DNA from: Octopus vulgaris
Lineage: Eukaryota
Reading direction: 5' to 3'
NCBI GenBank assembly: GCA_951406725.2
Contig: OX597822.1
Location: 47,120,001-47,184,000, forward strand
Length of the DNA stretch: 64,000 bases
Translations under genes and position numbers: made by a program
Notes under the pieces: model-generated
Seen by the model: the letters and a program-made list of their open reading frames with translations, nothing else
The model's database searches: none
What the model was told of the DNA's origin: nothing
Shown here: one piece after another, positions 1 to 64,000 of the stretch
How the letters are laid out: every line of letters begins with the position of its first letter
Numbering within the stretch: the first letter of the stretch is position 1

Positions 1-47
<47 letters not shown>

Positions 48-69
48 TGTAGGAGGAGGAGGAGGAGGA

Positions 70-103
<34 letters not shown>

Positions 104-105
104 CA
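1..105. repeat. Compound trinucleotide microsatellite (GTA)n-(GGA)n-(GCA)n
   Basis: Directly visible repeat. Confidence 0.95.
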
Positions 106-639
106 TATGATGTGGAAAGATATGACTTACCGCGTCGCAGAATTTGTTTTAGGACAAGTGTAACTAAAGGGGAACCTTTCTGGAAGGTTGCTGATTATCT
201 CATCCATAGTTGTAGAGAATTGAGGTTGGTTATTTAAAAATATTTTTCAACATAAATTTGTTGCGTTTCCGTTCAACCAAAAATAATAACGAGGGATGAG
301 GCTAAAATCCCATTTCAAAGAAAAAAAAAAAATCAAACGAACACTACAACACAGAAAAAAAATGGTGACACGAACATATATTTTGCAACCCGGCGAACGC
401 GTTTTGAAAAAGGAGAAATAATATTTCTGCAAACTTTAAAGGGAAAACAATTGGAACGACGCTTTTGCCGGCAGTAACATACCAACGTACATTTTGTTGA
501 TGATCAAAACTGTCAGTGGTTGGAGTTTTGTTCCAAGTTAAGTGTTAAACACAGGCAATTTTTATACGTGGGTAGAATGCAGTCAAAGAAGACAGCTTAG
601 TAGGGCTGTGTCACAAAGTGTGTGTTTCCTTGTCCGAGA

Positions 640-1815
640 AATTTGTTCAAGAGCGAGTAAGGGGAAAAGTGACTACTCACACCTCAAGGAAAGCAGGGGA
701 ACACGCATTGGATCATCAAAGGAGCGACTGAAGGTGGCTTTGGGTGGTTTGTGGAGCAATGTGTGTTAGCCATCGATCAGAGCAAGGCATGCAGAAATCT
801 TTGCCAGATTTTCAAGACTGAGAAGGAAACGAAATGATGAGCAGAATTTGTGAAACATACCTGCCGTGAGTCTGATACTGCAATAGATTGGCAAGTACAG
901 CATAAGAGTAACAACCAGAATCATGAGTAATGACATTGACTTCTGGCTCATTCTCGCTTTTGTCGTGCAATATGGATGGGTGACGAGTACAGAGCGAACA
1001 AAAAATGCTATCTGGTTGGGAAAAGTCAGTGTGGATTTATAAATTTTCATAACATTCGAATATCACGAGGCCATTCTGGAAATATAATTTGGAAACAGCG
1101 CCAGTGAGATTGAAGACTGGGAAAGCAGATTAGAAAGTTCAGCTGTTACACTTCTAGCCAAAAGTTCCACTTAAAGTATTTCTGCTTTGAGGAGTTGCAA
1201 TCTTCTCATTAAAAAGACGACTGCAGCTCGTCTCTTTAACGGAACTGCAATCCTGGATCAAACGAAGTTTGAAACAGGACATTCTGCATCCGGAATATCG
1301 TCAAGCGCTCACAATCCTCTTGTAGAGCAATGCGGTTGGTGGAAGTCCCACGTTGGCTTCCTACAGAAGATTAGTGGCGGGTAAAAGCGACAGTAATCTC
1401 GAGCAAACTCTGAACGTTGATAAAAACCAATAGGGTATTCTATTCCGAAGAAGTTTCGGGTCGAGACCATGGATAATTTCCAGAAATTCCGGACCTAGCA
1501 GTACTAGTGAAGTGAAGTTGGGCGTTGTTGATTAGAGATAAACTCTAGCGACATGGATGTGTCGTCAGGCACCTGTCCCAGGTTCGCGCAGAGTATCGAA
1601 ACCATTCTGTATTCGCTCCTCTGGTGCCCCAAACATTGCTGACTTGAGGAAGTTATATCGACCAGCAGCTGCCATGTATGGGACGGATCCAGCTATCAGT
1701 TGAATCCACTGTAAAGATCGTCTCGCCATTTTCGTTTGACCGGAAAGAGAAGCCATTCTTTATCTGTCCTGTGGTTCTGTCGGAAGACGTTGTGTGGTGG
1801 GTAAGAATGAAAAGA
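640..1815 (+). mobile_element. Decayed L1/Tx1-clade non-LTR retrotransposon ORF2 remnant (RT to C-terminal zinc knuckle)
   Basis: Manual translation across stops and frameshifts gives VLAIDQSKA (~763-790, RT motif LDQxKAFD), QYGWV...NAIWLGK...ILEI*FG...EDWESRL (~970-1135), LIRDKL*RHG, and SGTCPRFAQSIETILYSLLWCP (~1565-1630, decayed CxxC..ET..H...C knuckle), then EDVVWWVR. Confidence 0.7.
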
Positions 1816-2294
1816 TAGAAAGCAGACCTCATTTTTGTTTAAAATATTTTGTTTGTCGTTGTGATTTTCTGATCGAGCAGATTTATAATGAAAAGTTTCC
1901 TATCTATGACTACTCTGTTTTGTTGTTGCAGATCTTCAGATAATTTAGCTGCTATTTCTAACAGTTTAGTGACCACATAAGGCTCTTTATTTGGACCGTA
2001 GAGTTTTCTTTACTGGCATGAATGTATGTGTGTGTGTATGCGTGTGCCCGCGTGTGTGTATTTATGTTGCTGGAATATGAAGAGGTCATTGCAAGAGAGA
2101 GGCGTGAATTGTCTCAGGTGGCCAACCATGAAATTTAGTTGGCATCAGACATGTTATAATCTGTATTTTCTCGCTCGACTGCATTGAAAAAGAGAGCCGT
2201 CAAGCTTGGTCTGTGAGCATTCTGTCACTCGAAACAGGCTCTCTACAAACTTCACAACAACCAACGAACCACGGTTTTTGTCACTGGTTCTACC

Positions 2295-2745
2295 CCTATC
2301 ATCACCATCATCGTCACCATGACCAACACCATGACAAATATCACCATCGCCACCACCATACCGCCAACACCACCGCCATCATAAATACCAGTACCACTAC
2401 TATCACCACCACCACCACCTTCACCACCACTAGTCACATTACCTCTACCCAATATCATAGCCATACAGCTACAGCCACCGCCACCATCGTCACCAATGCA
2501 AATATCAGCAACAGCAGTGCCACCAACACTACACCAATACTAGTAGCTCAACTACCTCCACCACTATAACCCCCATAACTACCATTACCACCACCATCAA
2601 CAGCACCATCACCATCATCACCAATACCATCTCCACCACCACCACAATCACCGCTCCCATCACCACTTCATCACTACTACCACCACTACTACTATCACCA
2701 CTACCCTACCCCATAAGTATCCCATCATCACCACCACCATTACCG
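2295..2745. repeat. Degenerate (CAC/ACC/CAT)n low-complexity tract
   Basis: Visible; it produces the spurious His/Thr-rich ORF 2213-2569. Confidence 0.9.
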
Positions 2746-2936
2746 CGTATTCGTTAGTCACTTATTCCTCCACTCATTGACGAGAGACAGCGCCACCACT
2801 GGGCGTGAAATTAAAATAAATATCAACATTGACAGGTTGAGACAGAGAGTAATTTGTCACGGGCTGATAGCCATTACATCACAACATTCTTTGGCGCTAT
2901 GTGTCTTCAAGATTCAATAAGTAGACAACAACTGTT

Positions 2937-3080
<144 letters not shown>

Positions 3081-3369
3081 GTGTCAGCGTGCGCGTGTAT
3101 TGTATCTTAGAAGTGTCATAACTCCAGTAAAAAAATTGTTTCAACATACGAGTTCACAAGTAGAATCTTGCAAACCAAATAGAAAAAAACCTATAAATAC
3201 ACACACACACACACGCATACATATATATATATATATATATATACACGTTGCGAGAGGTATTTGAGAACATATTTGATAATTTAATAAAACAAAGCTAATC
3301 TAGCCAAAACGAAATGAATTTTAATTAAAATTTAAGCACATATTCTTGATAAGCTTTTTTTTTTATCAG

Positions 3370-3960
3370 ATTATTCTAAGAATCCGCCTTCAGTTTCGAC
3401 GACTGCTTCAGTAAAAGACTGGAATTGTTGACATGCCTGCACTAAATGGTCGCCATTAACTTCGGACATCACCTGGACAATGGTCGCTTTCTGTGAAGCT
3501 ATGGTATTGTGAGGATGTCGATTAATCTCCCTTCCAACATTTTAAATGTAGTTGTCCATGGGATTTAAATTTGACGAGACCACAATGTTGGTGCTTTATG
3601 ATTGTACAGATTGTCTGACATCCATTCTTGGGTCTGGTATTCAAGTGCATTCTTCATCTATCCAAAGTTTAATAATTGTCTTCAGTACCTCACCGTATCC
3701 AGCAGCATTTGTTCTAAAACCGTGTGGAAAGATATGAAGTGGCATGACATGACCTTCGTTACCCACCACGCATAAAGCCTTCGCAGTTGCTGGAATTTTA
3801 GTGAGCATCAGAAGGATCTGTACATAACCATCTGTTATTTCAGACATGAATTGGCCTCTCCTCAGTATATTCGACTTGTGTCGAATATTCCCGAACACCA
3901 CATTTCTGATAGTACCTGTAATACCCGAAGTTTCTTGGCGATGGCCCTCATTGATGTTTT
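3370..3960 (-). mobile_element. Decayed Tc1/mariner (maT/DD37D-like) transposase fragment
   Basis: ORF 3641-3901 TKIPATAKALCVVGNEGHVMPLHIFPHGFRTNAAGYGEVLKTIIKLWI matches the transposase segment before the second catalytic Asp; homologous to 6311-6769. Confidence 0.7.
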
Positions 3961-4778
3961 CCTGGAATCAGCATCGATAATATATTGAACCTCTTGAATG
4001 AACTGCAATATCCTTATAATGTCCGATGCTTAAAATATTTTTTAGCCTTCTCTACAACTGAAACATTCCAACCAAATATTAAAGAACAGAGTGAGGAAAT
4101 GATTTTAATAGTTCATTTACAATCGTCTCATTATTATTCAATATAGCCAACCTTGCGTAACGCTGTAACCATGTCGGCAACATGGTAACATTTCGCAAGA
4201 TTTGTTATACTCGATAATGATGAAACGATTGTAAACTATGTATTAAAGTGATTTGCAAATTCGATTCTTCGATATATGTCATTATATATATTCTATGGAT
4301 ATTTTGTAGATTTTCAGATAATTTGAGGTATGCGATATCTGTTGAAGTGCTTCATGTTATAAACACTAGGGTTGTATACCCCAATTCACTTGCTATATAT
4401 ATATATGTGTGTGTGTGTGTGTTTGTGTGTGTGTGTATATGTATGCATATATGTAAGCATGTATGCCTATGTATGTGCACGTATGTATATGTGCGTGAGA
4501 GAGGGGGAGTAAACACACGCACGCACACACACACACACACACATATGTATAGTGGAACGAATATACATATGTGTGGGTTAGTGTGTTTGCGTTCGTCCTC
4601 CACTACCTATTGACAACTGGTGTTGCTTTATTTATATCCCTGTGATTTAGCAGTTTCGGCAAAACAAGATGATCGAATAAAATACCAGACTCGGAAATTT
4701 TTTACTAGGAGTCGATTCGCCCGACTAAGTCCTTCAAAGTGGTGCACCAGCATGGCCGCAGTCGAATGACTGAAACTG

Positions 4779-5159
4779 TCTTTTACTCTTTTACTTGTTT
4801 CAGTCATTTGACTGCGGTCATGCTGGAGCACCGCCTTTAGTCGAGCAAATTGGCCCCAGGACTCATTCTTTGTAAGCCTAGTACTTATTCTATCGGTCTG
4901 TTCTGCCGAACCGCTAAGTTACGGAGACGTAAACGTACCAGCATCGTTTGTCTAGCGATGTTGGGGGGACAAACACAGACACACAAACACATATATATAC
5001 ATATATACGACGGGCTTCTTTCAGTTTCCGTCTACCAAATCCACTCACAAGGTTTTGGCCGGCCCGAGGCTATAGTAGAAGACCAAGGTGCCACGCAGTG
5101 GGACTGAACCCGGAACCATGTGGTTGGTAAGCAAGCTACGTACCACACAGCCACACCTG
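4779..5159 (-). mobile_element. SINE family A (tRNA-derived head, CORE-like GGCACCTTGGGCAAG segment, internal microsatellite, (AAAAGAGT)n tail; resembles octopus OR-type SINEs)
   Basis: Reverse complement of the consensus seen at 23131, 29421 and 60463; A-box-like TGGCTGTGTGGTA and B-box-like GGTTCAGTCCC. Confidence 0.85.
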
Positions 5160-5316
5160 TAAACACACACACACGGAAAGAACAAAGATTTATAGAAATA
5201 TAGGTAAATAAGTTCATATAAACAGACGTGTTTGTGAGCGTGTGCGAGTGTGTAGTTGGGACAATAATGTCAAGCTGACCCAGAACCGCCTGTTGTGATT
5301 GAGTTGACCTTTTACA

Positions 5317-5395
<79 letters not shown>

Positions 5396-5928
5396 TGATA
5401 TGTGGATCAGACATGTTCGATTAAGAAGGAGAGAGAGCAACAACAGAAAACGACAACGACGAAGACGATGGCCACAGCGACAACTCAAAGTGACGGAGAT
5501 GTTTACCGCCTCCGCATGGTGACGCTAAATATTGCCGGTGACGCTGTTATTGCTACTGCGACATCCGACTGATGTTGCTGCTGCTGTTTTCTCTTGCTTA
5601 TTTTTAGCATCTTGTAGCCGGTGATACTGTCATTCTACTGGCAATCACCAAATACCTGGTTCGAGACTCGTAAGTGGACACACACTGAATAATGTAATAC
5701 TTAGACATTGTTTTATCCTCAACTTGTTTTAGTCGTTTGACTGCGGCCATGCAGGGGCACCACCTTGAACGGCTTTAACCGAACAGATCGTCCCAAGAAC
5801 TTATTTTTTAAGTTTGGTACTTAATTTCATCGGTCGCTTTTGCCGAACTGCTAAATTACAGGGATGTTAACAAACCAACACCGGTTGGGAAGTGGTGAAT
5901 AAGATAAACAGCCACAAAGACGCACGCG

Positions 5929-5975
<47 letters not shown>

Positions 5976-6167
5976 CACTTATCTTTCACCAGTTTCAGTC
6001 ATTTAGACTGCAACCATTGGGGCACAAACTAGAAGAATCAGTCAAATGCATCAAATGCATATATTTAGCGGTTACGACGACGAGGGTTCCAGTTGATCCG
6101 ATCAACGGAACAGCCTGCTCGTGAAATTAACATTCAAGTGGCTGACCACTCCACAGACATGTATATA

Positions 6168-6790
6168 CAGGGCGCGGTGAATTATTGTCGTCTAAATTAC
6201 ACAAAAATGAAAATAACATTGATATCTCATTTTAACAGATATATTTACCAAAATTACATAAAAATATCTTTAAAATATCTTAAAATTATTCAATAAAATC
6301 GCCATTGGCTTCAATCATGGCCTCCAGACGACTTCGGAATTTCTTGCAACTCTTCTGTTAAGTTGGTGAATACTGCCATAATCCTTGCCTTCAGTTCATC
6401 TTTGGTGTTACAGGGAATTTGGTTGGTCTCTTGCTCAACTGTACCCCACACATAATAACCAAGGGTGTTGCAGTTTGGGGAGTTAGGTGTCCAGATGTTA
6501 GTGGTGATGTAATCGCCGCAGAATTTGTCTGACAGCCATGACTGGATTCTCCTGCTTGTGTGGCATGGTGCAGAGTCCCGTTGCCAGACACAGGGTCTTC
6601 CAGCAGCCACCCTGTTGACCCACGGCATCATTACCTCCTCCAGGCACTTGATGTAGGACTCCGTGTTGAGTCTGAGGCCGTGTGGGAAGATGAATTGAGG
6701 TATAATATCGCCATTACTAGTGATCACTCCCAACACCATAATATTGACTGGATGTTTGATTTTTATCACCCTTGGTGCATGACTTCAGAC
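6168..6790 (-). mobile_element. Tc1/mariner (maT/DD37D-like) transposase 3' half with terminal TA|CAGGGCG TIR end
   Basis: ORF 6311-6769: KHPVNIMVLGVITSNG...VWQRDSAPCH...WTPNSPNCNTLGYYVW (decayed SPDLNPLD, third Asp lost; about 37-38 aa spacing). Confidence 0.85.
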
Positions 6791-7134
6791 TGCACTGTCC
6801 TCAGATTCACACTCAAACACCCTAAAATGTTCGTATTGGAGCTTCCGGCGTGGATGCTAAGCAGTACAGCATGTCGTTTCCAAATTTTTTTACATTTTTA
6901 CATATATTTTTGGTTTTCTGCTTGCTTTAGTTATTGGAATGCAGCGGTACTGGAGAACCGCTTTGAAAGATTTTAGTCGAAAGAATCGATCCCAGTGCGC
7001 TTTTTTTTAAAACAAGATATTTATTCTACCGTTCTCTTGCGCCGAACTGCTAACGTTTCGGGGACAAGCGCAAACACACGCACACAATCATACATACATA
7101 CATACATACATACATACATACATACATACATACA

Positions 7135-7166
<32 letters not shown>

Positions 7167-7476
7167 AATGTGTTTGCGTTCATCCTTCCATCATTGACAA
7201 CTACAGTTGGTTTGTTTACGTCAACACCATAACTTAATGGCAAAAAAAGTACCACATATGAAATAAAACAAGTATTGGGGGTAGATTTGTCCGACTAAAC
7301 TTTTCTAGGCGGTGCCCCAGCATGGCCGCACATAGTTCAGTGACTGCAAAACGAAAGACGCACAAACATTAAATTGAATTTTTTAAAGACTTGGATTATA
7401 TATTAAAAATTCCACGGCACACCTTGATAATATCACTTACGGCATATCATTTGTTAACTAGTCACACGAGCTCGCG

Positions 7477-7531
<55 letters not shown>

Positions 7532-8260
7532 ACATCATATGCCACATGCGCATGCGTACGAGTGTGTTCTGTAATGACCTAACTAAGCTATCTTATCTTG
7601 TGAGAATGTCTCAAAGGTGAAGTGCGTCTAGCAAGACTATGAACAATGTGCGCATTTGTTTGTATTTTGAAGTTTGTTGCTGTGGTTTCTAGTTGGTGAC
7701 AACCTACATTGAGTTATTCCTTCATACCCCCACCTTACTTCCTGTTCGCACCACCTACAGAGGCACCTGAGCGTATTCAATTGTGAAAGTGTATCTACGG
7801 GATTATAGTTACATAACACAAGAAGCACAGGCATTGTTGTGTAGTTAAGAAGATTGCTTTTCCACAACGTGGTTTCCAGTTCAGTCTCATCGCGCGACAC
7901 CTAGAGCAAATATCTTCTACTATAGACGCAGGAGTGGCTGTGTGATTCCGGGTTCAGTCCCACAGCGTGGCACTTTCGACAAGTGTCTTCTACTATATAT
8001 GTGCGCGCGCGCGTGTGTGTGTGTGTGTGAAAGAGAGAGAGAGAGAGACGGTGGAGGGAGAGAAAGGTTTAGTTCAAGTAGAACATTTTGAAATTTTTAA
8101 GGGTCCAAAAAGTTAAATTTCTAATAAAGTTTCATGTGTGTGTGTGTCAGTATATATATATAATATAATATATAATATAATATAATATAAATATATGCAT
8201 ATATACATACATATATGTACATACCTTCATATATATGCATATATACATGCATGTATGGAA

Positions 8261-8570
8261 ACAGGACATAAAAAAAAATGTGGAACACAATGACAAACGA
8301 AAACATAAAAACAAAAACATAGAAACGAACTGTTTTTCAAACAACGAAAAGAAAAACAGACTACAAGACATACAACACAAAGAATATTCCCCTTCTTCAG
8401 TTGTCCCCGTTTCATCTATTCCGCGTTACGAAGGTCAGGACAAGACGCGATTTCGTTGAAACAATCCTTCCCGCAAAGCAAATTAAATAAAATTGGGGAT
8501 TTTTTGCAGGGGGTAAAAGTGGTAACAAGAACAAAACAGTAAAAACAAACGATGAGGGCTGTTAAGCCAA
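8261..8570 (-). mobile_element. Unclassified short non-coding repeat; inverted homologue at 11137-11467, related piece at 20180-20325
   Basis: Reverse-complement similarity, e.g. CAATCCTTCCCGCAAAGCAAATTAAATAA versus TTATTTAATTTGCTTTGCGGGAAGGATTG. Confidence 0.7.
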
Positions 8571-8613
8571 GACAATGGAAACATTATTGTGAACGCTTAA
8601 AGGAGACAGCTTA

Positions 8614-8660
<47 letters not shown>

Positions 8661-8740
8661 ATGTATATGCATATATTTATACACGCACACACAAACACAC
8701 ACACACACTTACATATATATATATATTGAGTGGCTGTGTG

Positions 8741-9125
8741 GAGGTGCAGGAGTGGTTGTGTGGTAAGTAGCTTGCTTCCTAATCACATGGTTCCGGGTTC
8801 AGTCCCACTCCGTGACACCTTGGGCAAATGTCTTCTACTATAGCCTCGGGCTGACCAGAGCCTTGTGAGTAGATTTGATAGACGGAAACTGAAAGAAGCC
8901 CGTCATATATACATGTACACATTTGTGTGTCTGTGTTTGTCCTTCATCGCTTGACAACCGATGTTGGTGTGTTTGCGTCCCCGTAACTTAGCGGTTCGGC
9001 AAAATTGATCGATAGAATAAGTTCTAGGCTTACAAAGAATAAGTCCTGGGGTCGATTTGTTTGACTAAAGGAGGTGCTCCAGCATGGCCGCAGTGAAATG
9101 ACTGAAGCAAATAAAGCAATAAAAG
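8741..9125 (+). mobile_element. SINE family A copy
   Basis: Head-to-tail match to other copies in the window. Confidence 0.85.
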
Positions 9126-10067
9126 AATATATATGTATGTATGTGTGTATGTATGTATTTTTGCGTCTGTGTTAGCCTCACTCCATCTCTTGACAACCGA
9201 TGTTGGTGTGTTTACGTTCCCGTAAGCTAGTAGTTCGGCAATAGAAGACATATAGAATAAGTACTAGGCTTACAAAGAATAAGTTCTGGCATCGAGTTGT
9301 TCAACAAAAAGGCGGTGCTCCAGTATGGCCGCAGTAAAAAATAACTGAAACAAATAGAAGAGGCAGTGGAAAAAAAAAATGGGGCGATAATGATATGACC
9401 AAAATGGGGCAATGGATGTAAAAACAAACAAACAAATAAAATAACGGGTTAAATAGGTAAAGTTATTATTCGTGAAATACTGTTGTTTTGAATTTGGTCT
9501 GAGATGGTGAGATGGTGGGGAGGCACTAGGAATGTGGCCTTAGAAGCATGGGGGTTGTAGCCTGAAAATGTTTGGGAACCACTGGTCTAATGCATTGTGA
9601 CTTAATTTAGTCGACGGAAACTGTGTGGAAGCCCGTTGCAGGCGGCGGCTTGGCATAATAAGTAGTAGCATTTCGTCTGGGTTCACGTTCTGAATTCAAA
9701 TATCGCCGAGGTCGACTTTGCCTTTCATCTATCCGGGATCGATAATATAAATACCAGTTGTGCACTGGGCCGATGAAATTGACTTGTTCCACCCGACAAA
9801 ATTCCAGGCCTGGGGTAGAAATGTGTGTGTGTATGAGAGAGAGAGAGAGAGAGAGAAAGAAATAGAGAGAGAGAAAGAAAGAAAGAGAGAGGGAGAAAGA
9901 AAGAGAGAGAGAGAAAGAAAGAGAGAGAGAAAGAGATTGTATGTGTATGTGCGTATGTGTGTGCGTGCGTGTGCGTCTTTGTGTTTGTAGTTTGTATCGG
10001 CATATTTTTGCTCTCGGCTAATTAAGCGATCATTTAAGCACACACGCAGGTACGTATGCATACACAC

Positions 10068-10111
<44 letters not shown>

Positions 10112-10569
10112 GCATACACACTAGACTAATATTTTTTCTGCAATTATGTGACATGTTCTGGTCTTATGAAGACCGCACAAGTGAACTTATAGCTTTTATC
10201 GTAATTGTTTCCTAAATCTTTATAATTGACGAAGACATAATTATTCAGAATAAGTGTTTTTCAAATGGGTTCCGTAAAAATTTTCAGAGATTTAAAAAAA
10301 AATTTTCTCTCTACCAGAATCTTTTAAAATGTTTTATACCGATGCTGTTTTGCCACTGGCCAAAATCAAATTAACTTTTTAAATAAACTAATAGCAAAAA
10401 AGCTACAAGCATTTAAAATGAAGTAATTTCAGCAAATGGGAAGCCTCTATTGCCGACATACCGCATTAATTTTGAAAATACAGTTCTATATTTAAGAGAT
10501 GAAGAATTATGTACATTATTTACATTATTTACATTTAACGGATATTTGTCCTCATCTTGTTTGTTGTTA

Positions 10570-10613
10570 ACACAACATTTCTGCTGATATATCCTCCAGC
10601 CTTCATCAGGTGT
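10570..10613 (-). ncRNA. Decayed minimal type I hammerhead motif in a Penelope-like terminal fragment (~10487-10617)
   Basis: Minus strand: ACAC-CTGATGA-A-GGCTG(10 nt)CAGCA-GAAA-TGTT-GTGT; two substitutions from the ideal GGCTG/CAGCC and GAAACGTT. Confidence 0.55.
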
Positions 10614-10632
10614 CTTCACAACTGCTTACATG

Positions 10633-10699
<67 letters not shown>

Positions 10700-11136
10700 A
10701 TGTATAGCCATTGATCACGTGTGAGCAATGAGGGAGTCAAGGAAGAAGAGTGAGAGAGAGAGGGGGAACGGTGAAGAGGAGAGGAGAAGAATAGAGAAAG
10801 GGTGGGAGAGAAAAACAGAAAGGAAGAAGAAGAGGGAGAAAGATAGAAAGAATAGAGATAGATTAAGAGTGCGCATCGTAATTAAGATAAAACTTACTTG
10901 GAAATAGATGCGAGGCGTTCGTTCTTCCTTTGTTTTTCTCTCCCACCCTTTCCCTATTCTTCTCCTCTCCCCTTCCCCGTTCCCTCTCTCTCTCTCTCAC
11001 TCTTCCTCCTTGACTCTCCCGTTGCTCACACATGACCAACGGCTATCCATCTTTCTTTCTTCCACTTCCTTCCTAAAGACAAGACCTGTCTCTTTTCAAA
11101 GCTCACTTTTCCAGCGTTCACCACTTCACCCCGTTA

Positions 11137-11467
11137 TGGCTTAACAGCCCTCACCGTTTGTTTTTACTGTTTTGTTCTCACTGTCCTGTTTATGTTACCA
11201 CTTTCACCCTCCGCAAAAAATTTCAAATCTTATTTAATTTGCTTTGCGGGAAGGATTGTTTTATTGACGAAGTCGCGTCTTGTCCCTACCTTCGTAACGT
11301 GGAGTAGATACAACAATGGACACCTGCTGAAGGGAATGTTCTTTATGTTGCCTGTCTCGTTTCTCTGTTTGTTTGTTTCTTTCGTTGTTCGAAAAAGAGT
11401 TCGTTTTCCATGTTTTTGTTTTTTATGTTCTCGTTTCTCATTTTGTCTAGGTTTTTTGATGTCCTGT
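11137..11467 (+). mobile_element. Unclassified short repeat, inverted homologue of 8261-8570
   Basis: Reverse-complement similarity. Confidence 0.7.
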
Positions 11468-11479
11468 ACCCATATATGC

Positions 11480-11524
<45 letters not shown>

Positions 11525-11566
11525 GGTTTGTACATATAAGTATGTATATATGGATATATTTATATA

Positions 11567-11619
<53 letters not shown>

Positions 11620-12158
11620 TATGTGCGTGTGTGTGTGTGCATATGATTGTGTGTCTGTGTTTGTCCCCCCACCATTGCTTGACAACCGATGTTGATGTGT
11701 TTGCATCCCCGTAACTTAGCGTTTCGGCAAGAGATACCGATAGAATAAGTACTACGCTTACAAAGAACAAATTTTGGGCTGATTTGTTCGAGTAAAAGCG
11801 GTGCTCCAGTATGGGCGCAGTCAGATAACTGAAACCAATAAATGAATAAAAGAGTATATATATAGATATCTCAAATGGGCACTGGGGAGAAGGTGGAATA
11901 ATTGTCGTGCTGATGACGTCTGATGAGTCAGAAACTATCCTCTTATTCCAGATAATAAGTCTGACTTTTTCTTTTGTGACATGTACGTTTTCGAGAAGCC
12001 TTGATTCTTGTGATTATCTCTCATTCTCAAATGTTGGTTTTGATTACCGTTTGGTAATATGAACGAATCTCGGAGATAATTTGAATGTACCTCAAAAATT
12101 TGTTGTATCGTATTTGATATACCACTATCGTATGTATATATGTATGTGTGTGTATCTA

Positions 12159-12259
<101 letters not shown>

Positions 12260-12272
12260 TAATCTGTATGTG

Positions 12273-12363
<91 letters not shown>

Positions 12364-12618
12364 CACTCATACATATATACATACGAACACATACACACAC
12401 ATGAATGAACAATATTATTGCATACTACATAACACTACCGAGTATGATTTTCGCAACACTCGCCCCAGGATGAGATTGCAAACCACTACATTATACATAT
12501 GCACACCTCCCAGCAAGCTTGCATAAACACGCACACACACACACACATACACACACACACACACACGCACACATACACATGCACCCACGCACAGACACGC
12601 GCATGCACACACTTATTC

Positions 12619-12736
<118 letters not shown>

Positions 12737-13336
12737 CAGAGAGGCAGACAGACAGACAGACAATTTTATCCATGAATAATGAACTCTCTACACTTTATCT
12801 CAAGCGTGTACTGAGCACTTTGATATTATGCTCTACACTTTATACACTCTAAGCATCCATATGTGTGTGTGTGTCGGGAGTACACTGCGTTCAGAAAGAG
12901 GTCTAAACGGTTGAGAGTTGTCGAGTGGACAGTATTTTGTCTTCTCCGCCAATCAAGTTAACAATTCAACCGGTAAGACTGATGCACAATGGCGGCGAGC
13001 CAGGATTTTAAACCAGACAACTTCAAAGGGTATCGGACGGTCTACGGGTAAATGTATGTGGGAGTCGTGTGTATATTTATGCATGTATGTGCCTGTGTAT
13101 ATGTAAAGATGAAATATACTCGCATGCATAAATACAGAAGTAGTAGAGAAAGAATGATAGGGAAGAAAATATACGACGTATTTATGATGTGTAGGAGTAA
13201 GGAAAGTTTTGTAGAAGTGAAAAACGGTTATACACACACACACACATACACACGCATACATATGTATACATACATATATACACACACACACATACACACG
13301 CATACATATGTATACATACATATATACACACATGTG

Positions 13337-13422
13337 ATATATATATATATATATATATAAATATATATATTAATATATATAAGTATATATATATATATAA
13401 ATATATATATTAATATATATAA

Positions 13423-13502
<80 letters not shown>

Positions 13503-13554
13503 TATATAATATATATAAGTATATATATATATATATATATATTAATATATATAA

Positions 13555-13587
<33 letters not shown>

Positions 13588-13625
13588 TATATATATATAT
13601 AAATATATATATTAATATATATAAG

Positions 13626-13657
<32 letters not shown>

Positions 13658-13705
13658 TAATATATATATATATATATATATAAATATATATATTAATATA
13701 TATAA

Positions 13706-13750
<45 letters not shown>
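13337..13750. repeat. Long interrupted (AT)n tract with recurring AAG/ATT interruptions
   Basis: Visible. Confidence 0.95.
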
Positions 13751-13763
<13 letters not shown>

Positions 13764-13966
13764 ATCTATATGTACATATGTATTTATGTATATATATGTA
13801 TATATGCATGTATGTAGTATATTTCTGCATATATAGTATATATGTGACATGATATAAATTATATTACGCTATATATGATGTATATAATATAGATGATATG
13901 TATGCTTATATGTATAATGTAAACGTGTGTGAGGGTGCGTTTATGTATATACATGTATATATATGT

Positions 13967-14007
<41 letters not shown>

Positions 14008-14651
14008 CATACATACATACATACATACATACATACATACATACATACATACATACATACATGTATACATGTATATATATATATATATGATATACACACC
14101 ACACACATGCTGATGAGTGTTTATATTTACATGTAAGACAAAGAAAGAAAAGGCGAAAGGAAGAGAGAAAGAAAGAAAGAAGGAAAGAATGAAAGAAAGA
14201 AAGAAGCCTGGAGTTGCTGCAAAGAATCGTCAGTTAAGTAGAAAGAAGCATGAATGAAATGATGTTAGCGATGGATGTAGGTGGACTACAAAAATATGTA
14301 AGAGAGGTTGTTGACAGATGGCATTTATGAATCTTTAATTGAGTCATGTTGGTCTTTTAAGTTGAAGTATGCCTGTGATTTCCTCTGCTGTTTGTTCCTG
14401 GTTGGCAGTATTTCAAGTGTGCTAGAAATGGCGTATCCTCCTCTTAGTATTTATGCACCCGAAAATCTGTTACCTTCGCCTGAAGGCGTCTCAAGATAAA
14501 GATAAACATGCTACCGTGTGCGCATGCTCGGCACACACATGCACAAGCTTGGCTGTGTGATTAAGAGCTTGCTTTGAAACACCTTGTTTCGGTTCGGGTT
14601 CAGTCTCAATTCGCGACACATTTAGGCAATTGGCTTTTTTTTTATATATAT

Positions 14652-14985
14652 CTTGGGCAAGTGTCTTCTACTATAGCCTCGGGCCGACCAAAGCGTTGTG
14701 AGTGGATTTGGTAGACGGAAACTGAAAGAAGCCCGTCGTATATATGTATGTATATATGTGTGTGTGTATGTTTGTGTGTCTGTTTATCCCCCTAGCATTG
14801 CTTGACAACCGATGCTGGTGTGTTTATGTCCCCGTCATTAGCGGTTCGGCAAAAGAGACCGATAGAATAAGTATTGGGCTTACAAAGAATAAGTCCCGGG
14901 GTCGATTTGCTCGACTAAAGGCGGTGCTCCAGCATGGCTGCAGTCAAATGACTGAAACAAGTAAAAGAGTAAAGGGTAAAGAGTA
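14652..14985 (+). mobile_element. SINE family A copy, 5'-truncated
   Basis: Match to other copies. Confidence 0.85.
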
Positions 14986-15194
14986 ATATATAACTCTGGA
15001 TCAACCAATGTCTTGTGAATATCATAAACGGAAACTGTGTGGAAGCCCGTTGTATACATACACACATGCTCTAATATTAATTAAACAGTGAGAATGAGTG
15101 CTCAACACCGCATTGCTGGTTAAATACTCTTTATTTGTAGCTTAAGAAGGCTACCATTGGTTTCATGCTGAGAGAAACCTCTCAACAATTATTA

Positions 15195-15258
<64 letters not shown>

Positions 15259-16035
15259 AGTGTGTTTGTACCCCACCATAGCTTGACAGCTTGTGTTGGT
15301 GTGTATACGTTCTGTATTCGTTGGTGTGTATCGCAAAAGACAGCGATAGAATAAGTATCTGGTTTATAAAAAGTAATAGGTCTGTGCATTCGACTAAATT
15401 TCTTTTAGAGGTGCCTCAGCTTGGCTGCAGTCTAATGACCAAAATAGATAGCAGGATAAAACGATAAAAGAACAGAAAGACGGATGTGGAGCAACTATTA
15501 CAGTGATTCTCAACCGGGATCCATACGGCCTTCGGCGGCCATATTGCCCTTGGGCGTCCATATAAGATTTTGTTGATAAAATTTATCCGCAATAAATTGG
15601 TTATACATCTACAATAGACAAAATATCTTGACAATTTTTTTAATACAATTTCCAATGATATTTATCTATAAACACACAACAGAATTTTTAAACATCGATG
15701 AGGGTCCATCGAATAAAACAGGAATCAAAGTGGACCATAGACAAAAAATGGTTGAGAAACCCTTAATTTTACAAGAATACTGCCAAAGAACTCCCCAGCG
15801 ACCATCCACAATGCTCAAGAAAACTCGGGGACTTGCAGAACAAAACCATATGGGAAAATATTCCCATATGATTTATTATTCGTTTAGCGCTGAGTTACTT
15901 AACACGGTGTATTATTTTTTTTAACCAAACAACCGTGATAAACGAGTATAGACGTATCTTTATTAATCCATACACACACACACACACACACATACACACA
16001 CACACACGCACACACAAACAAAGAAACAAACACAT

Positions 16036-16145
16036 GCAAACAGTCATACACAAGCAGTGATTAAAAGTTTGTAGGTACGTGGCACTCCGTGCAAACAGTC
16101 ATACACAAGCAGTGATTAAAAGTTTGTAGGTACGTGGCACTCCGT
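16036..16145. repeat. Perfect 55-bp tandem duplication
   Basis: GCAAACAGTCATACACAAGC...GGCACTCCGT occurs twice in a row. Confidence 0.9.
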
Positions 16146-16344
16146 TATGCAAATACACTATACAATGAAGTATACAAAAGTCAGTACCACGTCCTACTGC
16201 GTCAGCCATGCTTGTTACATTACTTTTAAAGTTATTTCTACAGATATACTACAAAAATTATAGCCAGTACTGATTTTTGCGACAACGTTTCGTATCGAGA
16301 AGTCAGATGTAAACAAACAATGAGATCGGAGACAGAAGTGGGTA

Positions 16345-16396
16345 ATGAGTGTATATGCCATGTTTCAGGGTTCATTACCCTTTCATCAGCACTCAT
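16345..16396 (-). ncRNA. Type I hammerhead ribozyme motif, near intact
   Basis: Minus strand: stem I ATGAGTG/CACTCAT, core CTGATGA+A, stem II AGGGT/ACCCT, GAAA, stem III CATGGCATA (one C-A mismatch), UA cleavage site; stem I extends with GTGGGT/ACCCAC. Confidence 0.7.
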
Positions 16397-16819
16397 CTAA
16401 CCCACTATTGCCTCCTCCGAACACATTGCTTATATAGCCACCACATACAGCTGTATTGAGATATTGGATAAACCAATGTTTCGTATCAAGACGTCAGATG
16501 TAAACAGAACGTGGTACTGACTTATGAAAACATTTAGTATACTTTATAGTATGTTGTATTTGCATAACAAGATAAATTTCATTTATTCTTTTATTTATTT
16601 ACTTATTTCCTGTTCTTCTTTTACTGGTTTCATTCATTTGACTGCGGCCATGCTGGAGCACTACCTTAAAGGGTGTTTTGTCGAAGAAACCGACCGCATG
16701 ACTTACTTTTTTACTAATTCTCGATACGAAACGTAGCAAAAATTAGTGCTGGCTGTTAAGTTCTATAGAATATCTGTAGAAATAACCTTAAAAACAAGCA
16801 ATTATGTGTGAATTCTCCC

Positions 16820-16900
<81 letters not shown>

Positions 16901-17011
16901 TGTATGTATGTATGTATGTATTAAAGTTAGAGAGGGCCGGTTTTGGGGATTCATAAGATCCCAAAATCCGTTGGCTCGCTTCGCTAGAGAGGCCTTTAGC
17001 CAACTGGTTCT

Positions 17012-17073
17012 GGGATCTGATGATACGCCATAAAGCTAATCCCTTTATAGGTGTGAAACCTAAGGTAGCCCCC
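17012..17073 (+). ncRNA. Type I hammerhead ribozyme motif in a ~210-bp element (16921-17133) between microsatellites
   Basis: CTGATGA(17017)+T, stem II ACGCC-ATAAAG/CTTTAT-A-GGTGT, GAAA(17055), stem III ACC-TAA-GGT, GUA site (after 17067); stem I GGGAT/GCCCC is partly mismatched. Confidence 0.7.
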
Positions 17074-17382
17074 ATAAGATATACTGCTCTATTACTTAGT
17101 GTGCTTCTTTTCTCGGATTTATGTTTACGGACGATGTGTGTGTGTGTACACATAAGCAACGCTCACACACACACACACATATATTAAAGAGATTTGTGTA
17201 AAACCGGAACATTGAGAGATGGCACATAGAGACTACAAGAGGAAAAGCAAAAGAAAAGTTACATCACACGATACTTCACCAAAAGTACCTCATAAATATG
17301 TATATATATATATATGTATGTATGTATGTATATACACACACATACACGCATATACAAACATCTGTGTGTCTCTGTATATATG

Positions 17383-17416
<34 letters not shown>

Positions 17417-17571
17417 TGTATGTATGTATGTATGCTTGTATATAAGTATGTATGAATATATGTATGTATCTGCCTCTCTATCGCATGCGTGTCTGAATAC
17501 ACCAATTGTTTCTGCTAATAAGTCCGTATCGTGTACATGTATTAAAAGTAGATAAAGAGCACTAAGTGTGT

Positions 17572-17607
<36 letters not shown>

Positions 17608-17988
17608 GCGTATGTGTGTGTGAGTGTGCGTGTGCGTGTGTGTGTTTATAGGAGCAGCGTAATTCCGAAGGGTGACTGCGTACATAATTCATTCTCTTTT
17701 TCTTTTGCTTCCTTCCTTCTTCCTTCAAACCTACCTTCCTCCCTCCCTCCCTCCCACCGTTTCTCCCTCGCCCTCTTATACACACACACACACACAGACA
17801 CACCTAAAGACACACACACACACAGACACACCTAACACACACACACACATGTGACTACTACTGCGGCTTTCAATAGATTCGAATACGTTTGCACGTGTGT
17901 ATGTGTATGTAAGTATATAAACATACGTACGTGTATATGTATGCATTACATATATGAATGTATGTATGCATTTATGTAAGTATGTATG

Positions 17989-18345
17989 TTTGTACTTATA
18001 CGTGTATGTATGCATTGCCGTATATGTGTTGTATATAAGAATATATATACGTATGCATGTATGTTGTATATATGTATGTATGGATGCATGTATGTATAGT
18101 TATATACATGTATGTATATATGCATGCATATATGAATGTATGATTGTGTGTGTACATGTTTGTATGTTTGTACTTATACATGTATGTATGCATTGCCGTA
18201 TATGTGTTGTATATAAGAATGTATATACGTATGCATGTATGTTGTATATATTTGTGTATGTATGTATGGATGCATGTATGTATAGTTATATACACGTATG
18301 TATATATGCATGCATATATGAATGTATGATTGTGTGTGTACATGT
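17989..18345. repeat. Tandem duplication (~179-bp unit) of a cryptically simple TATG/TGCA-rich sequence
   Basis: TTTGTACTTATAC...GCATTGCCGTATATGTGTTG recurs at ~17989 and ~18168. Confidence 0.8.
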
Positions 18346-19149
18346 TTGTAATGTATGCGTAACTTTTATATATGCATGTCAGGTCAGAGATAATAGCCTA
18401 ACCTACTACTGGTAATCATGTAACTCAATACAACCTGTACACGTTCGGGCCGTCGGCAACTAAACCGGTGACCTCACCAAACCTGCCTATTGAGAAGAAT
18501 GGTTTTTGGATACTGTGAATGAAAAACAGCACTTGCTGAAGTATCAATGAACCTTTCACTGTATTTTATATCATAAAATACTCACGAAACCTGAACTTTA
18601 GAAAAGTCTTGTATAGTAATACCACTTACAAATTGTAATGACTGCAAAAGAACAGGCAGAATGAAGTATGTGTGTTTTTGTTCTTTTTTTTTTGTTTGTT
18701 TTTTGTTTTTTTTTGTTTTTTTTTTGCTGGCAGAAACGTTAGCACGCCGGGAGAAATGCTTAGCGGCATTTCGTCTGTCTTTATGTTCTGAGTTCAAATT
18801 CCGCCGAGCTTTGCCTTCCATCCTTTCGGAGTCGATAAATTATGTACCAAAAAAAAAAAAAAAAAATTCGGGCCTTGTGCCTAGAGTAGAAAAAGTATAT
18901 ATATAATGGTTTCAAATTTTGAAACAGGCCCTGTTACTTAATTAGCACTATTTGATCGACCCCAAAAGGATGAAAGGTAAAGTTGACCTCAGTGGAATTT
19001 GAACTTAGAATGTAAAGATAGACGAAATACCACTAAGCATTTCGCCCGGCATGCTAACGATTCTGCCAGCTCGCCGCCTTATTTTCGGTATATTGGGAGA
19101 GCTGAACAGCAGGTCTTCAGAGAAGCCTCCCCATTTCATGCAAGTGTTT

Positions 19150-19655
19150 CGGCCCTTAACTCATTACACTCAAAGCGGGCGGGCCGCATCCAGGTCAAGA
19201 TTCCTGGTTACCCCTCTGGTGTCACATTGTGCTACTGTCTACATCGCAACACTCCTGGATGGTGAAGGTACCCTGGGTTCAAAATACCTTGTGTATTGTA
19301 ACCAGTTCAGACAAGGGCAACAGTTGAATGTAGGACAAATTAAGCCCTTTGAAATTTACTCTCATTCGTCCTTGATCAGATCCAGATGGAACCCAACTCA
19401 GCAGCTTCTACCATTCATTGTTTCCAGAATTCTAGTTCTCTTTTCCCCCACAAAATGAGAGCCACTTCATGAGATCATAATCGAATTTTCTCACTAATTA
19501 TTCCTCTCGTACCAATCCTTATGGCAAGGACTTTAGTTTGGAAGTCAGATGGCTAAACTATCATATTTTCCCCTCTTTTAGATGTAGGCTTCCTCCATAC
19601 TGCGATCTTATATGGCTCAGTGAGTTCCATAAGAATCACTTCTTTTGATTAAAGT
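19150..19655 (-). mobile_element. Decayed 3' end of an RLE-bearing (NeSL/HERO/R4-like) non-LTR retrotransposon
   Basis: Minus-strand translation KEVILMELTEPY..MEEAYI*KRGKYDSLA...KVLAIRIGTRG resembles the restriction-like endonuclease motif ELTVPWE..EEA..RK..KY..L...VEVG.RG. Confidence 0.55.
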
Positions 19656-20346
19656 GGGTCTAAGGTTACGTGTGTAAACATCTCATATAACGTTTTCAGT
19701 TTGAAAGACACAAGGAATTGTGTCTAAGAACAAAACAATATCTTTGAGATTGCAACTTGGATTTCATGCATAAAATTAGTATTTCTTTAATGAATTGATA
19801 ATCATCTACTTAAAGATTTAATGATTTTTAGGTTCTAGTTGTCGTGGTCAGTGCTTACCTTACCTACCCAGTCAGCACGACCTTAATATATGAGTGGATA
19901 TGCGTTAAAGAGCGTCCATTTATCGCGCGCGCACAACACACACACACACACACACGATGGACTTCTTTCAGGTTCATCTACTAAATCCACTCACAAGGCT
20001 TTGGTCAGCCCAAGGCTGTAGTAGAAAACACTTGCGTAAGGTACCACGCAGTGGGACTAAACCCGGAAACATGTGGTTGGGTTGCAAACATTTTTACCAC
20101 ACACACACTTATATGTATATATATATATGATATTAAATAATATGTATGTTTGTATGTATGTGTGTGTGTGAGCATATGTGGGTACAGGACGTCACCGACT
20201 GTGCAAACAACATGAAATACGTAAACAAACGAAAGAAAAAATAGAAAACAGGACAAGTAAACACAGAGAAATGACCCTTCATCAGTTGTCGGCTGTCTAT
20301 ATACTCCTCATTTCGAGCATTCAACACACACCCACACCCACACACA

Positions 20347-20508
20347 TGGCTGTGTGGTAAGTAGCTTGCTTACCAACCACATGGTTCCGGGTTCAGTCCC
20401 ACTGCGTGGCATCTTGGGCAAATGTCTTCTGCTTTAGCCTCGGGCCGACCAAAGCCTTGTGAGTGGATTTGGTAGACGGAAACTGAAAGAAGCCTGTCGT
20501 ATATATGC

Positions 20509-20539
<31 letters not shown>

Positions 20540-20767
20540 CATGTTTGTGTGTCTGTGTTTGTCCACCTAGCATTGCTTGACAACCGATGCTGGTGTGTAT
20601 ACCTCACCGTCACTTAGCGGTTCGGCAAAAGAGACCGATAGAATAAGTACTGGGCTTACAAAGAATGAGTCCCGGGGTCGATTTGCTCGACTAAAGGCGG
20701 TGCTCCAGCATGGCCGCAGTCAAAGGACTGAATCAAGTAAAAGAGTAAAAGAGTAAAAGAGTAAAGA

Positions 20768-20770
<3 letters not shown>
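20347..20770 (+). mobile_element. SINE family A copy
   Basis: Full match including the (AAAAGAGT)n tail. Confidence 0.9.
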
Positions 20771-20804
<34 letters not shown>

Positions 20805-21649
20805 AATATTAAGGAATAGAAAAATGGTTCCTAATTCCGCCATCTTTCACCATCATTCTAATTTACTAGTTTTATTCAATGGTATATTTCTCCAATACAT
20901 GCACCTCATGCTAATATACTAAATAGGTTGGTAATAAAATAGCAGATAAGTTATAAATCAATTTGTCGTAGTGGACAGCTATGGGTAAAGAGGATACTGG
21001 ACTGTTCTGAACAAACGGCCTACTGACCTCTGGGAATACTGGCTATTAAGGGATATCAACTATGCAGTCATAAAACAAGTTAAATTATATATTTTATCTG
21101 TTTATTTATGTATGTATCTAGCTTTTTGGTTATTCTCCTTTTTATTATTGGTTTTCTGCATTCACCCGTTTTCTTGACCGGCTGAACTGTACTTGTGGTT
21201 TACGATCTAATGGCGTTTGCTTTTATTTTAAATGTGATAAGCTAATGAAATTATTGCAATAGAATCAACATGAGTTATATATTCCATAGAATACAGTTTA
21301 ATTTAGCAGTTTCATTCTATTCATACGTGAAGTGTCTTCACCTACCAAACTTGCTGAAATAATACTGATGCGATGAATTATTTAATATATTTTCTATATT
21401 AATTGGCGGTAAGGATGCTGTATTTCGTTATGTAACCACAATATACTACAAAGTATGTGAAAGATTTGTAAGCCAATGTGTTCCACATGCGTTAGTAGTG
21501 CTTAATCAATCACTTTCTAAATTTTACATTTTAAACACATTCCTGACAACTTGTACGTATACAGGCGTAGGGGTGGCTACAGGCGCAGGAGTGACTTTAC
21601 AGGCGCAGGAGCGGCTTTACAGGCGCAGGAGTAGCTGTGTGGTAAAAAG

Positions 21650-21880
21650 GCTGCGAACTGGCAGAAACGTTAGCATGCCGGACGAAATGCTTAGCGGTAT
21701 TTCGTCTGCCGTTACGTTCTGTGTTCAAATTCCGCCGAGCTCGACTTTAACTTTCATCCTTTCGGGGTCGATAAATTAAGTACCAGTTACGCCCTGGGGT
21801 CGATGTAATCGACTTAAACTCTTTGTCTGTCCTTATTTGTTCCCTCTATGTTTAGCCCCTTGTGTGCAATAAAGAAATAA
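21650..21880 (+). mobile_element. SINE family B (GGCGAGCTGGCAGAA head, GAGTTCAAATT B-box, conserved GCCTTTCATCCTTTCGGGGTCGATAAA domain), inserted into the head of a family A SINE
   Basis: Family A head GGAGTAGCTGTGTGGTAA ends at ~21645 and resumes AAGCTTGCTTCC at ~21882. Confidence 0.85.
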
Positions 21881-22053
21881 GAAGCTTGCTTCCCGCCTGC
21901 ATGGTTCCAGGTTCAGACCCACTGCGTGGCACCTTGGGAAAATGTCTTCTACTATAGCCTCGGGCCGATCAGAGCCTTGTGAGTGGATTTGGTTGATGGA
22001 AACTGAAAGAAGATTGTCGTATATAAGTGTGTGTGGTGGTGGTGGTGGGGGGG

Positions 22054-22514
22054 GTACCTTTTGGTTATGTCACCCCCATTAAAAAATTGCCATTAAAAAA
22101 TTGGGTTATCTCCCCACTAAAAAACCAAGTTAATGTGGCGACAAGAGATTGGATTAAAAGAGATCTTTTTGATTCAATACTTCAACACATTGTTGACGTT
22201 TGGTCTCTTCAATAGGAATGGTATGATTTGTCATTAAAATATTATGATTCAGTAAGATGTTTAATTCTTTCAGTTTCCATGCTTATTAATTTTTTGCAGT
22301 TTTATATGATTTGTTATAAAAATATTATCAGATTCAATACGAGGTTTCATCTTTTCATTTTTCATATTTATTATTTTTTATTTTTTTTATATTTTATTGA
22401 GGGTTAAACAATTTTTTTAGTTGAGGGAGATAACCAAAAGTACCAATATTTCTCATAAAAGGGGAGGGGAAATAACCCAATTTTTTTAATGGGAGTGAGA
22501 TGACCAAAAAGTAC
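22054..22514. mobile_element. MITE with ~35-bp imperfect TIRs (GTACTTTTTGGTTATCTCACCCCCATTAAAAAA), inside the microsatellite of a family A SINE
   Basis: TIRs at both ends; relatives at 24905-25018 and 60326-61110. Confidence 0.8.
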
Positions 22515-23130
22515 GTGTGTGTGTATGTGTATTCGTGTGTCTGATTTTGTCCCCCACCATCGTTTGACACGACACCAATGTTGGTGTGTTTACGTTCCCC
22601 TAACCTCGCGGTTCAGCAAAAGAGACTGACAACATAAGTACTAGTCTTACAAAGAATAAGTCCTAGGGTCGATTTGTTCGACTAAAGGCGGTGCTCCAGC
22701 ACGGCTGCAGTCAAGTGAGTGAGATAAGTAAAAGAATAAAAAAAAGAACATTGATTGGCGGCTATTTAAGCAAAGTGCGTTTGTGGATGGTTAATGGGTC
22801 GGCTGTGGTGCTGAAGAATGAGTTGAAGAATTCCTGAAATATACCTATACACCCTTTACGCATTTTTCTGTCTTCGATCACATTGCTTACATAGACGTAT
22901 TCGTAACTTCCTATGCTGACTCTAGTTTTTATAGAAAACTCGTACAGATAACTTTAAAAAGTGATTGATTTGCACTGCTAACACAGGTAGGAAGCACTAT
23001 TGACTTATAAAAACGTTTAATATACTTTATAGTATATAATAGATGCATAACGAAATACAGTGTCTTTATCAGCAATTAATATGTACGTACCAGTTGCCAG
23101 CACTGTGTTTAATATGTAAAAAATAACTAT

Positions 23131-23535
23131 AGGCGTAGGAGTGGCTGTGTGGTAAGTAGCTTGCTTACGAACCACATGGTTCTGGGTTCAGTCCCACTGC
23201 GTGGCACCTTGGGCAAGTATCTTCTACTATAGCCTTAGGCCAACCAAAGCCTTGTGAGTGGATTTGGTAGACGGAAACTGAAAGAAGCCCGTCGTATATA
23301 TGTATCTATATATATGTATTTGTGTGTATATGTTTGTGTGTATATATGTTTGTGTGTCTGTGTTTGTCCCCCCAACATCGCTTGACAACCGATGCTGGTG
23401 TGTTTACGTCCTCGTAACTTAGCGGTTCGGCAAAAGGCTTACAAAGAATAATTCCTGGGGTCGATTTGTTCGACTAAAGGCGGTGCTCCAGCATGGTCGC
23501 AGTCAAATGACTAAAGCAAGTAAAAGAGTAAAAGA
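23131..23535 (+). mobile_element. SINE family A, full length
   Basis: GGCGTAGGAGTGGCTGTGTGGTAAG head through to the AAAAGAGT tail. Confidence 0.9.
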
Positions 23536-24071
23536 GAGTTTCAGTCATTCGACTGCGGCCATGGTTAATGAGTTGGATATGGCACTGAAGAGGGAGCAAG
23601 AAATCCTGAAATATGTATATACACCTATTATCTATTTTTTTCTATCTTCGATCACATTGCTTACATAGACGTATTCGTATACGAAACGTCGTAACTTCCA
23701 TTGCTGGTTCTAAATTCTATAGAAAATTTGTAGAGAGAACTTTAAAAAGTTAGTTGATATATTATACGATAATATTTCGGCATGATTTTGCTGGTAGAGT
23801 GGAGATGAAACAATTGTAGGATTATGCAATAAAGTGTGTTTGCTCAATCCATTCTCTCTCGTTTACACACACACACTCACACACACACAGGGAAGGGGGA
23901 GAGAGAGGGAGGGAGAGAGAGAGAGAGACAGTGTTTAATGTATGTTTTGATGTAAAAGCGTGTATATTCCTTCGTAGTGGAGGTGATGACAAGTAACACT
24001 GAAAACAGTTGTCATAAGGCGTACGTGTTTCGGTGATTGAGTATGTGTACGTATATTTTGTGTGCACGTAC

Positions 24072-24183
24072 CTGTGCCAGAGAAACAGGTGGCGGAATAA
24101 TACCTTGATCTCAAGGTATGCCCCATTCCGCTATATCTAAAGGTTCTTTTGATCCATTGGTACATTTCTTTGAAGTCAACCAT
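24072..24183 (-). CDS. Candidate first coding exon of an unidentified host gene (MVDFKEMYQWIKRTFRYSGMGHTLRSRYYSATCFSGT, phase-1 donor)
   Basis: Unique non-repeat sequence; strong start context CCAACAATGG; 37 open codons ending at a consensus donor CAG|GTACGT; no homology recognised. Confidence 0.4.
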
Positions 24184-24711
24184 TGTTGGTATTACAGGTG
24201 TTCGATTCGCTCTTCCACTACAAACATTTCATACTTTAGAATTTTGAACGAAATGACGTCACTGACCGTATTTAGAAACACATGTATCAGACCGTGAAGT
24301 AAGAAACTTCTATGGAAATGCTTTGGTGTAACTTTGCTATGTCGGTATGTACAGGTGCCAGTGTTTTGATGAATATAACTTCTTTTGCTTTTATCTTTTA
24401 CTTGTTACAAGTCATTGGATTGTGGTCATGCTGGGGCACCGCCTTGAAGGGTTTAGTTGAATAAACCGGCCCTGGTATTTATCATTTTCGGACTGGCATT
24501 TATTCTATTGGCCCATTTTGCCGATCCGCTGGGAAACGGGGACGTAAAGAAACCGACACCGCTTGTCAGGTAGTGTGGTGGGGAAAATGCAAAAACAAAC
24601 ACATACACACCCGAACACACAGACACTCACACACATACATACCCACACACACACAGTCACATGCACATACACACACACATACACACATTCATACACTCAC
24701 ACACATATATA

Positions 24712-24900
24712 AAGGTGCATGGCTCAGCAGTGAGTGCGTCGAACTCAAAATCATAACATAGTGAGTTCGATTCCCGGATCGTGGTGTGTGTTGTGTTCTT
24801 GAGCAAAACACTTTTTTTCACGTTGCTGCAGTTCACTCAGCTGTAGAAATGAGTTGAGACGTCACAGGTGCCAAGCTGTATCGGCCCTTTTGCTTTTCCC
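24712..24900 (+). mobile_element. Third tRNA-derived CORE-type SINE head
   Basis: TGGCTCAG A-box, GAGTTCGATTCCC B-box, followed by GTGTTCTTGAGCAAAACAC...TCAGCTGTAGAAATG (CORE-like). Confidence 0.6.
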
Positions 24901-26824
24901 TTGGATTGAGAGTTAAACAATTCTTTTAGTTGAGGGAGATAACCAAAAGTATCAATATTTCTCATAAAAGGGGGGAGAGATAACCCAATTTTTTTAATGG
25001 GGATGACCAAAAAAGTACATCAGTGTGTGTGTCTGTGTGTCGCCCACCATTGCTTGACACGACACCGATGCTAGTGTGTTTACGTCCCTGTAACTTAGCG
25101 GTTCGGCCAAAGAGACCGATAGAAAAAGTACTAGGCTTACAAAAATAAGTCCTGGGGTAAATTTGCTCGACTAAAAGGTGGTGCTCTAGCATGGCAGCAG
25201 TCAAATGACTGAAACAAATAAAAGAATAAAAGAATACAAATAACTACGCAGAGGCAGCCATGGTTGAAACAAGAACAAAAACACGCCTTATTAGAAGAGA
25301 AAAGAAGCATGGTCATACCTTAGCAAAGTGATCTTATCTTAATCGCCCATCACTTGTTATGCGCTCACAAATCAGTTTGAGAGTTGAGCTCAGATTGGCT
25401 GTACGCAAATGAGTTCATAACTGGCGTCTGGAACTCTCGTGGGGAAAAATTTTCGCCGCCCGGTCCGGAAATGGAAACCACGATCTTGGGATCACGTGTG
25501 CAACACCCTTCTCATTAAACCACGCGCCTTCACATTAGTGGCCAAGAGAAGAAAATATTTTCAGTTGTTATATGTCGTCAGAACATCTATGTTTTTCCAG
25601 CAAATCGACAACATCATCAAGAATAACCCTAGGAGGTTAATGAGGGCCATTACCGAGCAGTTCCAAGCAATGGAGTCCATTTATTAGATGTGTGGGTCAC
25701 AGAATCACCAGATACAAGTATAACATGATGAGGAGAGCGCAATTCCATGCACGTCAAGACGAGGGATAACTCTTTAATCACGTGACGCCAACTTCATGTG
25801 ACCTAATTCACTTCGGTTAGCTTCCTGAGCTGCTGCATCTTGGGCGTCATTCTCTGTTGAATGGGAGTGAGCAGCCCTCTGGTGCCAAGGACTCATCGGT
25901 GAGATGCTGTTGTTGGCGAGGTGCGCAGGCTGCTTGATGCTAGCAACCAATTGCTTCCTGACAGAACTGGAAACATCAATGGGGTTGAATGGTCGCAGGT
26001 TGTTGAATGACTTGTTTCTATGATGTATCTAGTTCAAGGGTTCTCAAACATTTTTTTTTATCTATGGACCCCTTTAATTACTATCTTATTCTGGTGGACC
26101 TCCATAGCCATTCGGTGTTTTAGAGATACTTCTTTCAGTACTCTTGTTTTCTTTTTCATCCATTAACTTGTGTAAGTTGAATTATGTAAAATGTCAGAGA
26201 AAGAAAACAAACTATTTCTTGCAATACATACATCTAAAGCAAACATTTTTAAGGGCCCTTAAGATACTACTGTAGATCCTCAATTTACTATTTTATCACG
26301 TGGACGCTCAGGAGACATATGGACCTTGGTTGAAAACCACTGATCTGGTTGAATGGGTGGGGCTTCATCTCAGAAGATGTATTTTCATTGCTCTTTTTTG
26401 AATTCTTTTATCTTTTACTTGCTTTACTCATTGGACAGCAGCCATTCTGGGGCACGTTTTGGAGGGTTTAGTCAAACAGATCGACTCCAGTGCATACTAA
26501 TCTTTGGAAGACTGGTATTTATTCTATCGGTCTTTTGCTGAACCGCTAAGTTACAGGCATGTAAATAAACCAGTACCGATTGTCATGTGATGGTGGCGGT
26601 ACAAACACAGACACAAAGACACACACACACACACACAAACAGAGGGCTTCTGCAGTATTTCCGTCTACCAAATCCACTCACAAAGCACTGATCGGCCCGG
26701 GACAATAATAAAAGACACCAGCTCAAGTAGGTCTAAGCCCGAAACCTCGTGGTTGGAAAATGAGCCTCTTGATCTGTACACACACGTACACAGACACACA
26801 CGTACACAGACACACACAGACACA

Positions 26825-26856
<32 letters not shown>

Positions 26857-27464
26857 ACACACACACACATATATATATATACGCATACATATACACACAT
26901 GTGATGAGTGTTCAAATATATAAAGGATGCAGGCATTTCCGAGTGGTTAAGAAATGGAAGATCCATTCCACAGTGAGCCATCTTGTACAAGTGCCTTTTA
27001 CCACAACCTAGGATCAACCAAATCCCTGTCAGCGAAATGGGATAGACGGAAACTGTACGGGAACCTGTTCAAATTATCGCAACAGTAATTTAAATGGCCA
27101 TCATTGTCATACGAGTGTGCTATACTGACTCTGCTCAAGGATTACATTCAGGTAACACGTTTTCCTATGGGATACTCAGCCACTTACAATGTAAACTCAC
27201 AGATAAATTGATGGAACAATGAAATATTCATTGTTGGAACTGACGTGGAGTCATTTACATATATTTGCATACATCTGTGTTCGCACACATACATTCCTTT
27301 TCTGGTTTCAGTCATTTGGTTGTGGCCATGCTGGAGTTCTGCCTTTTGAGTTGCACGGGCAGCCTTCGATTTTTTCCATCTAAAGGATTTTAACTAAAAA
27401 TCAATATGCGGTAATTTAAAGCGTAATCTACTTCGAGTTCCACGGTAAAAAAAAAAACGATTTA

Positions 27465-27800
27465 TAATTTTATATGGTGAACTTTCCACTGGAAAAAAAC
27501 ACCATAGCCGTCCCCTCCGGCGATATAGGGATCAGCTGAAGCAAAACCTAAAACTGACTGGAATCGATCCCAAAGCCTGAGACATTGAAGCTCAGGGCAG
27601 GCTCGATTGGTATCATTCCATCACCACTGTGACAAATCATTTTGAAACTGAACGACAGAGTAAAAAGGAAGAAAAACGACAATAAAGAAAATGGAGGCTG
27701 CAACAACCAAAGCCTCCAACATGGATCCCTTGTGAACTTTGCAACAGACACTTCCATGCAAGAATTGGGACAGTATACTCGACCTAGGGAATCCTCGCTC
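27465..27800 (+). mobile_element. Decayed RTE-clade LINE 3' fragment with C-terminal Cys motif
   Basis: LYGELSTG..RPLRRYRDQLKQNLKLTGIDP...DWYHSI...FETER...IPCELCNRHFHARIG, with in-frame stops. Confidence 0.75.
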
Positions 27801-29016
27801 GAGACGATGTTCTAATAGCTAGGGTATTCTAGAAACAGCGGTTAGAGACTATGTATACCATTTTATTAAATAGCTAAATTCAATGTCCTTGTCAAGTCTT
27901 GCCAAAACTGTTTACCATTTCAGTTCTGCTTTAATATAATAATAATACACACACGAACACGCACACATACACACACACATGTATACATACATATACATAC
28001 ATTTATATATAGAGAGAAGACAGACTGGCAGGGACAGACAAAGACAGACAGGGAAAGAGTGATACATACATATGTGCATACATACATACACACATACATG
28101 CATACACACATACATACATATGTACATAATGCATACGCACACACTACATACTCACGCATTGTACATACATCATATGTGTGTATTTCCACCAGCGTTCATT
28201 TAGTCTTCTGTCGAGCTTGGAATTTGCTTGTTTTGAGATTGGGTTGAAGTGTTTTGATAAACAGGCTTCGCTGGTGATTCTGTATTGTTAATCTGCTATT
28301 TATATGTTGTGGAAGGCTTTCGTATTTGTGTAAACGGCTTTCATATCTAATACGGCTTTACGTGTGCGAGATGGGATCATAAGATCAACTCTTGTCTTCG
28401 GTTCATTCAAATACATCAAGTTTTTAGACCAAATTTTACAACCAAAGAATGTAGGTCAACTTACACATCAAAGCGAATTTGAAGGACCAAACATCCACGT
28501 GAAATGCAACAAAATTTTGAAAAATGGTGACGGTGTTTGAATATTTACATTACATGGTTGCTCTATATACCATGTCGACTTGAATGCTGGAAAATACAGT
28601 GTTTGGAAATTCTGTTAACTAGCAGTTATTTGCCTGTTTGTAGCTTTCGTGTGGACGTTCGAATTTATGTACTAGACTAGAAACACCCAAATATCTCTTC
28701 TCTCACTATCAATTGAGATTATAAGAACCTGGCACCGTCTTTTGGATAGGTCTCTAGTGTGCGCCTTCCGAAGCAGCCCTCCACAAGTCCCGTGCCGATA
28801 CAAGAATATACGAAACCCAAAGTACTCTCCCCGTGAAAGAGTCATCTTGCTTCTAGTTTCTGGAAGCAGGCTTGTTCAACCTTGCAAAAAATTCTTTGTT
28901 GCCCTAGTCAGGGGTTCTTTCGGCAAAATCATTACGGACTTTACCGTTTGTCCCCTAAGTTAACAATAAAAATGTACCTGGCGCTTTCGCTGGCCGCTGC
29001 TGGGACGAGTTTTACC

Positions 29017-29074
<58 letters not shown>

Positions 29075-29420
29075 CCCACTGATATTTATAGTGCTTTAAT
29101 ACTACACACTCGTAAGAACTCTTATTTCACGACAAATGCTGTAGTAAACGGTCTGTCAGCAGTGTATATACATTAAATATGATTCATAGATGGCTATTTT
29201 AATCTGATACTGTCTCACTTGCATATGCCAGATTTTTAATCAGCCGGCCGGTTTTTCACATCAATGAATGAGTGATTCATTTTTTTCTTTATGGGAGGCA
29301 ACAAACTCTTATCCAAACATGTAGCTGGCTACGAATATGCACCATTGAAAAGGCTCCAAAAGGCTGAAATGCATCTGGTGCTCTCGCTGTCGGGACAATT
29401 TTCTGTCTTTTTCTGTCCAT

Positions 29421-29584
29421 AGGCGCAGGAGTGGCTGTGTGGTAAGTAGCTTGCTAACCAACCTCATGGTTCCGGGTTCAGTCCCACTGCGTGGCACCTT
29501 GGGCAAGTGTCTTCTGTTATAGCCCCGGGCCGACCAATGCCTTGTGAGTGGAATTGGTAGACGGAAACTGAAACAAGCCTGTCG

Positions 29585-29625
<41 letters not shown>

Positions 29626-29838
29626 TTGTGTGTCTGTGTTTGTGCCCCTAGCATTGCTTGACAACCGATGCTGGTTTGTTTACGTCCCCGTCACTTAGCG
29701 GTTCGGCAAAAAGAGACCTATAGAATAAGTACTGGGCTTACAAAGAATAAGTCCCGGGGTCGATTTGTTCGACTAAAGGCGGTGCTCCAGCATGACCGCA
29801 GTCAAATGACTGAAATAAGTAAAAGAGTAAAAGAGTAT
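29421..29838 (+). mobile_element. SINE family A, full length
   Basis: Match to other copies. Confidence 0.9.
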
Positions 29839-30651
29839 AAGAGATGTTATATACTTCAGTAATTGACCTATCAACTGTGTATACATATTATATATGATAC
29901 ATAGATAGCTGTTTTAATAAAGGAAGCGTGGGATCTGTTATATACATCCAGGTATCCGAGCATCACGTGAACGCCATAGGCCGACCTGTGTCGGATTAAT
30001 CTAGGGCACTGATTCTCAACCATTCTTTACGTATAGATCCCCTTTGATTCGTCTATTTTACTCGGGTTGGCCCTCATAACTATTCGATGCTTAAAATATC
30101 ATATTATACTCTTATAATTAAATTTTATCAGAAACTGGATAAAAAATAAATTGCTAAAATATTTTGTGCATTGTAGAATTATAAGCAATTTATTGCAGAT
30201 AAATTTTAACTGCAAAATCTTACATTGACCCTCAAGGGTCACATGGACCCTGCTTGGGAACCACTGACCGAGGGCTATACAACAACAACAACAACATATG
30301 GCAGTCTACATGAAGCAGCTCTGACATTACTGTTCGCTTGGTGTCACTCCAGTCGTTGCCATGGTTTAGAGCAGACGGAGACGCTAGAATCACCAATTAT
30401 TGATTGATAGCGGTTCAATATCTTTTAGAAGTCTTTACGACACACCATTCTCCCTCACCCTCTCTCTCGTGCTTTCCCTGCCTCTCTCTCTTTTCTCTGT
30501 CTTTGTCTCTCAATCTCTCTCTGTCTGTCTGTCTGTCTGTCTCTCTCTTTCTCTCTCTCTCCTGTCTTTGTGTCTTTCAGTGGTTACATCCATCCGTCCA
30601 TCCATCCATCCATCCATCCATCCATCCATCCATCCATCCATCCATCCATCC

Positions 30652-30703
<52 letters not shown>

Positions 30704-30744
30704 GCCTGCCTGCCTGTCTGTCTATGTATGTATGTATGTATGTA

Positions 30745-30778
<34 letters not shown>

Positions 30779-30788
30779 GTATATATAT

Positions 30789-31005
30789 AGGCGCAGGCGT
30801 GAGTGTGTGGTAAGAAGCTTTCGTCCGAACCACATGGTTCCGGGCTCAGTCCTACGGCGTGGCACCTTGGGCAAGCGTCATCCTCTATACCTCGGGCTCA
30901 GTCCTACGGCGTGGCACCTTGGGCAAGCGTCCTCCACCATACCTCGGGCCGACCAAACCCTTCTGAGTGGTTTTGTTAGACGGAAACTAAAAGAAACCCA
31001 TCGTG

Positions 31006-31074
<69 letters not shown>

Positions 31075-31265
31075 TGTACGTCTGTTTATCCTCCCACCAT
31101 CGCTTGACAACCGATGTTGATGTGTTTACGTTCCCGTAACTTAGCGGTTCGGAAGAAAAGAGACATATAGGATAAGCACTAGGCTTACAAAGAATAAGTC
31201 CTGGGATCGATTTGTTCGACTAAAGGTGGTGCTCCAGTCAAATGGCTGCAACAAATAAAAAGAAT
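30789..31265 (+). mobile_element. SINE family A with an internal ~52-bp duplication of the head/CORE segment
   Basis: CGGGCTCAGTCCTACGGCGTGGCACCTTGGGCAAGCGTC occurs twice. Confidence 0.8.
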
Positions 31266-31331
31266 ACATATGTAGTTGCAACTTCTCTCTCTCTCTCTCT
31301 TTCTCTATCTCTATCTCTCTATCTATCTATA

Positions 31332-31391
<60 letters not shown>

Positions 31392-31741
31392 TATATATAT
31401 ATATATGCACACACACACACGCACGTGTCTGTCTATCTATGTACAATTTATTTTAGTATCTTGTTGAAGTGTTTACCCAACTATACACACTTATCGCTAT
31501 TTCTCTACAATCAATTACGACTCCGTCTCTTGCTTAGTCGATTCATCTGGCTCTCTCACTCTCTCACTCTCTCTTTCTCTCTCTACTCACTTTCTCTCTC
31601 TCATGTGTGTTTGTGTGTGTGTGTGTGTGTGTGCGGTCTCTTACTTTTGTCTGTGTGTAGTTCTATATTTCTTTATAGCTCCCTACCTATCTCTCTGGCT
31701 GACTGTTTATCAGTCTGTCTGTTTGTCTATCAGTCTATCTG

Positions 31742-31805
<64 letters not shown>

Positions 31806-32020
31806 CATACATACATACATACATATATACATACATATATATATATATAATAAATGCTAATTTCTGTATGTCAGTGTGTCACACGTTGACCCCCCCCCCC
31901 CTCTCTCACTATTGAAGACACTTCTACTATTCCTCGTGCTGGAGTGAGAGTAATAGTAGGCATAGTGACAGTGAGGGCGGTGGCGAAGACAGAGAGAGAG
32001 ACAGAGACAGAGAGGGAGAT

Positions 32021-32051
<31 letters not shown>

Positions 32052-32182
32052 GACAGAGAGAGAGGGTATGTGAGAGGAAGAGGGAGATGATGTACAACTT
32101 TGATTAAACATGTCTCTATGACAGAAATTCCTGAACACTATCATTTTTGTTTTATTTTCTGGTTTCTTTGGTACATATATAC

Positions 32183-32215
<33 letters not shown>

Positions 32216-32218
32216 CTG

Positions 32219-32437
32219 TTGTGTCTGGGGAGAGTAATTTTCTTTTTGTGCCTTATAATGTAACACAATCAACAGTAAAATTTCTACTTATTTTTATTTT
32301 TATTTTCCTATTGAAAAGGTTGCAAGATGCAACGAAAATTTTAGGAAAATAAAAATAAGAAATAAGTGGAAATTTTACCGGTGAGAGTGTTACATTATAA
32401 AACACAAAAAGAAAATGACTCTCCCCAGACACAACAA
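32219..32437 (+). ncRNA. Rod-like hairpin element capped by a hammerhead-like motif with a U3-A8 core
   Basis: ~90-bp imperfect stem (TTGTGTCTGGGGAGAGT...ACTCTCCCCAGACACAA) closing TTTTCCTA-TTGAAAA-G-GTTGC(AAGAT)GCAAC-GAAA-ATTT-TAGGAAAA (32303-32349). Confidence 0.6.
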
Positions 32438-33186
32438 TATGCTTCAACACACGAACTCATATAAAGAATCTTGCAAACCAAATACAAAAACGAAATATAT
32501 ATATATATATATATAATACAAACTGGGACAAGAACGCATAACATTTAGAAGACGATACAAAAAACACGGACGGGACATTCGAAGCCTTCAATCTTCAGTC
32601 AAGAACCGGATCATCCTCGCAATTTCGGCTGATTAATCTTGAGATTGCTCCAATCTGGCCAGCCCCAAGGAAAAACTAAGGTAAGCGCATTAGATTCCTT
32701 GGAAAAAAGCTTCGAATGCATACGAAACAAGGACGGAAAACGGACGATGTTACACGAATATGAATACAAAAATAAGGACGGAAAACGGACATATATAAAA
32801 TACACTTTAATTGAAATAAAGATTCCCCAAAATTAAACATATCTAATATAATGTAAATGTCAGTGAGTCATATTTTTTCAACTTTAATAAATCCTTTCTT
32901 CTGGAAGCACAAGGCCTCAAATTTTGGGGGTAGAGATCAAGTCGATTACATCAACCCTAGCACGTAACTGATACTAATTTTATCAACACCAAGTGGCTTA
33001 GTGCATAAAAACCTGGATTACGATAAATTTTATACATAAATATAAGAGAGTAACCACCATGTGGTCTACTCTAGCACTAAAAATAGATCCGCTAGGTTTC
33101 AGCCACAAAAAATTGTTTCCGATGAAAGTTAGCACGACTACTAGCGCAAACGAACAGGGCAAATAAACATAACAAAAATGCAGATT

Positions 33187-33265
33187 AGTTCAGGACAATT
33201 GTTTCGCTATTAATAAATTATGTAATTTTACTCACATAACATATCTGTAGCTCTTCAGCCGAACC
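33187..33265 (-). ncRNA. Type I hammerhead ribozyme (mirror copy of 33564-33642)
   Basis: Exact reverse complement of the plus-strand copy. Confidence 0.85.
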
Positions 33266-33563
33266 CGTCCAGAATACAATTTACCCGACCGCACGCTAGA
33301 TTTCACCATAATGATAAACACACGTGCGGCCCAGTCGATTGCATTCGCTGTTATAATTTCAAGTGCCCCTGCCATAGCCCGCCAAAATTCACAGAAACAG
33401 ATACTACATCCAAAATTAAATGTAGTATCTGTTTCTGTGAATTTTGGCGGGCTATGGCAGGGGCACTTGAAATTATAACAGCGAATGCAATCGACTGGGC
33501 CGCACGTGTGTTTATCATTATGGTGAAATCTAGCGTGCGGTCGGGTAAATTGTATTCTGGACG

Positions 33564-33642
33564 GGTTCGGCTGAAGAGCTACAGATATGTTATGTGAGTA
33601 AAATTACATAATTTATTAATAGCGAAACAATTGTCCTGAACT
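33564..33642 (+). ncRNA. Type I hammerhead ribozyme, canonical core
   Basis: Stem I GGTTCGG/CTGAACT, CTGAAGA(33571), stem II GCTA...TAGC with inner TTATGTGA/TTACATAA, GAAA(33624), palindromic stem III ACAATTGT, GUC site (after 33635). Confidence 0.85.
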
Positions 33643-33893
33643 AATCTGCATTTTTGTTATGTTTATTTGCCCTGTTCGTTTGCGCTAGTAGTCGTGCTAA
33701 CTTTCATCGGAAACAATTTTTTGTGGCTGAAACCTAGCGGATCTATTTTTAGTGCTAGAGTAGACCACATGGTGGTTACTCTCTTATATTTATGAATAAA
33801 ATTTATCGTAATCCAGGTTTTTATGCACTAAGCCACTTTGTGTTAAATGGATGTACTATTAAATTAGTATCCAATTTTCTCACCCTTATTAGT

Positions 33894-33960
<67 letters not shown>

Positions 33961-35988
33961 CTGCTTGCTTAGCCAGCGGGGTGGCGTCATTTGAAGGCTA
34001 AATCAATGCGAAGCGCATTGTGACCAGCGATGTGTAGCAACATCTGATAGCCTGGTCTGTCACGTGATCACGTGATATATATATATATATATATATATTC
34101 ATATATACGACGGGCTCCTTTCAGTTGCCGTCTACCAAATCCACTCACAAGGCTTTGGTCAGCCCGAGGCTATAGTAGAAGACACTTGCCCAAGGTGCCA
34201 AGCAGTGGGACTGAACCCGGAACCATGTAGCTCGTAAGCAAGCTACTTACCACACAGCCACAATATCAATAGGCATTTAAGGTTTCTACCATACACACCA
34301 CAATAACTTTCTACCAGTTGTATTAGATGAAAAATTTTCCCTTTGTTTCTCTCTTCTGTCACGAATGCTTTAATTCCTCGACGAGCTCACATTGTTTTGC
34401 ATTCCTCTTGCTTCTCTATCTGCGTCACCTAATTCTTTTTTACCCGTTCCTTACCATACTATAGATATTCCAGTCTCTCCGGACTTTGTGCCAGTTGTCT
34501 AACTTCTCCAAACCTTTTATTCATGGTGTACTGCGTGGTTTTCCAACTTTTTTTTTACAGAATTGGCTTCGTTTTTCTTTTCCTTTTTTTTTACTTCATA
34601 TATCAGTGTTGATTTCTAATTAGATTTTCTCCAATTTTTCTATTATTTTTCTGTTATTCCTCTTCTCTCCCTGAACTGGCATCCTTTCTCTCCTTTTTGC
34701 TTCGCTTGTTCATTTTTTTGTGTTTTCTTTTTCTTCCCTCGGTTTATGCGCTTTACATTCCGACACGTGTACATATCACTATTGCATCCATCTCTCCCCT
34801 CTGCGTACTTCACTAATTTTCTTCCTTCACATGTTTGTACTAGTGTTGAATTGTAATTATTCTTTCTCCAATTTTCTCTTCTTCTTTCACTTCTTTTCTC
34901 ACCCTCAACTCCTTCCTTTCTCCTTTCACTTCGCTTTTCCATTCCTTCCTTCCATGTACTTGCATCTCATACCCATACCCTTGCGCACACTTCCATCACA
35001 CATTCTACGATTCTCTTGCTTTCCCTTTTACCTCATACTCGTTCCCGCTCCTGTTTCTTCACTCTCACGTTTTCCTCACACACAATATGATTACTAGAGT
35101 TATGACTCTTACACAACCTAATAATCCTATACTTTAATTCCACGAATAATTTTATAAAAATCAGGAAACTAACATTTATTTTGCTTTATTTGAACAAAAC
35201 GTCACCCCCAACTTAAGAAATTGATCACCAATTTTGACCCAAAACGTGCAAAATTCTAGCGGTGTTGGGGTTCACAACGCCTGCTCAAGTTTTCACCAAA
35301 CGTGATGTGCTGACTCAATGCAATACAGAAACAGTACATCTGAAATTTCAGCTTTCTAGTTGAAGTAGTTTCAGAGTTAGAGGCTTTTGAAACTATAATC
35401 ACTAGATGGCACTAGATCCACACTTCAGTATTTCTGCTGCCTAAATCCTTGTAAACGCAAGAGAGATGCATAATAAAAGTGTACTTATACATTTTTAAGA
35501 TTACTGAATTGAAATTGCCGTATGCAAAGGTTCAAAACTAGGTTATTTTAAGACAGAGGCTACTACAAGCATTCGATAATATAGAAAATTTAAAGCAATA
35601 CATATTTTCAACTTTATAGGTCTAATTCCAATTTTAAATAACTGTACAAGAAAAAGGTTGCTGAATGTTAGCAAATTTTTAAACATAACAAAGAGTTAAT
35701 GCTTTGTCAGATAAAATAAATCGAAGCTGAAGTTTCTCCTTCTTTTTACAAACATCATAAAGATCTTGAAGGCACTTGACTTCCCGTTCTGCACTCTGAT
35801 TTGAGCTGAGAATTTCCAGTTTTAATGATTCTCAACACCAAAAGTTTTTTTTTACAGAGTTCAATGCTGTTTTATGAACTTGCAGGCTACCACATAACTT
35901 CTGATAATCATGTGCATTGAACATTTGCTCAGTAAACCAAAAATCTGTTCAGCTATAAGAAATGAATCGACAAATATTGAAAAGCAAA

Positions 35989-36293
35989 ACTCTTGAACTC
36001 TCTCTCCAAAGTTCTTTTCAACTTTCCCTCGCGATACTTGTCGGCTATCGGACTCGTCCCCGTATTTAGCCTTGGATGGAGCTTACCACCCGCTTTGGGC
36101 TGCGTTCCCAAGCAACCCGACTCTCGGGCCGATGAACACCGCCGATCGCCGCCGGCTCCGAATGGGCCTGGCACCCGCTCTGGGCAGCCCCGATCGAGGG
36201 GACTCGAACCTAGCCGGGCGAAACGATCGACCGTGTACGACCCTTGCGCCACAGCTCTCGACGACCGGCGCGGCCGACGAGATTCGGCGTTGT
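35989..36293 (-). pseudogene. 28S rRNA fragment (D1 region), dispersed copy
   Basis: GC-rich island; minus strand reads CCCAAAGCGGGTGGTAAGCTCCATCCAAGGCTAAATAC...GAGGGAAAGTTGAAAAGAACTTTGGAGAGAGAGTTCAAGAGT, the conserved LSU segment. Confidence 0.93.
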
Positions 36294-36864
36294 ACTCATC
36301 TAAAATAACTGTTATTTCTTTCACAACAGTATTGGCTTTTTCCGTTTGGTAATTGGAGTGCTTCTAACTTAACTTCTCATTGTTCATTCTTTAAAACTAG
36401 CACTTGGTATTCTTGGTCATCAATACATTTACCATCAAAATGCAATTATCAGTTTTCTAAATGTAATGTTTACTTCATTTTTTAAAAAAATGTTAGCAGC
36501 TTCTTTGATAGTCAACCTGTAAATACCAGTTTCGGAAGGAGTCTTGACATTGATTCCATCTTGAGATAATTGTCGACAAACTGTTGCTGCTTTTGGGGTT
36601 GGTAACTTGGAAGATATTTCTAACTCGGTTGCAGTTAGTAATATGAAATTGTTCATTGACTTTTTGATACAGGAAATTGTTTAATTCCCAAAAAATCAAA
36701 AAGTCATAACTCATTACACATAGATACACATATACGCACACACAATACTTCATACCCTCACAACCCTACGATATAGAGAAAGGCAAGTCAGTTCAGGGTC
36801 ATCGCCTTTCGGACCAATTACTCCACGAGACTCAATGGAACTACTCAAAGCCGATTTCTATGAA

Positions 36865-37095
36865 TTAGCCTTCAGACAGCGGAAACATTTTTAAACGAAA
36901 CATTTCCCTGTGACGATTATAAGATATTATCTCTGATGTCTGCTTAAGATATAACTCCAATTGCTTCAGGATATGGAGCTTTTCAGCTTGACAAATCCTA
37001 CAATTCCGTGACATGTTAAAGTATGGCATGACTCTATCAATGTTGTTCCATGTTATTGGAAAGCATGACAATCTTTTGGCTTCCAGGTTAATCAT
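36865..37095 (-). mobile_element. Penelope-like element, C-terminal GIY-YIG endonuclease tail remnant
   Basis: ITWNNIDRVMPY...NCRICQAEKLHIL...LKQTSEIISYNRHREMFRL resembles the PLE motif W.I....PY...C.LC..EK..I...LN.RSE..S.CRH...F.L. Confidence 0.7.
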
Positions 37096-38296
37096 AACAG
37101 AGATGATAATTGATACCAGTGGAAGTATTGCTGTCAGTGACAGTGGTGGAGATGCTGGTATTTCTGTCGCTGCTATTGTTGTTATATCAGCCCTAATCGT
37201 ACAGATCTATGATCGAAGGTGTTTCAACAAGTTTTATTGATCCAGATATAATTGGTCAAGAATTACAATATCCAGTGCGTCCCTTTTTTTTAAAAAAAAA
37301 CGGTAGATGTGACTGCTGTTTTTAGCAGGCCCAATGTTGTTGTTGCTTGTGATGATTTTGGTGGTGGCGGCGGCGGCGGCGGTGGTGGTGGTGGTGGTGG
37401 CGACGGCGGTGGTGGTGGTGATAGTGGTATGAGTGTTGCCATGATGGTGGTGGTGGTGGTGGTGGTTTTAATGTTGGTGATGTTATTGATGGAAGAGTAA
37501 CTATTAGTGCGTGTGAGGGTGTAATTATTGTTGTCGTTGTTACTCAAACTTGACCGATCAGGAATATGATTAAAAGCATTCCTACTATGACCATCACCCT
37601 TTAATTCCAAAAATTGTATAACTCAAAACTACATTATCCAATGTGTACATTTAAAAGATAGTAGTGTGCTGGGGGGAGGGATATATGACTGTCCGGGATA
37701 TGTGACTGTTTTGTCTAGCTGGTTCAGCGGCCACATAATGAGCGACTCCTTCATTAGTTCATGTTGTTGTTGTTGTCCTTCCATCATAGATTTTCTCTAG
37801 CTGAGTTAATCTATGATGGAAGGAATTCCAGTCATGACCATCCCGTTTTTATTCCAGCAAGTTCTGCTCGACATTATGCAGTGTGTCCTTTTATAAGACA
37901 ATAGGGTGTGATTTGGGGGAGAGCTGTTTGTTAGCAAATACATGAATAAGTATTCCAATCGTAACTATTCCGCTTTTTTTTTTGTCGTGGTAGATACAGT
38001 TATAGTATTTGATGGTATTAAACGACGCACGGACATATTAGATGTACCCCAAGTCCAGCAGAACATATTCAGGAAAAAAAACAAAAAAAAAAAAAGATTT
38101 AGAGCATTAAAGCTCGTAGCACTTAAAGCAGGAAAGGGCAAGCTGTTTCGAGAAGCGGGCTGTATGAGACGTGTTTTATAATCAGGCGGGCTGCACTACT
38201 AGAAACATATAGGATAGTTTCATTAGGCGCGTCATTCAGGAAGTCCGCGGGCTGCAGTTTGCTCATCCACGATTGATTTAAAGCAATTTTGCAGTA

Positions 38297-38528
38297 AGGC
38301 GACGAGCTGGCAGAAACGTTAGCACGCCGGGTGAAATGTTTAGCTGTATTTCGTCTGCTGCTAGGTTCTGAGTTCAAGTTCCGCCGAGGACGACTTTGCT
38401 TTTCATCCTTGCGGGGTCGATAAATTAAGTACCAGTTACGCACTGCGGTCGTTGTAGTCGACTTAATCCCTTTGTCTGTCCTTGTTTGTCCCCTCTATGT
38501 TTAGCCTCTTGTAGGCAATAAAGAAATG
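38297..38528 (+). mobile_element. SINE family B, full length
   Basis: Match to 21650, 56975 and 59526. Confidence 0.9.
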
Positions 38529-38857
38529 ACAATAGTTAGTACATCATGCGAAATGCTTAACGGCATTTCGTCTGTCCTTACGTTCTGAGTTCAAATCCCA
38601 CTGAGGTTGACTTTGCCTTCCATCCTTTTCGGGGTCGATAAAATAAGCACCAGTTGAACACTGAAGTCGATGTAATTAATTTATACCCACCCCGGACTTG
38701 CTGGCCTTGAGCCAAAATTTAAAACTAATACTGGTGTTTGTTGTCGTTGGGTCACATATTAATACTGTACGAGCTGCTGTTTTATTATTGTTTCACATTA
38801 TTTTCCCGCTCCTTCTCTGTTTCTATGATTACGTTTTCATAGGCACAGACACACAGA

Positions 38858-39230
38858 GGCGCAAGAGCAGCTTTGTGGTAAGTAGCTTGCTTACGAACTA
38901 CATGGTTCCGGGTTCAAGTCCCACTGCGTGGCACCTTGGGCAAGAGTCTTCTACTATAGCCTCGGGCCGACCAAATCCTTGTGAGTGGAATTGGCAGACG
39001 TATGTGTGTGTGTGTGTATTTGTGCGTCTGCTTTTGTCCCCACCCCAACATCACTTGACAACCGATGCTGGTGTGTTTACGTCCCTGTAACTTAGCGGTT
39101 CGGCAAAAGCGACTGATAGAAATAAGTACTGGGCTTACAAAGAATAAGTCCTGGGGTCGATTTGCTCGACTAAAGGCGTTGCTCCAGCATGGCCGCAGTC
39201 AAAATGACTGAAACAAGTAAAAGAGTAACA
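38858..39230 (+). mobile_element. SINE family A copy
   Basis: Match to other copies. Confidence 0.85.
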
Positions 39231-39281
39231 GAGAGAGTATCTCACACCAAATACAACCTAAACTACCTGATACACACATAC

Positions 39282-39318
<37 letters not shown>

Positions 39319-39672
39319 CACCCTTCCTTTGTGTATGAATAGAAAAAAAAAATCATGCCATCACCACCACCACCACCATCATCGTCATCACATCTCTCTT
39401 TACCAATTCGCATTAAAAATTTGCGCACGTCCTCCCGCCATTTCGGCTCAACTGTCTGTCTATCTGTCTGTCTGCTTGTCTTTTTGATTCTGTAAATTTC
39501 TATCCCTTTGTCTATCTGTCCCAATGTCTGCATTTTGGTCTGTCAGATGGCTGGTCTGTCTGTCTGTCTCTCTCTCTCTCTTTCTCTCTCCCTCCTCTTG
39601 ACTCAATTTTTTTCTGTATGTCGCTCTCTCTCTCTCTTTGTCCTATCTGTTTATTTTTCTCTATTGTCTGTT

Positions 39673-39730
<58 letters not shown>

Positions 39731-40658
39731 TCTTTCTCTTTCCTCTCTGTACATTTAACTTTTCTGCCTGCCTTAAAATCTTAGCCTTTCTCTTTGCTTG
39801 TCTGTTGAAGACAGACAAAATAATAATACATAACTTCTGCCACTCCCAACGTAAAACGCCATTACCTCTTGCTGTTGGTGCTGCTGCTGCACTTTCATTC
39901 ATAACTTTCACTCAATGAAAATATATATCGCCGGTTGGCAGTGTGGAAGAAGGAGAGAGAGAGAAAGAGAGAAAGAGAGAGAGAAAGAGACGAAGAGGGT
40001 GAGGGTGGAGACAAGGAAAATACCATAAGAGAAAGAGGAGGCAGTGAAAGAAAAGAAAGAAAAAAAGACAAAGGAAGAAAAGAAGGAAGGAAAGAGAAGA
40101 GACAGACAACAGGAACAAAGAAAAAAGAGAGAAACAAAGAATGGAAGAAAGAAAGAAGAGAGAAACAAAGAAATAAACAAACAAAGAAGAAGGGAAGAAA
40201 GAAAAGGATTCTCGAAAAAGAGAGAGGAAGAAAGAAAAAGACAAGAATAAAAGAAAAAAAAAACGAAAGATGTAAAGAAAGGATGCGATCTGGAAATAAC
40301 GGATTATTAAATACTAATTTGTAAAGAAAGATGGAATGGGAAGCTGTGGGGTTAATGCTTTTCCCTTCCTGAAGATGCTCTAAGGAGAGATTGTGAGTGG
40401 TAAGAAGTTTGCTTGCTAACCATAAGGTGCTGGGTTCAGTACCACTGCGTGGCACCTTGGGCAAGTATCTTCTGATATAGCTTCGGGCCGAACAAAACGT
40501 TGTGAGAGGATTTGGTTGATGGAAACTGAAAGAAGCCCGTCGTATGTGTGTTTGTGTGTGTGTATGTGTGTGTGTGCCTGTGTGTGTGTGTGTGTGTGTA
40601 TTATATAAATCCGGTAAAACTTAGAGCATGCTTCTTTTTCGGATTAAAGTTTTACCGA

Positions 40659-40698
<40 letters not shown>

Positions 40699-40849
40699 CA
40701 TAAGGGACTAAAGCCATCTGAATATGGCTAGGGACAGGGCAGGGTGGTGGGGGTGTTACTGTTGCATTTAGCCCCAGGCGAACATCGACGTCACCAGATA
40801 GGCCCGACACCGTCACGGTGTCCTTTAACCTGCAAAGGGAGGTAATTCC

Positions 40850-40933
40850 CCGATGAAGCGGAAACCACACACGGACCATGGTTTCAAGGTGTATTGCCCA
40901 TCGTCGGCGTGTGGTAGGCTTCCGCTTCCTCGA
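40850..40933 (-). ncRNA. Hammerhead motif (mirror of 41133-41216)
   Basis: Exact reverse complement. Confidence 0.7.
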
Positions 40934-41132
40934 CGAACACTCACTCTGCAGGATATTCATATATAGATTTTCAAGCAAAATACATTTGCTGATTTAGTCC
41001 CTTATGTTATCGAGCAGTTACTGTCTATATCTCTTTTAGAGAATTATTATTGCTTTCGAACAGATTTTCGAAATCAGCAAATGTATTTTGCTTGAAAATC
41101 TATATATGAATATCCTGCAGAGTGAGTGTTCG

Positions 41133-41216
41133 TCGAGGAAGCGGAAGCCTACCACACGCCGACGATGGGCAATACACCTTGAAACCATGGTCCGTGTGTG
41201 GTTTCCGCTTCATCGG
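41133..41216 (+). ncRNA. Type I hammerhead motif with U4C core variant
   Basis: Long stem I (GAAGCGGAA..ACCACACG / CGTGTGTGGTTTCCGCTTC), CCGACGA(41159), weak stem II TGGG/CCTT, GAAA(41181), palindromic stem III ACCATGGT, GUC site (after 41192). Confidence 0.7.
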
Positions 41217-41412
41217 GGAATTACCTCCCTTTGCAGGTTAAAGGACACCGTGACGGTGTCGGGCCTATCTGGTGACGTCGATGTTCGCCTGGGGCTAAAT
41301 GCAACAGTAACACCCCCACCACCCTGCCTGTCCCTAGCCATATTCAGATGGCTTTAGTCCCTTATGTTATCGAGCAGTTACTGTCTATATCTCTTTTAGA
41401 GAATTATTATTG

Positions 41413-41448
<36 letters not shown>

Positions 41449-41534
41449 TCGGTAAGTGTATATATGTGTGTGTGTGTGTGTGTATATATACACATATATA
41501 CATATATATAGAGAGATAAATAAATAGAATATTC

Positions 41535-41918
41535 TTTCTTTTGTTTTAATCATTTGGCTGCGGCCATGCTGGAGCACTACCTTCAGTCGAGCAAATCGAC
41601 CCCAGGACTTATTCTTTGTAAGCCTAGTACTTATGCTATTGGTCCCTTGTGCCGAACCGCTAAGTTACGCGGACGTAAGCACACCAGCATCAGTTGTCAA
41701 GCGATGATGGGGGCACAGACTCCGGCACGCATATATATATATATATATATATATACGATGGGCTTCTTTCACTTTGCGTCTACCAAATCCACTCAGAAGG
41801 CTTTGGTCGGTCCGAGACTGTAGTAGAAGACACTTGATCCAGGTGCCACGCACTGGAACTGAACCCAAAACTATATGGTTGGGATGCAAGCTTCTTACCA
41901 CTCAGCCACTCCTGCGCC
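41535..41918 (-). mobile_element. SINE family A copy
   Basis: Reverse-complement match. Confidence 0.85.
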
Positions 41919-42417
41919 GATATAAGTACACACGTGTGTGCGCGCGCGCCCGCATGATTGGACGGACGAAAGATGTGTACATTGGCGAGTAAACTGCTGC
42001 TAAACCTGTGCGTGGGATGAAAATACCTTGTCGTATTTATTCCACCCGATTTGCTCAGACACTCCCACTTCATTGTCGCCATCTCAGATACAGTGGACCA
42101 ATGCTTTTTCTTCGTTGGAAACCTATAATTTATGACGCTGCTGTTTCGTTGACAAGAAGAAGCATGGTTTTGGAAAAGAAACGCGGTTTTTACTCCTCTG
42201 AAGTAGTTTTCTATTATTTTTGTTTCGCTGTTATCTTTTATTTTTTAATTGTATCAGTCATGAGACTCTGGTCATGCTGGGGCACTGCCTTGAAGAATTT
42301 TAGTCGAACGAATTGACTTTTTTTGAAGCCGGTTACTCATTCGATTGGATTCTTGTGTTGAACTGTCAAGTTATGGGGACGTAAACATACTAATACCGGT
42401 TGTTAAGCGGTGGTGAT

Positions 42418-42471
<54 letters not shown>

Positions 42472-42822
42472 CAATAATAATTCTCTAAAAGAGATATAGA
42501 CAGTAACTGCTCGATAACATAGGGACTAAAGCCATCTGAATATGGCTAACAAATCCACATTGGGCTTTGGTCGGCCCGATGCTATACGTAGAAAACACTT
42601 CTTGCCCAAGGTGCCGTGCAGTTGGACTGAACCCGGAACCATGTGATTGGGAAGGGAATTTCTTAGCAGACAGCTACACAGCCACTCCTGCGCCTGATTT
42701 TAGAAACAGAAATGATAGTGAAAGGAGGGGTGAAATGGCATTGAAGTTAATAGGTTACAGTAAAGTATTGATGAGATTAACTGAACAATATCATATAAAC
42801 GCAGTCGTGGCTGTATGTTAAG

Positions 42823-42855
<33 letters not shown>

Positions 42856-42924
42856 ACCGCGTGTGTACCGTTGGCGATTTTTTTTTCCTCTGTCTTCCCT
42901 TCTCTGGATCTTTCCTTCTCCTAT

Positions 42925-42959
42925 GTTTCCGACGAAGAGCTCCGCTCGAAACGTTAAAC
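42925..42959 (+). ncRNA. Minimal hammerhead motif (U4C) in a ~175-bp element between microsatellites
   Basis: GTTT-CCGACGA-A-GAGC(TCC)GCTC-GAAA-CGTT-AAAC; loopless palindromic stem III AACGTT. Confidence 0.65.
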
Positions 42960-43027
42960 CCTCCTTCTTTCCTTCTTTCCTGAGCGTCCAATAATACTAT
43001 ATTTGTTCCACGTCCTCGCGTTGTCGT

Positions 43028-43101
<74 letters not shown>

Positions 43102-43831
43102 GAAGGGTTTCCTTCAGCTTCCGTCTAACAAATCCACACAGGGCTTTGGTCGGCCCGATGCTATACGTAGAAAACACTTCTTGCCCAAGGTGCCGTGCAG
43201 TTGAACTGAACCCGGAACCATGTGATTGGGAAGGGAATTTCTTAGCAGACAGCTACACAGCCACTCCTGCGCCTGATTTTAGAAACAGAAATGATAGTGA
43301 AAGGAGGGGTGAAGTGGCATTGAAGTTAATAGGTTACAGTAAAGTATTGATGAGATTAAAGTAATTCATGCTTAAACTGAACAATATCATATAAGCGCAG
43401 TCGTGGCTGTATGTTAAGAAGCTTGTTTCCCAACCATGTAGTGTGTGTGTGTGTTGCTTTGTGTCTGTGTTTGTCTTCCATCCCGCTCGACAACCGGTGT
43501 TTGTTTGTTTACGTCCCCGTAATATAGCGTTTCGACAAAAGAGTCCGATAGAATATGTACCGGGCTTTAAAGAAAAATAATTACTTGGGTCGATTCGTTC
43601 AACTAAACTTCTTCAAAGCAGTGCCCCAGCATGGTCGCGGTTTCACGTCTGATACAAGTAAAAGAAAAGAAAAGATAGAAATACGATAACTTGTATTTTT
43701 ATTCTTGGTATATTCTTTATGCTTCCTGGAAGATTCGAACGTTAATATGACAATCGCTGTTGTGCTCGTCACAGGAGAACAGTTTCTTCTTTCCAACGAA
43801 TATGTGTTCTTAATGCACTCAGGGGATTTTG

Positions 43832-43868
43832 GGACACCGGTGTTTCGACGTTGTTGTGTCTTGTCAGC
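43832..43868 (-). ncRNA. Decayed hammerhead motif
   Basis: Minus strand: CTGACAA-GAC(8 nt)GTC-GAAA-CACCGGTG-TC; G8A is uncompensated and stem I is lost. Confidence 0.45.
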
Positions 43869-44034
43869 TTGAGGCACTCTCCGGACCAATAAATCTAACA
43901 TGATCCGATGGTCTTGTTTATAATTTTAAAGAACAAACTGATCCGTGCTGATATCTGCCAACTAATATGATATGCATGCCGAACAGCAAGATTAAATACG
44001 ACGATATGCATATTTAAATAAATTGTGGTATTAA

Positions 44035-44420
44035 GGCGTCGGGCCCGGCAGAATTGTTACGACGCCGGCCAAAATGCTTTGCGGTATTTCGTCTGCCGTT
44101 ACGTTCTGAGTCGAGGTCGACTTTGCCTTTCATCCTTTCGGGATCGATAAATTAAGTACCAGTTACGCACTGGGGTCGATCTAATCGACTTAATCCGTTT
44201 GTCTGTCCTTGTTTGTCCCTTCTGTGTTTAGCCCCTTGTGGGTAGTAAAGAAATAGAAATAGGTATTTCGTCTGCCTTTATGTTCTGCGTTCAAATTCCG
44301 CCGAGGTCGACAAATACTTTGCAGTATTTATTTGGACACTTTATGTTCCTAATTCAAATCCCGCCGAGGTCAACTTTGCATTTCATTCTTTTGAGGTCGT
44401 TAAATTAAGTGCTCGCTATA
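44035..44420 (+). mobile_element. SINE family B with partial tandem re-initiations
   Basis: Body followed by repeated GGTATTTCGTCTGCC...GTTCAAATTCCGCC segments. Confidence 0.8.
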
Positions 44421-45605
44421 CAGACGCAGGCATGGCTCTGTGGTTAAGAAGCTCGCTTTGGAACCACGTGGCTTTGCGTTCGGTCCTCCTCCTGCGTGGT
44501 ATTTTGAGCGAGTGGCTTCGGATCTTATCGGGTTGGCTACCAGCATCAATTCTGTTCGAATTGATTTCATATTCAGTGTAATTATACACTTTTATAGGCT
44601 AATTAATGACGTGAAAGTAATTTTCGTTATAAATCAATAAATAAAGAGTTATTAACAATTAATGATTGAGCATTTTGGTAATTTTAACCAATCGTAAGCC
44701 ACAGACACATTCATGCCTGCTTCGAGAGTAAGAAGCGGAACATGAGAACTCCTTTGTCTCTCAACGTGTTTGTTGCCATAGTAACAAGCAAATCTGAGCA
44801 GTCTTTGAAAAATTTTTTGTCTGAGAAGAAGCACGTGTTGACAAATTTGACGCCGTGTTTTGTGTTCTGTGTTCTTTGTGATTATGGAAGCAAGCTCCAG
44901 TAACTTCGCTTCTATTATGGAAACATTGAAAACAAAGGAGGATATTTTAAAAATTAAAACCGAAAGTTAAATGTTTGTCTTTTAGTGCTTAAATGCTTCT
45001 TTTTAAAGCCTATTTTGTTCACTCTTACTTTCATATATAACATATAAACATGTGCATCTTTTGGAACATTGTCGTTTTATAAGATTTTGCTGGCAAATTT
45101 TTTATTTAACATACACATTTATTTACACGAAAGAAAATTACCGGAGAACTTTCATCTAATTCTTCCAAATCTTTCTGGTAAAAATTGTAATTTGTTTATC
45201 AAATGCAACGTGTTGTTTATCGCATTTGCATTAAATGTATATTGAATGCTTAAATCTTTGTTTACTCGTTTCTTTTCATCGTTGAGCATTGAGGTGGTTG
45301 TGCTGTGTGCTAAAAATAACAGCTAAATAATATTTGGGGGGTAAGTCTTTTAAATTAACATAAATACTTATTTACATGAAAGGAAATTACCGGAGACATA
45401 AAACGTGTTGTTTACAAATATTGACAATAAGTGCTATTTTCAAGATGTTGACGACAAAATGTGCAGTCATGCACAAAACGACAGCTTCCAAATCCTATTT
45501 CGTGACTGGGTGAAAATGATCAAACTTTAAACCTCTATAACTTTTTTAAAACATTTTAATGGAAAAAAAAATGAAATAACTCCAGCAATTCAATTTGGGC
45601 AAGTA

Positions 45606-45935
45606 CGGATTCCATGGACAGCGAAGCTCACCAATGGAGAAGTTCTTAAGCAGATCAGGCTGAAAATGTCGCTAGAAGCTAGGATCACCAAGCATAGATT
45701 GGCATATTTCGGCCATATTATGCGGAGAAAATCCCTGGAGAAGGACATCATGCTCGGAATGGTCAGTGGCAAGAGAGGAAGAGGCCGACCAAGAACCCGC
45801 TGGCTTGACACCATCAAGAGTGATACCGGAATGGACATCGCCAATCTGAAAGAAGCGGCCCAGGATAGAACTGACTGGAGGACACTGATCCAACGAGTAA
45901 CCGAGAGTCGACTTCGACTGAGCGGATAGATAGAC
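45606..45935 (+). mobile_element. 5'-truncated RTE (BovB-like) LINE 3' end, reading frame still open, short (TAGA) tail
   Basis: RIPWTAKLTNGEVL...LAYFGHIMRRKSLEKDIMLGMVSGKRGRGRPRTRWLD...AQDRTDWR...ESRLRL. Confidence 0.92.
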
Positions 45936-46593
45936 TTGTATTATTGTGGTAAATTTTTTTAATTTTCGGTAAACTTCAATTTTTGGAAATGCTCACAGCC
46001 AAAGCGATAAGATCCGTGCCTTCTATTATAACGCTGGGTGGACCAACGTCTTGTGAGTGAGTTTGGTAGTCAGAAACTATGTGGAAGCCCATAGTATATG
46101 TTAATGTGTGTGTTTGTCCACTCTACTACCACCATCGTTTAAAAACATGCTGTTAGCACGTTTGGTGACCCAATACCCGTCTATGCACTTCTCGCACATG
46201 CTTCACCCGCTCGACCCTGTTTCGCCGATGCGCGCGAGGTCAAGTCGCGGAGCACGCGCGCAGATCATAGTTTTGTTTGCTTCTTGCGGTCAGAGGCAAG
46301 CAGTAGCAGAGCAGCGCGTCGTATTGGAAGCAGCTCGCTGCTCGGGCCAGCTGCCCACGCTCGCGTGATCATTGCTTGGTGGTCAGCCAGTGCGCACGTT
46401 TTTTTCCGGGAGTTCTCTTTAATGAGTGTCCGAGCAGAAATGTAGCCGTGAGAAGGAGCGAGGTGATCGTTCACCACGGGTGATACTTTTATGGGGGCGG
46501 CATTTTTTAGTCTGCTGTATGGGGTGGCGGCACACATTCTAGCTATACCTGTGTATCCGGGGCGGAAGATATGAATTTTGAATCTACTTCCGT

Positions 46594-46649
<56 letters not shown>

Positions 46650-47543
46650 TACAAACTCGTATATTTGCACATATTATTTATACATATTCACATATATATC
46701 ATATTTATATGTGTACAATATGATAAAGCGGCGAACTGGCAGAATCGTTAGCGCTCCGAGCAAAAATGCTTAGCGGCATTTCGTCCGTATTTACGTTCTG
46801 AGTTCAAATTCCAGTGAGGTCGACATTGCCTTTCATCCTTTCGGGGTCGATAAAATGGGTACTAGTTGAGCACTGTGGTTCATTACATCGACACACCTCT
46901 TCCCCGAAATTGCTGGCCCTATGCCCAAAATTTGGGACTTATATGCATACATTGTAATAGATTATATAATATTACCCTCAGTTTAAATGTTATATTTGCG
47001 TTTGACTTGCTAGAAATACTAAGTAAATCTCCATGAAATCACATCCTACTAAAAAAAAAGAAAGAACATATGGGATAAGGTAGTCCTAAGTGCATTGTGC
47101 CTTGGAAAATGTAGGAGTAGTCACGGATGGAATATTTATGATCATTGGTATATTATGATACACTTCATCTAAAACTAAGGTGGGATGGTCACAACTCAAA
47201 TGCCTTCGATGAAAGCTGACTGGGAGCGAAACAGCAATAGTAGCAACAGAGTCCAAAAGTCAACGACCTTAAACAGGTCTGTAAAAGAATGCGAGGAAAC
47301 GAGAAAAAAGGCAGTAATAGTACATATCAAAGTCAATGACCTTAAACAACAACGTCTTGAGAATTAACGGGGTTTAACAGCTATAACAACAGCAAAAGCA
47401 GCGAACGACAGAATACGAATGCAGCTGTTTGCTATGCTAAAAATAACTGCCAAATTTCCACAAAATCACACACATATACTACCGAATACTAGTTATTGAA
47501 CAAGTATTTCCTTGGATGACACCATCCTTTCATAGTCTCTAAC

Positions 47544-47605
<62 letters not shown>

Positions 47606-47631
47606 GTATATATTATATATATATATATATA

Positions 47632-48477
47632 CTAGCAGAATTGCCCGGCGTTGCTCGGGGCTGAATTGCTTGAAAGTACTGTTAATGATTGCACTGAATT
47701 ATGATGATTATTCAGGCAAATATTGATATAAGTTTACGGTGGGAGATAAGGACTTAACGATCAAACGTGTGCCATTGCATTGTTTTGGGGGAACCAAATT
47801 TCTGATGAGCATTATAGGGGCACCAACTTTAAGTTTGAGAAAGTGTGGTGGTAGTCCGGGGTGCTGAAAGGAATTGAGTACCTCTATTGGATAGTTGATG
47901 ACGTCCTCTGGGTCAGGAGTTGTATCGATAGACTGATATACATAGACTTCCCCAGGAATGAGTTTTAGCATTTCATCATTAATATGGTGAACAGTTTTAT
48001 TCCTCGGGGCCAGTATAGCCTTTTTGCCAATCCAATCCATATTCTGATAATTAGCTTGTAGATCTGAGAACACTGCATCTCTGAGATCAGAAGGCGTCTT
48101 AACAATGGTACAAATGGAATCGATGGCAATATTACCATTTTCATCCCCTGGTATTTTGCCTTCGCCAAGTGCAAGGAGGATGTGAGGAAATGCTGCTGAT
48201 GTGATATTACGTCGCATATGAGCACGCATATTGGTGTGAAGTTTGAGAGTTACTACCCTTTATTAAAAAAAATATGCATTAAAATGGAAAAAAATGATGG
48301 TAAATTATTTGTAAAATCATCGACTCATCGTAGACGCGCGCTAATACCCAGAAGGGCTCGATATGAATCACGACTATAAGATACCCTGTTTTGGTTAAAC
48401 TGCATCGCAAAATGTGGGAGTAGTTAGGAATCTAAATTGGAGTAGACAGACACACAACCTTTCTTTTATATATAAAT
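47632..48477 (-). mobile_element. Non-autonomous Helitron carrying a PIF1-like helicase fragment
   Basis: 3' end CCCGAGCAACGCCGGG hairpin + CTAG|T; ORF 47708-48229 KAILAPRN...GLPPHFLKLKVGAPIMLIRNL...CNGTRL is the Helitron/PIF1 motif. Confidence 0.92.
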
Positions 48478-49152
48478 ATTTTCGTCCTAAAAAACTTTGT
48501 ATGGATTGAATGGTTACCTCTATGGAAATATATACACGCACATTATACATACATGTGTGTATAGATGAATATATAAATACATTTAAATATCTATATACAC
48601 TTTTGGGCGATCTTTCTGTTTCTTAGAGATAACTTTAGATCTTATTTTCGTCCAAAAAAACTTTATATGGAGTGAATGGTTACCTCTATGGAAATATATA
48701 CACACACGTTATACATGCATGTGTGCATAGATGAATATATAAATACATTTATATATCTATATACACTTTTGGGCGATCTTTGTGCTACTTAGAGATAACT
48801 TTAGATTTATTTTCGTCCTAAAAAACTTTGTGCGGAGTGAATGGTTACGTCTATAGAAATATATACACACACGTTATACATACATCTGTGTATAGATGAA
48901 TATATAAATACATTTAAATATCTATATACACTTTTGGGCGATCTTTCTGCTACTTGTATATACTTTAGATCTTATATTCGTCCTAAAAACTTTGTATGGA
49001 GTGAAAGGTTACCTCTATGGAAATATATACACAAACATTATACATACATCTGTGTATAGATGAATATATAAATACATTTAAATATCTATATACACTTTTG
49101 GTCGATCTTTCTGCTACTTGGATATAGGTCTTATATTCGTCGTAAAAAACTT
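48478..49152. repeat. Minisatellite, ~165-bp unit, about 4 copies
   Basis: TATTTTCGTCCTAAAAAACTTTG... recurs at ~48478, 48643, 48808, 48974 and 49133. Confidence 0.92.
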
Positions 49153-49334
49153 TCCTGTCACACACTCACGCACACGCACACACACACACACACACACACG
49201 CACCCTAACACACACGCGCACACACACCCACACACGCACGTTAGCTTACAATTTTATTTATATATTTGCGTGTCAATGTGTGGAAAGAGGAAGTGGGAGG
49301 CAGAGTGAAAGAATCACTCACTACAGTAAGTCAA

Positions 49335-49603
49335 TTACTTTCATTTTATTCGTTGCCCACTGTGTGTGTACGTTTGCGTGTGGTGTAAACCAGACTAAGA
49401 AAAGCATTTGACACACACACCAGAATGTGAGTTTTCTGTAAATTTTGCTTAATTGGAGTTTAAATTTTAAAAACTGGACCTGGCATGACGCGATGCATTG
49501 TACTCTCAAAAATGCTAGGTAAATTGTAATTGAAGAAATCCTATATTGTAGATTTGTATAACTCCCAAAGGGAGGCAGATAAAATCTGCCTTTTATAATA
49601 AGA
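49335..49603 (-). mobile_element. Probable Helitron 5' terminal segment; near-identical copy at 51120-51388
   Basis: Minus strand starts TCTTATTATAAAAGGCAGATTTTATCTGCC; ~270-bp direct repeat. Confidence 0.6.
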
Positions 49604-50240
49604 CTAGCAGTATCGCCCGGCGTTGCTCGGGTTTGTAAGGGAAATAACTATATAAGCATTTTTAGAGAGTTATAGCCAAAAAATAGCAAAAAATGCATTA
49701 AAAATGGAAAAAATATGATGGTAAATTTTTTTTTAAATCGTTGACTCATCGTAGACATTTTTAGAGAGTTACTTCCCTTATATAATAGCGAAAAAATGCA
49801 TTAAAATGGAAAAAAAACGATGGTAATTTTTTTTTTAAATCGTAGACTCATGTAGACGCTTTCTTAGCCATTTCTGTTTTGGTGTCTTCAAGCCATAAAG
49901 TCGTTGTTCTAAAAGAACACTGGTCTCCTTGACAACGCATTACGACGTTGATTTCCTTACACTCCCTTCCCCACAGGTGCAGGTGTGAGCGTGGACGCCA
50001 ACTCCGCCGCCATCGACACACGAAAAATTATGCATTAAAATGGAATAAAAAATGATGTTAAATTATTTTTAAAATCGTAGACTCATCGTAGACGCGCGCT
50101 AATATTCAGACGGGCTCGATATGAATCACGACTATAAGCTACCCGAATTTGGTGAAACTGTACCGCAAAATGTGGGAGTAGTTAGGAATCTAAATCGAAG
50201 GGGACAGACACTCACACAACTACAGTTTTATATATATAGA
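49604..50240 (-). mobile_element. Non-autonomous Helitron, same family as 47632-48477
   Basis: A|TCTATATATATAAAA 5' end, same hairpin + CTAG 3' end, shared subterminal ~250 bp. Confidence 0.88.
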
Positions 50241-50329
50241 TATACATAGCGCAGTAGTGGTGAGATATGACAGCAAAGAAAAGCATACATTCACTCTCTG
50301 CATGCAATTAGACTCGGAAAGTTCGTGAG

Positions 50330-50615
50330 GAACCCATTGACCCAATTTGCTGACTTTTCCGATAGCACACAGGTGTCAATGAATGGTTGAATGACCAAAT
50401 CCAAGCTTCTCTGCTAGTTCCTCAACAGTTACGATGATATTTTGTTCCACCAGGGTTTTCAGGATGTCCTTGTCGAGTTCTACAGATCTTTCAGGATGAG
50501 GCTCGTCTTCTAGGCTGTAGTTTATGGCTCGTGATTTCTGGAACCACCATTGACACTGCCTTACGCTTATTGTCCAATCCCCATATACTGCATTAATATT
50601 TCTTGTACTTTGCAC
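50330..50615 (-). mobile_element. Mariner transposase N-terminal (HTH) fragment
   Basis: INAVYGDWTISVRQCQWWFQKSR..YSLEDEPH..RSVELD..ILKTLVEQ....TVEELAEKLG. Confidence 0.85.
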
Positions 50616-50934
50616 ACATTTATATTCTGTTATTCTTTTATATGTTTCAGCCTTGAGGTTGTGGCCATGCTGGATCATGTGTGTGTGTGTGTGTGTGTGT
50701 CTATCTGTCTGTCTGTATGTATGTATATATGTATATGTATGTGTGTGAACAATAATATTTTCAACAGATGTGTTGCAAATGTATCTGATTGTGCTCAAGC
50801 TTCAATACTGTGTGTGTGTGTATGTGTGTGTGTGTATGTATGTATGTATATGTATGTATGTATATGTATGTATGTATGTATGTGTGTATGTATGTATGTG
50901 TGTGTATGTATGTGTGTGTGTATGTGTGTGTGTG

Positions 50935-50966
<32 letters not shown>

Positions 50967-51385
50967 TGAGTGTATGTTTACTTTATTACTAATTACTCTC
51001 TTCCAAGAACATTTTCACTCACTCTTAGCTCTTAGCTTCCCATACATTTTACTCATGTGTCTATCTGCGTCATAGACAGAATACTTTCACTTTAGTCTTC
51101 CTCAAATCACTGTCGCTATTTACTTTCATTTTATTCGTTGCCCACTGTGTGTGTGCGTTTGCGTGTGGTGTAAACCAGACTAAGAAAAGCATTTGACACA
51201 CACACCAGAATGTGAGTTTTCTGTAAATTTTGCTTAATTGGAGTTTAAATTTTAAAAACTGGACCTGGCATGACGCGATGCATTGTACTCTCAAAAATGG
51301 TAGGTAAATTGTAATTGAAGAAATCCTATATTGTAGATTTGTATAACTCCCAAAGGGAGGCAGATAAAATCTGCCTTTTATAATA

Positions 51386-51426
<41 letters not shown>

Positions 51427-52210
51427 CCCCCTCCCCCGTTTGTTTATCCAATTTTAAACCCTGCACGACTTCTATATACTTTGTCTTTCCTACCCGCCAT
51501 TGCTTCTTTACCAAACTATTTTGGCGCCCTCCGATTCTTCCCCCTCTTCCTCCCATCCTCCTCAATCCCTTCTTTCTCCTTTTCTCTTGGTCACTGATTC
51601 TGTCCCCTGCCTTCCACCCTCTTTGATTCCCTCTCTCTCTGTCTCTCTTTCTCTCTCTCTCCTGCAACCTGCTGCTTCTTAACCATTCTGTTGGCGATCG
51701 TATCTCGACCAACATGTGTCCCCTCTACCGAAAAGGTAATTATTTCTACGCCAGCTGCTATGTTGTTGTTGTTTTTGTCTCATTTGGTCTAAAGTCGTAA
51801 GACAACCACCGTTATATTTTGTTTATCCATTACTGTTTTCAATTTCGTTTTCGTCTCTTGTATTTACATCCGTCTCTTGCGTTTACATTCTTGTCTTCTA
51901 CCAAGAAATCTAATGCTTACAGCTTAGTTTTTGGGGGGGCTGGCCGAGTTGGAGCAAATATCAGAATTGAACAGCCGAAATTTGCTATGATGATTCGGTG
52001 TCTGACTGAAGATTGAAGGCTTCGAATGATTTGTCTGTGTTCCGTGTTCGTCCCTTCCTGTTTCTCACGTTCTTTATATATAAAAACATTTATTCTTATA
52101 TATATATATACTTGAGTAGTTGAATGAATTATCTTATTAAAGATAATTCGAAAGATAACCGATACCTGGGTAGCAAATTCATATCAGACATTTTTGATGT
52201 CGACGTAAGT

Positions 52211-52307
52211 TCCTTGATTTTCCTGAAGAGAAATCTGCATAATGTACTCCTTATTCCTTCGGAATTAGGAATATGCAGCCTTCGAAACATATGTCGAGAA
52301 TAAAGGA
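52211..52307 (+). ncRNA. Type I hammerhead ribozyme, canonical core, in a ~240-bp element (52111-52350) inside (TA)n
   Basis: Stem I TCCTTGATTTTC/GAGAATAAAGGA (11 of 12 pairs), CTGAAGA(52223), stem II GAA..CTGCATA/TATGCAG..TTC, GAAA(52284), palindromic stem III ACATATGT, GUC site (after 52295). Confidence 0.88.
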
Positions 52308-52347
52308 TATTTGTTAACTAGTCGTTCAACTCCATACTTTCATATAC

Positions 52348-52421
<74 letters not shown>

Positions 52422-52424
<3 letters not shown>

Positions 52425-53560
52425 GCAGAGATATCCGGCGTTGCTCGGGAATAAAATAGCATAGTTTGTATATAATATATTACAGTTATGTTGAAACAGG
52501 TGATATGGGAAAGCGCAGCATTAACAACAAAACATTTGTGGAGTAAATGATGGGCTAATTCGACTAAACAATATGCTATACGTCCGTTTGGAATATTTCA
52601 AGCCTTAACCTGTCATGGAAAATTGGGGGTGGGGAGTTATGTGATTTTTTAACGCACCGAAAAGCTGTCAGTGGATATACTCTCTTTTGCAGCAGTCGGC
52701 GCTGTGTCTAACACGACCCATCATCTGAAATTCTGACACCTTCGGGTTTGTTGTCCTACATCACTCATAAAGTAAATTTGGAGGAACTGTGGTTGTTCAT
52801 TTGTGGATAACAGGGAACCAATGACATCGTTTAGTGCATTTCATCCCTTGCCTTTGAACTTTGACATTTATGTTTTACTATCTTCTTAGATGCAGTGAAC
52901 GATGTCATTTGAAATGCAGAGTTGTATTGTCTGATATTGTTAAGAAAATCCTTTGACTGATGGAAGTGCCTTCTAGAAGATACATAAGAGGTTGAGAAGA
53001 AGCTGGTAGTGCTGGTAATGTTACCTTTCCGCCTAAGCAGCACATATCATTTGTTTCATTTGAAAATTTTAAACCTCTGCAGAAACGATAATTTGTGTTT
53101 AGCACACCAATTTGGACAGCGTTATCATTTTTATCAGAATGGGATGGATTATATCTGAAAACAGCTTCAGGCGTTGTGAAGAACGAAATTGTACGCAGTC
53201 TGTTTTTCAGACAGCTATTCTATTGGACCTCTGTACAATCATTAAAATATCGATTTAATGATCCAGCATTAAGTGCTGCAGCATGCATTTTCTGATCTTG
53301 GGAAAGTCTCATCTCTCTTCTCTCTTGAGACTCTGTCTGACGTGCTGCAGCATGCCTTTGCTGATCTTGAGGAAACCTTATCTGGCTTCTCTCTTCAGAC
53401 TCTCGCCTTCGGTTTTCTACAATCTTCTTTGCTTTATACTTGTTTCTGGGGAGATAACGACTTTTCTTTGGTGGCATATTTTTTTCAATATTGTAAACAA
53501 AAAATTATGAACAAAGAAAGAAATTATACAGTAATCTCTATTTTTGTAAGCAGTTGTAGA
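52422..53560 (-). mobile_element. Decayed Helitron with RepHel N-terminal fragments
   Basis: Hairpin + CTAG end at 52422; MCCLGGKVTLP, FLNNIRQYNSAFQMTSF and RRxESxE repeats are typical of the Helitron Rep N-terminus. Confidence 0.82.
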
Positions 53561-53710
53561 TATGTAGTATGTTTTTATTTTTTACGGAGATGTACTCGCA
53601 TAGCAAGTGATTTGATCTGAGATCGTGTGCTGGACGAAAACAATTGCAGCGTGTAAGCCATTTAAGAAACACACAAAAGCCGTTCGATTCACTTCAACAT
53701 TTGAGTTTAA

Positions 53711-53760
53711 TTTGCCAGAATATTTTCGTCGCTAAAATCCGCGACCTGTTCACTGACAAA
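53711..53760 (-). ncRNA. Hammerhead motif with G3-C8 core, UUC site
   Basis: TTTGTCA-GTGAACA-G-GTCGC/GCGAC-GAAA-ATAT-TC-TGGCAAA. Confidence 0.7.
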
Positions 53761-53782
53761 AATCCGAGATGCAGCACGGATT

Positions 53783-53832
53783 TTTGTCAGTGAACAGGTC
53801 GCGGATTTTAGCGACGAAAATATTTTGACAAA
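53783..53832 (+). ncRNA. Hammerhead motif with G3-C8 core
   Basis: Stem I TTTGTCA/TGACAAA, core GTGAACA+G, stem II GTCGC/GCGAC, GAAA, palindromic AATATT, UUU site. Confidence 0.7.
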
Positions 53833-54827
53833 TTAAACTTAAATGTTGAAGTGAATCGAACGGCTTTTGTGTGTTTCTTAAATGGCTTACAAACACCTTC
53901 CACGCTGCAATTGTTTTTATTTTTGTATGCAATATAAATTAACCAAATAGAAGTACATGTATGAATTGCTAATTTAACGGTAAATGCCACAATAAATATT
54001 ATAGATAAATTTCTTTATATATATATATTAAGCACATGTATTAATGTTAATTTATGGGTAAATATGTAACTGTAAATACCTTGCAATCTTGCAACTGCTG
54101 CGATAATTGTTAACTTGTAATTGAACAGTAAATGAAACCTTTCCTGAGCTGTATAACCTTTCCATCGGATTGCACTGGGAGATGAGACTAACAGGTGGTA
54201 ACCGACAACGAGAAGCATAAGAGCTTTTAAGAGTGGATTATGAGGCTTTTGCCCCAAACAAACTAAACGGATGCACACACGCACACACACACACACACAG
54301 TGTATTATGTATGCGTGTGTGCGTGTTTGTGTTTGTCTCCCACTGATGCTTGACAACCGGTGTTGGCTTGTTTATATCCCTTAACTTAGCGGGTCCGCAT
54401 TAGAAGCCGGTAGAATATGTATCACTCTTTGACCTTAAAGGTGGTGCTCCAGCATGGCCACATTCCAATGACTGAAAGAATTCAAAGGTGAACCTTCATG
54501 AAATAAATTAATATGGTGAGTTTTACCAGAAACGTTAGACTTATTATTCAATGAAACGTAGAGAAGGCACTTTATTGATGAGGTCACGAATGGTGACGAT
54601 AGGACTATGAGAGACCTAGCTGATTGATTGATTGACCGAACGATTGGTCAAACAATCAATTATCTACATTGTTAACCGATTAACAAATAACGAAGTGAAA
54701 TAGAACCAGTGCGTGTGTTATTTTTGGCATACTGACCCTCTCAAGATACAACCTAAAATGGTAGACCTTGCCTGAATTTTGGGCCTGCTTCCTATCAAAT
54801 CTCGGTTATCGGGTAGCCCAAACGTGA

Positions 54828-54884
<57 letters not shown>

Positions 54885-54886
<2 letters not shown>

Positions 54887-55439
54887 CCCTGATGCAGTAC
54901 CAGGCAGTGGCTCTCATGGCTTCTAATCTTAACTGATTGGAAGTGTTATCATGTACATTGTTTTGTCTTGGTATAAAAGATGGGCTACAGCAAATATTCT
55001 GCTCAATACCACAGATTTGCTTGTCAGTTGTTTGACCTTAACCAGTTGAGCATGTCCCTTAGTGGCTGACGATATGTACATCTCTGATCACGAGCGGAAG
55101 TAGTGGGGGAGCATCATAGCCATGTGTTGAGAGGGATTCTATGGAGTTTGAATAATTCACCTCTGGAAACATAGGTATTTCGTTCAACATCTTTAAACAA
55201 CCCTTATTCAAGGACCTTTTGGGCGGGATGCGTTACTCGACCAGAAGAAAATTCTAACTGGGCCCCACCTGCTAGGTCATGCATTGCTTATCTTGATATG
55301 AGATCACCATGTCGCACACATATGTTTGTGATGCATGTGCCTGGTGTACTCTTATCAGATGGGTAGTCATGATGGGTATACTGGGCTTCGTATATTTTAC
55401 CCCAGTGTCACTTTGATGGCATGCACTGCTCTCTCACTC

Positions 55440-55440
<1 letters not shown>
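54885..55440. mobile_element. Non-coding ~555-bp insertion inside an (AAT)n array (Dong/R4-like target preference)
   Basis: Flanked on both sides by long (AAT)n tracts (54831-54884 and 55441-55525); family assignment is inference. Confidence 0.5.
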
Positions 55441-55516
<76 letters not shown>

Positions 55517-55742
55517 TAAAAATAATATATTACTGTTACTATCATCTTTGATCTTTTACTTGTTTCAGTCATTTGGATTGCGGCCATGCTGGAGCCTTAC
55601 TTTGAAGGGTTTAGTCAAACAAATCTACTTTAGTAGATTTTTTAAAGTCTGGTACATACTCTTATTTTATCCGTCTCTTTTGCTAAGTTATGGGACGTAA
55701 ACAAACCAACATCGGTTGTCAAACAGAAAGACGTCACAACAG

Positions 55743-55794
<52 letters not shown>

Positions 55795-56447
55795 TGAACA
55801 GGCTTCCACGGGGCTATAGTAGAAGACATCTTCCCAAAGATACCATATAGCGGGACTGAACCCGAAATCACGTCGTTGCAAAACGAGCTTTTTAACAGTG
55901 CATGCAGCCACTCCTGCGTCTATTTCATATTTTGTTAACAGTAATCAAAAACGAATTTGAATTATTAAAGAGCAACATGTCTATAAAGAAAAAGTTGCCT
56001 CAAAGGAGTGTTGTCGCCACTGGTACAAAGATCCTGTCTGTTGTTGACAGTCACCAAAAGCACCACGTGATAGTTAGACGGTCAGTCGGGTCGGTTTACT
56101 AGATTTTGTTTCAGTCTGTCACTTTAAACTGTGTCAAAATAATTTTAACTCATAAAAATGAGTGATATACGCCAAAGGATTTGAAAGGGCAGTAAACATC
56201 AATGGTGTCGTCATTCACTCTCCGACTTAGTTCTGTGAATGTATGTTTGTTACGAGTCATCAAGTTTGTTTTTCTTACTATAACAATTGTGTAAACACAA
56301 AGGTACCTTCCATTGACTATCAGACAGAAAAGGCAAGATTTTTACAGCGTATGAATCGTGATAAAAAGATAGTGAAGATTGCTAAAATGCACGTCAACGA
56401 TTGATTGACATAAATCTCAGAAAGCAGGTTTTCTGTTTTTTCTTTTC

Positions 56448-56478
<31 letters not shown>

Positions 56479-56575
56479 TAATTGCGTTTAATGTGGATTC
56501 CTTTCTTTACGACTTGTAAATACAAACAGAAAGTGGAAATACATCTATGGAAATTCGTCGCGTAAGTTAGATTTT

Positions 56576-56773
56576 TTAAAAAAAGGAGCATAAACGCATC
56601 GGTACTGAACGAACCATTGCCATGCACTTTATAAATGGAACAAATGGTAGATTTATTGGCACCAAACTCGCGTTCCATAAACTTCCACGGTTAGGTATTT
56701 TCTTGATCATCTCTAACTTTTCCTGCAGAGAATACACTTGTCTGCATTGTTTATTAGAATCGGGCGGTTTCAT
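56576..56773 (-). mobile_element. Pogo/Tigger-like transposase N-terminal HTH-psq remnant
   Basis: RQVYSLQEKLEMIKKI.. then, frameshifted, REFGANKSTICSIYK. Confidence 0.55.
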
Positions 56774-56972
56774 ATTTTTGTCTATTCACTGGTTCCATGT
56801 TGATTGGTATAAGTTCGGAAATTCGAATAGAATAAACTCAACTTCGCAGCACAGTGATGTAAACACCAGCGATTGTCAGTGCATTTTGAGCAGCTGAGAA
56901 CTGTGCCTGATCTTTGGGGTTGTATCTCAAAACGTTGGCAGGTCCGGGGCTATAATAGAAAACGTTTGTCCA

Positions 56973-57415
56973 GGGCGAGCTGGCAGAAACGTTAGCACGC
57001 CAGGCGAAATGGCGGAATCGTTAGCACGCCAGGCAAAATGCTTAGCGGTATTTCGTCTGCGTTACGTTGTGAGTTCAAATTCCGCCGAGGTCGACTTTGC
57101 CTTTCATCCTTTCGGGGTCGATAAATTAAGTACCAGTTACGCACTGGGGTCGATGTAATCGACTTAATACCTATGTCTGTCCTTGTTTGTCCCCTCTGTG
57201 TTTAGCCCCTTGTGGGTAATAAAGAAATAGGTATTTCGTCTACTGTTACTTTCCGAGTTCAAATTCCGCCGAGGTCGACTTTGCCTTTCATCCTTTCGGG
57301 GTCGATAAATTAAGTACCAGTTACGCACTGGGATCGATGTAATCGACTTAATCCTTTTGTCTGTCCTTGTTTGTCCCCTCTATGTTTAGCTCCTCGTGGG
57401 CAATAAAGAAATAAG
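56973..57415 (+). mobile_element. SINE family B tandem dimer, inserted in a minus-strand family A head
   Basis: Two consecutive bodies; flanks AAACGTTTGTCCAGG and AAATATTTGTCCAAGG resemble a target duplication. Confidence 0.85.
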
Positions 57416-58431
57416 AAAATATTTGTCCAAGGTTCCGCGCAGTAGGACAAAACATGATACCACATCATTGACAGGCGTGTCTCTTCACTACACAGCCATA
57501 TTTGCGTCTACAACTCTTCAAAAATTTTATTTCCTAAAATCTTTAAGCCAATAAATGACTTGTATTTTCAAATGGCACCACTTCCTCTGTTGTCACCATT
57601 TTCTTCTTCCTTTCTCATCGCTTTAAGACATTTTCGTTTCTACCATGTCATTGTCTTGTCACTTGGTCCTTGACTACCTTTCGAAGAGACCATCTTGTTG
57701 CAAGCATTTGGGCCAAATTTCCGGTTTAAGAATATCTTCCTTCCTCTTTCACGTGCATCTCGGAAGCCCTGTATAGGGACACAGGTACTTCTTTCTGACT
57801 ATGGGATAAAGGGGGTGGGCATGCGGAAAACTCTAAAATTCTAACATACAAGCAAAATCTCTATACAAGGCACTGGCAACCTTTATCGAGAAGTAGGATG
57901 CACGAGGCATGGATCATTGTTGAGCAGACCACATTACTACAAAATTTCAAGGTTTTTTTCGTTAGGCATGCCATTCATAAATTTCGTGCACCGCATCTTT
58001 CCAATCAATGCTCTGCACACTTTGTACCAATCACTTAATCAAGTAAGCAATGTGAACGAACAAAAAGAATTAGTAATTTTATTATTACACATGCAGTGTG
58101 GTTAAAAGCCCGCTTTGCAACCATTTGGTTTCTGGTTCAGTTCCACTGAGCAGCACCTTCGGCAATGTCTTCTATAGCCCCGGTACAGCCAATGCATTAT
58201 GAATAAATTTAGTAGACAGAGACACGACGTGTGTGTATGTGTGTGTGTGAGTGTGTGTGTTTGTGTGAGATATGTGTGCGTGTGTGTGTGTGTGTGTGTG
58301 TGGTGTGATGTGTGTGACTGTTCGTCACTACCACTCGGTGTAGGTTCGTTCACGTCCCCATCAATTAGCGGTTCCGTAAAAGAGAACGACAGAATACATA
58401 CCAGATTTGACGGAAACTGCGGAAACTCGAC

Positions 58432-58491
<60 letters not shown>

Positions 58492-59332
58492 CTTTGTGTT
58501 CGTCACCACCACTGGACAATCGGTGTAGGTTTGTTCACGTCCCCATCAATTAGCGGTTCCGTAAAAGAGAACGATAGTAACCAGATTTCAAAAAGAAGCA
58601 ATGAAATTGATTTGTTCGACTAAAGCCTTTAAAACTGTGCTCCAGCAATGACACAGTCCAATGAAAAAACAAACAAAAAATAAAAGAGGATTAAACATGT
58701 GAATTTTATAACCTAGGGCAACCGTAAAGGCAGGACAACAGACTCACCCCGCACTCCCGTCGTCGATATTTCATCATCAAAACCAACTCACGTTTTCCAC
58801 TCTCTCCGTACCTTGACCTTGTTCCTCAACTCCCTTCTTTGTGTTTTTTTTTTATCGCTTTTACTAACAGCTTCTCCATGCTCGGCCCTATTCGCAACAG
58901 TTAGGCTATCAAGGTGTTGTGTTGCATGACAAAACCACTTTATTTTCCGCTGTTTAATGATTGACAGAAGAGCTTTCTGATTTGCAGTCTTCCCAACGAC
59001 AATTTTATTACATAATATTACAAATATATACAACGTTTGCAATTTCCTTGTTTCCCTTTACTGCATCACGTTCGTCAATGAATAACTGACTTTCTTCCAT
59101 TAACAGTTTTATTGATTCAACGTGGTCCTCTGAAACTGTATATAAGTGTGATCATACATCAAGATAAGGAGATCAGTTTTCCATCAGTGTTTATAGGATT
59201 TGATTTATCACTGTGTTTGTGTTTCTTCCTCACCAATCCATCTTCCTGTGGCTATTCACCGGATCGATCCGAAGCGTGTTAGTGAAAACGGGTAGACTGA
59301 AGCTGTGTGGAAGCGCCGCGCCTGTACGTGTC

Positions 59333-59406
<74 letters not shown>

Positions 59407-59525
59407 GTGTGCAGCTTATGTTTATGTAATAGTTTGCGTGGTATCTTGAGCAAGTGTCATTTATTATAGCCATAGCTCGACCCACGTGTAGATGGAAACA
59501 CTGTGTGTGTGTGTGCGCGCGCGCA

Positions 59526-59940
59526 AGGCGGCGAGCTGGCAGAATCGTTAGCACGCCGGGCGAGATGCTTAGCGGTATTTCGTCTGCGTTACGTTCTGAG
59601 TTCAAATTCTGCCGATGTCGACTTTGCTTTTCATCCTTTCGGGGTCGATTAAATAAGTACCAGTTACGCACTGGGGTCGATGTAATCGACTTAATCCGTG
59701 TGTCTGTCCTTATCTGTCCCCTCTGTGTTCAGCCCCTTGTGGGTAGTAAAGAAATAGGTATTTCGTCTGCCGCTACGTTCTGAGTTCAAATTCCGCCGAG
59801 GTCGATTTTGCCTTTCATCCTTTCGGGGTCGATTAAATAAGTACCAGTTACGCAGTGGGGTCGATATAATCTACTTAATCCGTTTGTCTGTCTTTGTTCG
59901 TCCCCTATGTGTGTAACCCTTGTGGGCAGTAAAGAAATAA
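59526..59940 (+). mobile_element. SINE family B tandem dimer
   Basis: Same dimer junction (AAAGAAATAGGTATTTCGTC) as 57220-57240. Confidence 0.88.
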
Positions 59941-60187
59941 GGAAACACTGCGCGTGTGAGAGCGTGCAGGACCACCGCCGCCACCACCGTTTGGCAACAG
60001 GTGTTGGTTTGTTTCTGTCCTCATAATTTAGCGGTTCGGCAAAAAGAGAGCGCATAGAATAGGTATTAGATTTTAAGGATAAGCACTAAGATCAAGCCGT
60101 TTGACTAAACTTTTCAGAGCGGTGCCCCAGCATGGCCGCACTCCAATAACTGAAACAAGTAAAAGAATAAAAGATAGAATATTTTTT

Positions 60188-61384
60188 CGGTAATCTTTCA
60201 GTTTAGGGTGTTTAAAAAGTAAATAAAAATAGAAGGGGCAATAACGAGGGGGAATAAATAAGTCAACTGTCAAAACAATGTAGACATTGGCTCTAGCCAT
60301 TAAAAAGTGAACGAAAGTCTTTTTGGTACTTTTTGGTTATCTCACCCCCATTAAAAAAATTGGGTTATTACCCCCACCCCGTTTTACGAGAAATATCGGT
60401 ACTTTTGGTTATCCAACTGCAAAAAATGTTTAACCCTCAATAAAAAAAAAAAAAAGAAATGATGCGCAGGAGTGGCTGTGTAGTAAATAGCTTGCTTACC
60501 AACCACATGGTTTCGGGTTCAGTCCCACCGCGTGGCACCTTGGGCAAGTGTCTTCTACTATAGCCTCGGGTCGACCAAAGCTTTGGTCGACGGAAACTGA
60601 AAGAAACCCGTCGTATATATGTATATATATATGTGTGTCTGTGTTTGTGTGTCTGTGTTGGTCCCCCCCCCCACATCGCTTGACAACCGATACTGGTGTG
60701 TTACGTCCCCGTAACTTAGCGGTTCGGCAAAATAGACCGATAGAATAAGTACTAGGCTTACAAAGAATAAGTCCTGATGTCGATTTGCTCGACTAAAGGC
60801 GGTGCTCCAGCATGGCCGCTGTCAAATGATTGAAACGAGTAAAAGAGTAAAAGAGTAAACATGGAAACTGCAAAAAATTAATAAGCATGGAAATTGAAAA
60901 AAATTAAGCATCTTACTCAGTTTGATAACATTTTAATAACAAATCATACCCTGCCTATTGAAGAGACCAAACGTCAACCATATGTTGAAGTATTGAATCA
61001 AAAAGATCTCTTTTAATCCAATCTCTTGTCGCCACATTAACTAAATTTTTTAGTGGGGAGATAACCCAATTTTTTAATGGCAATCTTTTAATGGGGATGA
61101 GGTAACAAAAAAAAAAAAAAATACCGTCTTTATTTTTTGGGAACAGAATTCTTCTATGTGAATTCGTTTGAATATGACACAAATATATTGTCCGACGTTC
61201 CAAATTGTCGCCGTAATTTTATTTTCACCCGCAAATTCTCCACATTTGCTCCACATTTTGCGTGTAGACGTCCTCATTTGTGGGATCCACAAAGTTCTCC
61301 TGGTGCACAATCCCTTCGTGAGTATAGATGTCGTCATTTAGGCTTTATTTACTTTTTTGAACACCCTAAACTGAAAGATTACCG
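60188..61384. mobile_element. Triple nest: outer MITE (TIR CGGTAATCTTTCAGTTTAGGGTGTT), inner MITE 60326-61110, family A SINE 60463-60858
   Basis: Outer TIRs at 60188-60228 and 61345-61384; inner element is homologous to 22054-22514. Confidence 0.82.
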
Positions 61385-62204
61385 ATTTTAAAAATGTAAT
61401 CCTTTTTATTAAGGTTGTTCGGCAAAAGAGACCGATAGAATAAGTAGCACTTCAAAAATAAGGTTGAGTCTATTTATTCGACTAAACTTTTCAAGGTGGT
61501 GCCCCAGCATGGCCGCGATCTTATGAGTGAAACAAAAGAGAAAAGATATACCATCATCGTCTAGTCTAGGTTCCTCAGACATTTCTAACTCGCCTACGCC
61601 ATCCATCTCGACCCTGCATTGGTTGAGTGAGATCTTCGGAGATGTATCTTGTGTTTCTGGTGAGTTGACCTTACTATGTTGTGTTCGGACGACCTACTCG
61701 AGAACGGCCAGCTTTTGTTTAGCTCGCCAGCGATGACCCGCTTGCGCTTTGCGGGGGCATTAATATACATCTCAAGCATATTTGAACTAGTAACAGGTTT
61801 TTATTTGCACACATCACTGCTTAGAGCTGTCACCCCGTATTTGCGGTGAGCCGTTAAATAGTGCAACCAGTTATTGAGCAATGACGGAATATTATAAGAG
61901 GGGGCCTGTCTCTCGAGTCACTTCGTGGCGTCTAAGTCTCCGGTCTCTACAGCTGAAGAGGAGATAACCACTTCGAAAAGCATGCACCCAACAATCTGGT
62001 TATTGGGTAATGCGAAATGGTTCGATGTGTTTATATCTTTCTGTTTACAGCTAAAAATTTTCTCCATGAAAAAACTACAGTGAATGCGTTTTTTTATGAG
62101 TTCAAATGAGCCGGAAGCATGTGCGAACTGGTAACAAGTTTTGTGTATGTGAGAGTGAGTGAGCGCTCGTGTACATGTTTGTGTAACAGTGTATATGTTT
62201 GTGA

Positions 62205-62284
<80 letters not shown>

Positions 62285-62872
62285 GTGAGTGAGCGTGCGC
62301 CTGATTTTGTGAAGAGGTGTATATAAAATATAATCTTACCCTTTGAATAATATACGTATAAATAAATGCATGGACACATCCCACAAAAGTATATTTGTGT
62401 GTATATATATGGATATACATATATATATATATGCGTGCGTGTGTGTGTGTACATATACATATATATAAATTTGCGTATGCGTGTATGAATGGTTATATAT
62501 ATATATATATATATACATATATATATGTGTGTATATATATATATAAATATTTGTGTGTGTCTGTCTTTGGTGGATGTCTTTACCACTTCAAAGGGATTAA
62601 TACCCGCCAATTACAGCACTGTAATGAAACACCGTTCACTTGTTCACTGAGCTGCCCACCACCACCAACACCACCACCAGACGTAAATGTATGGAAGGAC
62701 ACAGACTTCCCCCTCTGTTCTGACGCTTTTGTTTCCTCGTCTTCTTTTTTAGTCTCTTTCTCTTTTACTTCTTTTCCCTCGTCATATTCTCCACCCCAAC
62801 TTCTTTACTTCTCTCCTGGAGCATAATGAATCCACCACCACCACCACCACCACTACCACTACCACCACCACC

Positions 62873-62904
<32 letters not shown>

Positions 62905-62921
62905 CACCACCACCACCACCA

Positions 62922-62958
<37 letters not shown>

Positions 62959-62963
<5 letters not shown>

Positions 62964-63229
62964 TGCAGCGTGGAAGGTGTTTGTAAGCTATTTAAGAAAC
63001 ACACAAAAGCCGTTCGATTCACTTCAACAGCACGGATTTTTGTCAGTGAACAGGTCGCGGATTTTAGCGACGAAAATATTTTGACAAATTAAACTTAAAT
63101 GTTGAAGTGAATCGAACGGCTTTTGTGTGTTTCTTAAATGGCTTACAAACACCTTCCACGCTGCAATTGTTTTCGTTTCAGCACATGATCTCAGATCAAA
63201 TTACTTGCTATGCGAGTACATCTCCGTAA
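62959..63229 (+). mobile_element. G3-C8 HHR element in (TA)n, with a truncated inverted copy at its 5' side; HHR motif at 63039-63088
   Basis: HHR identical to 53783-53832; 62959-63029 is the reverse complement of ~63100-63170. Confidence 0.85.
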
Positions 63230-63241
63230 TATATATATATA

Positions 63242-63276
63242 CTAGCTGAAAGTGACCCGCTCTACGCGCGGGTAAG
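63242..63276 (-). mobile_element. Isolated Helitron-type 3' terminus
   Basis: ACCCGC..GCGGGT hairpin followed by CTAG|T on the minus strand. Confidence 0.5.
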
Positions 63277-63307
63277 AGTGTAGTTGTTACTTTCTGTTGC
63301 TTCCTTT

Positions 63308-63622
63308 CAGCACCTAAAAAGCACCATCCAAACGTGACCGATTGCAGCGCCGCCTTGACTGGCTTCTGTGCCGGTGGCACGTAAAAAGCACCAACTGATC
63401 GTTGCCGCTGCGAGCCCCCTGGCACCTGTGCCGGCGGCACGAAAAAAGCACCCACTACACTCACAGAGTGGTTGGCGTTAGGAAGGTCATCCACCTGTAG
63501 AAACACTGCCAGATCAGACTGGAGCCTGGTGCAGCCTCCTGGCTTCCCAGACCCCGGTCAAACTGTCCAACCCGTGCTAGCACGGAAAACGGACGTTAAA
63601 CGATGATGATGATGATGATGAT
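63308..63622 (+). mobile_element. 3' part of a SINE with a GGCGTTAGGAAGG.CATCC domain and (GAT)n tail
   Basis: Internal GCACxxAAAAAGCACC repeats; RTE-like tail ending GGACGTTAAAC(GAT)n. Confidence 0.7.
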
Positions 63623-64000
63623 TCTCCCTCTTTGTTTCTCTCTCCTTTCTCACTTTCCCATTCTCTTACTTTTCTTTTCTCTCGGACTCTCCCTCGCTTT
63701 CTCTTACTCTCTATCTTTATCTATCTCTCTCCCATTTATAAACAACAAAAGATCTTGAGTAAGTTGAGAAATAAAATATTTGGAAAGATCAATCATAAAT
63801 ATCAGGCAGTGGCAACGGAAAGGTCTGCTTCAAGGCAGACAGCAAAACACTAACATTTAAAAGGGACAGACGAACTTGCGAGCTGAATAAAAATAATAAA
63901 ATATTGGAAACCAAAGTTTGAAGGGATAGAATCTGAGGATAGTAGAGTCACCATGGCTGGCATTTCTTAACGACGGACAGCAACGTATTGACAGTTTAAC

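Follow-up and report, generated by a model that had tools for sequence, protein, structure and literature searches.

A U3-A8 minimal hammerhead motif probably caps a 5'-inverted insertion of a Neptune-like Penelope-like element in Octopus vulgaris

The rod-shaped hairpin at positions 32219 to 32437 of the window, by which we mean the whole stretch of 64,000 nucleotides of Octopus vulgaris DNA analyzed here (contig OX597822.1, positions 47,120,001 to 47,184,000 of the forward strand), very probably arose when the pseudo-LTR of a Neptune-like Penelope-like element (PLE) was inserted, 5'-truncated and 5'-inverted, into a (TA)n tract. At its apex would be the minimal type I hammerhead that is conserved in this element; the motif has a U3-A8 core and is likely a weak ribozyme assisted by dimerization or by protein, and the rod itself is likely a by-product of reverse transcription.

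A sequence-only reading of this DNA had described a long imperfect stem capped by a TTGAAAA/GAAA hammerhead with U3-A8, and sequence and fold agree with that description. The 219 nt fold as a single rod with -118.6 kcal/mol (z -21.8; none of 200 shuffles was equally stable), and the aligned arms comprise 95 nt with 9 mismatches and 1 gap, as counted from the alignment. The apex parses on the plus strand as a type I hammerhead: CTA (32308 to 32310) is the 5' strand of the native 3-bp stem I and is followed by the core TTGAAAA (U3-U4-G5-A6-A7-A8-A9; 32311 to 32317), an extra G (32318) between positions 9 and 10.1, stem II with its loop (32319 to 32333), GAA (G12-A13-A14; 32334 to 32336), the palindromic stem III AATT (32337 to 32340), U17 (32341) and TAG, the 3' strand of stem I (32342 to 32344). 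Stem II is formed by GTTGC (32319 to 32323) and GCAAC (32329 to 32333), has 5 bp with a predicted pairing probability of 0.99 to 1.0 and shows covariation across families. The core follows the hammerhead rule N3-UGA-N-N8-A9 ... GAAA ... UH with a Watson-Crick 3-8 pair, here U3-A8 with U as H17, and the native motif has the extra base before a helix II closed by G10.1-C11.1, the short helix I (3 bp) and the short palindromic helix III (AATT). Self-cleavage of this motif is predicted from its sequence, and since hammerhead numbering makes 32341 position U17, the cut after 32341 had been placed correctly. The palindrome assigned to stem III was also found, but not in its full extent: stem III is AATT alone (15.1, 15.2, 16.2 and 16.1), and the outer letters of AAAATTTT are A13, A14, U17 and U1.1, which lie outside it. 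Among the 150 of 199 matches of an Rfam scan that were listed, the hammerhead family was absent, and the output of a repeat finder on the window was dominated by microsatellites.

The left arm of the rod (32216 to 32310, minus strand) is the reverse complement of the sequence downstream of the motif and not native upstream sequence: the part of the element between the predicted cut and the first 3' end is present here a second time, in inverted orientation. The right arm (32342 to 32414, plus strand) consists of the TAG and the remaining 5' untranslated region of the PLE. It is followed by the first ca. 27 codons of the PLE open reading frame (ORF) (32415 to 32495, plus strand), in which the first common 3' end lies near 32436, with a one-sided tail of about 60 nt from there to 32495; this ORF continues in full copies, and the window copy is without 2 nt near 32435, within the ORF start. 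The (TA)n target flanks the insertion on the left (32190 to 32215) and on the right (32496 to 32515). A tail fragment that had been noticed near 3135 to 3190 is indeed present at 3137 to 3187 (plus strand; 82% over 51 nt) and represents a diverged piece of the same or a related PLE family.

Genome-wide, the rod junction of the window was found in 8 exact copies and the native upstream flank, with which stem I has only 3 bp (CTA/TAG), in 2,344. These numbers do not support the idea that the rod is part of the functional unit; the long stem likely does not belong to the ribozyme but goes back to a rare accident of insertion. It is highly improbable that the hammerhead and its rod form an independent mobile unit, a viroid-like rod or a MITE-like foldback whose long stem I stabilizes the U3-A8 core, despite the very stable fold, about a dozen copies with the same junction and a predicted pairing probability of stem I that rises from 0.25 to 0.27 in the native form (calculated for a copy with one point change in GAAA) to 0.95 to 1.0 in the rod. 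Apart from the junction counts, the outer ends differ among rod copies, many other junctions exist, and the tail is found on the left arm (L002-L004 and L006) or on the right arm (window and L009), as would be expected of independent insertions. A MITE, foldback or viroid-like rod was rejected because there are no fixed terminal inverted repeats and because arm lengths and junctions vary. We also rejected a longer, bulged native stem I, which is not kept between families.

Variable 5' inversions are typical of PLEs, and the rod is such an inversion, joined at the CTA microhomology that is common to both arms. In 63 of 90 loci, which had been picked by an anchor downstream of the motif, the element was present on both strands within 700 nt; 53 loci had direct head-to-head junctions, at widely varying positions, and the arms overlapped in 19. 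The 3' ends of the copies fell at two places about 60 nt apart, often with one arm ending at each, and target duplications or (TA)n flanks were seen in many copies. An inverted 5'-truncated arm, a one-sided tail and AT-rich targets, the marks of a Neptune/Nematis-type PLE insertion, were all present. Such a structure would arise if each strand of an AT-rich cut served the enzyme for starting one cDNA, at two internal sites within the first 30 codons, and if the two cDNAs were then joined at a short shared sequence, here CTA. CTA is found on both sides of the junction because stem I is self-complementary; if an inverted arm ends at the cut, it has CTA in common with what precedes the core, which as a microhomology would be enough for a junction that happens to lengthen stem I to 95 bp.

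Near-identical truncated copies of the U3-A8 PLE with the same inversion are clustered at distances of 15 to 19 kb (G000:C1:206.65-206.85 Mb; L161-L166), which is a segmental duplication rather than a series of new insertions. The window also contains a perfect 258-nt inverted repeat with a 75-nt spacer (40738 to 41328), which is probably a further young inversion of the PLE type.

The end of the left arm coincides exactly with the predicted cut, and a sister copy (L236) ends there as well. The junction could then be read as a mark of ribozyme cleavage, with the left arm copied from a cleaved RNA before a jump to the 5' strand of stem I, but we consider this quite unlikely, since the CTA microhomology alone predicts the junction and the predicted cut shows no enrichment of copy ends. 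Genome-wide, 15 breaks fell exactly on the cut; an offset of -8, used as a control, had 25, and about 10 of these resembled point changes. None of the 106 arm ends at the 53 head-to-head junctions was within 2 nt of the cut; 1 of 97 copies started at the cut and 2 of 97 at -1, and in the sister family the count was 1 of 78. Cleavage as the cause of the rod junction was rejected for lack of any excess of ends at the cut. Three RNA runs and one contig set on the locus had about equal strands and no piled ends, with the left arm skipped as a repeat, and were uninformative on cleavage and on the start site.

The motif belongs to a coding element. It is located in the 5' untranslated region or pseudo-LTR of a PLE, 73 to 74 nt before the ORF start, and the "tail" of the truncated copies is the start of that ORF: in at least 8 of 40 fetched ORF-start loci (L334, L336, L338, L348, L352, L353, L365 and L366), the motif and this leader region are followed by MTLPRHNRICFNTR, which runs into the gene. 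Upstream, at the locus L074/L159, a cysteine linker, a GIY-YIG domain (PF01541, E 1.1e-6) and a microsatellite-like 3' region precede the motif; downstream of GIY-YIG and upstream of the ORF start, the motif is located in a PLE pseudo-LTR. The linker of the own-family copy L074 has lost one cysteine; in the ORF of a young sister family, which has open frames of 1,310 to 1,312 amino acids in many copies, the linker is CX4CX2C and is intact in L187. A single ORF with a reverse transcriptase (RT) plus a GIY-YIG domain at its C-terminal end was found, the RT being visible by its YVDD region in translations; the Pfam RT match was weak (E 0.008, below the cut-off, in one of three sister proteins), and two of the three sister ORFs gave no Pfam match. 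A sequence search of the PDB gave no match. With a fragment of the linker, 4,083 candidate places were found in the genome, of which 150 were scored, and a homologue search limited to longer proteins returned 172 candidates, none of them significant. These motifs, rather than a tree, suggest that the PLE is Neptune-like. A non-LTR retrozyme was rejected because the upstream sequence runs into the endonuclease gene and the downstream sequence into the ORF; a tandem monomer junction after the tail was not found among the flanks listed.

The young sister family is probably active (2,998 exact anchor matches; L190:2816-3, minus strand, and L300-L329, e.g., G000:C1:59396929). All 35 descriptor hits in this family show a C at position 9 of the hammerhead; older relatives (L356 and L332) have A9. 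An unrelated LINE with an open frame of 1,045 amino acids lies near a truncated PLE (L159:5227-8364, minus strand).

Orthologous hammerheads were found 56 to 96 nt before the ATG in each of three families, and in all three of these large families the 3-8 pair is Watson-Crick. The ORF start of the U3-A8 family is homologous to that of the sister family (49% over 150 amino acids, E 1.5e-50, BLASTP) and to that of the G3-C8 family (32% identity over 144 amino acids, E 1e-24, BLASTP); the G3-C8 family also stands behind a GIY-YIG gene (L284). The homologous ORF starts, together with the same motif position and layout, confirm the common ancestry with the G3-C8 family that had been suspected from the window, where the orthologous G3-C8 hammerhead with its leader is located at 53768 to 53831 (plus strand). 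The three Watson-Crick identities of the 3-8 pair claimed for the window could all be located as well: U-A at 32311, G-C at 53790, 63046 and 53753 (minus strand) and C-G at 33571 and 33258 (minus strand).

Between the U3-A8 family and the young sister family, five pairs are changed on both sides: one in stem I (CTA/TAG to CCA/TGG), the 3-8 pair (U-A to C-G), two in stem II and the pair 15.2-16.2 (A-U to G-C). The covariation that the sequence-only reading had proposed to look for is therefore present as compensatory changes in stems I, II and III and in the 3-8 pair across orthologous PLE families. In an alignment of eight sequences, 93.8% of the 48 cells for the 3-8 pair and stem II are paired and 11 cells are changed on both sides; none of 500 shuffles reached the observed value and slid controls gave at most 2, but the sequences were hand-picked from 41 loci (window and ORF-start loci) and are related, which inflates the counts, so that the result of the shuffles should not be read as a probability. 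A contiguous stem I was not obtained for L362 and L367, two older relatives. A descriptor left free at positions 3, 8 and 9 gave 103 hits in 1.39 Mb, a sample enriched for these PLE families, and 101 of the hits had a Watson-Crick 3-8 pair; the reversed sequence gave none. All orthologues can be parsed in plain type I order with contiguous stems, and a re-wired (non-circularly permuted) hammerhead was rejected.

A chance resemblance in AT-rich sequence, a worry voiced at the outset and understandable from the A/T-rich core and the short native stems, has a probability of practically nil. The exact 35-letter core has 1,767 matches in the 2.8-Gb genome and the reversed pattern has none, descriptor hits are absent from the reversed 1.39 Mb, and the compensatory changes at the same place in orthologous PLE families effectively refute chance. 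The family also keeps the TTGAAAA/GAAA register, with core letters conserved to 95 to 100% and G12, at a CpG, to 88% in 131 fetched copies, a set that was partly selected for the core. Judged by these patterns of substitution, the hammerhead is under selection.

Several other sequences attracted our attention. A second U3-A8 hammerhead-like candidate (29339 to 29382 of the window; 3-8 pair at 29345) has a 6-bp stem I and ATGCAT as stem III; no second copy was found in the 1.39 Mb fetched, so that it may be a decayed member of a different family. In two older copies of the G3-C8 family, positions 3 and 8 are G3-G8 (L357:381-440; L359:559-618, minus), a possible intermediate from C3-G8, and L344 combines stem II of the U3-A8 family with stem I of the G3-C8 family and C3. 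A perfect 425-nt inverted repeat in the window (32985 to 33844) carries mirrored C3-G8 hammerheads (33258, minus strand; 33571, plus strand), and related sequences in L192 recur with a period of 532 nt, as in a retrozyme array. Directly after the rod (32561 to 32620, minus strand) lies a multi-copy repeated motif consisting of CTGAAGA, a hairpin and CGAATG, and positions 35732 to 36376 (minus strand) contain a fragment of eukaryotic large-subunit rRNA, likely a dispersed pseudogene.

The low pairing probability of the native stem I counts against a working ribozyme, and the predicted 4-nt AAUU duplex is unstable (+2.2 kcal/mol), whereas a longer A/U palindrome (9-mer) is favored (-2.2 kcal/mol). 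As a duplex, this longer palindrome would compete with the active fold, since it would occupy A13, A14, U17 and U1.1, and the U3-A8 family could therefore be weak or inactive. Together with the 3-bp stem I, the 2-bp stem III, U17, the C at position 9 of the young sister family and the insertions that show no sign of cut ends, this would fit a decayed or non-cleaving relic that is kept as an RNA structure, e.g., in the promoter or leader. We regard such a relic as rather unlikely. The 3-8 pair forms only in the active hammerhead fold, and it is Watson-Crick in the 101 of 103 descriptor hits from the enriched sample and in the three large families. In vitro data point in both directions: minimal PLE hammerheads were described as poor cutters (PMC4209133), but U3-A8 was reported to be active (PMC3088659). 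With a stem III of 2 bp, a dimer mode is plausible.

Copy starts accumulate 13 nt upstream of the core, in many cases behind an extra G, and 30 of 97 copies start 40 to 45 nt upstream of the cut. This suggests uncut, capped templates. In 50 fetched copies the 13-nt leader is intact; 23 of them are without native sequence before the leader (two partially native), and a G directly precedes the leader in 12 of these 23. When leader starts were scored by eye in the first 100 of 1,677 genome matches, 41 were found, with 22 G, 10 A, 6 T and 3 C before them, and after removal of 10 Gs that are due to an inverted arm or to self-duplication, 12 of 31 remained G (p 0.005 against 18% G). For the G3-C8 family, 20 of 29 non-native starts, again scored by eye in the first 100 of 894 matches, had a G (16 of 25 after removal of 4). 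An untemplated G is an accepted mark of a copied cap in L1 and SVA (PMC4859970). We infer that the start at C|AG is capped and that the templates are uncut, as with the PAc element discussed below; most templates would then be uncut RNAs that start 13 nt upstream of the core, and cleavage would usually not set copy ends. The young sister family, which shows no pile-up at the leader, was counted against a capped start.

Exons end in C or A before AG according to the splice consensus. Since the letter before AG is mostly G and not C or A, we rejected a leader to which exons of the host had been spliced. In the G3-C8 family, the native sequence immediately upstream of the leader (window 53768; L282-L298) contains look-alikes of a branch point, a pyrimidine run and a CAG acceptor, at the pile-up of 5' starts. 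This splice-site look makes a tiny first exon, ending in GAG, possible, and Penelope carries an intron in the corresponding region (PMC2377424).

In the predicted fold of the native RNA from the leader onward, stems I and II are kept and the first 7 nt pair over the start codon. We put forward a leader switch as a speculative reading that is, on balance, doubtful. The same hammerhead would have been kept through three 3-8 pairs (C-G, U-A and G-C) in one Neptune-like PLE lineage whose insertions stem from uncut capped RNA starting just upstream, and the ribozyme would be a switch in the mRNA leader rather than the definer of the template. Because of the pairing over the start codon, cleavage could turn the transposition template into translated or degraded RNA, and the thousands of solo motifs would be cDNAs that run from cap to tail and had their priming site at the 5' end of the mRNA. 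This reading builds on the translation driven by ribozymes that is known from RNA viruses (PMC13725137).

Taken by itself, the highlighted rod is an ordinary PLE stub: its core variant has been published and its stem is accidental. The three abundant orthologous families (U-A, C-G and G-C), together with the young sister family and its intact ORF, are a natural series in which to ask whether PLE minimal hammerheads cut. The defined 5' start with the extra G and the missing ends at the cut bear on the role of PLE hammerheads, and both are in line with in vitro work in which uncut RNA was the template.

Literature searches listed no paper on this octopus U3-A8 PLE family. The U3-A8 core itself, taken for a third functional core variant in the sequence-only reading, had already been published: about 1,300 U3-A8 minimal hammerheads were reported with Schistosoma PLEs (Cervera and De la Pena 2014, PMC4209133), and natural U3-A8 hammerheads, with covaried cores stated to be active in vitro, were described by Perreault et al. 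(2011, PMC3088659). The latter share the compensatory core pair with the octopus motif but are, in the accessible text of that paper, not PLE minimal motifs. According to the accessible text of the former, minimal PLE hammerheads have an extra base, G10.1-C11.1, a palindromic 15.2-16.2 and low activity as dimers. The octopus motif resembles those of S. mansoni and other metazoan PLEs in its short helix I, the extra nucleotide between 9 and 10.1, G10.1-C11.1, the palindromic 15.2-16.2 and the U3-A8 core, and also in its mostly solo copies, opposite-strand pairs, predicted action as a dimer and pseudo-LTR location (PMC4209133). It differs from the S. mansoni motif in host and PLE family and has a helix I of 3 bp and a helix II of 5 bp; in comparison to the published minimal hammerheads, the three octopus families with U-A, C-G and G-C can be aligned via their ORF starts.

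Craig et al. (2021, PMC8557442) described PLE insertions in which a 5'-truncated copy is inverted and the tail is found on one side, and also the CX2-5CxxC linker of Neptune and Nematis. The octopus element shares with those PLEs the inverted arm, the one-sided tail, the (TA)n targets and the C-terminal GIY-YIG behind a CX4CX2C linker, but its tail has about 60 nt instead of 30 to 40, and its clade is assigned from motifs and not from a tree. The non-LTR retrozymes (Li et al. 2026, 10.64898/2026.07.22.740005) likewise combine a type I hammerhead with a PLE connection; as presented in the accessible part of that work, they are non-coding tandem units, whereas the octopus family continues into a coding PLE and showed no array of tandem monomers. 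In PAc, the Poseidon element of Anolis, RT starts at two internal sites in the ORF start and uncut RNA is the main template (Frangieh et al. 2024, PMC11167929). As in PAc, the octopus hammerhead is located at the junction of pseudo-LTR and ORF, two internal RT starts within the ORF start would define the tail, and the main template would be uncut RNA. The PAc hammerhead has a C3-G8 core and the ORF of PAc begins within stem II, whereas the ATG of the octopus element is 73 nt past the cut; and unlike PAc, as far as the accessible text of that study describes it, the octopus element shows a defined 5' start with an extra G.

Follow-up and report, generated by a model that had tools for sequence, protein, structure and literature searches.

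Four head-to-head palindromes lie within a 64,000-nucleotide stretch of the Octopus vulgaris genome (contig OX597822.1; the whole stretch analyzed is called the window), and they raise the question of what kind of element left them and how two opposed arms came to be joined in each. Self-BLAST and sequence inspection found a head-to-head structure at every site where the original prediction had placed one, beginning at 32991, 40695, 53582 and 62959 (loci 1 to 4). The proposed grouping into three families also stands: loci 3 and 4 form one family (C), and this is unlike both family A (locus 1) and family B (locus 2), with no similarity among the three above shuffled scores. As described, the long arm adjoins (TA)n at loci 1, 2 and 4 and such a tract is absent at locus 3. 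The short arm stops at a constant position, lacks the "tail" of Penelope-like elements (PLEs), and likewise adjoins (TA)n at loci 2 and 4. All four palindromes are PLE retro-insertions, including non-coding parasites of PLEs.

At locus 1, arms of 425 bp each (32985-33409 and 33420-33844) carry 2 mismatches and are separated by a 10-bp spacer. Its features are as follows:

32985..33419, minus strand: family A inverted arm plus 10-nt central loop, ending at unit position ~452
33187..33265, minus strand: the family A hammerhead motif in the inverted arm (pattern scan)
33410..33419, minus strand: the 10-bp spacer, part of the left arm, formed by the loop of an 8-9-bp hairpin that the element itself has close to the unit start
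33420..33895, plus strand: family A forward arm, positions ~10-502 of the 502-bp non-coding unit, reaching the long 3' end
33564..33642, plus strand: type I hammerhead motif with canonical C3:G8 core, predicted cut after 33635
33799..33895, plus strand: family A tail, ~96-102 nt, spanning from the short fixed 3' end to the long one
33896..33957, no strand: (TA)n target tract

The inverted arm here runs past the usual short end (~400-406), has no (TA)n, and abuts a truncated copy of another repeat. By pattern scan, the motif at 33564..33642 has a 7-bp stem I and a palindromic stem III. Locus 2 contains family B, and a further solo fragment of the family lies nearby:

40661..40697, no strand: (TA)n left of the locus
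40695..40995, minus strand: family B inverted arm, unit positions 17-316, stopping at the short fixed end
40868..40913, minus strand: the inverted arm's hammerhead motif, a U4C core variant (pattern scan)
40993..41054, plus strand: 5'-truncated tandem copy, unit positions 299-360, a pseudo-LTR-forming partial tandem that overlaps the inverted arm by 3 nt
41055..41414, plus strand: complete 360-bp family B unit, reaching the long fixed end
41153..41198, plus strand: type I hammerhead motif, U4C core variant, with weak stem II and palindromic stem III, predicted cut after 41192
41371..41414, plus strand: family B tail, 44 nt
41415..41446, no strand: (TA)n right of the locus
42470..42548, minus strand: solo 5'-truncated family B fragment, unit positions 281-360, adjoining (TA)n

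The two family C loci are shorter, with core arms of 115 bp, 3 mismatches and a 10-bp spacer at locus 3:

53570..53581, plus strand: 12-bp target-site duplication (TSD), left copy, locus 3
53582..53766, minus strand: long-end arm with tail and an 11-bp deletion
53711-53760, minus strand: mirror copy of the G3:C8 hammerhead motif
53767..53911, plus strand: short-end arm, its first 10 nt being the "spacer"
53783..53832, plus strand: hammerhead motif in which the core pair is swapped to G3:C8 and a base ahead of stem II is unpaired
53912..53923, plus strand: 12-bp TSD, right copy, locus 3
62921..62958, no strand: (TA)n left of locus 4
62959..63029, minus strand: short-end inverted arm, reference positions 72-142
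63029..63229, plus strand: long-end arm, the last 201 bp of an autonomous PLE
63039..63088, plus strand: hammerhead motif having a G3:C8 core pair, predicted to be cut after 63081
63172..63229, plus strand: family C tail, ~56-58 nt
63230..63241, no strand: (TA)n right of locus 4

These details revise the picture of a full copy paired with a truncated one, since the long arm is a partial tandem (62 bp + 360 bp) at locus 2 and, at loci 3 and 4, covers only the final ~200 bp of an element longer than 3.7 kb. TSDs had been expected to be absent, whereas locus 3 is flanked by the duplication 53570-53581 / 53912-53923. Because the short-end arm of locus 3 owns the 10-nt "spacer", it extends further 5' than the long-end arm.

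The pattern scan identified a type I hammerhead motif in 7 of the 8 arms of the window, the short-end arm of locus 4 being too short to contain it, and returned 10 matches in the window versus 0-1 in 10 shuffles. Family C departs from the canonical core by having its 3:8 pair swapped, as G3:C8. Minimum-energy folding recovered both stem I and stem II in family C and stem I in family A, and gave an alternative fold for B. No hammerhead appeared among the 150 of 279 Rfam matches listed for the window, which are mostly sub-threshold microRNA matches to microsatellites. For natural G3:C8 hammerheads, our literature search, whose coverage did not extend to a 2017 paper that reportedly treats PLE hammerhead variants, turned up an engineered variant only.

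Judged on its sequence, family C makes up the final ~200 bp at the 3' end of an autonomous EN+ PLE. The window segment is 97.5-98% identical to the 3' ends of three other copies, L251 and L253 (long end) and L252 (short end), where it forms the element terminus and is followed by (TA)n; L251 has a single 28-bp tandem piece upstream. RT/GIY-YIG-type open frames span 839 codons in L253 and 1025 codons in L252. Their protein family is collinear with the Pfam-confirmed RT+GIY-YIG protein of locus L121 in this genome, with RT, thumb and GIY-YIG aligned (hhalign 98.8%, BLASTP 2e-10), and RT and EN motifs are visible in the alignment. A Pfam search of the family C ORF itself gave no RT and no GIY-YIG match, the same search on five homologues gave weak matches in two, and a PDB search with the protein profile gave weak RT matches only. 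A linker and CCHH-like residues, as in the CX2-5CxxC linker and CCHH motif of the Neptune and Nematis clades, are visible in the alignment, and membership in either clade is putative. The prediction of Penelope-type retro-insertions rather than MITEs is supported, and for family C this physical linkage to an RT/GIY-YIG-type ORF bears it out.

Copy counts beyond the window describe a sample, the best 40 candidates per search having been scored, and are not a census. Families A and B are non-coding units of 502 and 360 bp (GC 37% and 47%; longest ATG frames 83 and 35 aa), with a head-to-tail junction at 27 of 39 sampled A loci and 40 of 40 B loci. At least two complete units occur at 14/40 B loci, in arrays of up to 9 consecutive complete units, and the hammerhead core is kept in 109 of 112 B units; by strict count, family A has partial tandems only. 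The size range used for retrozymes is ~170-450 bp, with the B unit inside it and the A unit above it, yet within 51-972 bp, and both families otherwise have non-LTR retrozyme features (non-coding tandems, GC <50%, one type I hammerhead per unit). By sequence, A and B are therefore non-LTR retrozymes with putative self-cleavage and putative circular RNA. Contigs of presumed-RNA runs contain family B and C sequence, as contigs that show neither expression, strand, nor circles. Families A and B would borrow a PLE protein in trans. No partner PLE for them was found at 30 GIY-YIG, 4 extended and 30 ORF loci, which sample part of the genome's PLE families, and around 177 A, B and B-related loci the search for ORF-linked copies met only neighboring, non-contiguous PLE fragments. 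One candidate partner for B, at L124, resembles the B tail over 45 bp (80%) at a point 1.5 kb past a PLE ORF; it was rejected because its PLE ends ~800 bp earlier and the matching stretch is part of a sister tandem family that has no ORF.

An inverted arm was found in 41/69 A, 32/40 B and 27/41 C loci of the sample, and each family has two fixed ends, separated by tails of 44 (B), ~57 (C) and ~100 nt (A). The exact 10-bp spacer, real at loci 1 and 3, does not hold as a family feature: it recurs in 1/20 A, 0/32 B and 1/27 C two-armed loci, both cases being the window's own, while sampled spacers range from 0 to 376 bp over 79 loci (1 A and 2 C loci gave none). Both window 10-mers belong to the element and occur in just one of the arms, and a 10-bp rule (2/79) was rejected as chance. 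TSDs of 10-16 bp, with 1 mismatch allowed, flank 15/20 family C sites outside TA tracts, again in place of the predicted lack of TSDs, and 10/12 of the two-armed ones, compared with 8% of shuffled pairings; in A and B they are not measurable because insertions lie nearly always in TA tracts. Within one TSD, both outer ends are fixed 3' ends. Short C copies also have a sharp 5' boundary, which may be an RNA end. Such variable TSDs favor retro-insertion. MITEs, or fold-back DNA transposons with long terminal inverted repeats, could offer long near-perfect inverted repeats without an ORF and with TA flanks, but fixed symmetric termini, a fixed internal part and a fixed-length TSD were each looked for and none was found. 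Instead, the arms are unequal and polar, one-armed and tandem copies are common, TSD length varies over 10-16 bp, and family C runs into an RT/GIY-YIG-type ORF; the variable centers and the RT linkage refute this reading, to which we give next to no probability.

The two ends are combined by a strict rule. Among 87 two-armed insertions with both ends typed (sample), 86 pair a short with a long end (A 31, B 29, C 21, longer C inserts 5), the sole exception is one family C long+long, and short+short was not found; 18 further of the 105 two-armed loci have an atypical end and stand outside the typed set. Segregating minor alleles are common to both arms at 0.85/0.84/0.46 (A/B/C) versus 0.10/0.17/0.20 between loci, a level reached in 0/500 permutations, and the arms diverge by 0.5-3.7%, depending on family. 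Gene conversion between arms could also yield shared alleles. Two independent insertions, or two different RNAs, placed back to back in one TA tract would accord with the strong (TA)n preference and with family C arms having only 24/52 segregating alleles in common. The 86/87 pairing, the single TSD round both arms, the absence of target DNA between them, and allele sharing well above permutation in all three families leave this explanation exceedingly improbable and already largely refuted. Later DNA-level events or assembly artifacts (fold-back reads, replication template switch) are a possibility at locus 32991, whose left end resembles a secondary deletion; as a general origin they are very improbable, since artifacts do not produce short ends that are fixed, TSDs that surround both arms, or mutations acquired independently by each arm.

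The original prediction attributed all palindromes to a single fold-back or template-switch mechanism, in which a strand folds back and copies itself; to yield the present ends, the endonuclease would later trim the arms at the short and long sites. Published proposals run this way, namely self-priming on an antisense template (Arkhipova 2013, PMC3846280) and endonuclease resolution of the tail (PMC8557442), and alleles common to both arms speak for it, as do a 1-nt spacer at L050 and family A offsets of at most 15 nt in 5/31 loci versus ~2 expected. Yet loops reach hundreds of bases, junction offsets are scattered across the whole unit, and 34 of 79 sampled junctions have no overlap at all (overlap of 1-11 nt in 45, blunt 13, extra bases 21). 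In 23/86 insertions (13/31 A, 4/29 B, 3/21 C, 3/5 longer C) neither arm could have been copied from its partner, so that the template must have been longer than either; in three of the five longer C inserts, the short-end arm reaches 561-871 nt further 5' (our reading of the alignment). The outer ends are both joined to a staggered TSD, which twin priming accounts for without an integrase, and the tail ends match RT start sites in vitro (PMC11167929). Fold-back is thus not the best reading and, as a general route, we consider it unlikely. Locus 32991 alone fits it, being joined at the element's own hairpin with a 28-nt overlap and near-identical arms, and may be a true fold-back exception.

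Two further observations concern arm containment. Formally, in 53 of the 81 short+long loci of the short-unit sets the short arm could still have been copied from the long one, in part an effect of searches that placed full-length units at the top, and a hairpin made first and later trimmed at two fixed sites would pass the containment test. Separately, the junction of locus 32991 at an internal hairpin, with 2 mismatches per 425 bp and an atypical left end, sits uneasily with twin priming.

We regard it as likely that the two arms are made by twin priming, each palindrome being a single Penelope-type retro-insertion, since arms that stop at two different fixed points suggest copying from both cut target strands at once. 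Nicks made by the element endonuclease on the two strands of an AT-rich target would lie ~10-16 bp apart, and both resulting ends would serve as primers for separate cDNAs. Synthesis of one would begin at the long fixed end and that of the other at the short one, on a shared RNA or on RNAs from one source locus; both cDNAs may well use a single RNA. The two would terminate prematurely at positions unrelated to each other and then be joined head to head through their free ends, with little or no homology. In L1 twin priming, two target strands prime two cDNAs and an inversion forms inside one TSD, with the second primer at variable internal sites and segments that hardly overlap. The second start here is instead a fixed site and the arms overlap, which produces a palindrome. 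A broader joint reading, in which one dimer on one RNA performs fixed-site twin priming so that every two-armed insertion is short+long, retrozymes take the same route, and the autonomous PLE carries a functional natural G3:C8 hammerhead, is in our judgment evenly poised between true and false.

The head-to-head architecture is already published and ordinary for PLEs, although formation of their tandem and inverted ends has been named an open question (PMC8557442); the element tables of PMC8557442, PMC4209133 and PMC7229834 and the library of PMC13282606 may hold these families already. Canonical EN+ PLEs with pLTRs (Pen2a_Av, PMC3846280; PMC8557442 Fig. 2) have the same partial tandem, inverted 5'-truncated copy, one-arm tail, TSD, terminal-repeat hammerhead and (TA)n targeting, and the same single ORF with RT then GIY-YIG as the family C parent, with its putative Neptune/Nematis-type linker. 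They differ in published tails of 30-40 nt (here 44, ~57 and ~100 nt), TSDs of 8-10 bp (here 10-16, 1 mismatch allowed) and a C3:G8 or U3:A8 hammerhead pair where family C has G3:C8. Metazoan non-LTR retrozymes (PMC7229834; 10.64898/2026.07.22.740005) resemble A and B in non-coding hammerhead units and tandem arrays, with family A differing in its mostly partial tandems. The word "inverted" is absent from PMC7229834, and the accessible text of the retrozyme papers connects them with PLEs through co-occurrence and homology of pLTRs rather than through an insertion signature. The anole PLE protein (PAc; Poseidon, Anolis) cuts both target strands in vitro and extends them, begins reverse transcription at two internal positions that are the tail ends, uses an AT-rich target and is a predicted dimer, all as proposed here (PMC11167929). 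The accessible portion of that study does not model head-to-head insertions, of which the short+long rule would be the genomic counterpart. The term "twin priming" was absent from PLE-focused papers among the matches listed in our literature search.

Such palindromes are easily mistaken for MITEs or miRNA hairpins, and a G3:C8 hammerhead slips past standard descriptors. The pairing of short with long ends, the insertions that fail the containment test and the alleles common to both arms constitute a genomic prediction that is testable in an in vitro system already available (PMC11167929). Its occurrence on non-coding hammerhead repeats makes this insertion signature insertion-level support for the mobilization of animal retrozymes by PLEs.

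All four head-to-head structures of the original prediction are present in the window sequence, where microsatellites and short repeats are abundant, within an assembly of 2.8 Gb in 227 contigs. Loci 3 and 4 belong to a single family, C, and families A, B and C have no mutual similarity above shuffled scores. In an exact-arm scan, loci 1 and 3 have 10-bp spacers.

Start 32991: locus 1, family A (non-coding tandem unit)
Start 40695: locus 2, family B (non-coding tandem unit)
Start 53582: locus 3, family C (3' terminal segment of a Penelope-like element, PLE)
Start 62959: locus 4, family C

Other repeats in the window are recorded here in their own right.

18726-19083, 38296-38676, 57003-57419, 59525-59945: partial tandems of a 184-bp repeat family, an inverted pair at the first; may be a further PLE-type or SINE family
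29339-29381: isolated U3:A8 hammerhead-like motif, with no copy among the fetched loci
32213-32440: a fifth element resembling a palindrome, following (TA)n; its long stem contains a hammerhead-like motif (U3:A8) at 32311; related sequence lies beside other fetched loci
35950-36376, minus strand: large-subunit rRNA fragment (35732-36376 in Rfam, E 3e-36), probably from a dispersed pseudogene
40650-40662, 41445-41457: inverted repeat of ~11-13 bp bracketing the TA tracts that flank locus 2, possibly the ends of an older element
48477-49153: 165-bp tandem array
49335-49603, 51120-51388: two copies of a 269-bp repeat in direct orientation (99% identity), lying 1.8 kb apart; the second copy stops at (TA)n
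52190-52345: a further short repeat end that carries a hammerhead motif (canonical core, 52223) and adjoins (TA)n; 94-97% identity to stretches in fetched loci L098 and L308

To describe the architecture, natural copies were mapped to one natural unit for each family. The first genome search gave 1646 candidates for A, 1093 for B and 866 for C; only the best 40 per family were scored, so the counts describe samples ordered by resemblance to the query. Duplicate fetches of one place were left out (L003; L033, L035, L047, L048, L054, L058, L060), as was L169 from later counts, being a probable duplicate of L165; these two share an identical family A insertion structure ~0.6 Mb apart on contig C1, probably through segmental duplication. 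Each family has two fixed 3' ends, short and long, with a tail between them: at ~400-406 and 502 of the 502-bp A unit, at 316 and 360 of the 360-bp B unit, which forms arrays of up to 9 complete units in succession, and at ~143 and 201 of the window copy of C. Insertions with two head-to-head arms account for 41 of 69 distinct A loci, 32 of 40 B loci and 27 of 41 C loci, and five longer C inserts bring the set to 105. Both ends fall at a fixed site in 87 of these, and 18 have an atypical end. Among the 87 typed insertions, 86 pair a short with a long end, one is long+long and none is short+short, a class against which the tail-containing queries are biased, as they are not against long+long.

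Spacers range from 0 to 376 bp, and the expected length of exactly 10 bp occurs solely at the window's two loci. Arm junctions (n=79) comprise 45 overlaps, 13 blunt joins and 21 with extra bases. Target-site duplications (TSDs), predicted to be absent, were found: duplications of 10-16 bp occur at 15 of 20 family C sites without a TA flank, versus 8% in shuffled pairings (maximum 25%; one mismatch and 10 nt of slack tolerated), and locus 3 has one of 12 bp. The layout found here, with a partial tandem, an inverted 5' copy, a tail and a TSD, follows the published norm for PLEs.

The palindromes had been attributed to fold-back of a single cDNA, which demands that one arm lie inside the other. 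The short-end arm is inside the long-end arm in 53 of 81 short-unit cases and the reverse holds in 8; neither contains the other at 13/31 A, 4/29 B and 3/21 C loci and in 3/5 longer C inserts, in conflict with a single fold-back cDNA. Locus 3 counts as fold-back-compatible within the tolerance of the automated scoring, but on inspection its spacer proves to be element sequence belonging to the short-end arm, and so neither arm lies within its partner. Locus 1 does suit fold-back and is its best case, with an internal-hairpin junction, 2 mismatches in 425 bp and a left end past the short site, and a hairpin with later asymmetric trimming, as described in PMC3846280 and PMC8557442, is compatible with the data. 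Segregating alleles are common to both arms far above permutation, so that the two arms either derive from a single template or source or else underwent homogenisation. Twin priming at two fixed start sites would account for the end pairing, the containment failures and the shared alleles, and agrees with the reported behaviour of an anole PLE in vitro (PMC11167929). We regard twin priming as the probable mechanism and single-cDNA fold-back as unlikely.

The assignment to a PLE-type class was right, and for family C it is shown by ORF-bearing PLE copies that terminate in its segment. The 5' extension present in copy L073, used as a query, led to the autonomous parent: extended copies cross a microsatellite-rich stretch upstream and enter a GIY-YIG-like frame. 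Three near-full-length copies (L251-L253; frames of 615 codons with one stop, 1025 and 839, respectively) terminate with the family C segment (97-98% identity), with the long or short end followed by (TA)n. Pfam gave no match to the family C ORF; its family can be aligned with L121, a protein that Pfam matches to both RT and GIY-YIG, from RT and thumb through linker to endonuclease. The head-to-head short+long layout also occurs in ORF-bearing inserts, e.g. L213 and L218, and inverted 5' arms recur in an unrelated young PLE family of this genome (3/20 loci). Most short C copies begin within ~25 nt of one point, after a branch-point/pyrimidine/AG-like motif in the parent; this point may be where the RNA begins or a splice junction. 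Within the window, tblastn with three PLE proteins found no coding remnant.

A recent octopus repeat annotation describes 31 recently active Penelope-like families and uses neither the word hammerhead nor the word retrozyme (PMC13282606). Among the loci fetched here, L124 and L126-L144 form a very young, (TA)n-targeted autonomous PLE family (40 copies scored, 99.7-100% identical to one another), whose inverted arms have an extra ~25-30 nt end at two loci; L121, L122 and L254-L280 represent two further apparently active families, in which many frames are intact (781 codons; up to 1312 codons). Families A and B fit non-LTR retrozymes as reported (PMC7229834; bioRxiv 10.64898/2026.07.22.740005), and no autonomous partner of either was found among the sampled PLE, ORF and A/B loci.

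In PLE hammerheads as described in PMC4209133, helix III is palindromic, stem II is preceded by an unpaired base, U3-A8 covariation occurs, and pairs of motifs lie on opposite strands 100-700 bp apart. A pattern scan accepting any Watson-Crick 3:8 pair located a type I motif with palindromic stem III on the sense strand of 7 of the 8 arms, with 10 matches in the window versus 0-1 in 10 shuffles; the Rfam scan of the window had no hammerhead among the matches listed. The predicted hammerhead of family A is canonical. That of B carries U4C, its stem II is weak, and the minimum-energy fold differs from a hammerhead; in a sister family of B the hammerhead fold is preserved, with a core that is canonical and a palindrome that differs. 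This sister family (L282-L310) is a tandem unit with an 80% identical tail and ~90% identity among copies, and is older than B. In family C the predicted motif has G3:C8, a pair retained by 49 of 56 units and by the autonomous copies; common variants are confined to loop II or preserve the 3:8 pair. Both U3-A8 and U4C are reported to occur naturally (PMC3088659), and an engineered double swap of the 3:8 pair reportedly restores cleavage in part (PMC11167929; PMC3884650). The palindromes are real and PLE-type, and their architecture is already known; their interest lies in the short+long rule, which can be tested, and in the G3:C8 motif.

What the first reader, a model, noticed from the sequence alone, without database searches (positions are those of the whole stretch)
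52111..52350. Compact ~240-bp element in (TA)n with a textbook hammerhead and self-complementary ends
Seen: canonical core, 11/12-bp stem I, long stem II, ACATATGT stem III and a GUC site. The element's ends can pair (AGTTGAATGA / TCGTTCAACT), and it has internal hairpins (GAATTATCTT/AAGATAATTC, GACAT/ATGTC). It is the best candidate here for a currently active ribozyme and a highly structured retrozyme-like monomer.
Basis: partly seen in the sequence, partly recalled or inferred. Interest (0 to 1): 0.7.

Follow-up and report, generated by a model that had tools for sequence, protein, structure and literature searches.

The report
Penelope retrotransposon stub with hammerhead ribozyme
The self-cutting RNA motif is real, but it is the end piece of a shortened, mirror-image copy of a known kind of jumping gene (Hydra-type Penelope element), not a small circular RNA element; the family's copies hint that the ribozyme likely does cut the RNA that gets copied into the genome.

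Summary
The hammerhead and hairpins are there as described, and the fold covaries across 14 related copies. The retrozyme-monomer reading fails. The 244 bp are two pieces of one Penelope-like retrotransposon joined head to head in (TA)n: 52192-52354 is the ribozyme-bearing 3' end (98% to copy L046), 52109-52188 is the inverted end of the 158-nt tail (96%). The self-pairing ends are one motif that precedes both end sites, seen once inverted. The family (at least 434 matches of one 29-mer) encodes a ~900-aa telomerase-like reverse transcriptase with a GIY-YIG-like C-terminus and Hydra-clade motifs. Beyond the literature read: two-armed insertions nearly always pair a short end with a tailed end (52 of 53, 10 of 10, 29 of 29); junctions pile up modestly at the ribozyme cut, with both arms stopping there in 3-4 insertions; and the family targets (TA)n without the linker cysteines tied to that targeting (0 of 29 versus 20 of 21). 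This copy alone is predicted to cleave weakly and cannot release a unit-length circle.

The parts
52097..52110 (.). left (TA)n target tract
   Evidence: sequence
52109..52188 (-). inverted arm: last 80 nt of the element's 158-nt tail, ending at the long end site (B); in full copies this runs on into the ORF, ATG about 48 nt later
   Evidence: 77 of 80 identical to natural copy L046; continuation into ORF in L070, L061, L065
52126..52149 (-). hairpin just before end site B, kept in the family (GAATTATC stem)
   Evidence: sequence; fold of the natural copy; seen by eye in sister subfamilies
52188..52192 (.). head-to-head junction of the two arms, unique to this copy, no clear microhomology
   Evidence: (row L001)
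52192..52354 (+). sense arm: 3' end of the pseudo-LTR, ending at the short end site (A)
   Evidence: 160 of 163 identical to L046
52211..52307 (+). type I hammerhead ribozyme, long helix II, 2-bp helix III with palindromic loop; predicted cut after C52295
52322..52331 (+). TCRTTCAACT motif before site A; the same motif precedes site B (52118-52127 on the minus strand), which makes the apparent end pairing
   Evidence: site contexts printed
52349..52418 (.). right (TA)n target tract

Best explanation
This is a non-coding, 5'-truncated, two-armed insertion of a Hydra-clade Penelope-like retrotransposon, likely made when the element's protein cut a TA repeat and copied its RNA into both sides of the break from two fixed start sites. 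Shown: the two arms, their match to full elements, the two end sites, the short/long pairing, the (TA)n flanks and the RT plus C-terminal nuclease ORF of the family. Inferred: the GIY-YIG domain opens (TA)n on both strands; each 3' end primes reverse transcription, one about 57-80 nt after the ribozyme cut (site A), the other about 215 nt after it (site B); both cDNAs stopped early (163 and 80 nt) and were joined at their 5'-truncated ends. The hammerhead belongs to the parent element's life cycle; in this stub it is a passenger that would cleave weakly, better as a dimer through ACAUAUGU, and only if host transcription reads it.
For: Copies: 63 matches among 40 scored of 2120 candidates; 434 exact matches of the 29-mer after the cut. 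Longer copies run ORF end, 3' UTR, hammerhead, tail, ORF start. Open 904- and 907-aa frames in sister copies L099, L100; model matches telomerase RT best (E 2e-9); the C-terminal domain's top five rows are GIY-YIG nucleases, weakly (E 0.09-0.23). Of 153 ends at A or B, 147 abut TA-type repeats. Two-armed insertions: 52 A+B, 1 A+A, 0 B+B of 53 (36 of 36 where the query did not hold both ends); 10 of 10 second ends resolved among 20 extended loci; 29 of 29 resolved among 60 new regions. The two arms share 34 of 196 variant sites against 0.9% for shuffled pairs (some duplicated loci are in the set). PMC11167929 (parts 1-2 of 4 read) shows a Penelope protein cutting and extending both strands at AT-rich DNA and starting at two internal RNA sites that bound the tail; PMC8557442 section 11 describes Hydra elements with hammerheads in (TA)n.
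Against: No priming or cleavage was measured. 31 of 60 regions and 10 of 20 had one arm or no resolved second end, so many insertions do not show two arms. Pfam finds nothing in these ORFs and the nuclease fold match is below significance. The CxCX5C linker of the Hydra clade is missing. No fully open ORF of the window's own subfamily was seen among the long copies fetched. Junction palindromes fit the self-priming rival as well.
Confidence: 0.88

Rival explanations
1. Same element, different route to the inversion: one cDNA folds back and primes on itself (or an antisense template is used), and later deletion around the centre of the palindrome leaves unequal arms.
For: Proposed for head-to-head Penelope repeats in PMC3846280 (passages read). 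58 of 93 junctions show overlap, several at palindromes. Shared variants between arms fit this too.
Against: Here the arms share no sequence (natural-copy positions 937-1016 and 698-860), and both outer ends sit at exact 3' end sites joined to (TA)n, which fold-back alone does not predict.
Confidence: 0.08
2. A non-autonomous retrozyme monomer that is expressed, self-cleaves, circularises and spreads as a 240-nt unit.
For: True type I hammerhead; size in the retrozyme range (PMC7229834, passages read); ten other loci of similar size and layout; one locus of a sister subfamily has three tandem ribozyme units (L271).
Against: The ten look-alikes have ten different junctions. No same-strand neighbour within 1 kb among the first 100 of 434 listed places. 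One cut site cannot release a monomer. Circular folding is less stable than linear (-49.3 against -55.3 kcal/mol).
Confidence: 0.03
3. A MITE-like DNA element whose paired ends are terminal inverted repeats, carrying a hammerhead by capture.
For: 10-nt inverted match near the ends; TA target.
Against: The match is not terminal, and both halves map to a reverse-transcriptase element.
Confidence: 0.01

Closest known systems
Hydra clade of C-terminal EN+ Penelope-like elements (PMC8557442, section 11 and supplement file 1 parts read)
   Same: Single ORF with RT then nuclease; RW and DKT motifs; CxxC and CxH around the conserved E and N; hammerhead in the pseudo-LTR; (TA)n insertion; inverted truncated arm; tail at one end.
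   Different: Longer (about 3.6 kb unit, ~900 aa with Asn-rich linkers; published families mostly under 3 kb); no CxCX5C linker; tail 158 nt rather than 30-40; hammerhead and protein differ by eye from Hydra-1_Obim, so a separate family.
Poseidon element PAc of the green anole (PMC11167929, parts 1-2 of 4 read)
   Same: Two internal start sites bounding a tail; AT-rich target cut on both strands.
   Different: Other clade; ribozyme and both end sites lie before the ATG here; both end sites carry UAUA-like bases that match the target; PAc showed no RNA ends at the ribozyme cut, whereas junctions here gather at it.
Non-LTR retrozymes (PMC7229834 passages; bioRxiv 10.64898/2026.07.22.740005 parts 1-3 of 5)
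   Same: Type I hammerhead, small palindromic helix III, similar size, AT-rich.
   Different: Not a tandem repeat unit, one ribozyme, composite of two inverted pieces of an autonomous element.
PLE hammerheads (PMC4209133, parts 1-2 of 4 read)
   Same: Long helix II, weak palindromic helix III, G10.1-C11.1 pair, opposite-strand pairs a few hundred bp apart.
   Different: Stem I is longer (11 of 12 pairs) than the minimal motifs described.

Membership tests
Type I hammerhead ribozyme | CUGANGA and GAAA core with NUH cut site, three helices | tested here: met
   CUGA(A/U)GA and GAAA invariant in 14 aligned copies
Type I hammerhead ribozyme | Helices supported by compensatory changes | tested here: met
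   11 of 35 pairs, 0 of 500 shuffles; related sequences can inflate this
Type I hammerhead ribozyme | Match to a curated Rfam hammerhead model | tested here: not met
Type I hammerhead ribozyme | Self-cleavage | not testable with these tools
   only folding and indirect junction counts
EN+ Penelope-like element | Telomerase-related reverse transcriptase | tested here: met
   best fold matches are TERT; in family copies, not in the window stub
EN+ Penelope-like element | C-terminal GIY-YIG nuclease | tested here: inconclusive
   Y..YIG, R, E, N conserved; top five fold rows GIY-YIG but E 0.09-0.23
EN+ Penelope-like element | Pseudo-LTR, partial tandems, inverted truncated arm, optional tail | tested here: met
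Hydra clade | RWK-like and DKT motifs; CxxC and CxH around E and N; no CCHH | tested here: met
   RIRW, SDKT, CxxC..E..N..CxHW read; compared by eye with the published alignment
Hydra clade | CxCX5C linker before the nuclease | tested here: not met
   0 of 29 distinct family linkers; 20 of 21 scored homologs have it, 6 of 27 not scored
Hydra clade | Insertion in (TA)n and canonical hammerhead | tested here: met
   147 of 153 ends
Hydra clade | Placement in the clade by a tree with reference PLEs | not tested
Non-LTR retrozyme | Tandem units, each with a hammerhead | tested here: not met
   single ribozyme at the locus; none in tandem among 100 of 434 places; one triple in a sister subfamily
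Non-LTR retrozyme | Fixed monomer shared by many loci | tested here: not met
   junction differs in each of 10 look-alikes
Non-LTR retrozyme | Circular RNA in vivo | not testable with these tools
   only contigs of runs not on record as RNA

The most novel reading that the evidence does not exclude
The family's insertions are a fossil record of Penelope integration: one protein dimer primes both ends of a broken TA repeat at two different sites of the same RNA (strict short-end/long-end pairing), a few percent of templates were RNAs already cut by the hammerhead (both arms run off at the cut and gain 1-2 extra bases), which would be genomic evidence that a Penelope ribozyme cleaves in vivo, and TA targeting needs no cysteine linker.
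Probability: 0.45. Interest if true: 0.6.

Novelty: new member of a known kind. Interest (0 to 1): 0.33.

Why it matters
The locus itself is ordinary repeat debris. The family is useful because two questions are called open in the papers read: what the hammerhead does in Penelope elements, and how their inverted insertions form (PMC8557442; PMC11167929 found no RNA ends at the cut). Here the pairing of ends and the junctions at the cut give exact, testable predictions, and open reading frames of sister copies (L099, L100) are available for an in vitro assay. Loss of the cysteine linker with TA targeting intact tests the idea that this linker directs targeting.

Tried and rejected
Rfam: no hammerhead match. 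Pfam: nothing above cut-off for the ORFs or the 20 aligned members. PDB by sequence: one unrelated row at E 0.27. Sequencing runs: no RNA holder listed on record; four runs of contigs laid on the stub cover both arms but none spans the whole stretch, which proves nothing. Earlier findings by place and by sequence: none. A second cluster of arm ends about 150 nt upstream of the cut (9 of 80 arms within 15 nt), near an initiator-like motif, may be a transcription start but overlaps a palindrome: not claimed. Terminal-inverted-repeat and circular-monomer readings were rejected. Literature: five answered searches showed no paper on a strict end-pairing count or on junctions at a PLE ribozyme cut; subscription papers and Repbase are not covered, and bioRxiv supplements were not seen, so the family may be catalogued.

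Full report
Observation. The hammerhead has an 11-of-12 stem I, core CTGAAGA at 52223, a long helix II, a 2-bp helix III with the palindrome ACATATGT and a GUC site at C52295. Rfam does not score it, but in 14 divergent copies the CUGA(A/U)GA and GAAA core is invariant and 11 of 35 pairs change on both sides, with 0 of 500 shuffles as high and 2-4 in slid controls. The 240-mer folds well (z -2.92), yet its best fold blocks the cut site; helix III has pair probability 0.03 in the whole element and 0.14-0.16 in the bare ribozyme, while two palindromes pair at -8.4 kcal/mol. That predicts weak monomer cleavage and better dimer cleavage, as reported for PLE hammerheads (PMC4209133, parts 1-2 read).

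What it is. A search of the 2.8-Gb own genome returned 63 matches among 40 scored of 2120 candidates. The right part (52192-52354) and the left part (52109-52188) match separately. In longer copies the left part lies 76 nt and more downstream of the ribozyme end on the same strand; in the window it is inverted. The ten closest look-alikes have ten different junctions, so this is a recurring outcome, not a fixed unit. Walking upstream gave a 3' UTR and an ORF; walking downstream, the tail runs into the ORF start about 48 nt later. Sister copies hold open 904- and 907-aa frames. The model of one matches telomerase RT best (E 2e-9) and its last domain ranks GIY-YIG nucleases first, though weakly. 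RW, DKT and CxxC..E..N..CxH motifs, the hammerhead and the (TA)n target fit the Hydra clade (PMC8557442, section 11); by eye it is not Hydra-1_Obim. The host is probably an octopus-like cephalopod (inference from genome size, repeats and named homologs). No coding piece of the family lies in the window.

The paired ends. In the element's sense strand a TCRTTCAACT motif precedes both end sites. With one arm inverted the two copies look like complementary termini. The GACAT hairpin spans the junction and is particular to this copy; the GAATTATC hairpin is a family feature just before the long end.

How it likely formed. Copy ends fall in two zones: A, 57-80 nt after the cut, and B, about 215 nt after it; 147 of 153 such ends abut TA-type repeats, 27 further rows run on into the ORF and 14 end elsewhere. 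Two-armed insertions pair one A with one B: 52 of 53 (one A+A), 36 of 36 where the query did not hold both ends; 10 of 10 resolved among 20 loci extended as a prospective test; 29 of 29 resolved among 60 fresh regions, 31 single or unresolved. Arms of one insertion share 34 of 196 variant sites against 0.9% in shuffled pairs (a few duplicated loci remain in that set, and gene conversion could add to it). This fits PMC11167929, where a Penelope protein, predicted dimeric, cut and extended both strands and started at two internal sites bounding the tail. A tail at one end only is already noted (PMC8557442, PMC3846280); the near-strict count and the 158-nt length were not found in five searches. 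Earlier AI notes of this scan report the same rule; I had counted it before looking, and they are not independent support.

Does the ribozyme act? 434 places match the 29 bases after the cut. Of 7 preceded by A or G, 6 are arm junctions exactly at the cut. Of 15 preceded by T, 9 are point changes and 6 are junction rows from 3 loci. In three insertions both arms stop on that base with 1-2 extra bases between; a fourth is blunt but sits on a TCGA palindrome and is ambiguous. A sister subfamily gave 8 clear and 1 doubtful junction among 29 rows, without a control. Against this: like-for-like controls gave 2 independent junctions at +3, 2-3 at -2 and 3 at -7, so the single-arm excess is only about threefold, and none of 80 unselected arms ended there. 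An enzyme stall at the helix junction is an alternative. I put in vivo cleavage of some family templates at about 0.6. The window copy itself keeps the whole ribozyme, so its template was uncut.

Linker. None of 29 distinct family linkers has the CxC motif, in frame or in the other frames of L099, whereas 20 of 21 scored homologs do (the miss was a false anchor; 6 of 27 were not scored). PMC8557442 associates this linker with (TA)n targeting, yet this family is TA-specific.

Verdict. Real ribozyme, wrong frame: a retrotransposon stub, a new family of a known clade. Interest 0.33, carried by the family-level patterns rather than by this locus.

Noticed in passing
window 32984-33843: 860-bp near-perfect inverted repeat (98.8%) with a type I hammerhead in each arm (33258 minus, 33571 plus) and a TA tract beyond the right arm; an unrelated Penelope-like family by layout.
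   Followed up: no
window 35732-36376, minus strand: Fragment of large-subunit rRNA embedded in unrelated sequence.
   Followed up: no
L271 1150-1950 (G000:C6:11312800-11313600): Sister-subfamily insertion whose ribozyme-bearing part is repeated three times head to tail (period about 253 bp, TA tracts between): a local retrozyme-like array born from a PLE fragment.
   Followed up: partly
L103-L105 (G000:C20:23328000-23357999): Cluster of at least seven older family copies about 3-3.7 kb apart, some inverted.
   Followed up: no
L046 about 2090-2140: CRE-like TGACGT, TATAAA and initiator-like TCATT motifs (labels recalled) about 150-185 nt before the cut, where several arms end; possible promoter in the pseudo-LTR.
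   Followed up: partly
L070/L089, tail and ORF start: GGTATCGGTTA in the tail is complementary to TAACCGATACC just before the ATG, which would enclose end site B in a loop (seen by eye).
   Followed up: no
window 52200-52207 and L046 homolog: A segment upstream of stem I is predicted to pair with the cut site and compete with the hammerhead fold, more strongly in the common family variant.
   Followed up: partly

What the first reader, a model, noticed from the sequence alone, without database searches (positions are those of the whole stretch)
53711..53832. Hammerhead family with an inverted catalytic pair, G3-C8 (core GUGAACA)
Seen: perfect stem I (TTTGTCA/TGACAAA), perfect stem II (GTCGC/GCGAC), GAAA and palindromic stem III, but the core reads GTGAACA rather than CTGANGA. 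The same core occurs in three copies (53711-, 53783+, 63039+). Established: C3 and G8 form a Watson-Crick tertiary pair in the active HHR, and compensatory swaps retain some activity. Inference: a double change exactly at positions 3 and 8, fixed in a replicating family, suggests selection for function, and standard CUGANGA searches would miss it.
Basis: partly seen in the sequence, partly recalled or inferred. Interest (0 to 1): 0.88.

Follow-up and report, generated by a model that had tools for sequence, protein, structure and literature searches.

The report
Jumping-gene ribozyme with flipped core pair
A family of Penelope-type jumping genes in this animal genome carries a small self-cutting-type RNA (hammerhead) whose key internal base pair is flipped relative to related families, a natural version of a change I found in print only as a lab mutant; whether it still cuts is untested.

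Summary
The motif is real. It is a minimal type I hammerhead in the terminal repeat (pLTR) of a Penelope-like retroelement (RT plus C-terminal GIY-YIG). The three window copies are two insertions, and 53711(-)/53783(+) are the arms of one head-to-head inversion, so they are not a tandem dimer. G3-C8 is the family state: 2250 pattern hits, 98 of 100 listed, and 15 of 15 stop-free RT-EN copies. A sister family (about 53% protein identity) has C3-G8 with compensatory stem changes, and a third hammerhead-like family (2475 hits; window 32311) has U3-A8. Three different Watson-Crick pairs fixed at 3-8 in one genome argue for selection on the pair. Against strong activity: the cleavage base is U17, a G3-U17 trap is predicted, and copies show no 5' ends at the cut site (1 of 90; the control family is equally blank). 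Most short copies begin upstream, at an apparent capped start. Natural U3-A8 and the engineered G3-C8 rescue are published; I found no natural G3-C8 in nine searches, but four key papers were unavailable. The scan noted G3:C8 motifs beside Penelope-type elements in two other genomes. Verdict: new variant of a known kind; cleavage untested.

The parts
53783..53832 (+). Minimal type I hammerhead, G3 (53790) - C8 (53795), extra G at 9.1, U17 (53825); predicted cut 53825/53826
   Evidence: identical to the 63039 copy
53711..53760 (-). Same hammerhead on the minus strand, G3 (53753) - C8 (53748); private changes C17 (53718) and a U-G wobble in stem I
53582..53766 (-). Main pLTR copy of insertion 1, ending in the 3' tail that is the start of the element's ORF
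   Evidence: BLAST to the 63-kb copy, 90%; tail continues into the ORF in L261
53767..53917 (+). Inverted arm of insertion 1, from the inferred transcript start (AGATG) to about 55 nt short of the tail end
63039..63088 (+). Third hammerhead copy, G3 (63046) - C8 (63051), U17 (63081)
63030..63230 (+). Main pLTR copy of insertion 2, in a (TA)n tract; ORF start codon at 63138-63140
62959..63029 (-). Short inverted arm of insertion 2 (lacks the hammerhead)
   Evidence: 71 nt, 99% complementary to 63100-63170

Best explanation
The motif is the minimal type I hammerhead in the pLTR of an endonuclease-bearing Penelope-like retroelement. The window holds two short pLTR-only insertions with the inverted arms typical of these elements (shown). 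In this family the core pair C3-G8 has become G3-C8 by two transversions while every other conserved core base and all helices were kept; related families keep C3-G8 and another has U3-A8 (shown by sequence). Inferred: selection keeps a Watson-Crick 3-8 pair, hence a catalytically competent core. Inferred: the ribozyme is slow, needing two copies (pairing through the AAUAUU palindrome, as between the two pLTRs of a full-length transcript) or the element's protein, and cuts after U17. Inferred: most reverse-transcribed templates are capped and uncut, so cleavage is a minor or late step rather than the source of the 5' end.
For: Element: long copies carry an RT (YSRYVDD) + CX3CxxC linker + GIY-YIG/CCHH frame about 1.1 kb upstream of the motif; L261 is pLTR-ORF-pLTR with two same-strand motifs 4261 nt apart. 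Family state: 98 of 100 listed hits of 2250; G3 60 of 61, C8 60 of 62, U17 69 of 69 among covering copies of 90 chosen by the tail only; 15 of 15 stop-free RT-EN copies identical over the motif; no other letter at 5% or more at 63046, 63051 or 63081 in 4 of 4 runs from four organism labels. Between families: the sister family found by protein homology has C3-G8 and compensatory changes in stems I, II and III; canonical-core relatives give 1730 hits against 6 control; on 10 hand-picked representatives the 3-8 pair is Watson-Crick in 10 of 10, stem II 100% paired, covariation score above 500 of 500 shuffles; a U3-A8 family has 2475 hits, 95 of 100 listed. Literature: C3G/G8C partly restores a PLE hammerhead, which is protein-assisted (PMC11167929); G3-C8 works better without C17 (PMC3884650, 'data not shown'), and this family has U17.
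Against: No cleavage was measured. G3 is predicted to pair with U17 (probability 0.67) and extend stem I. The 10-nt palindrome AAAAUAUUUU could over-pair in a dimer (-3.8 against -0.2 kcal/mol for the 6-mer) and bury A13, A14 and U17. Only 1 of 90 copies starts at the cut site, though the C3-G8 sister control is similar (0 of 40 exactly, 2 within 4 nt). The 10 rows were hand-picked, related, and partly selected by a canonical-core pattern; G3-C8 there is one event counted twice. The young sister subfamily transposes with A9C, so core drift is tolerated. In vitro, PLE insertion did not need cleavage.
Confidence: 0.65

Rival explanations
1. The fold is kept for another job (protein binding, promoter or 5' UTR structure) but no longer cuts; G3-C8 is a founder accident carried by a successful master element.
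For: No cut-site footprint in copies; 5' ends cluster about 55 nt upstream of the cut site with an extra G (21 of 33); predicted G3-U17 trap; sister family tolerates A9C; cleavage dispensable in vitro for another PLE.
Against: Against the older sister state, exactly the two paired positions of 11 conserved core positions changed, and to a complementary pair (roughly 1 in 165 under uniform drift, my arithmetic); a third family fixed U3-A8. The 3-8 pair belongs to the active conformation.
Confidence: 0.27
2. A MITE or fold-back DNA element whose terminal inverted repeats happen to contain a hammerhead-like string.
For: The 53.7-kb locus is a near-perfect 120-nt inverted repeat.
Against: Arms are unequal and variable, only one carries the tail, and many copies have no inverted arm; the unit is the terminal repeat of an RT-GIY-YIG element.
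Confidence: 0.03
3. A non-LTR retrozyme: tandem 170-400-nt repeats that make circular RNAs.
For: Unit about 200 nt with a type I hammerhead; retrozymes are reported to derive from pLTRs (bioRxiv 10.64898/2026.07.22.740005).
Against: Copies are dispersed or inverted; among 100 listed hits only one close same-strand pair (894 nt apart); the tandem-repeat rows shown for the window list no such array (12 of 162 rows not shown).
Confidence: 0.03

Closest known systems
Minimal type I hammerheads of metazoan Penelope-like elements (Cervera and de la Pena 2014, PMC4209133; parts 1-3 of 4 read)
   Same: In pLTRs; extra base between 9 and 10.1; G10.1-C11.1; palindromic 15.2-16.2 and loop 3; mostly solo copies, some as close opposite-strand pairs.
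   Different: That paper reports U3-A8 as the core covariant; here the pair is G3-C8 (purine at 3), with U17 and a 7-bp helix I.
Natural U3-A8 hammerheads (Perreault et al. 2011, PMC3088659; section 8 read)
   Same: Natural covariation of the 3-8 pair.
   Different: U3-A8 needs two transitions and keeps pyrimidine-purine order; G3-C8 needs two transversions and inverts it. G3-C8 is not named in the section read.
C3G/G8C double mutant of the PAc (Poseidon) PLE hammerhead (Frangieh et al. 2024, PMC11167929; part 1 of 4 and passages)
   Same: Same pair in a PLE hammerhead, partly active; tail equals the start of the ORF; uncut RNA is the main template.
   Different: Engineered there, wild-type and family-wide here; different PLE lineage.
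C-terminal-endonuclease PLEs with a CX2-5CxxC linker, Nematis/Neptune (Craig et al. 2021, PMC8557442; passages and supplement part 54)
   Same: RT then GIY-YIG with CCHH, short Nematis-like linker, inverted truncated copies, tail, (TA)n targets.
   Different: The RT3-RT4 spacing here is much longer than in the Nematis and Neptune rows shown; no tree was built, so the clade is unassigned.

Membership tests
Minimal type I hammerhead of PLEs | Helix I closes the junction; helix II present with G10.1-C11.1 | tested here: met
Minimal type I hammerhead of PLEs | Conserved U4 G5 A6 A9 G12 A13 A14 A15.1 U16.1 | tested here: met
Minimal type I hammerhead of PLEs | Watson-Crick pair between positions 3 and 8 (C3-G8 or U3-A8 in published natural cases) | tested here: met
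   Pair is Watson-Crick but inverted (G3-C8); the literal CUGANGA consensus is not matched
Minimal type I hammerhead of PLEs | Extra nucleotide between 9 and 10.1 | tested here: met
   G in 61 of 62; feature
Minimal type I hammerhead of PLEs | Very short palindromic helix III | tested here: met
   AAUAUU
Minimal type I hammerhead of PLEs | N17 is not G (NUH rule) | tested here: met
   U17 in 69 of 69; 34 non-U copies for one 24-nt pattern genome-wide
Minimal type I hammerhead of PLEs | Located in the pLTR of a PLE | tested here: met
   L261
Minimal type I hammerhead of PLEs | Self-cleavage (dimer or protein-assisted) | not testable with these tools
   Only contigs were available among the runs; genomic footprint uninformative
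Canonical (tertiary-stabilised) hammerhead | Loop 1 - loop 2 tertiary contacts | not tested
   Loop II differs between subfamilies, which argues against a fixed contact
EN+ Penelope-like element | Single ORF with RT and C-terminal GIY-YIG | tested here: met
   Motifs read in translations; homologues labelled RT or GIY-YIG domain proteins; Pfam gave 0 families for 4 of 4 fragments
EN+ Penelope-like element | Partial tandems, inverted truncated copies, tail, microsatellite targets | tested here: met
Nematis clade | Reduced CX2-5CxxC linker and RT phylogeny | tested here: inconclusive
   Linker resembles the Nematis rows; RT3-RT4 spacing does not; no tree built
Non-LTR retrozyme | Head-to-tail arrays of non-coding units | tested here: not met
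MITE | Fixed, symmetric terminal inverted repeats, no RT link | tested here: not met

The most novel reading that the evidence does not exclude
This is a functional natural G3-C8 hammerhead: a recently active retroelement lineage crossed a two-step catalytic valley from C3-G8, made possible by a prior C17-to-U17 change that weakens the G3-C17 trap. With the C3-G8 and U3-A8 families in the same genome it forms a natural compensatory series showing that PLE hammerheads are selected for catalysis, probably as slow, dimer- or protein-gated cutters.
Probability: 0.4. Interest if true: 0.65.

Novelty: new variant of a known kind. Interest (0 to 1): 0.48.

Why it matters
What PLE hammerheads do is open: they cut poorly, one was dispensable for insertion in vitro, and it has been suggested they merely parasitise PLEs. 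Three different Watson-Crick pairs fixed at the catalytic 3-8 position in large families of one genome are comparative evidence that the active-site geometry is under selection, and they give matched natural constructs for a direct test. Practically, hammerhead descriptors that require CUGANGA or UUGANAA would miss thousands of copies here, so elements scored as lacking a hammerhead may need a rescan.

Tried and rejected
Rfam: no hammerhead hit for this motif or canonical-core relatives. Pfam: 0 families for 4 of 4 ORF fragments. Metagenome scan for relatives: 1 weak locus, not used, so no hammerheads from other animals could be compared. A third protein query (P0068) listed only loci that, by coordinates and frame lengths, appeared to be the same two families; these loci were not typed one by one. 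Viral pattern scan: 120 stretches, 80 checked, only one repeat locus passed loose stem filters and it had no credible helix III; rejected. Cut-site footprint: none in this family (1 of 90) or the C3-G8 sister (0 of 40), so uninformative. Splice-acceptor reading of CTAAC...TTTCTYAG|ATG: possible (YAG kept in both subfamilies), but the extra G at copy ends fits a capped start better; unresolved. C17 as family consensus: rejected, it is private to rare copies. Depth profile: not interpretable (contigs, inverted arm in the reference). Papers not held: Lunse et al. 2017, Hammann et al. 2012 (21), Martick and Scott 2006 (56), Arkhipova et al. 2017 (101). One of the Cervera 2014 supplement files was not searchable and figures are not held; a natural G3-C8 could be shown in any of these.

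Full report
Observation. The three motifs are present as described: 53783-53832(+), 53760-53711(-) and 63039-63088(+). In hammerhead numbering (recalled, consistent with the papers read) the string is: helix I 5' strand TTTGTCA; G3 U4 G5 A6 A7 C8 A9; an extra G; helix II GTCGC-GGATTTTA-GCGAC; G12 A13 A14; palindrome A15.1-ATAT-U16.1; N17; helix I 3' strand. N17 is U in two copies and C in the minus-strand copy, which also has a wobble in helix I. A scan of both window strands allowing any bases at 3 and 8 gave 6 hits: these three, one C3-G8 motif at 16389(-) and two U3-A8 motifs at 29345 and 32311. The 53711 and 53783 copies are the arms of one inverted repeat; a transcript through it is predicted to be one long hairpin (-217.5 kcal/mol), so those two cannot serve as a tandem dimer.

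Host element. The genome is 2.8 Gb in 227 contigs. The roughly 200-nt unit is a dispersed repeat (3196 exact hits for a 24-nt tail pattern) that usually ends in (TA)n and often has an inverted truncated arm. Longer copies extend upstream through a microsatellite-rich UTR into a frame with RT motifs (TKGGAIG, YSRYVDD), a CX3CxxC linker and a GIY-YIG endonuclease with CCHH. L261 is a full pLTR-ORF-pLTR unit, and the tail of the unit is the first part of the ORF, as described for PAc. Pfam did not recognise 4 of 4 fragments, so the call rests on motifs, architecture and 150 homologues, a few labelled RT- or GIY-YIG-domain proteins. The linker looks Nematis-like, but I built no tree. One homologue, P0006, is labelled Octopus vulgaris by its source and matches G000 copies at 91-100%, which points to an octopus genome.

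G3-C8 is the family state. With positions 3 and 8 free, 98 of the 100 listed hits (of 2250) are G3-C8. In 90 copies chosen only by their tail, G3 is 60 of 61, C8 60 of 62 and U17 69 of 69 among copies that cover those columns. All 15 family copies with stop-free RT-EN matches (open frames 524-1025 aa) carry the identical motif, so the family was recently expanding with it. Older subfamilies differ in loop II but keep the core. Four runs from four organism labels show no alternative letter at 5% or more at positions 3, 8 or 17. Non-G3 copies (166) are ordinary decay: of 100 listed, 10 are C3, all with C8, and none is C3-G8 (counted by eye). Constancy among copies is inheritance, not evidence of selection.

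Between-family evidence. A sister family was found by protein homology, not by the RNA motif (about 53% identity; frames up to 1312 aa; N-termini also align). Its pLTR holds the homologous motif with C3-G8 and compensatory changes in helices I, II and III; older members have A9 and C17, younger ones C9 and U17. A pattern for a canonical core with the same helix II opening gives 1730 hits against 6 control; 20 stretches were fetched, and they include a C3-G8/U17 copy (L407) whose helix I and II openings match this family. So G3-C8 is most simply derived. On 10 hand-picked representatives the 3-8 pair holds in 10 of 10 and helix II in 100% of cells; the covariation score exceeds all 500 shuffles, though pairs with double changes do not (46 of 500) and the rows are related. 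Against the older sister state, exactly positions 3 and 8 of the 11 conserved core positions differ, and they are complementary: about 1/55 x 1/3 under uniform drift (my arithmetic, post hoc). A separate family with the same architecture has U3-A8: 2475 hits, 95 of 100 listed, one copy at window 32311; I did not link it to an ORF.

Evidence against strong activity. Folding pairs G3 with U17 at probability 0.67, and at 0.985 if N17 were C, echoing the remark that G3-C8 is poorer in a C17 context. U17 may therefore be permissive, but it also occurs in C3-G8 relatives, so it is not shown to be compensatory. U17 is recalled as the weakest NUH base. The longer palindrome could mis-pair dimers. Copies do not begin at the cut site (1 of 90); the sister control is alike (0 of 40). 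Instead 26 of 90 begin within -2 to +3 of the AG|ATG junction about 55 nt upstream of the cut site, and 21 of 33 copies that end at AGATG have a G before it, where 9 of 9 continuing copies have C or T (some of these Gs may be microhomology at inversion joints, and two rows share a flank). I read this as reverse transcription to a capped 5' end of an uncut RNA (inference), matching the finding that unprocessed RNA is the main PAc template.

Mechanism, graded. Shown: hammerhead layout, pLTR location, family-wide G3-C8, alternative pairs in other families. Inferred: selection for a Watson-Crick 3-8 pair (about 0.8); slow cleavage after U17 as a dimer or with protein help (about 0.6-0.65); capped, uncut templates for most short copies (about 0.6).

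Comparison with print. Cervera and de la Pena 2014 (parts 1-3 of 4 read) define the PLE minimal hammerhead and report U3-A8; Perreault 2011 (passages and section 8) reports natural U3-A8. G3-C8 appears as an engineered partial rescue in Frangieh 2024 (part 1 and passages), in a review passage (PMC8495972) and in PMC3884650 (passages). Passages of PMC6765202, PMC8557442, PMC13725137, PMC6155905 and PMC7229834, part 1 of a 2026 preprint, two supplement searches and nine full-text searches showed no natural G3-C8. Four relevant papers were not held, above all Lunse 2017, a large survey of PLE hammerhead variants (recalled), so absence from print is not established. Two unchecked scan notes describe G3:C8 motifs beside Penelope-type elements in other genomes; they suggest recurrence but are not evidence.

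Verdict. A real, well-supported new variant of a known kind: a PLE minimal hammerhead with a natural G3-C8 pair, in a genome that also fixed C3-G8 and U3-A8. Catalysis is untested. Interest 0.48.

Noticed in passing
window 32308-32344 (+): Hammerhead-like motif with U3-A8, extra G, AATT palindrome and U17; a family of 2475 exact-pattern hits, 95 of 100 listed U3-A8, some as close inverted pairs. Host ORF not identified.
   Followed up: partly
window 16397-16344 (-): Canonical-core (C3-G8) type I hammerhead-like motif with an extra A; folds at z -3.25.
   Followed up: partly
window 29339-29381 (+): Weak U3-A8 hammerhead-like hit with a 4-bp helix II; may be chance.
   Followed up: no
window 62990-63230, runs X9 and X16: Runs guessed to be RNA show A>G and T>C at about 5-14% at several sites (63136, 63144) that are about 0.1% in X6 and X8: an A-to-I editing pattern on both strands, as expected for inverted-repeat dsRNA; individuals differ, so not proven.
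   Followed up: no
L077-L106, L266-L268: Very young sister PLE family with intact frames up to 1312 aa, an Asn-rich insert, and a hammerhead carrying A9C; older members have A9 and C17.
   Followed up: partly
window 53766-53771; L031-L060: Sequence upstream of the hammerhead resembles a branch point and 3' splice site and coincides with the 5'-end hotspot of short copies, often preceded by an extra G.
   Followed up: partly
window 35732-36376 (-): Degenerate fragment of eukaryotic large-subunit rRNA.
   Followed up: no
L069 2-2065: A different PLE-like RT and GIY-YIG pair of frames lies just upstream of a copy of this family.
   Followed up: no
L265 3-1370 (-): Long C2H2 zinc-finger array frame near a copy of the element.
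   Followed up: no
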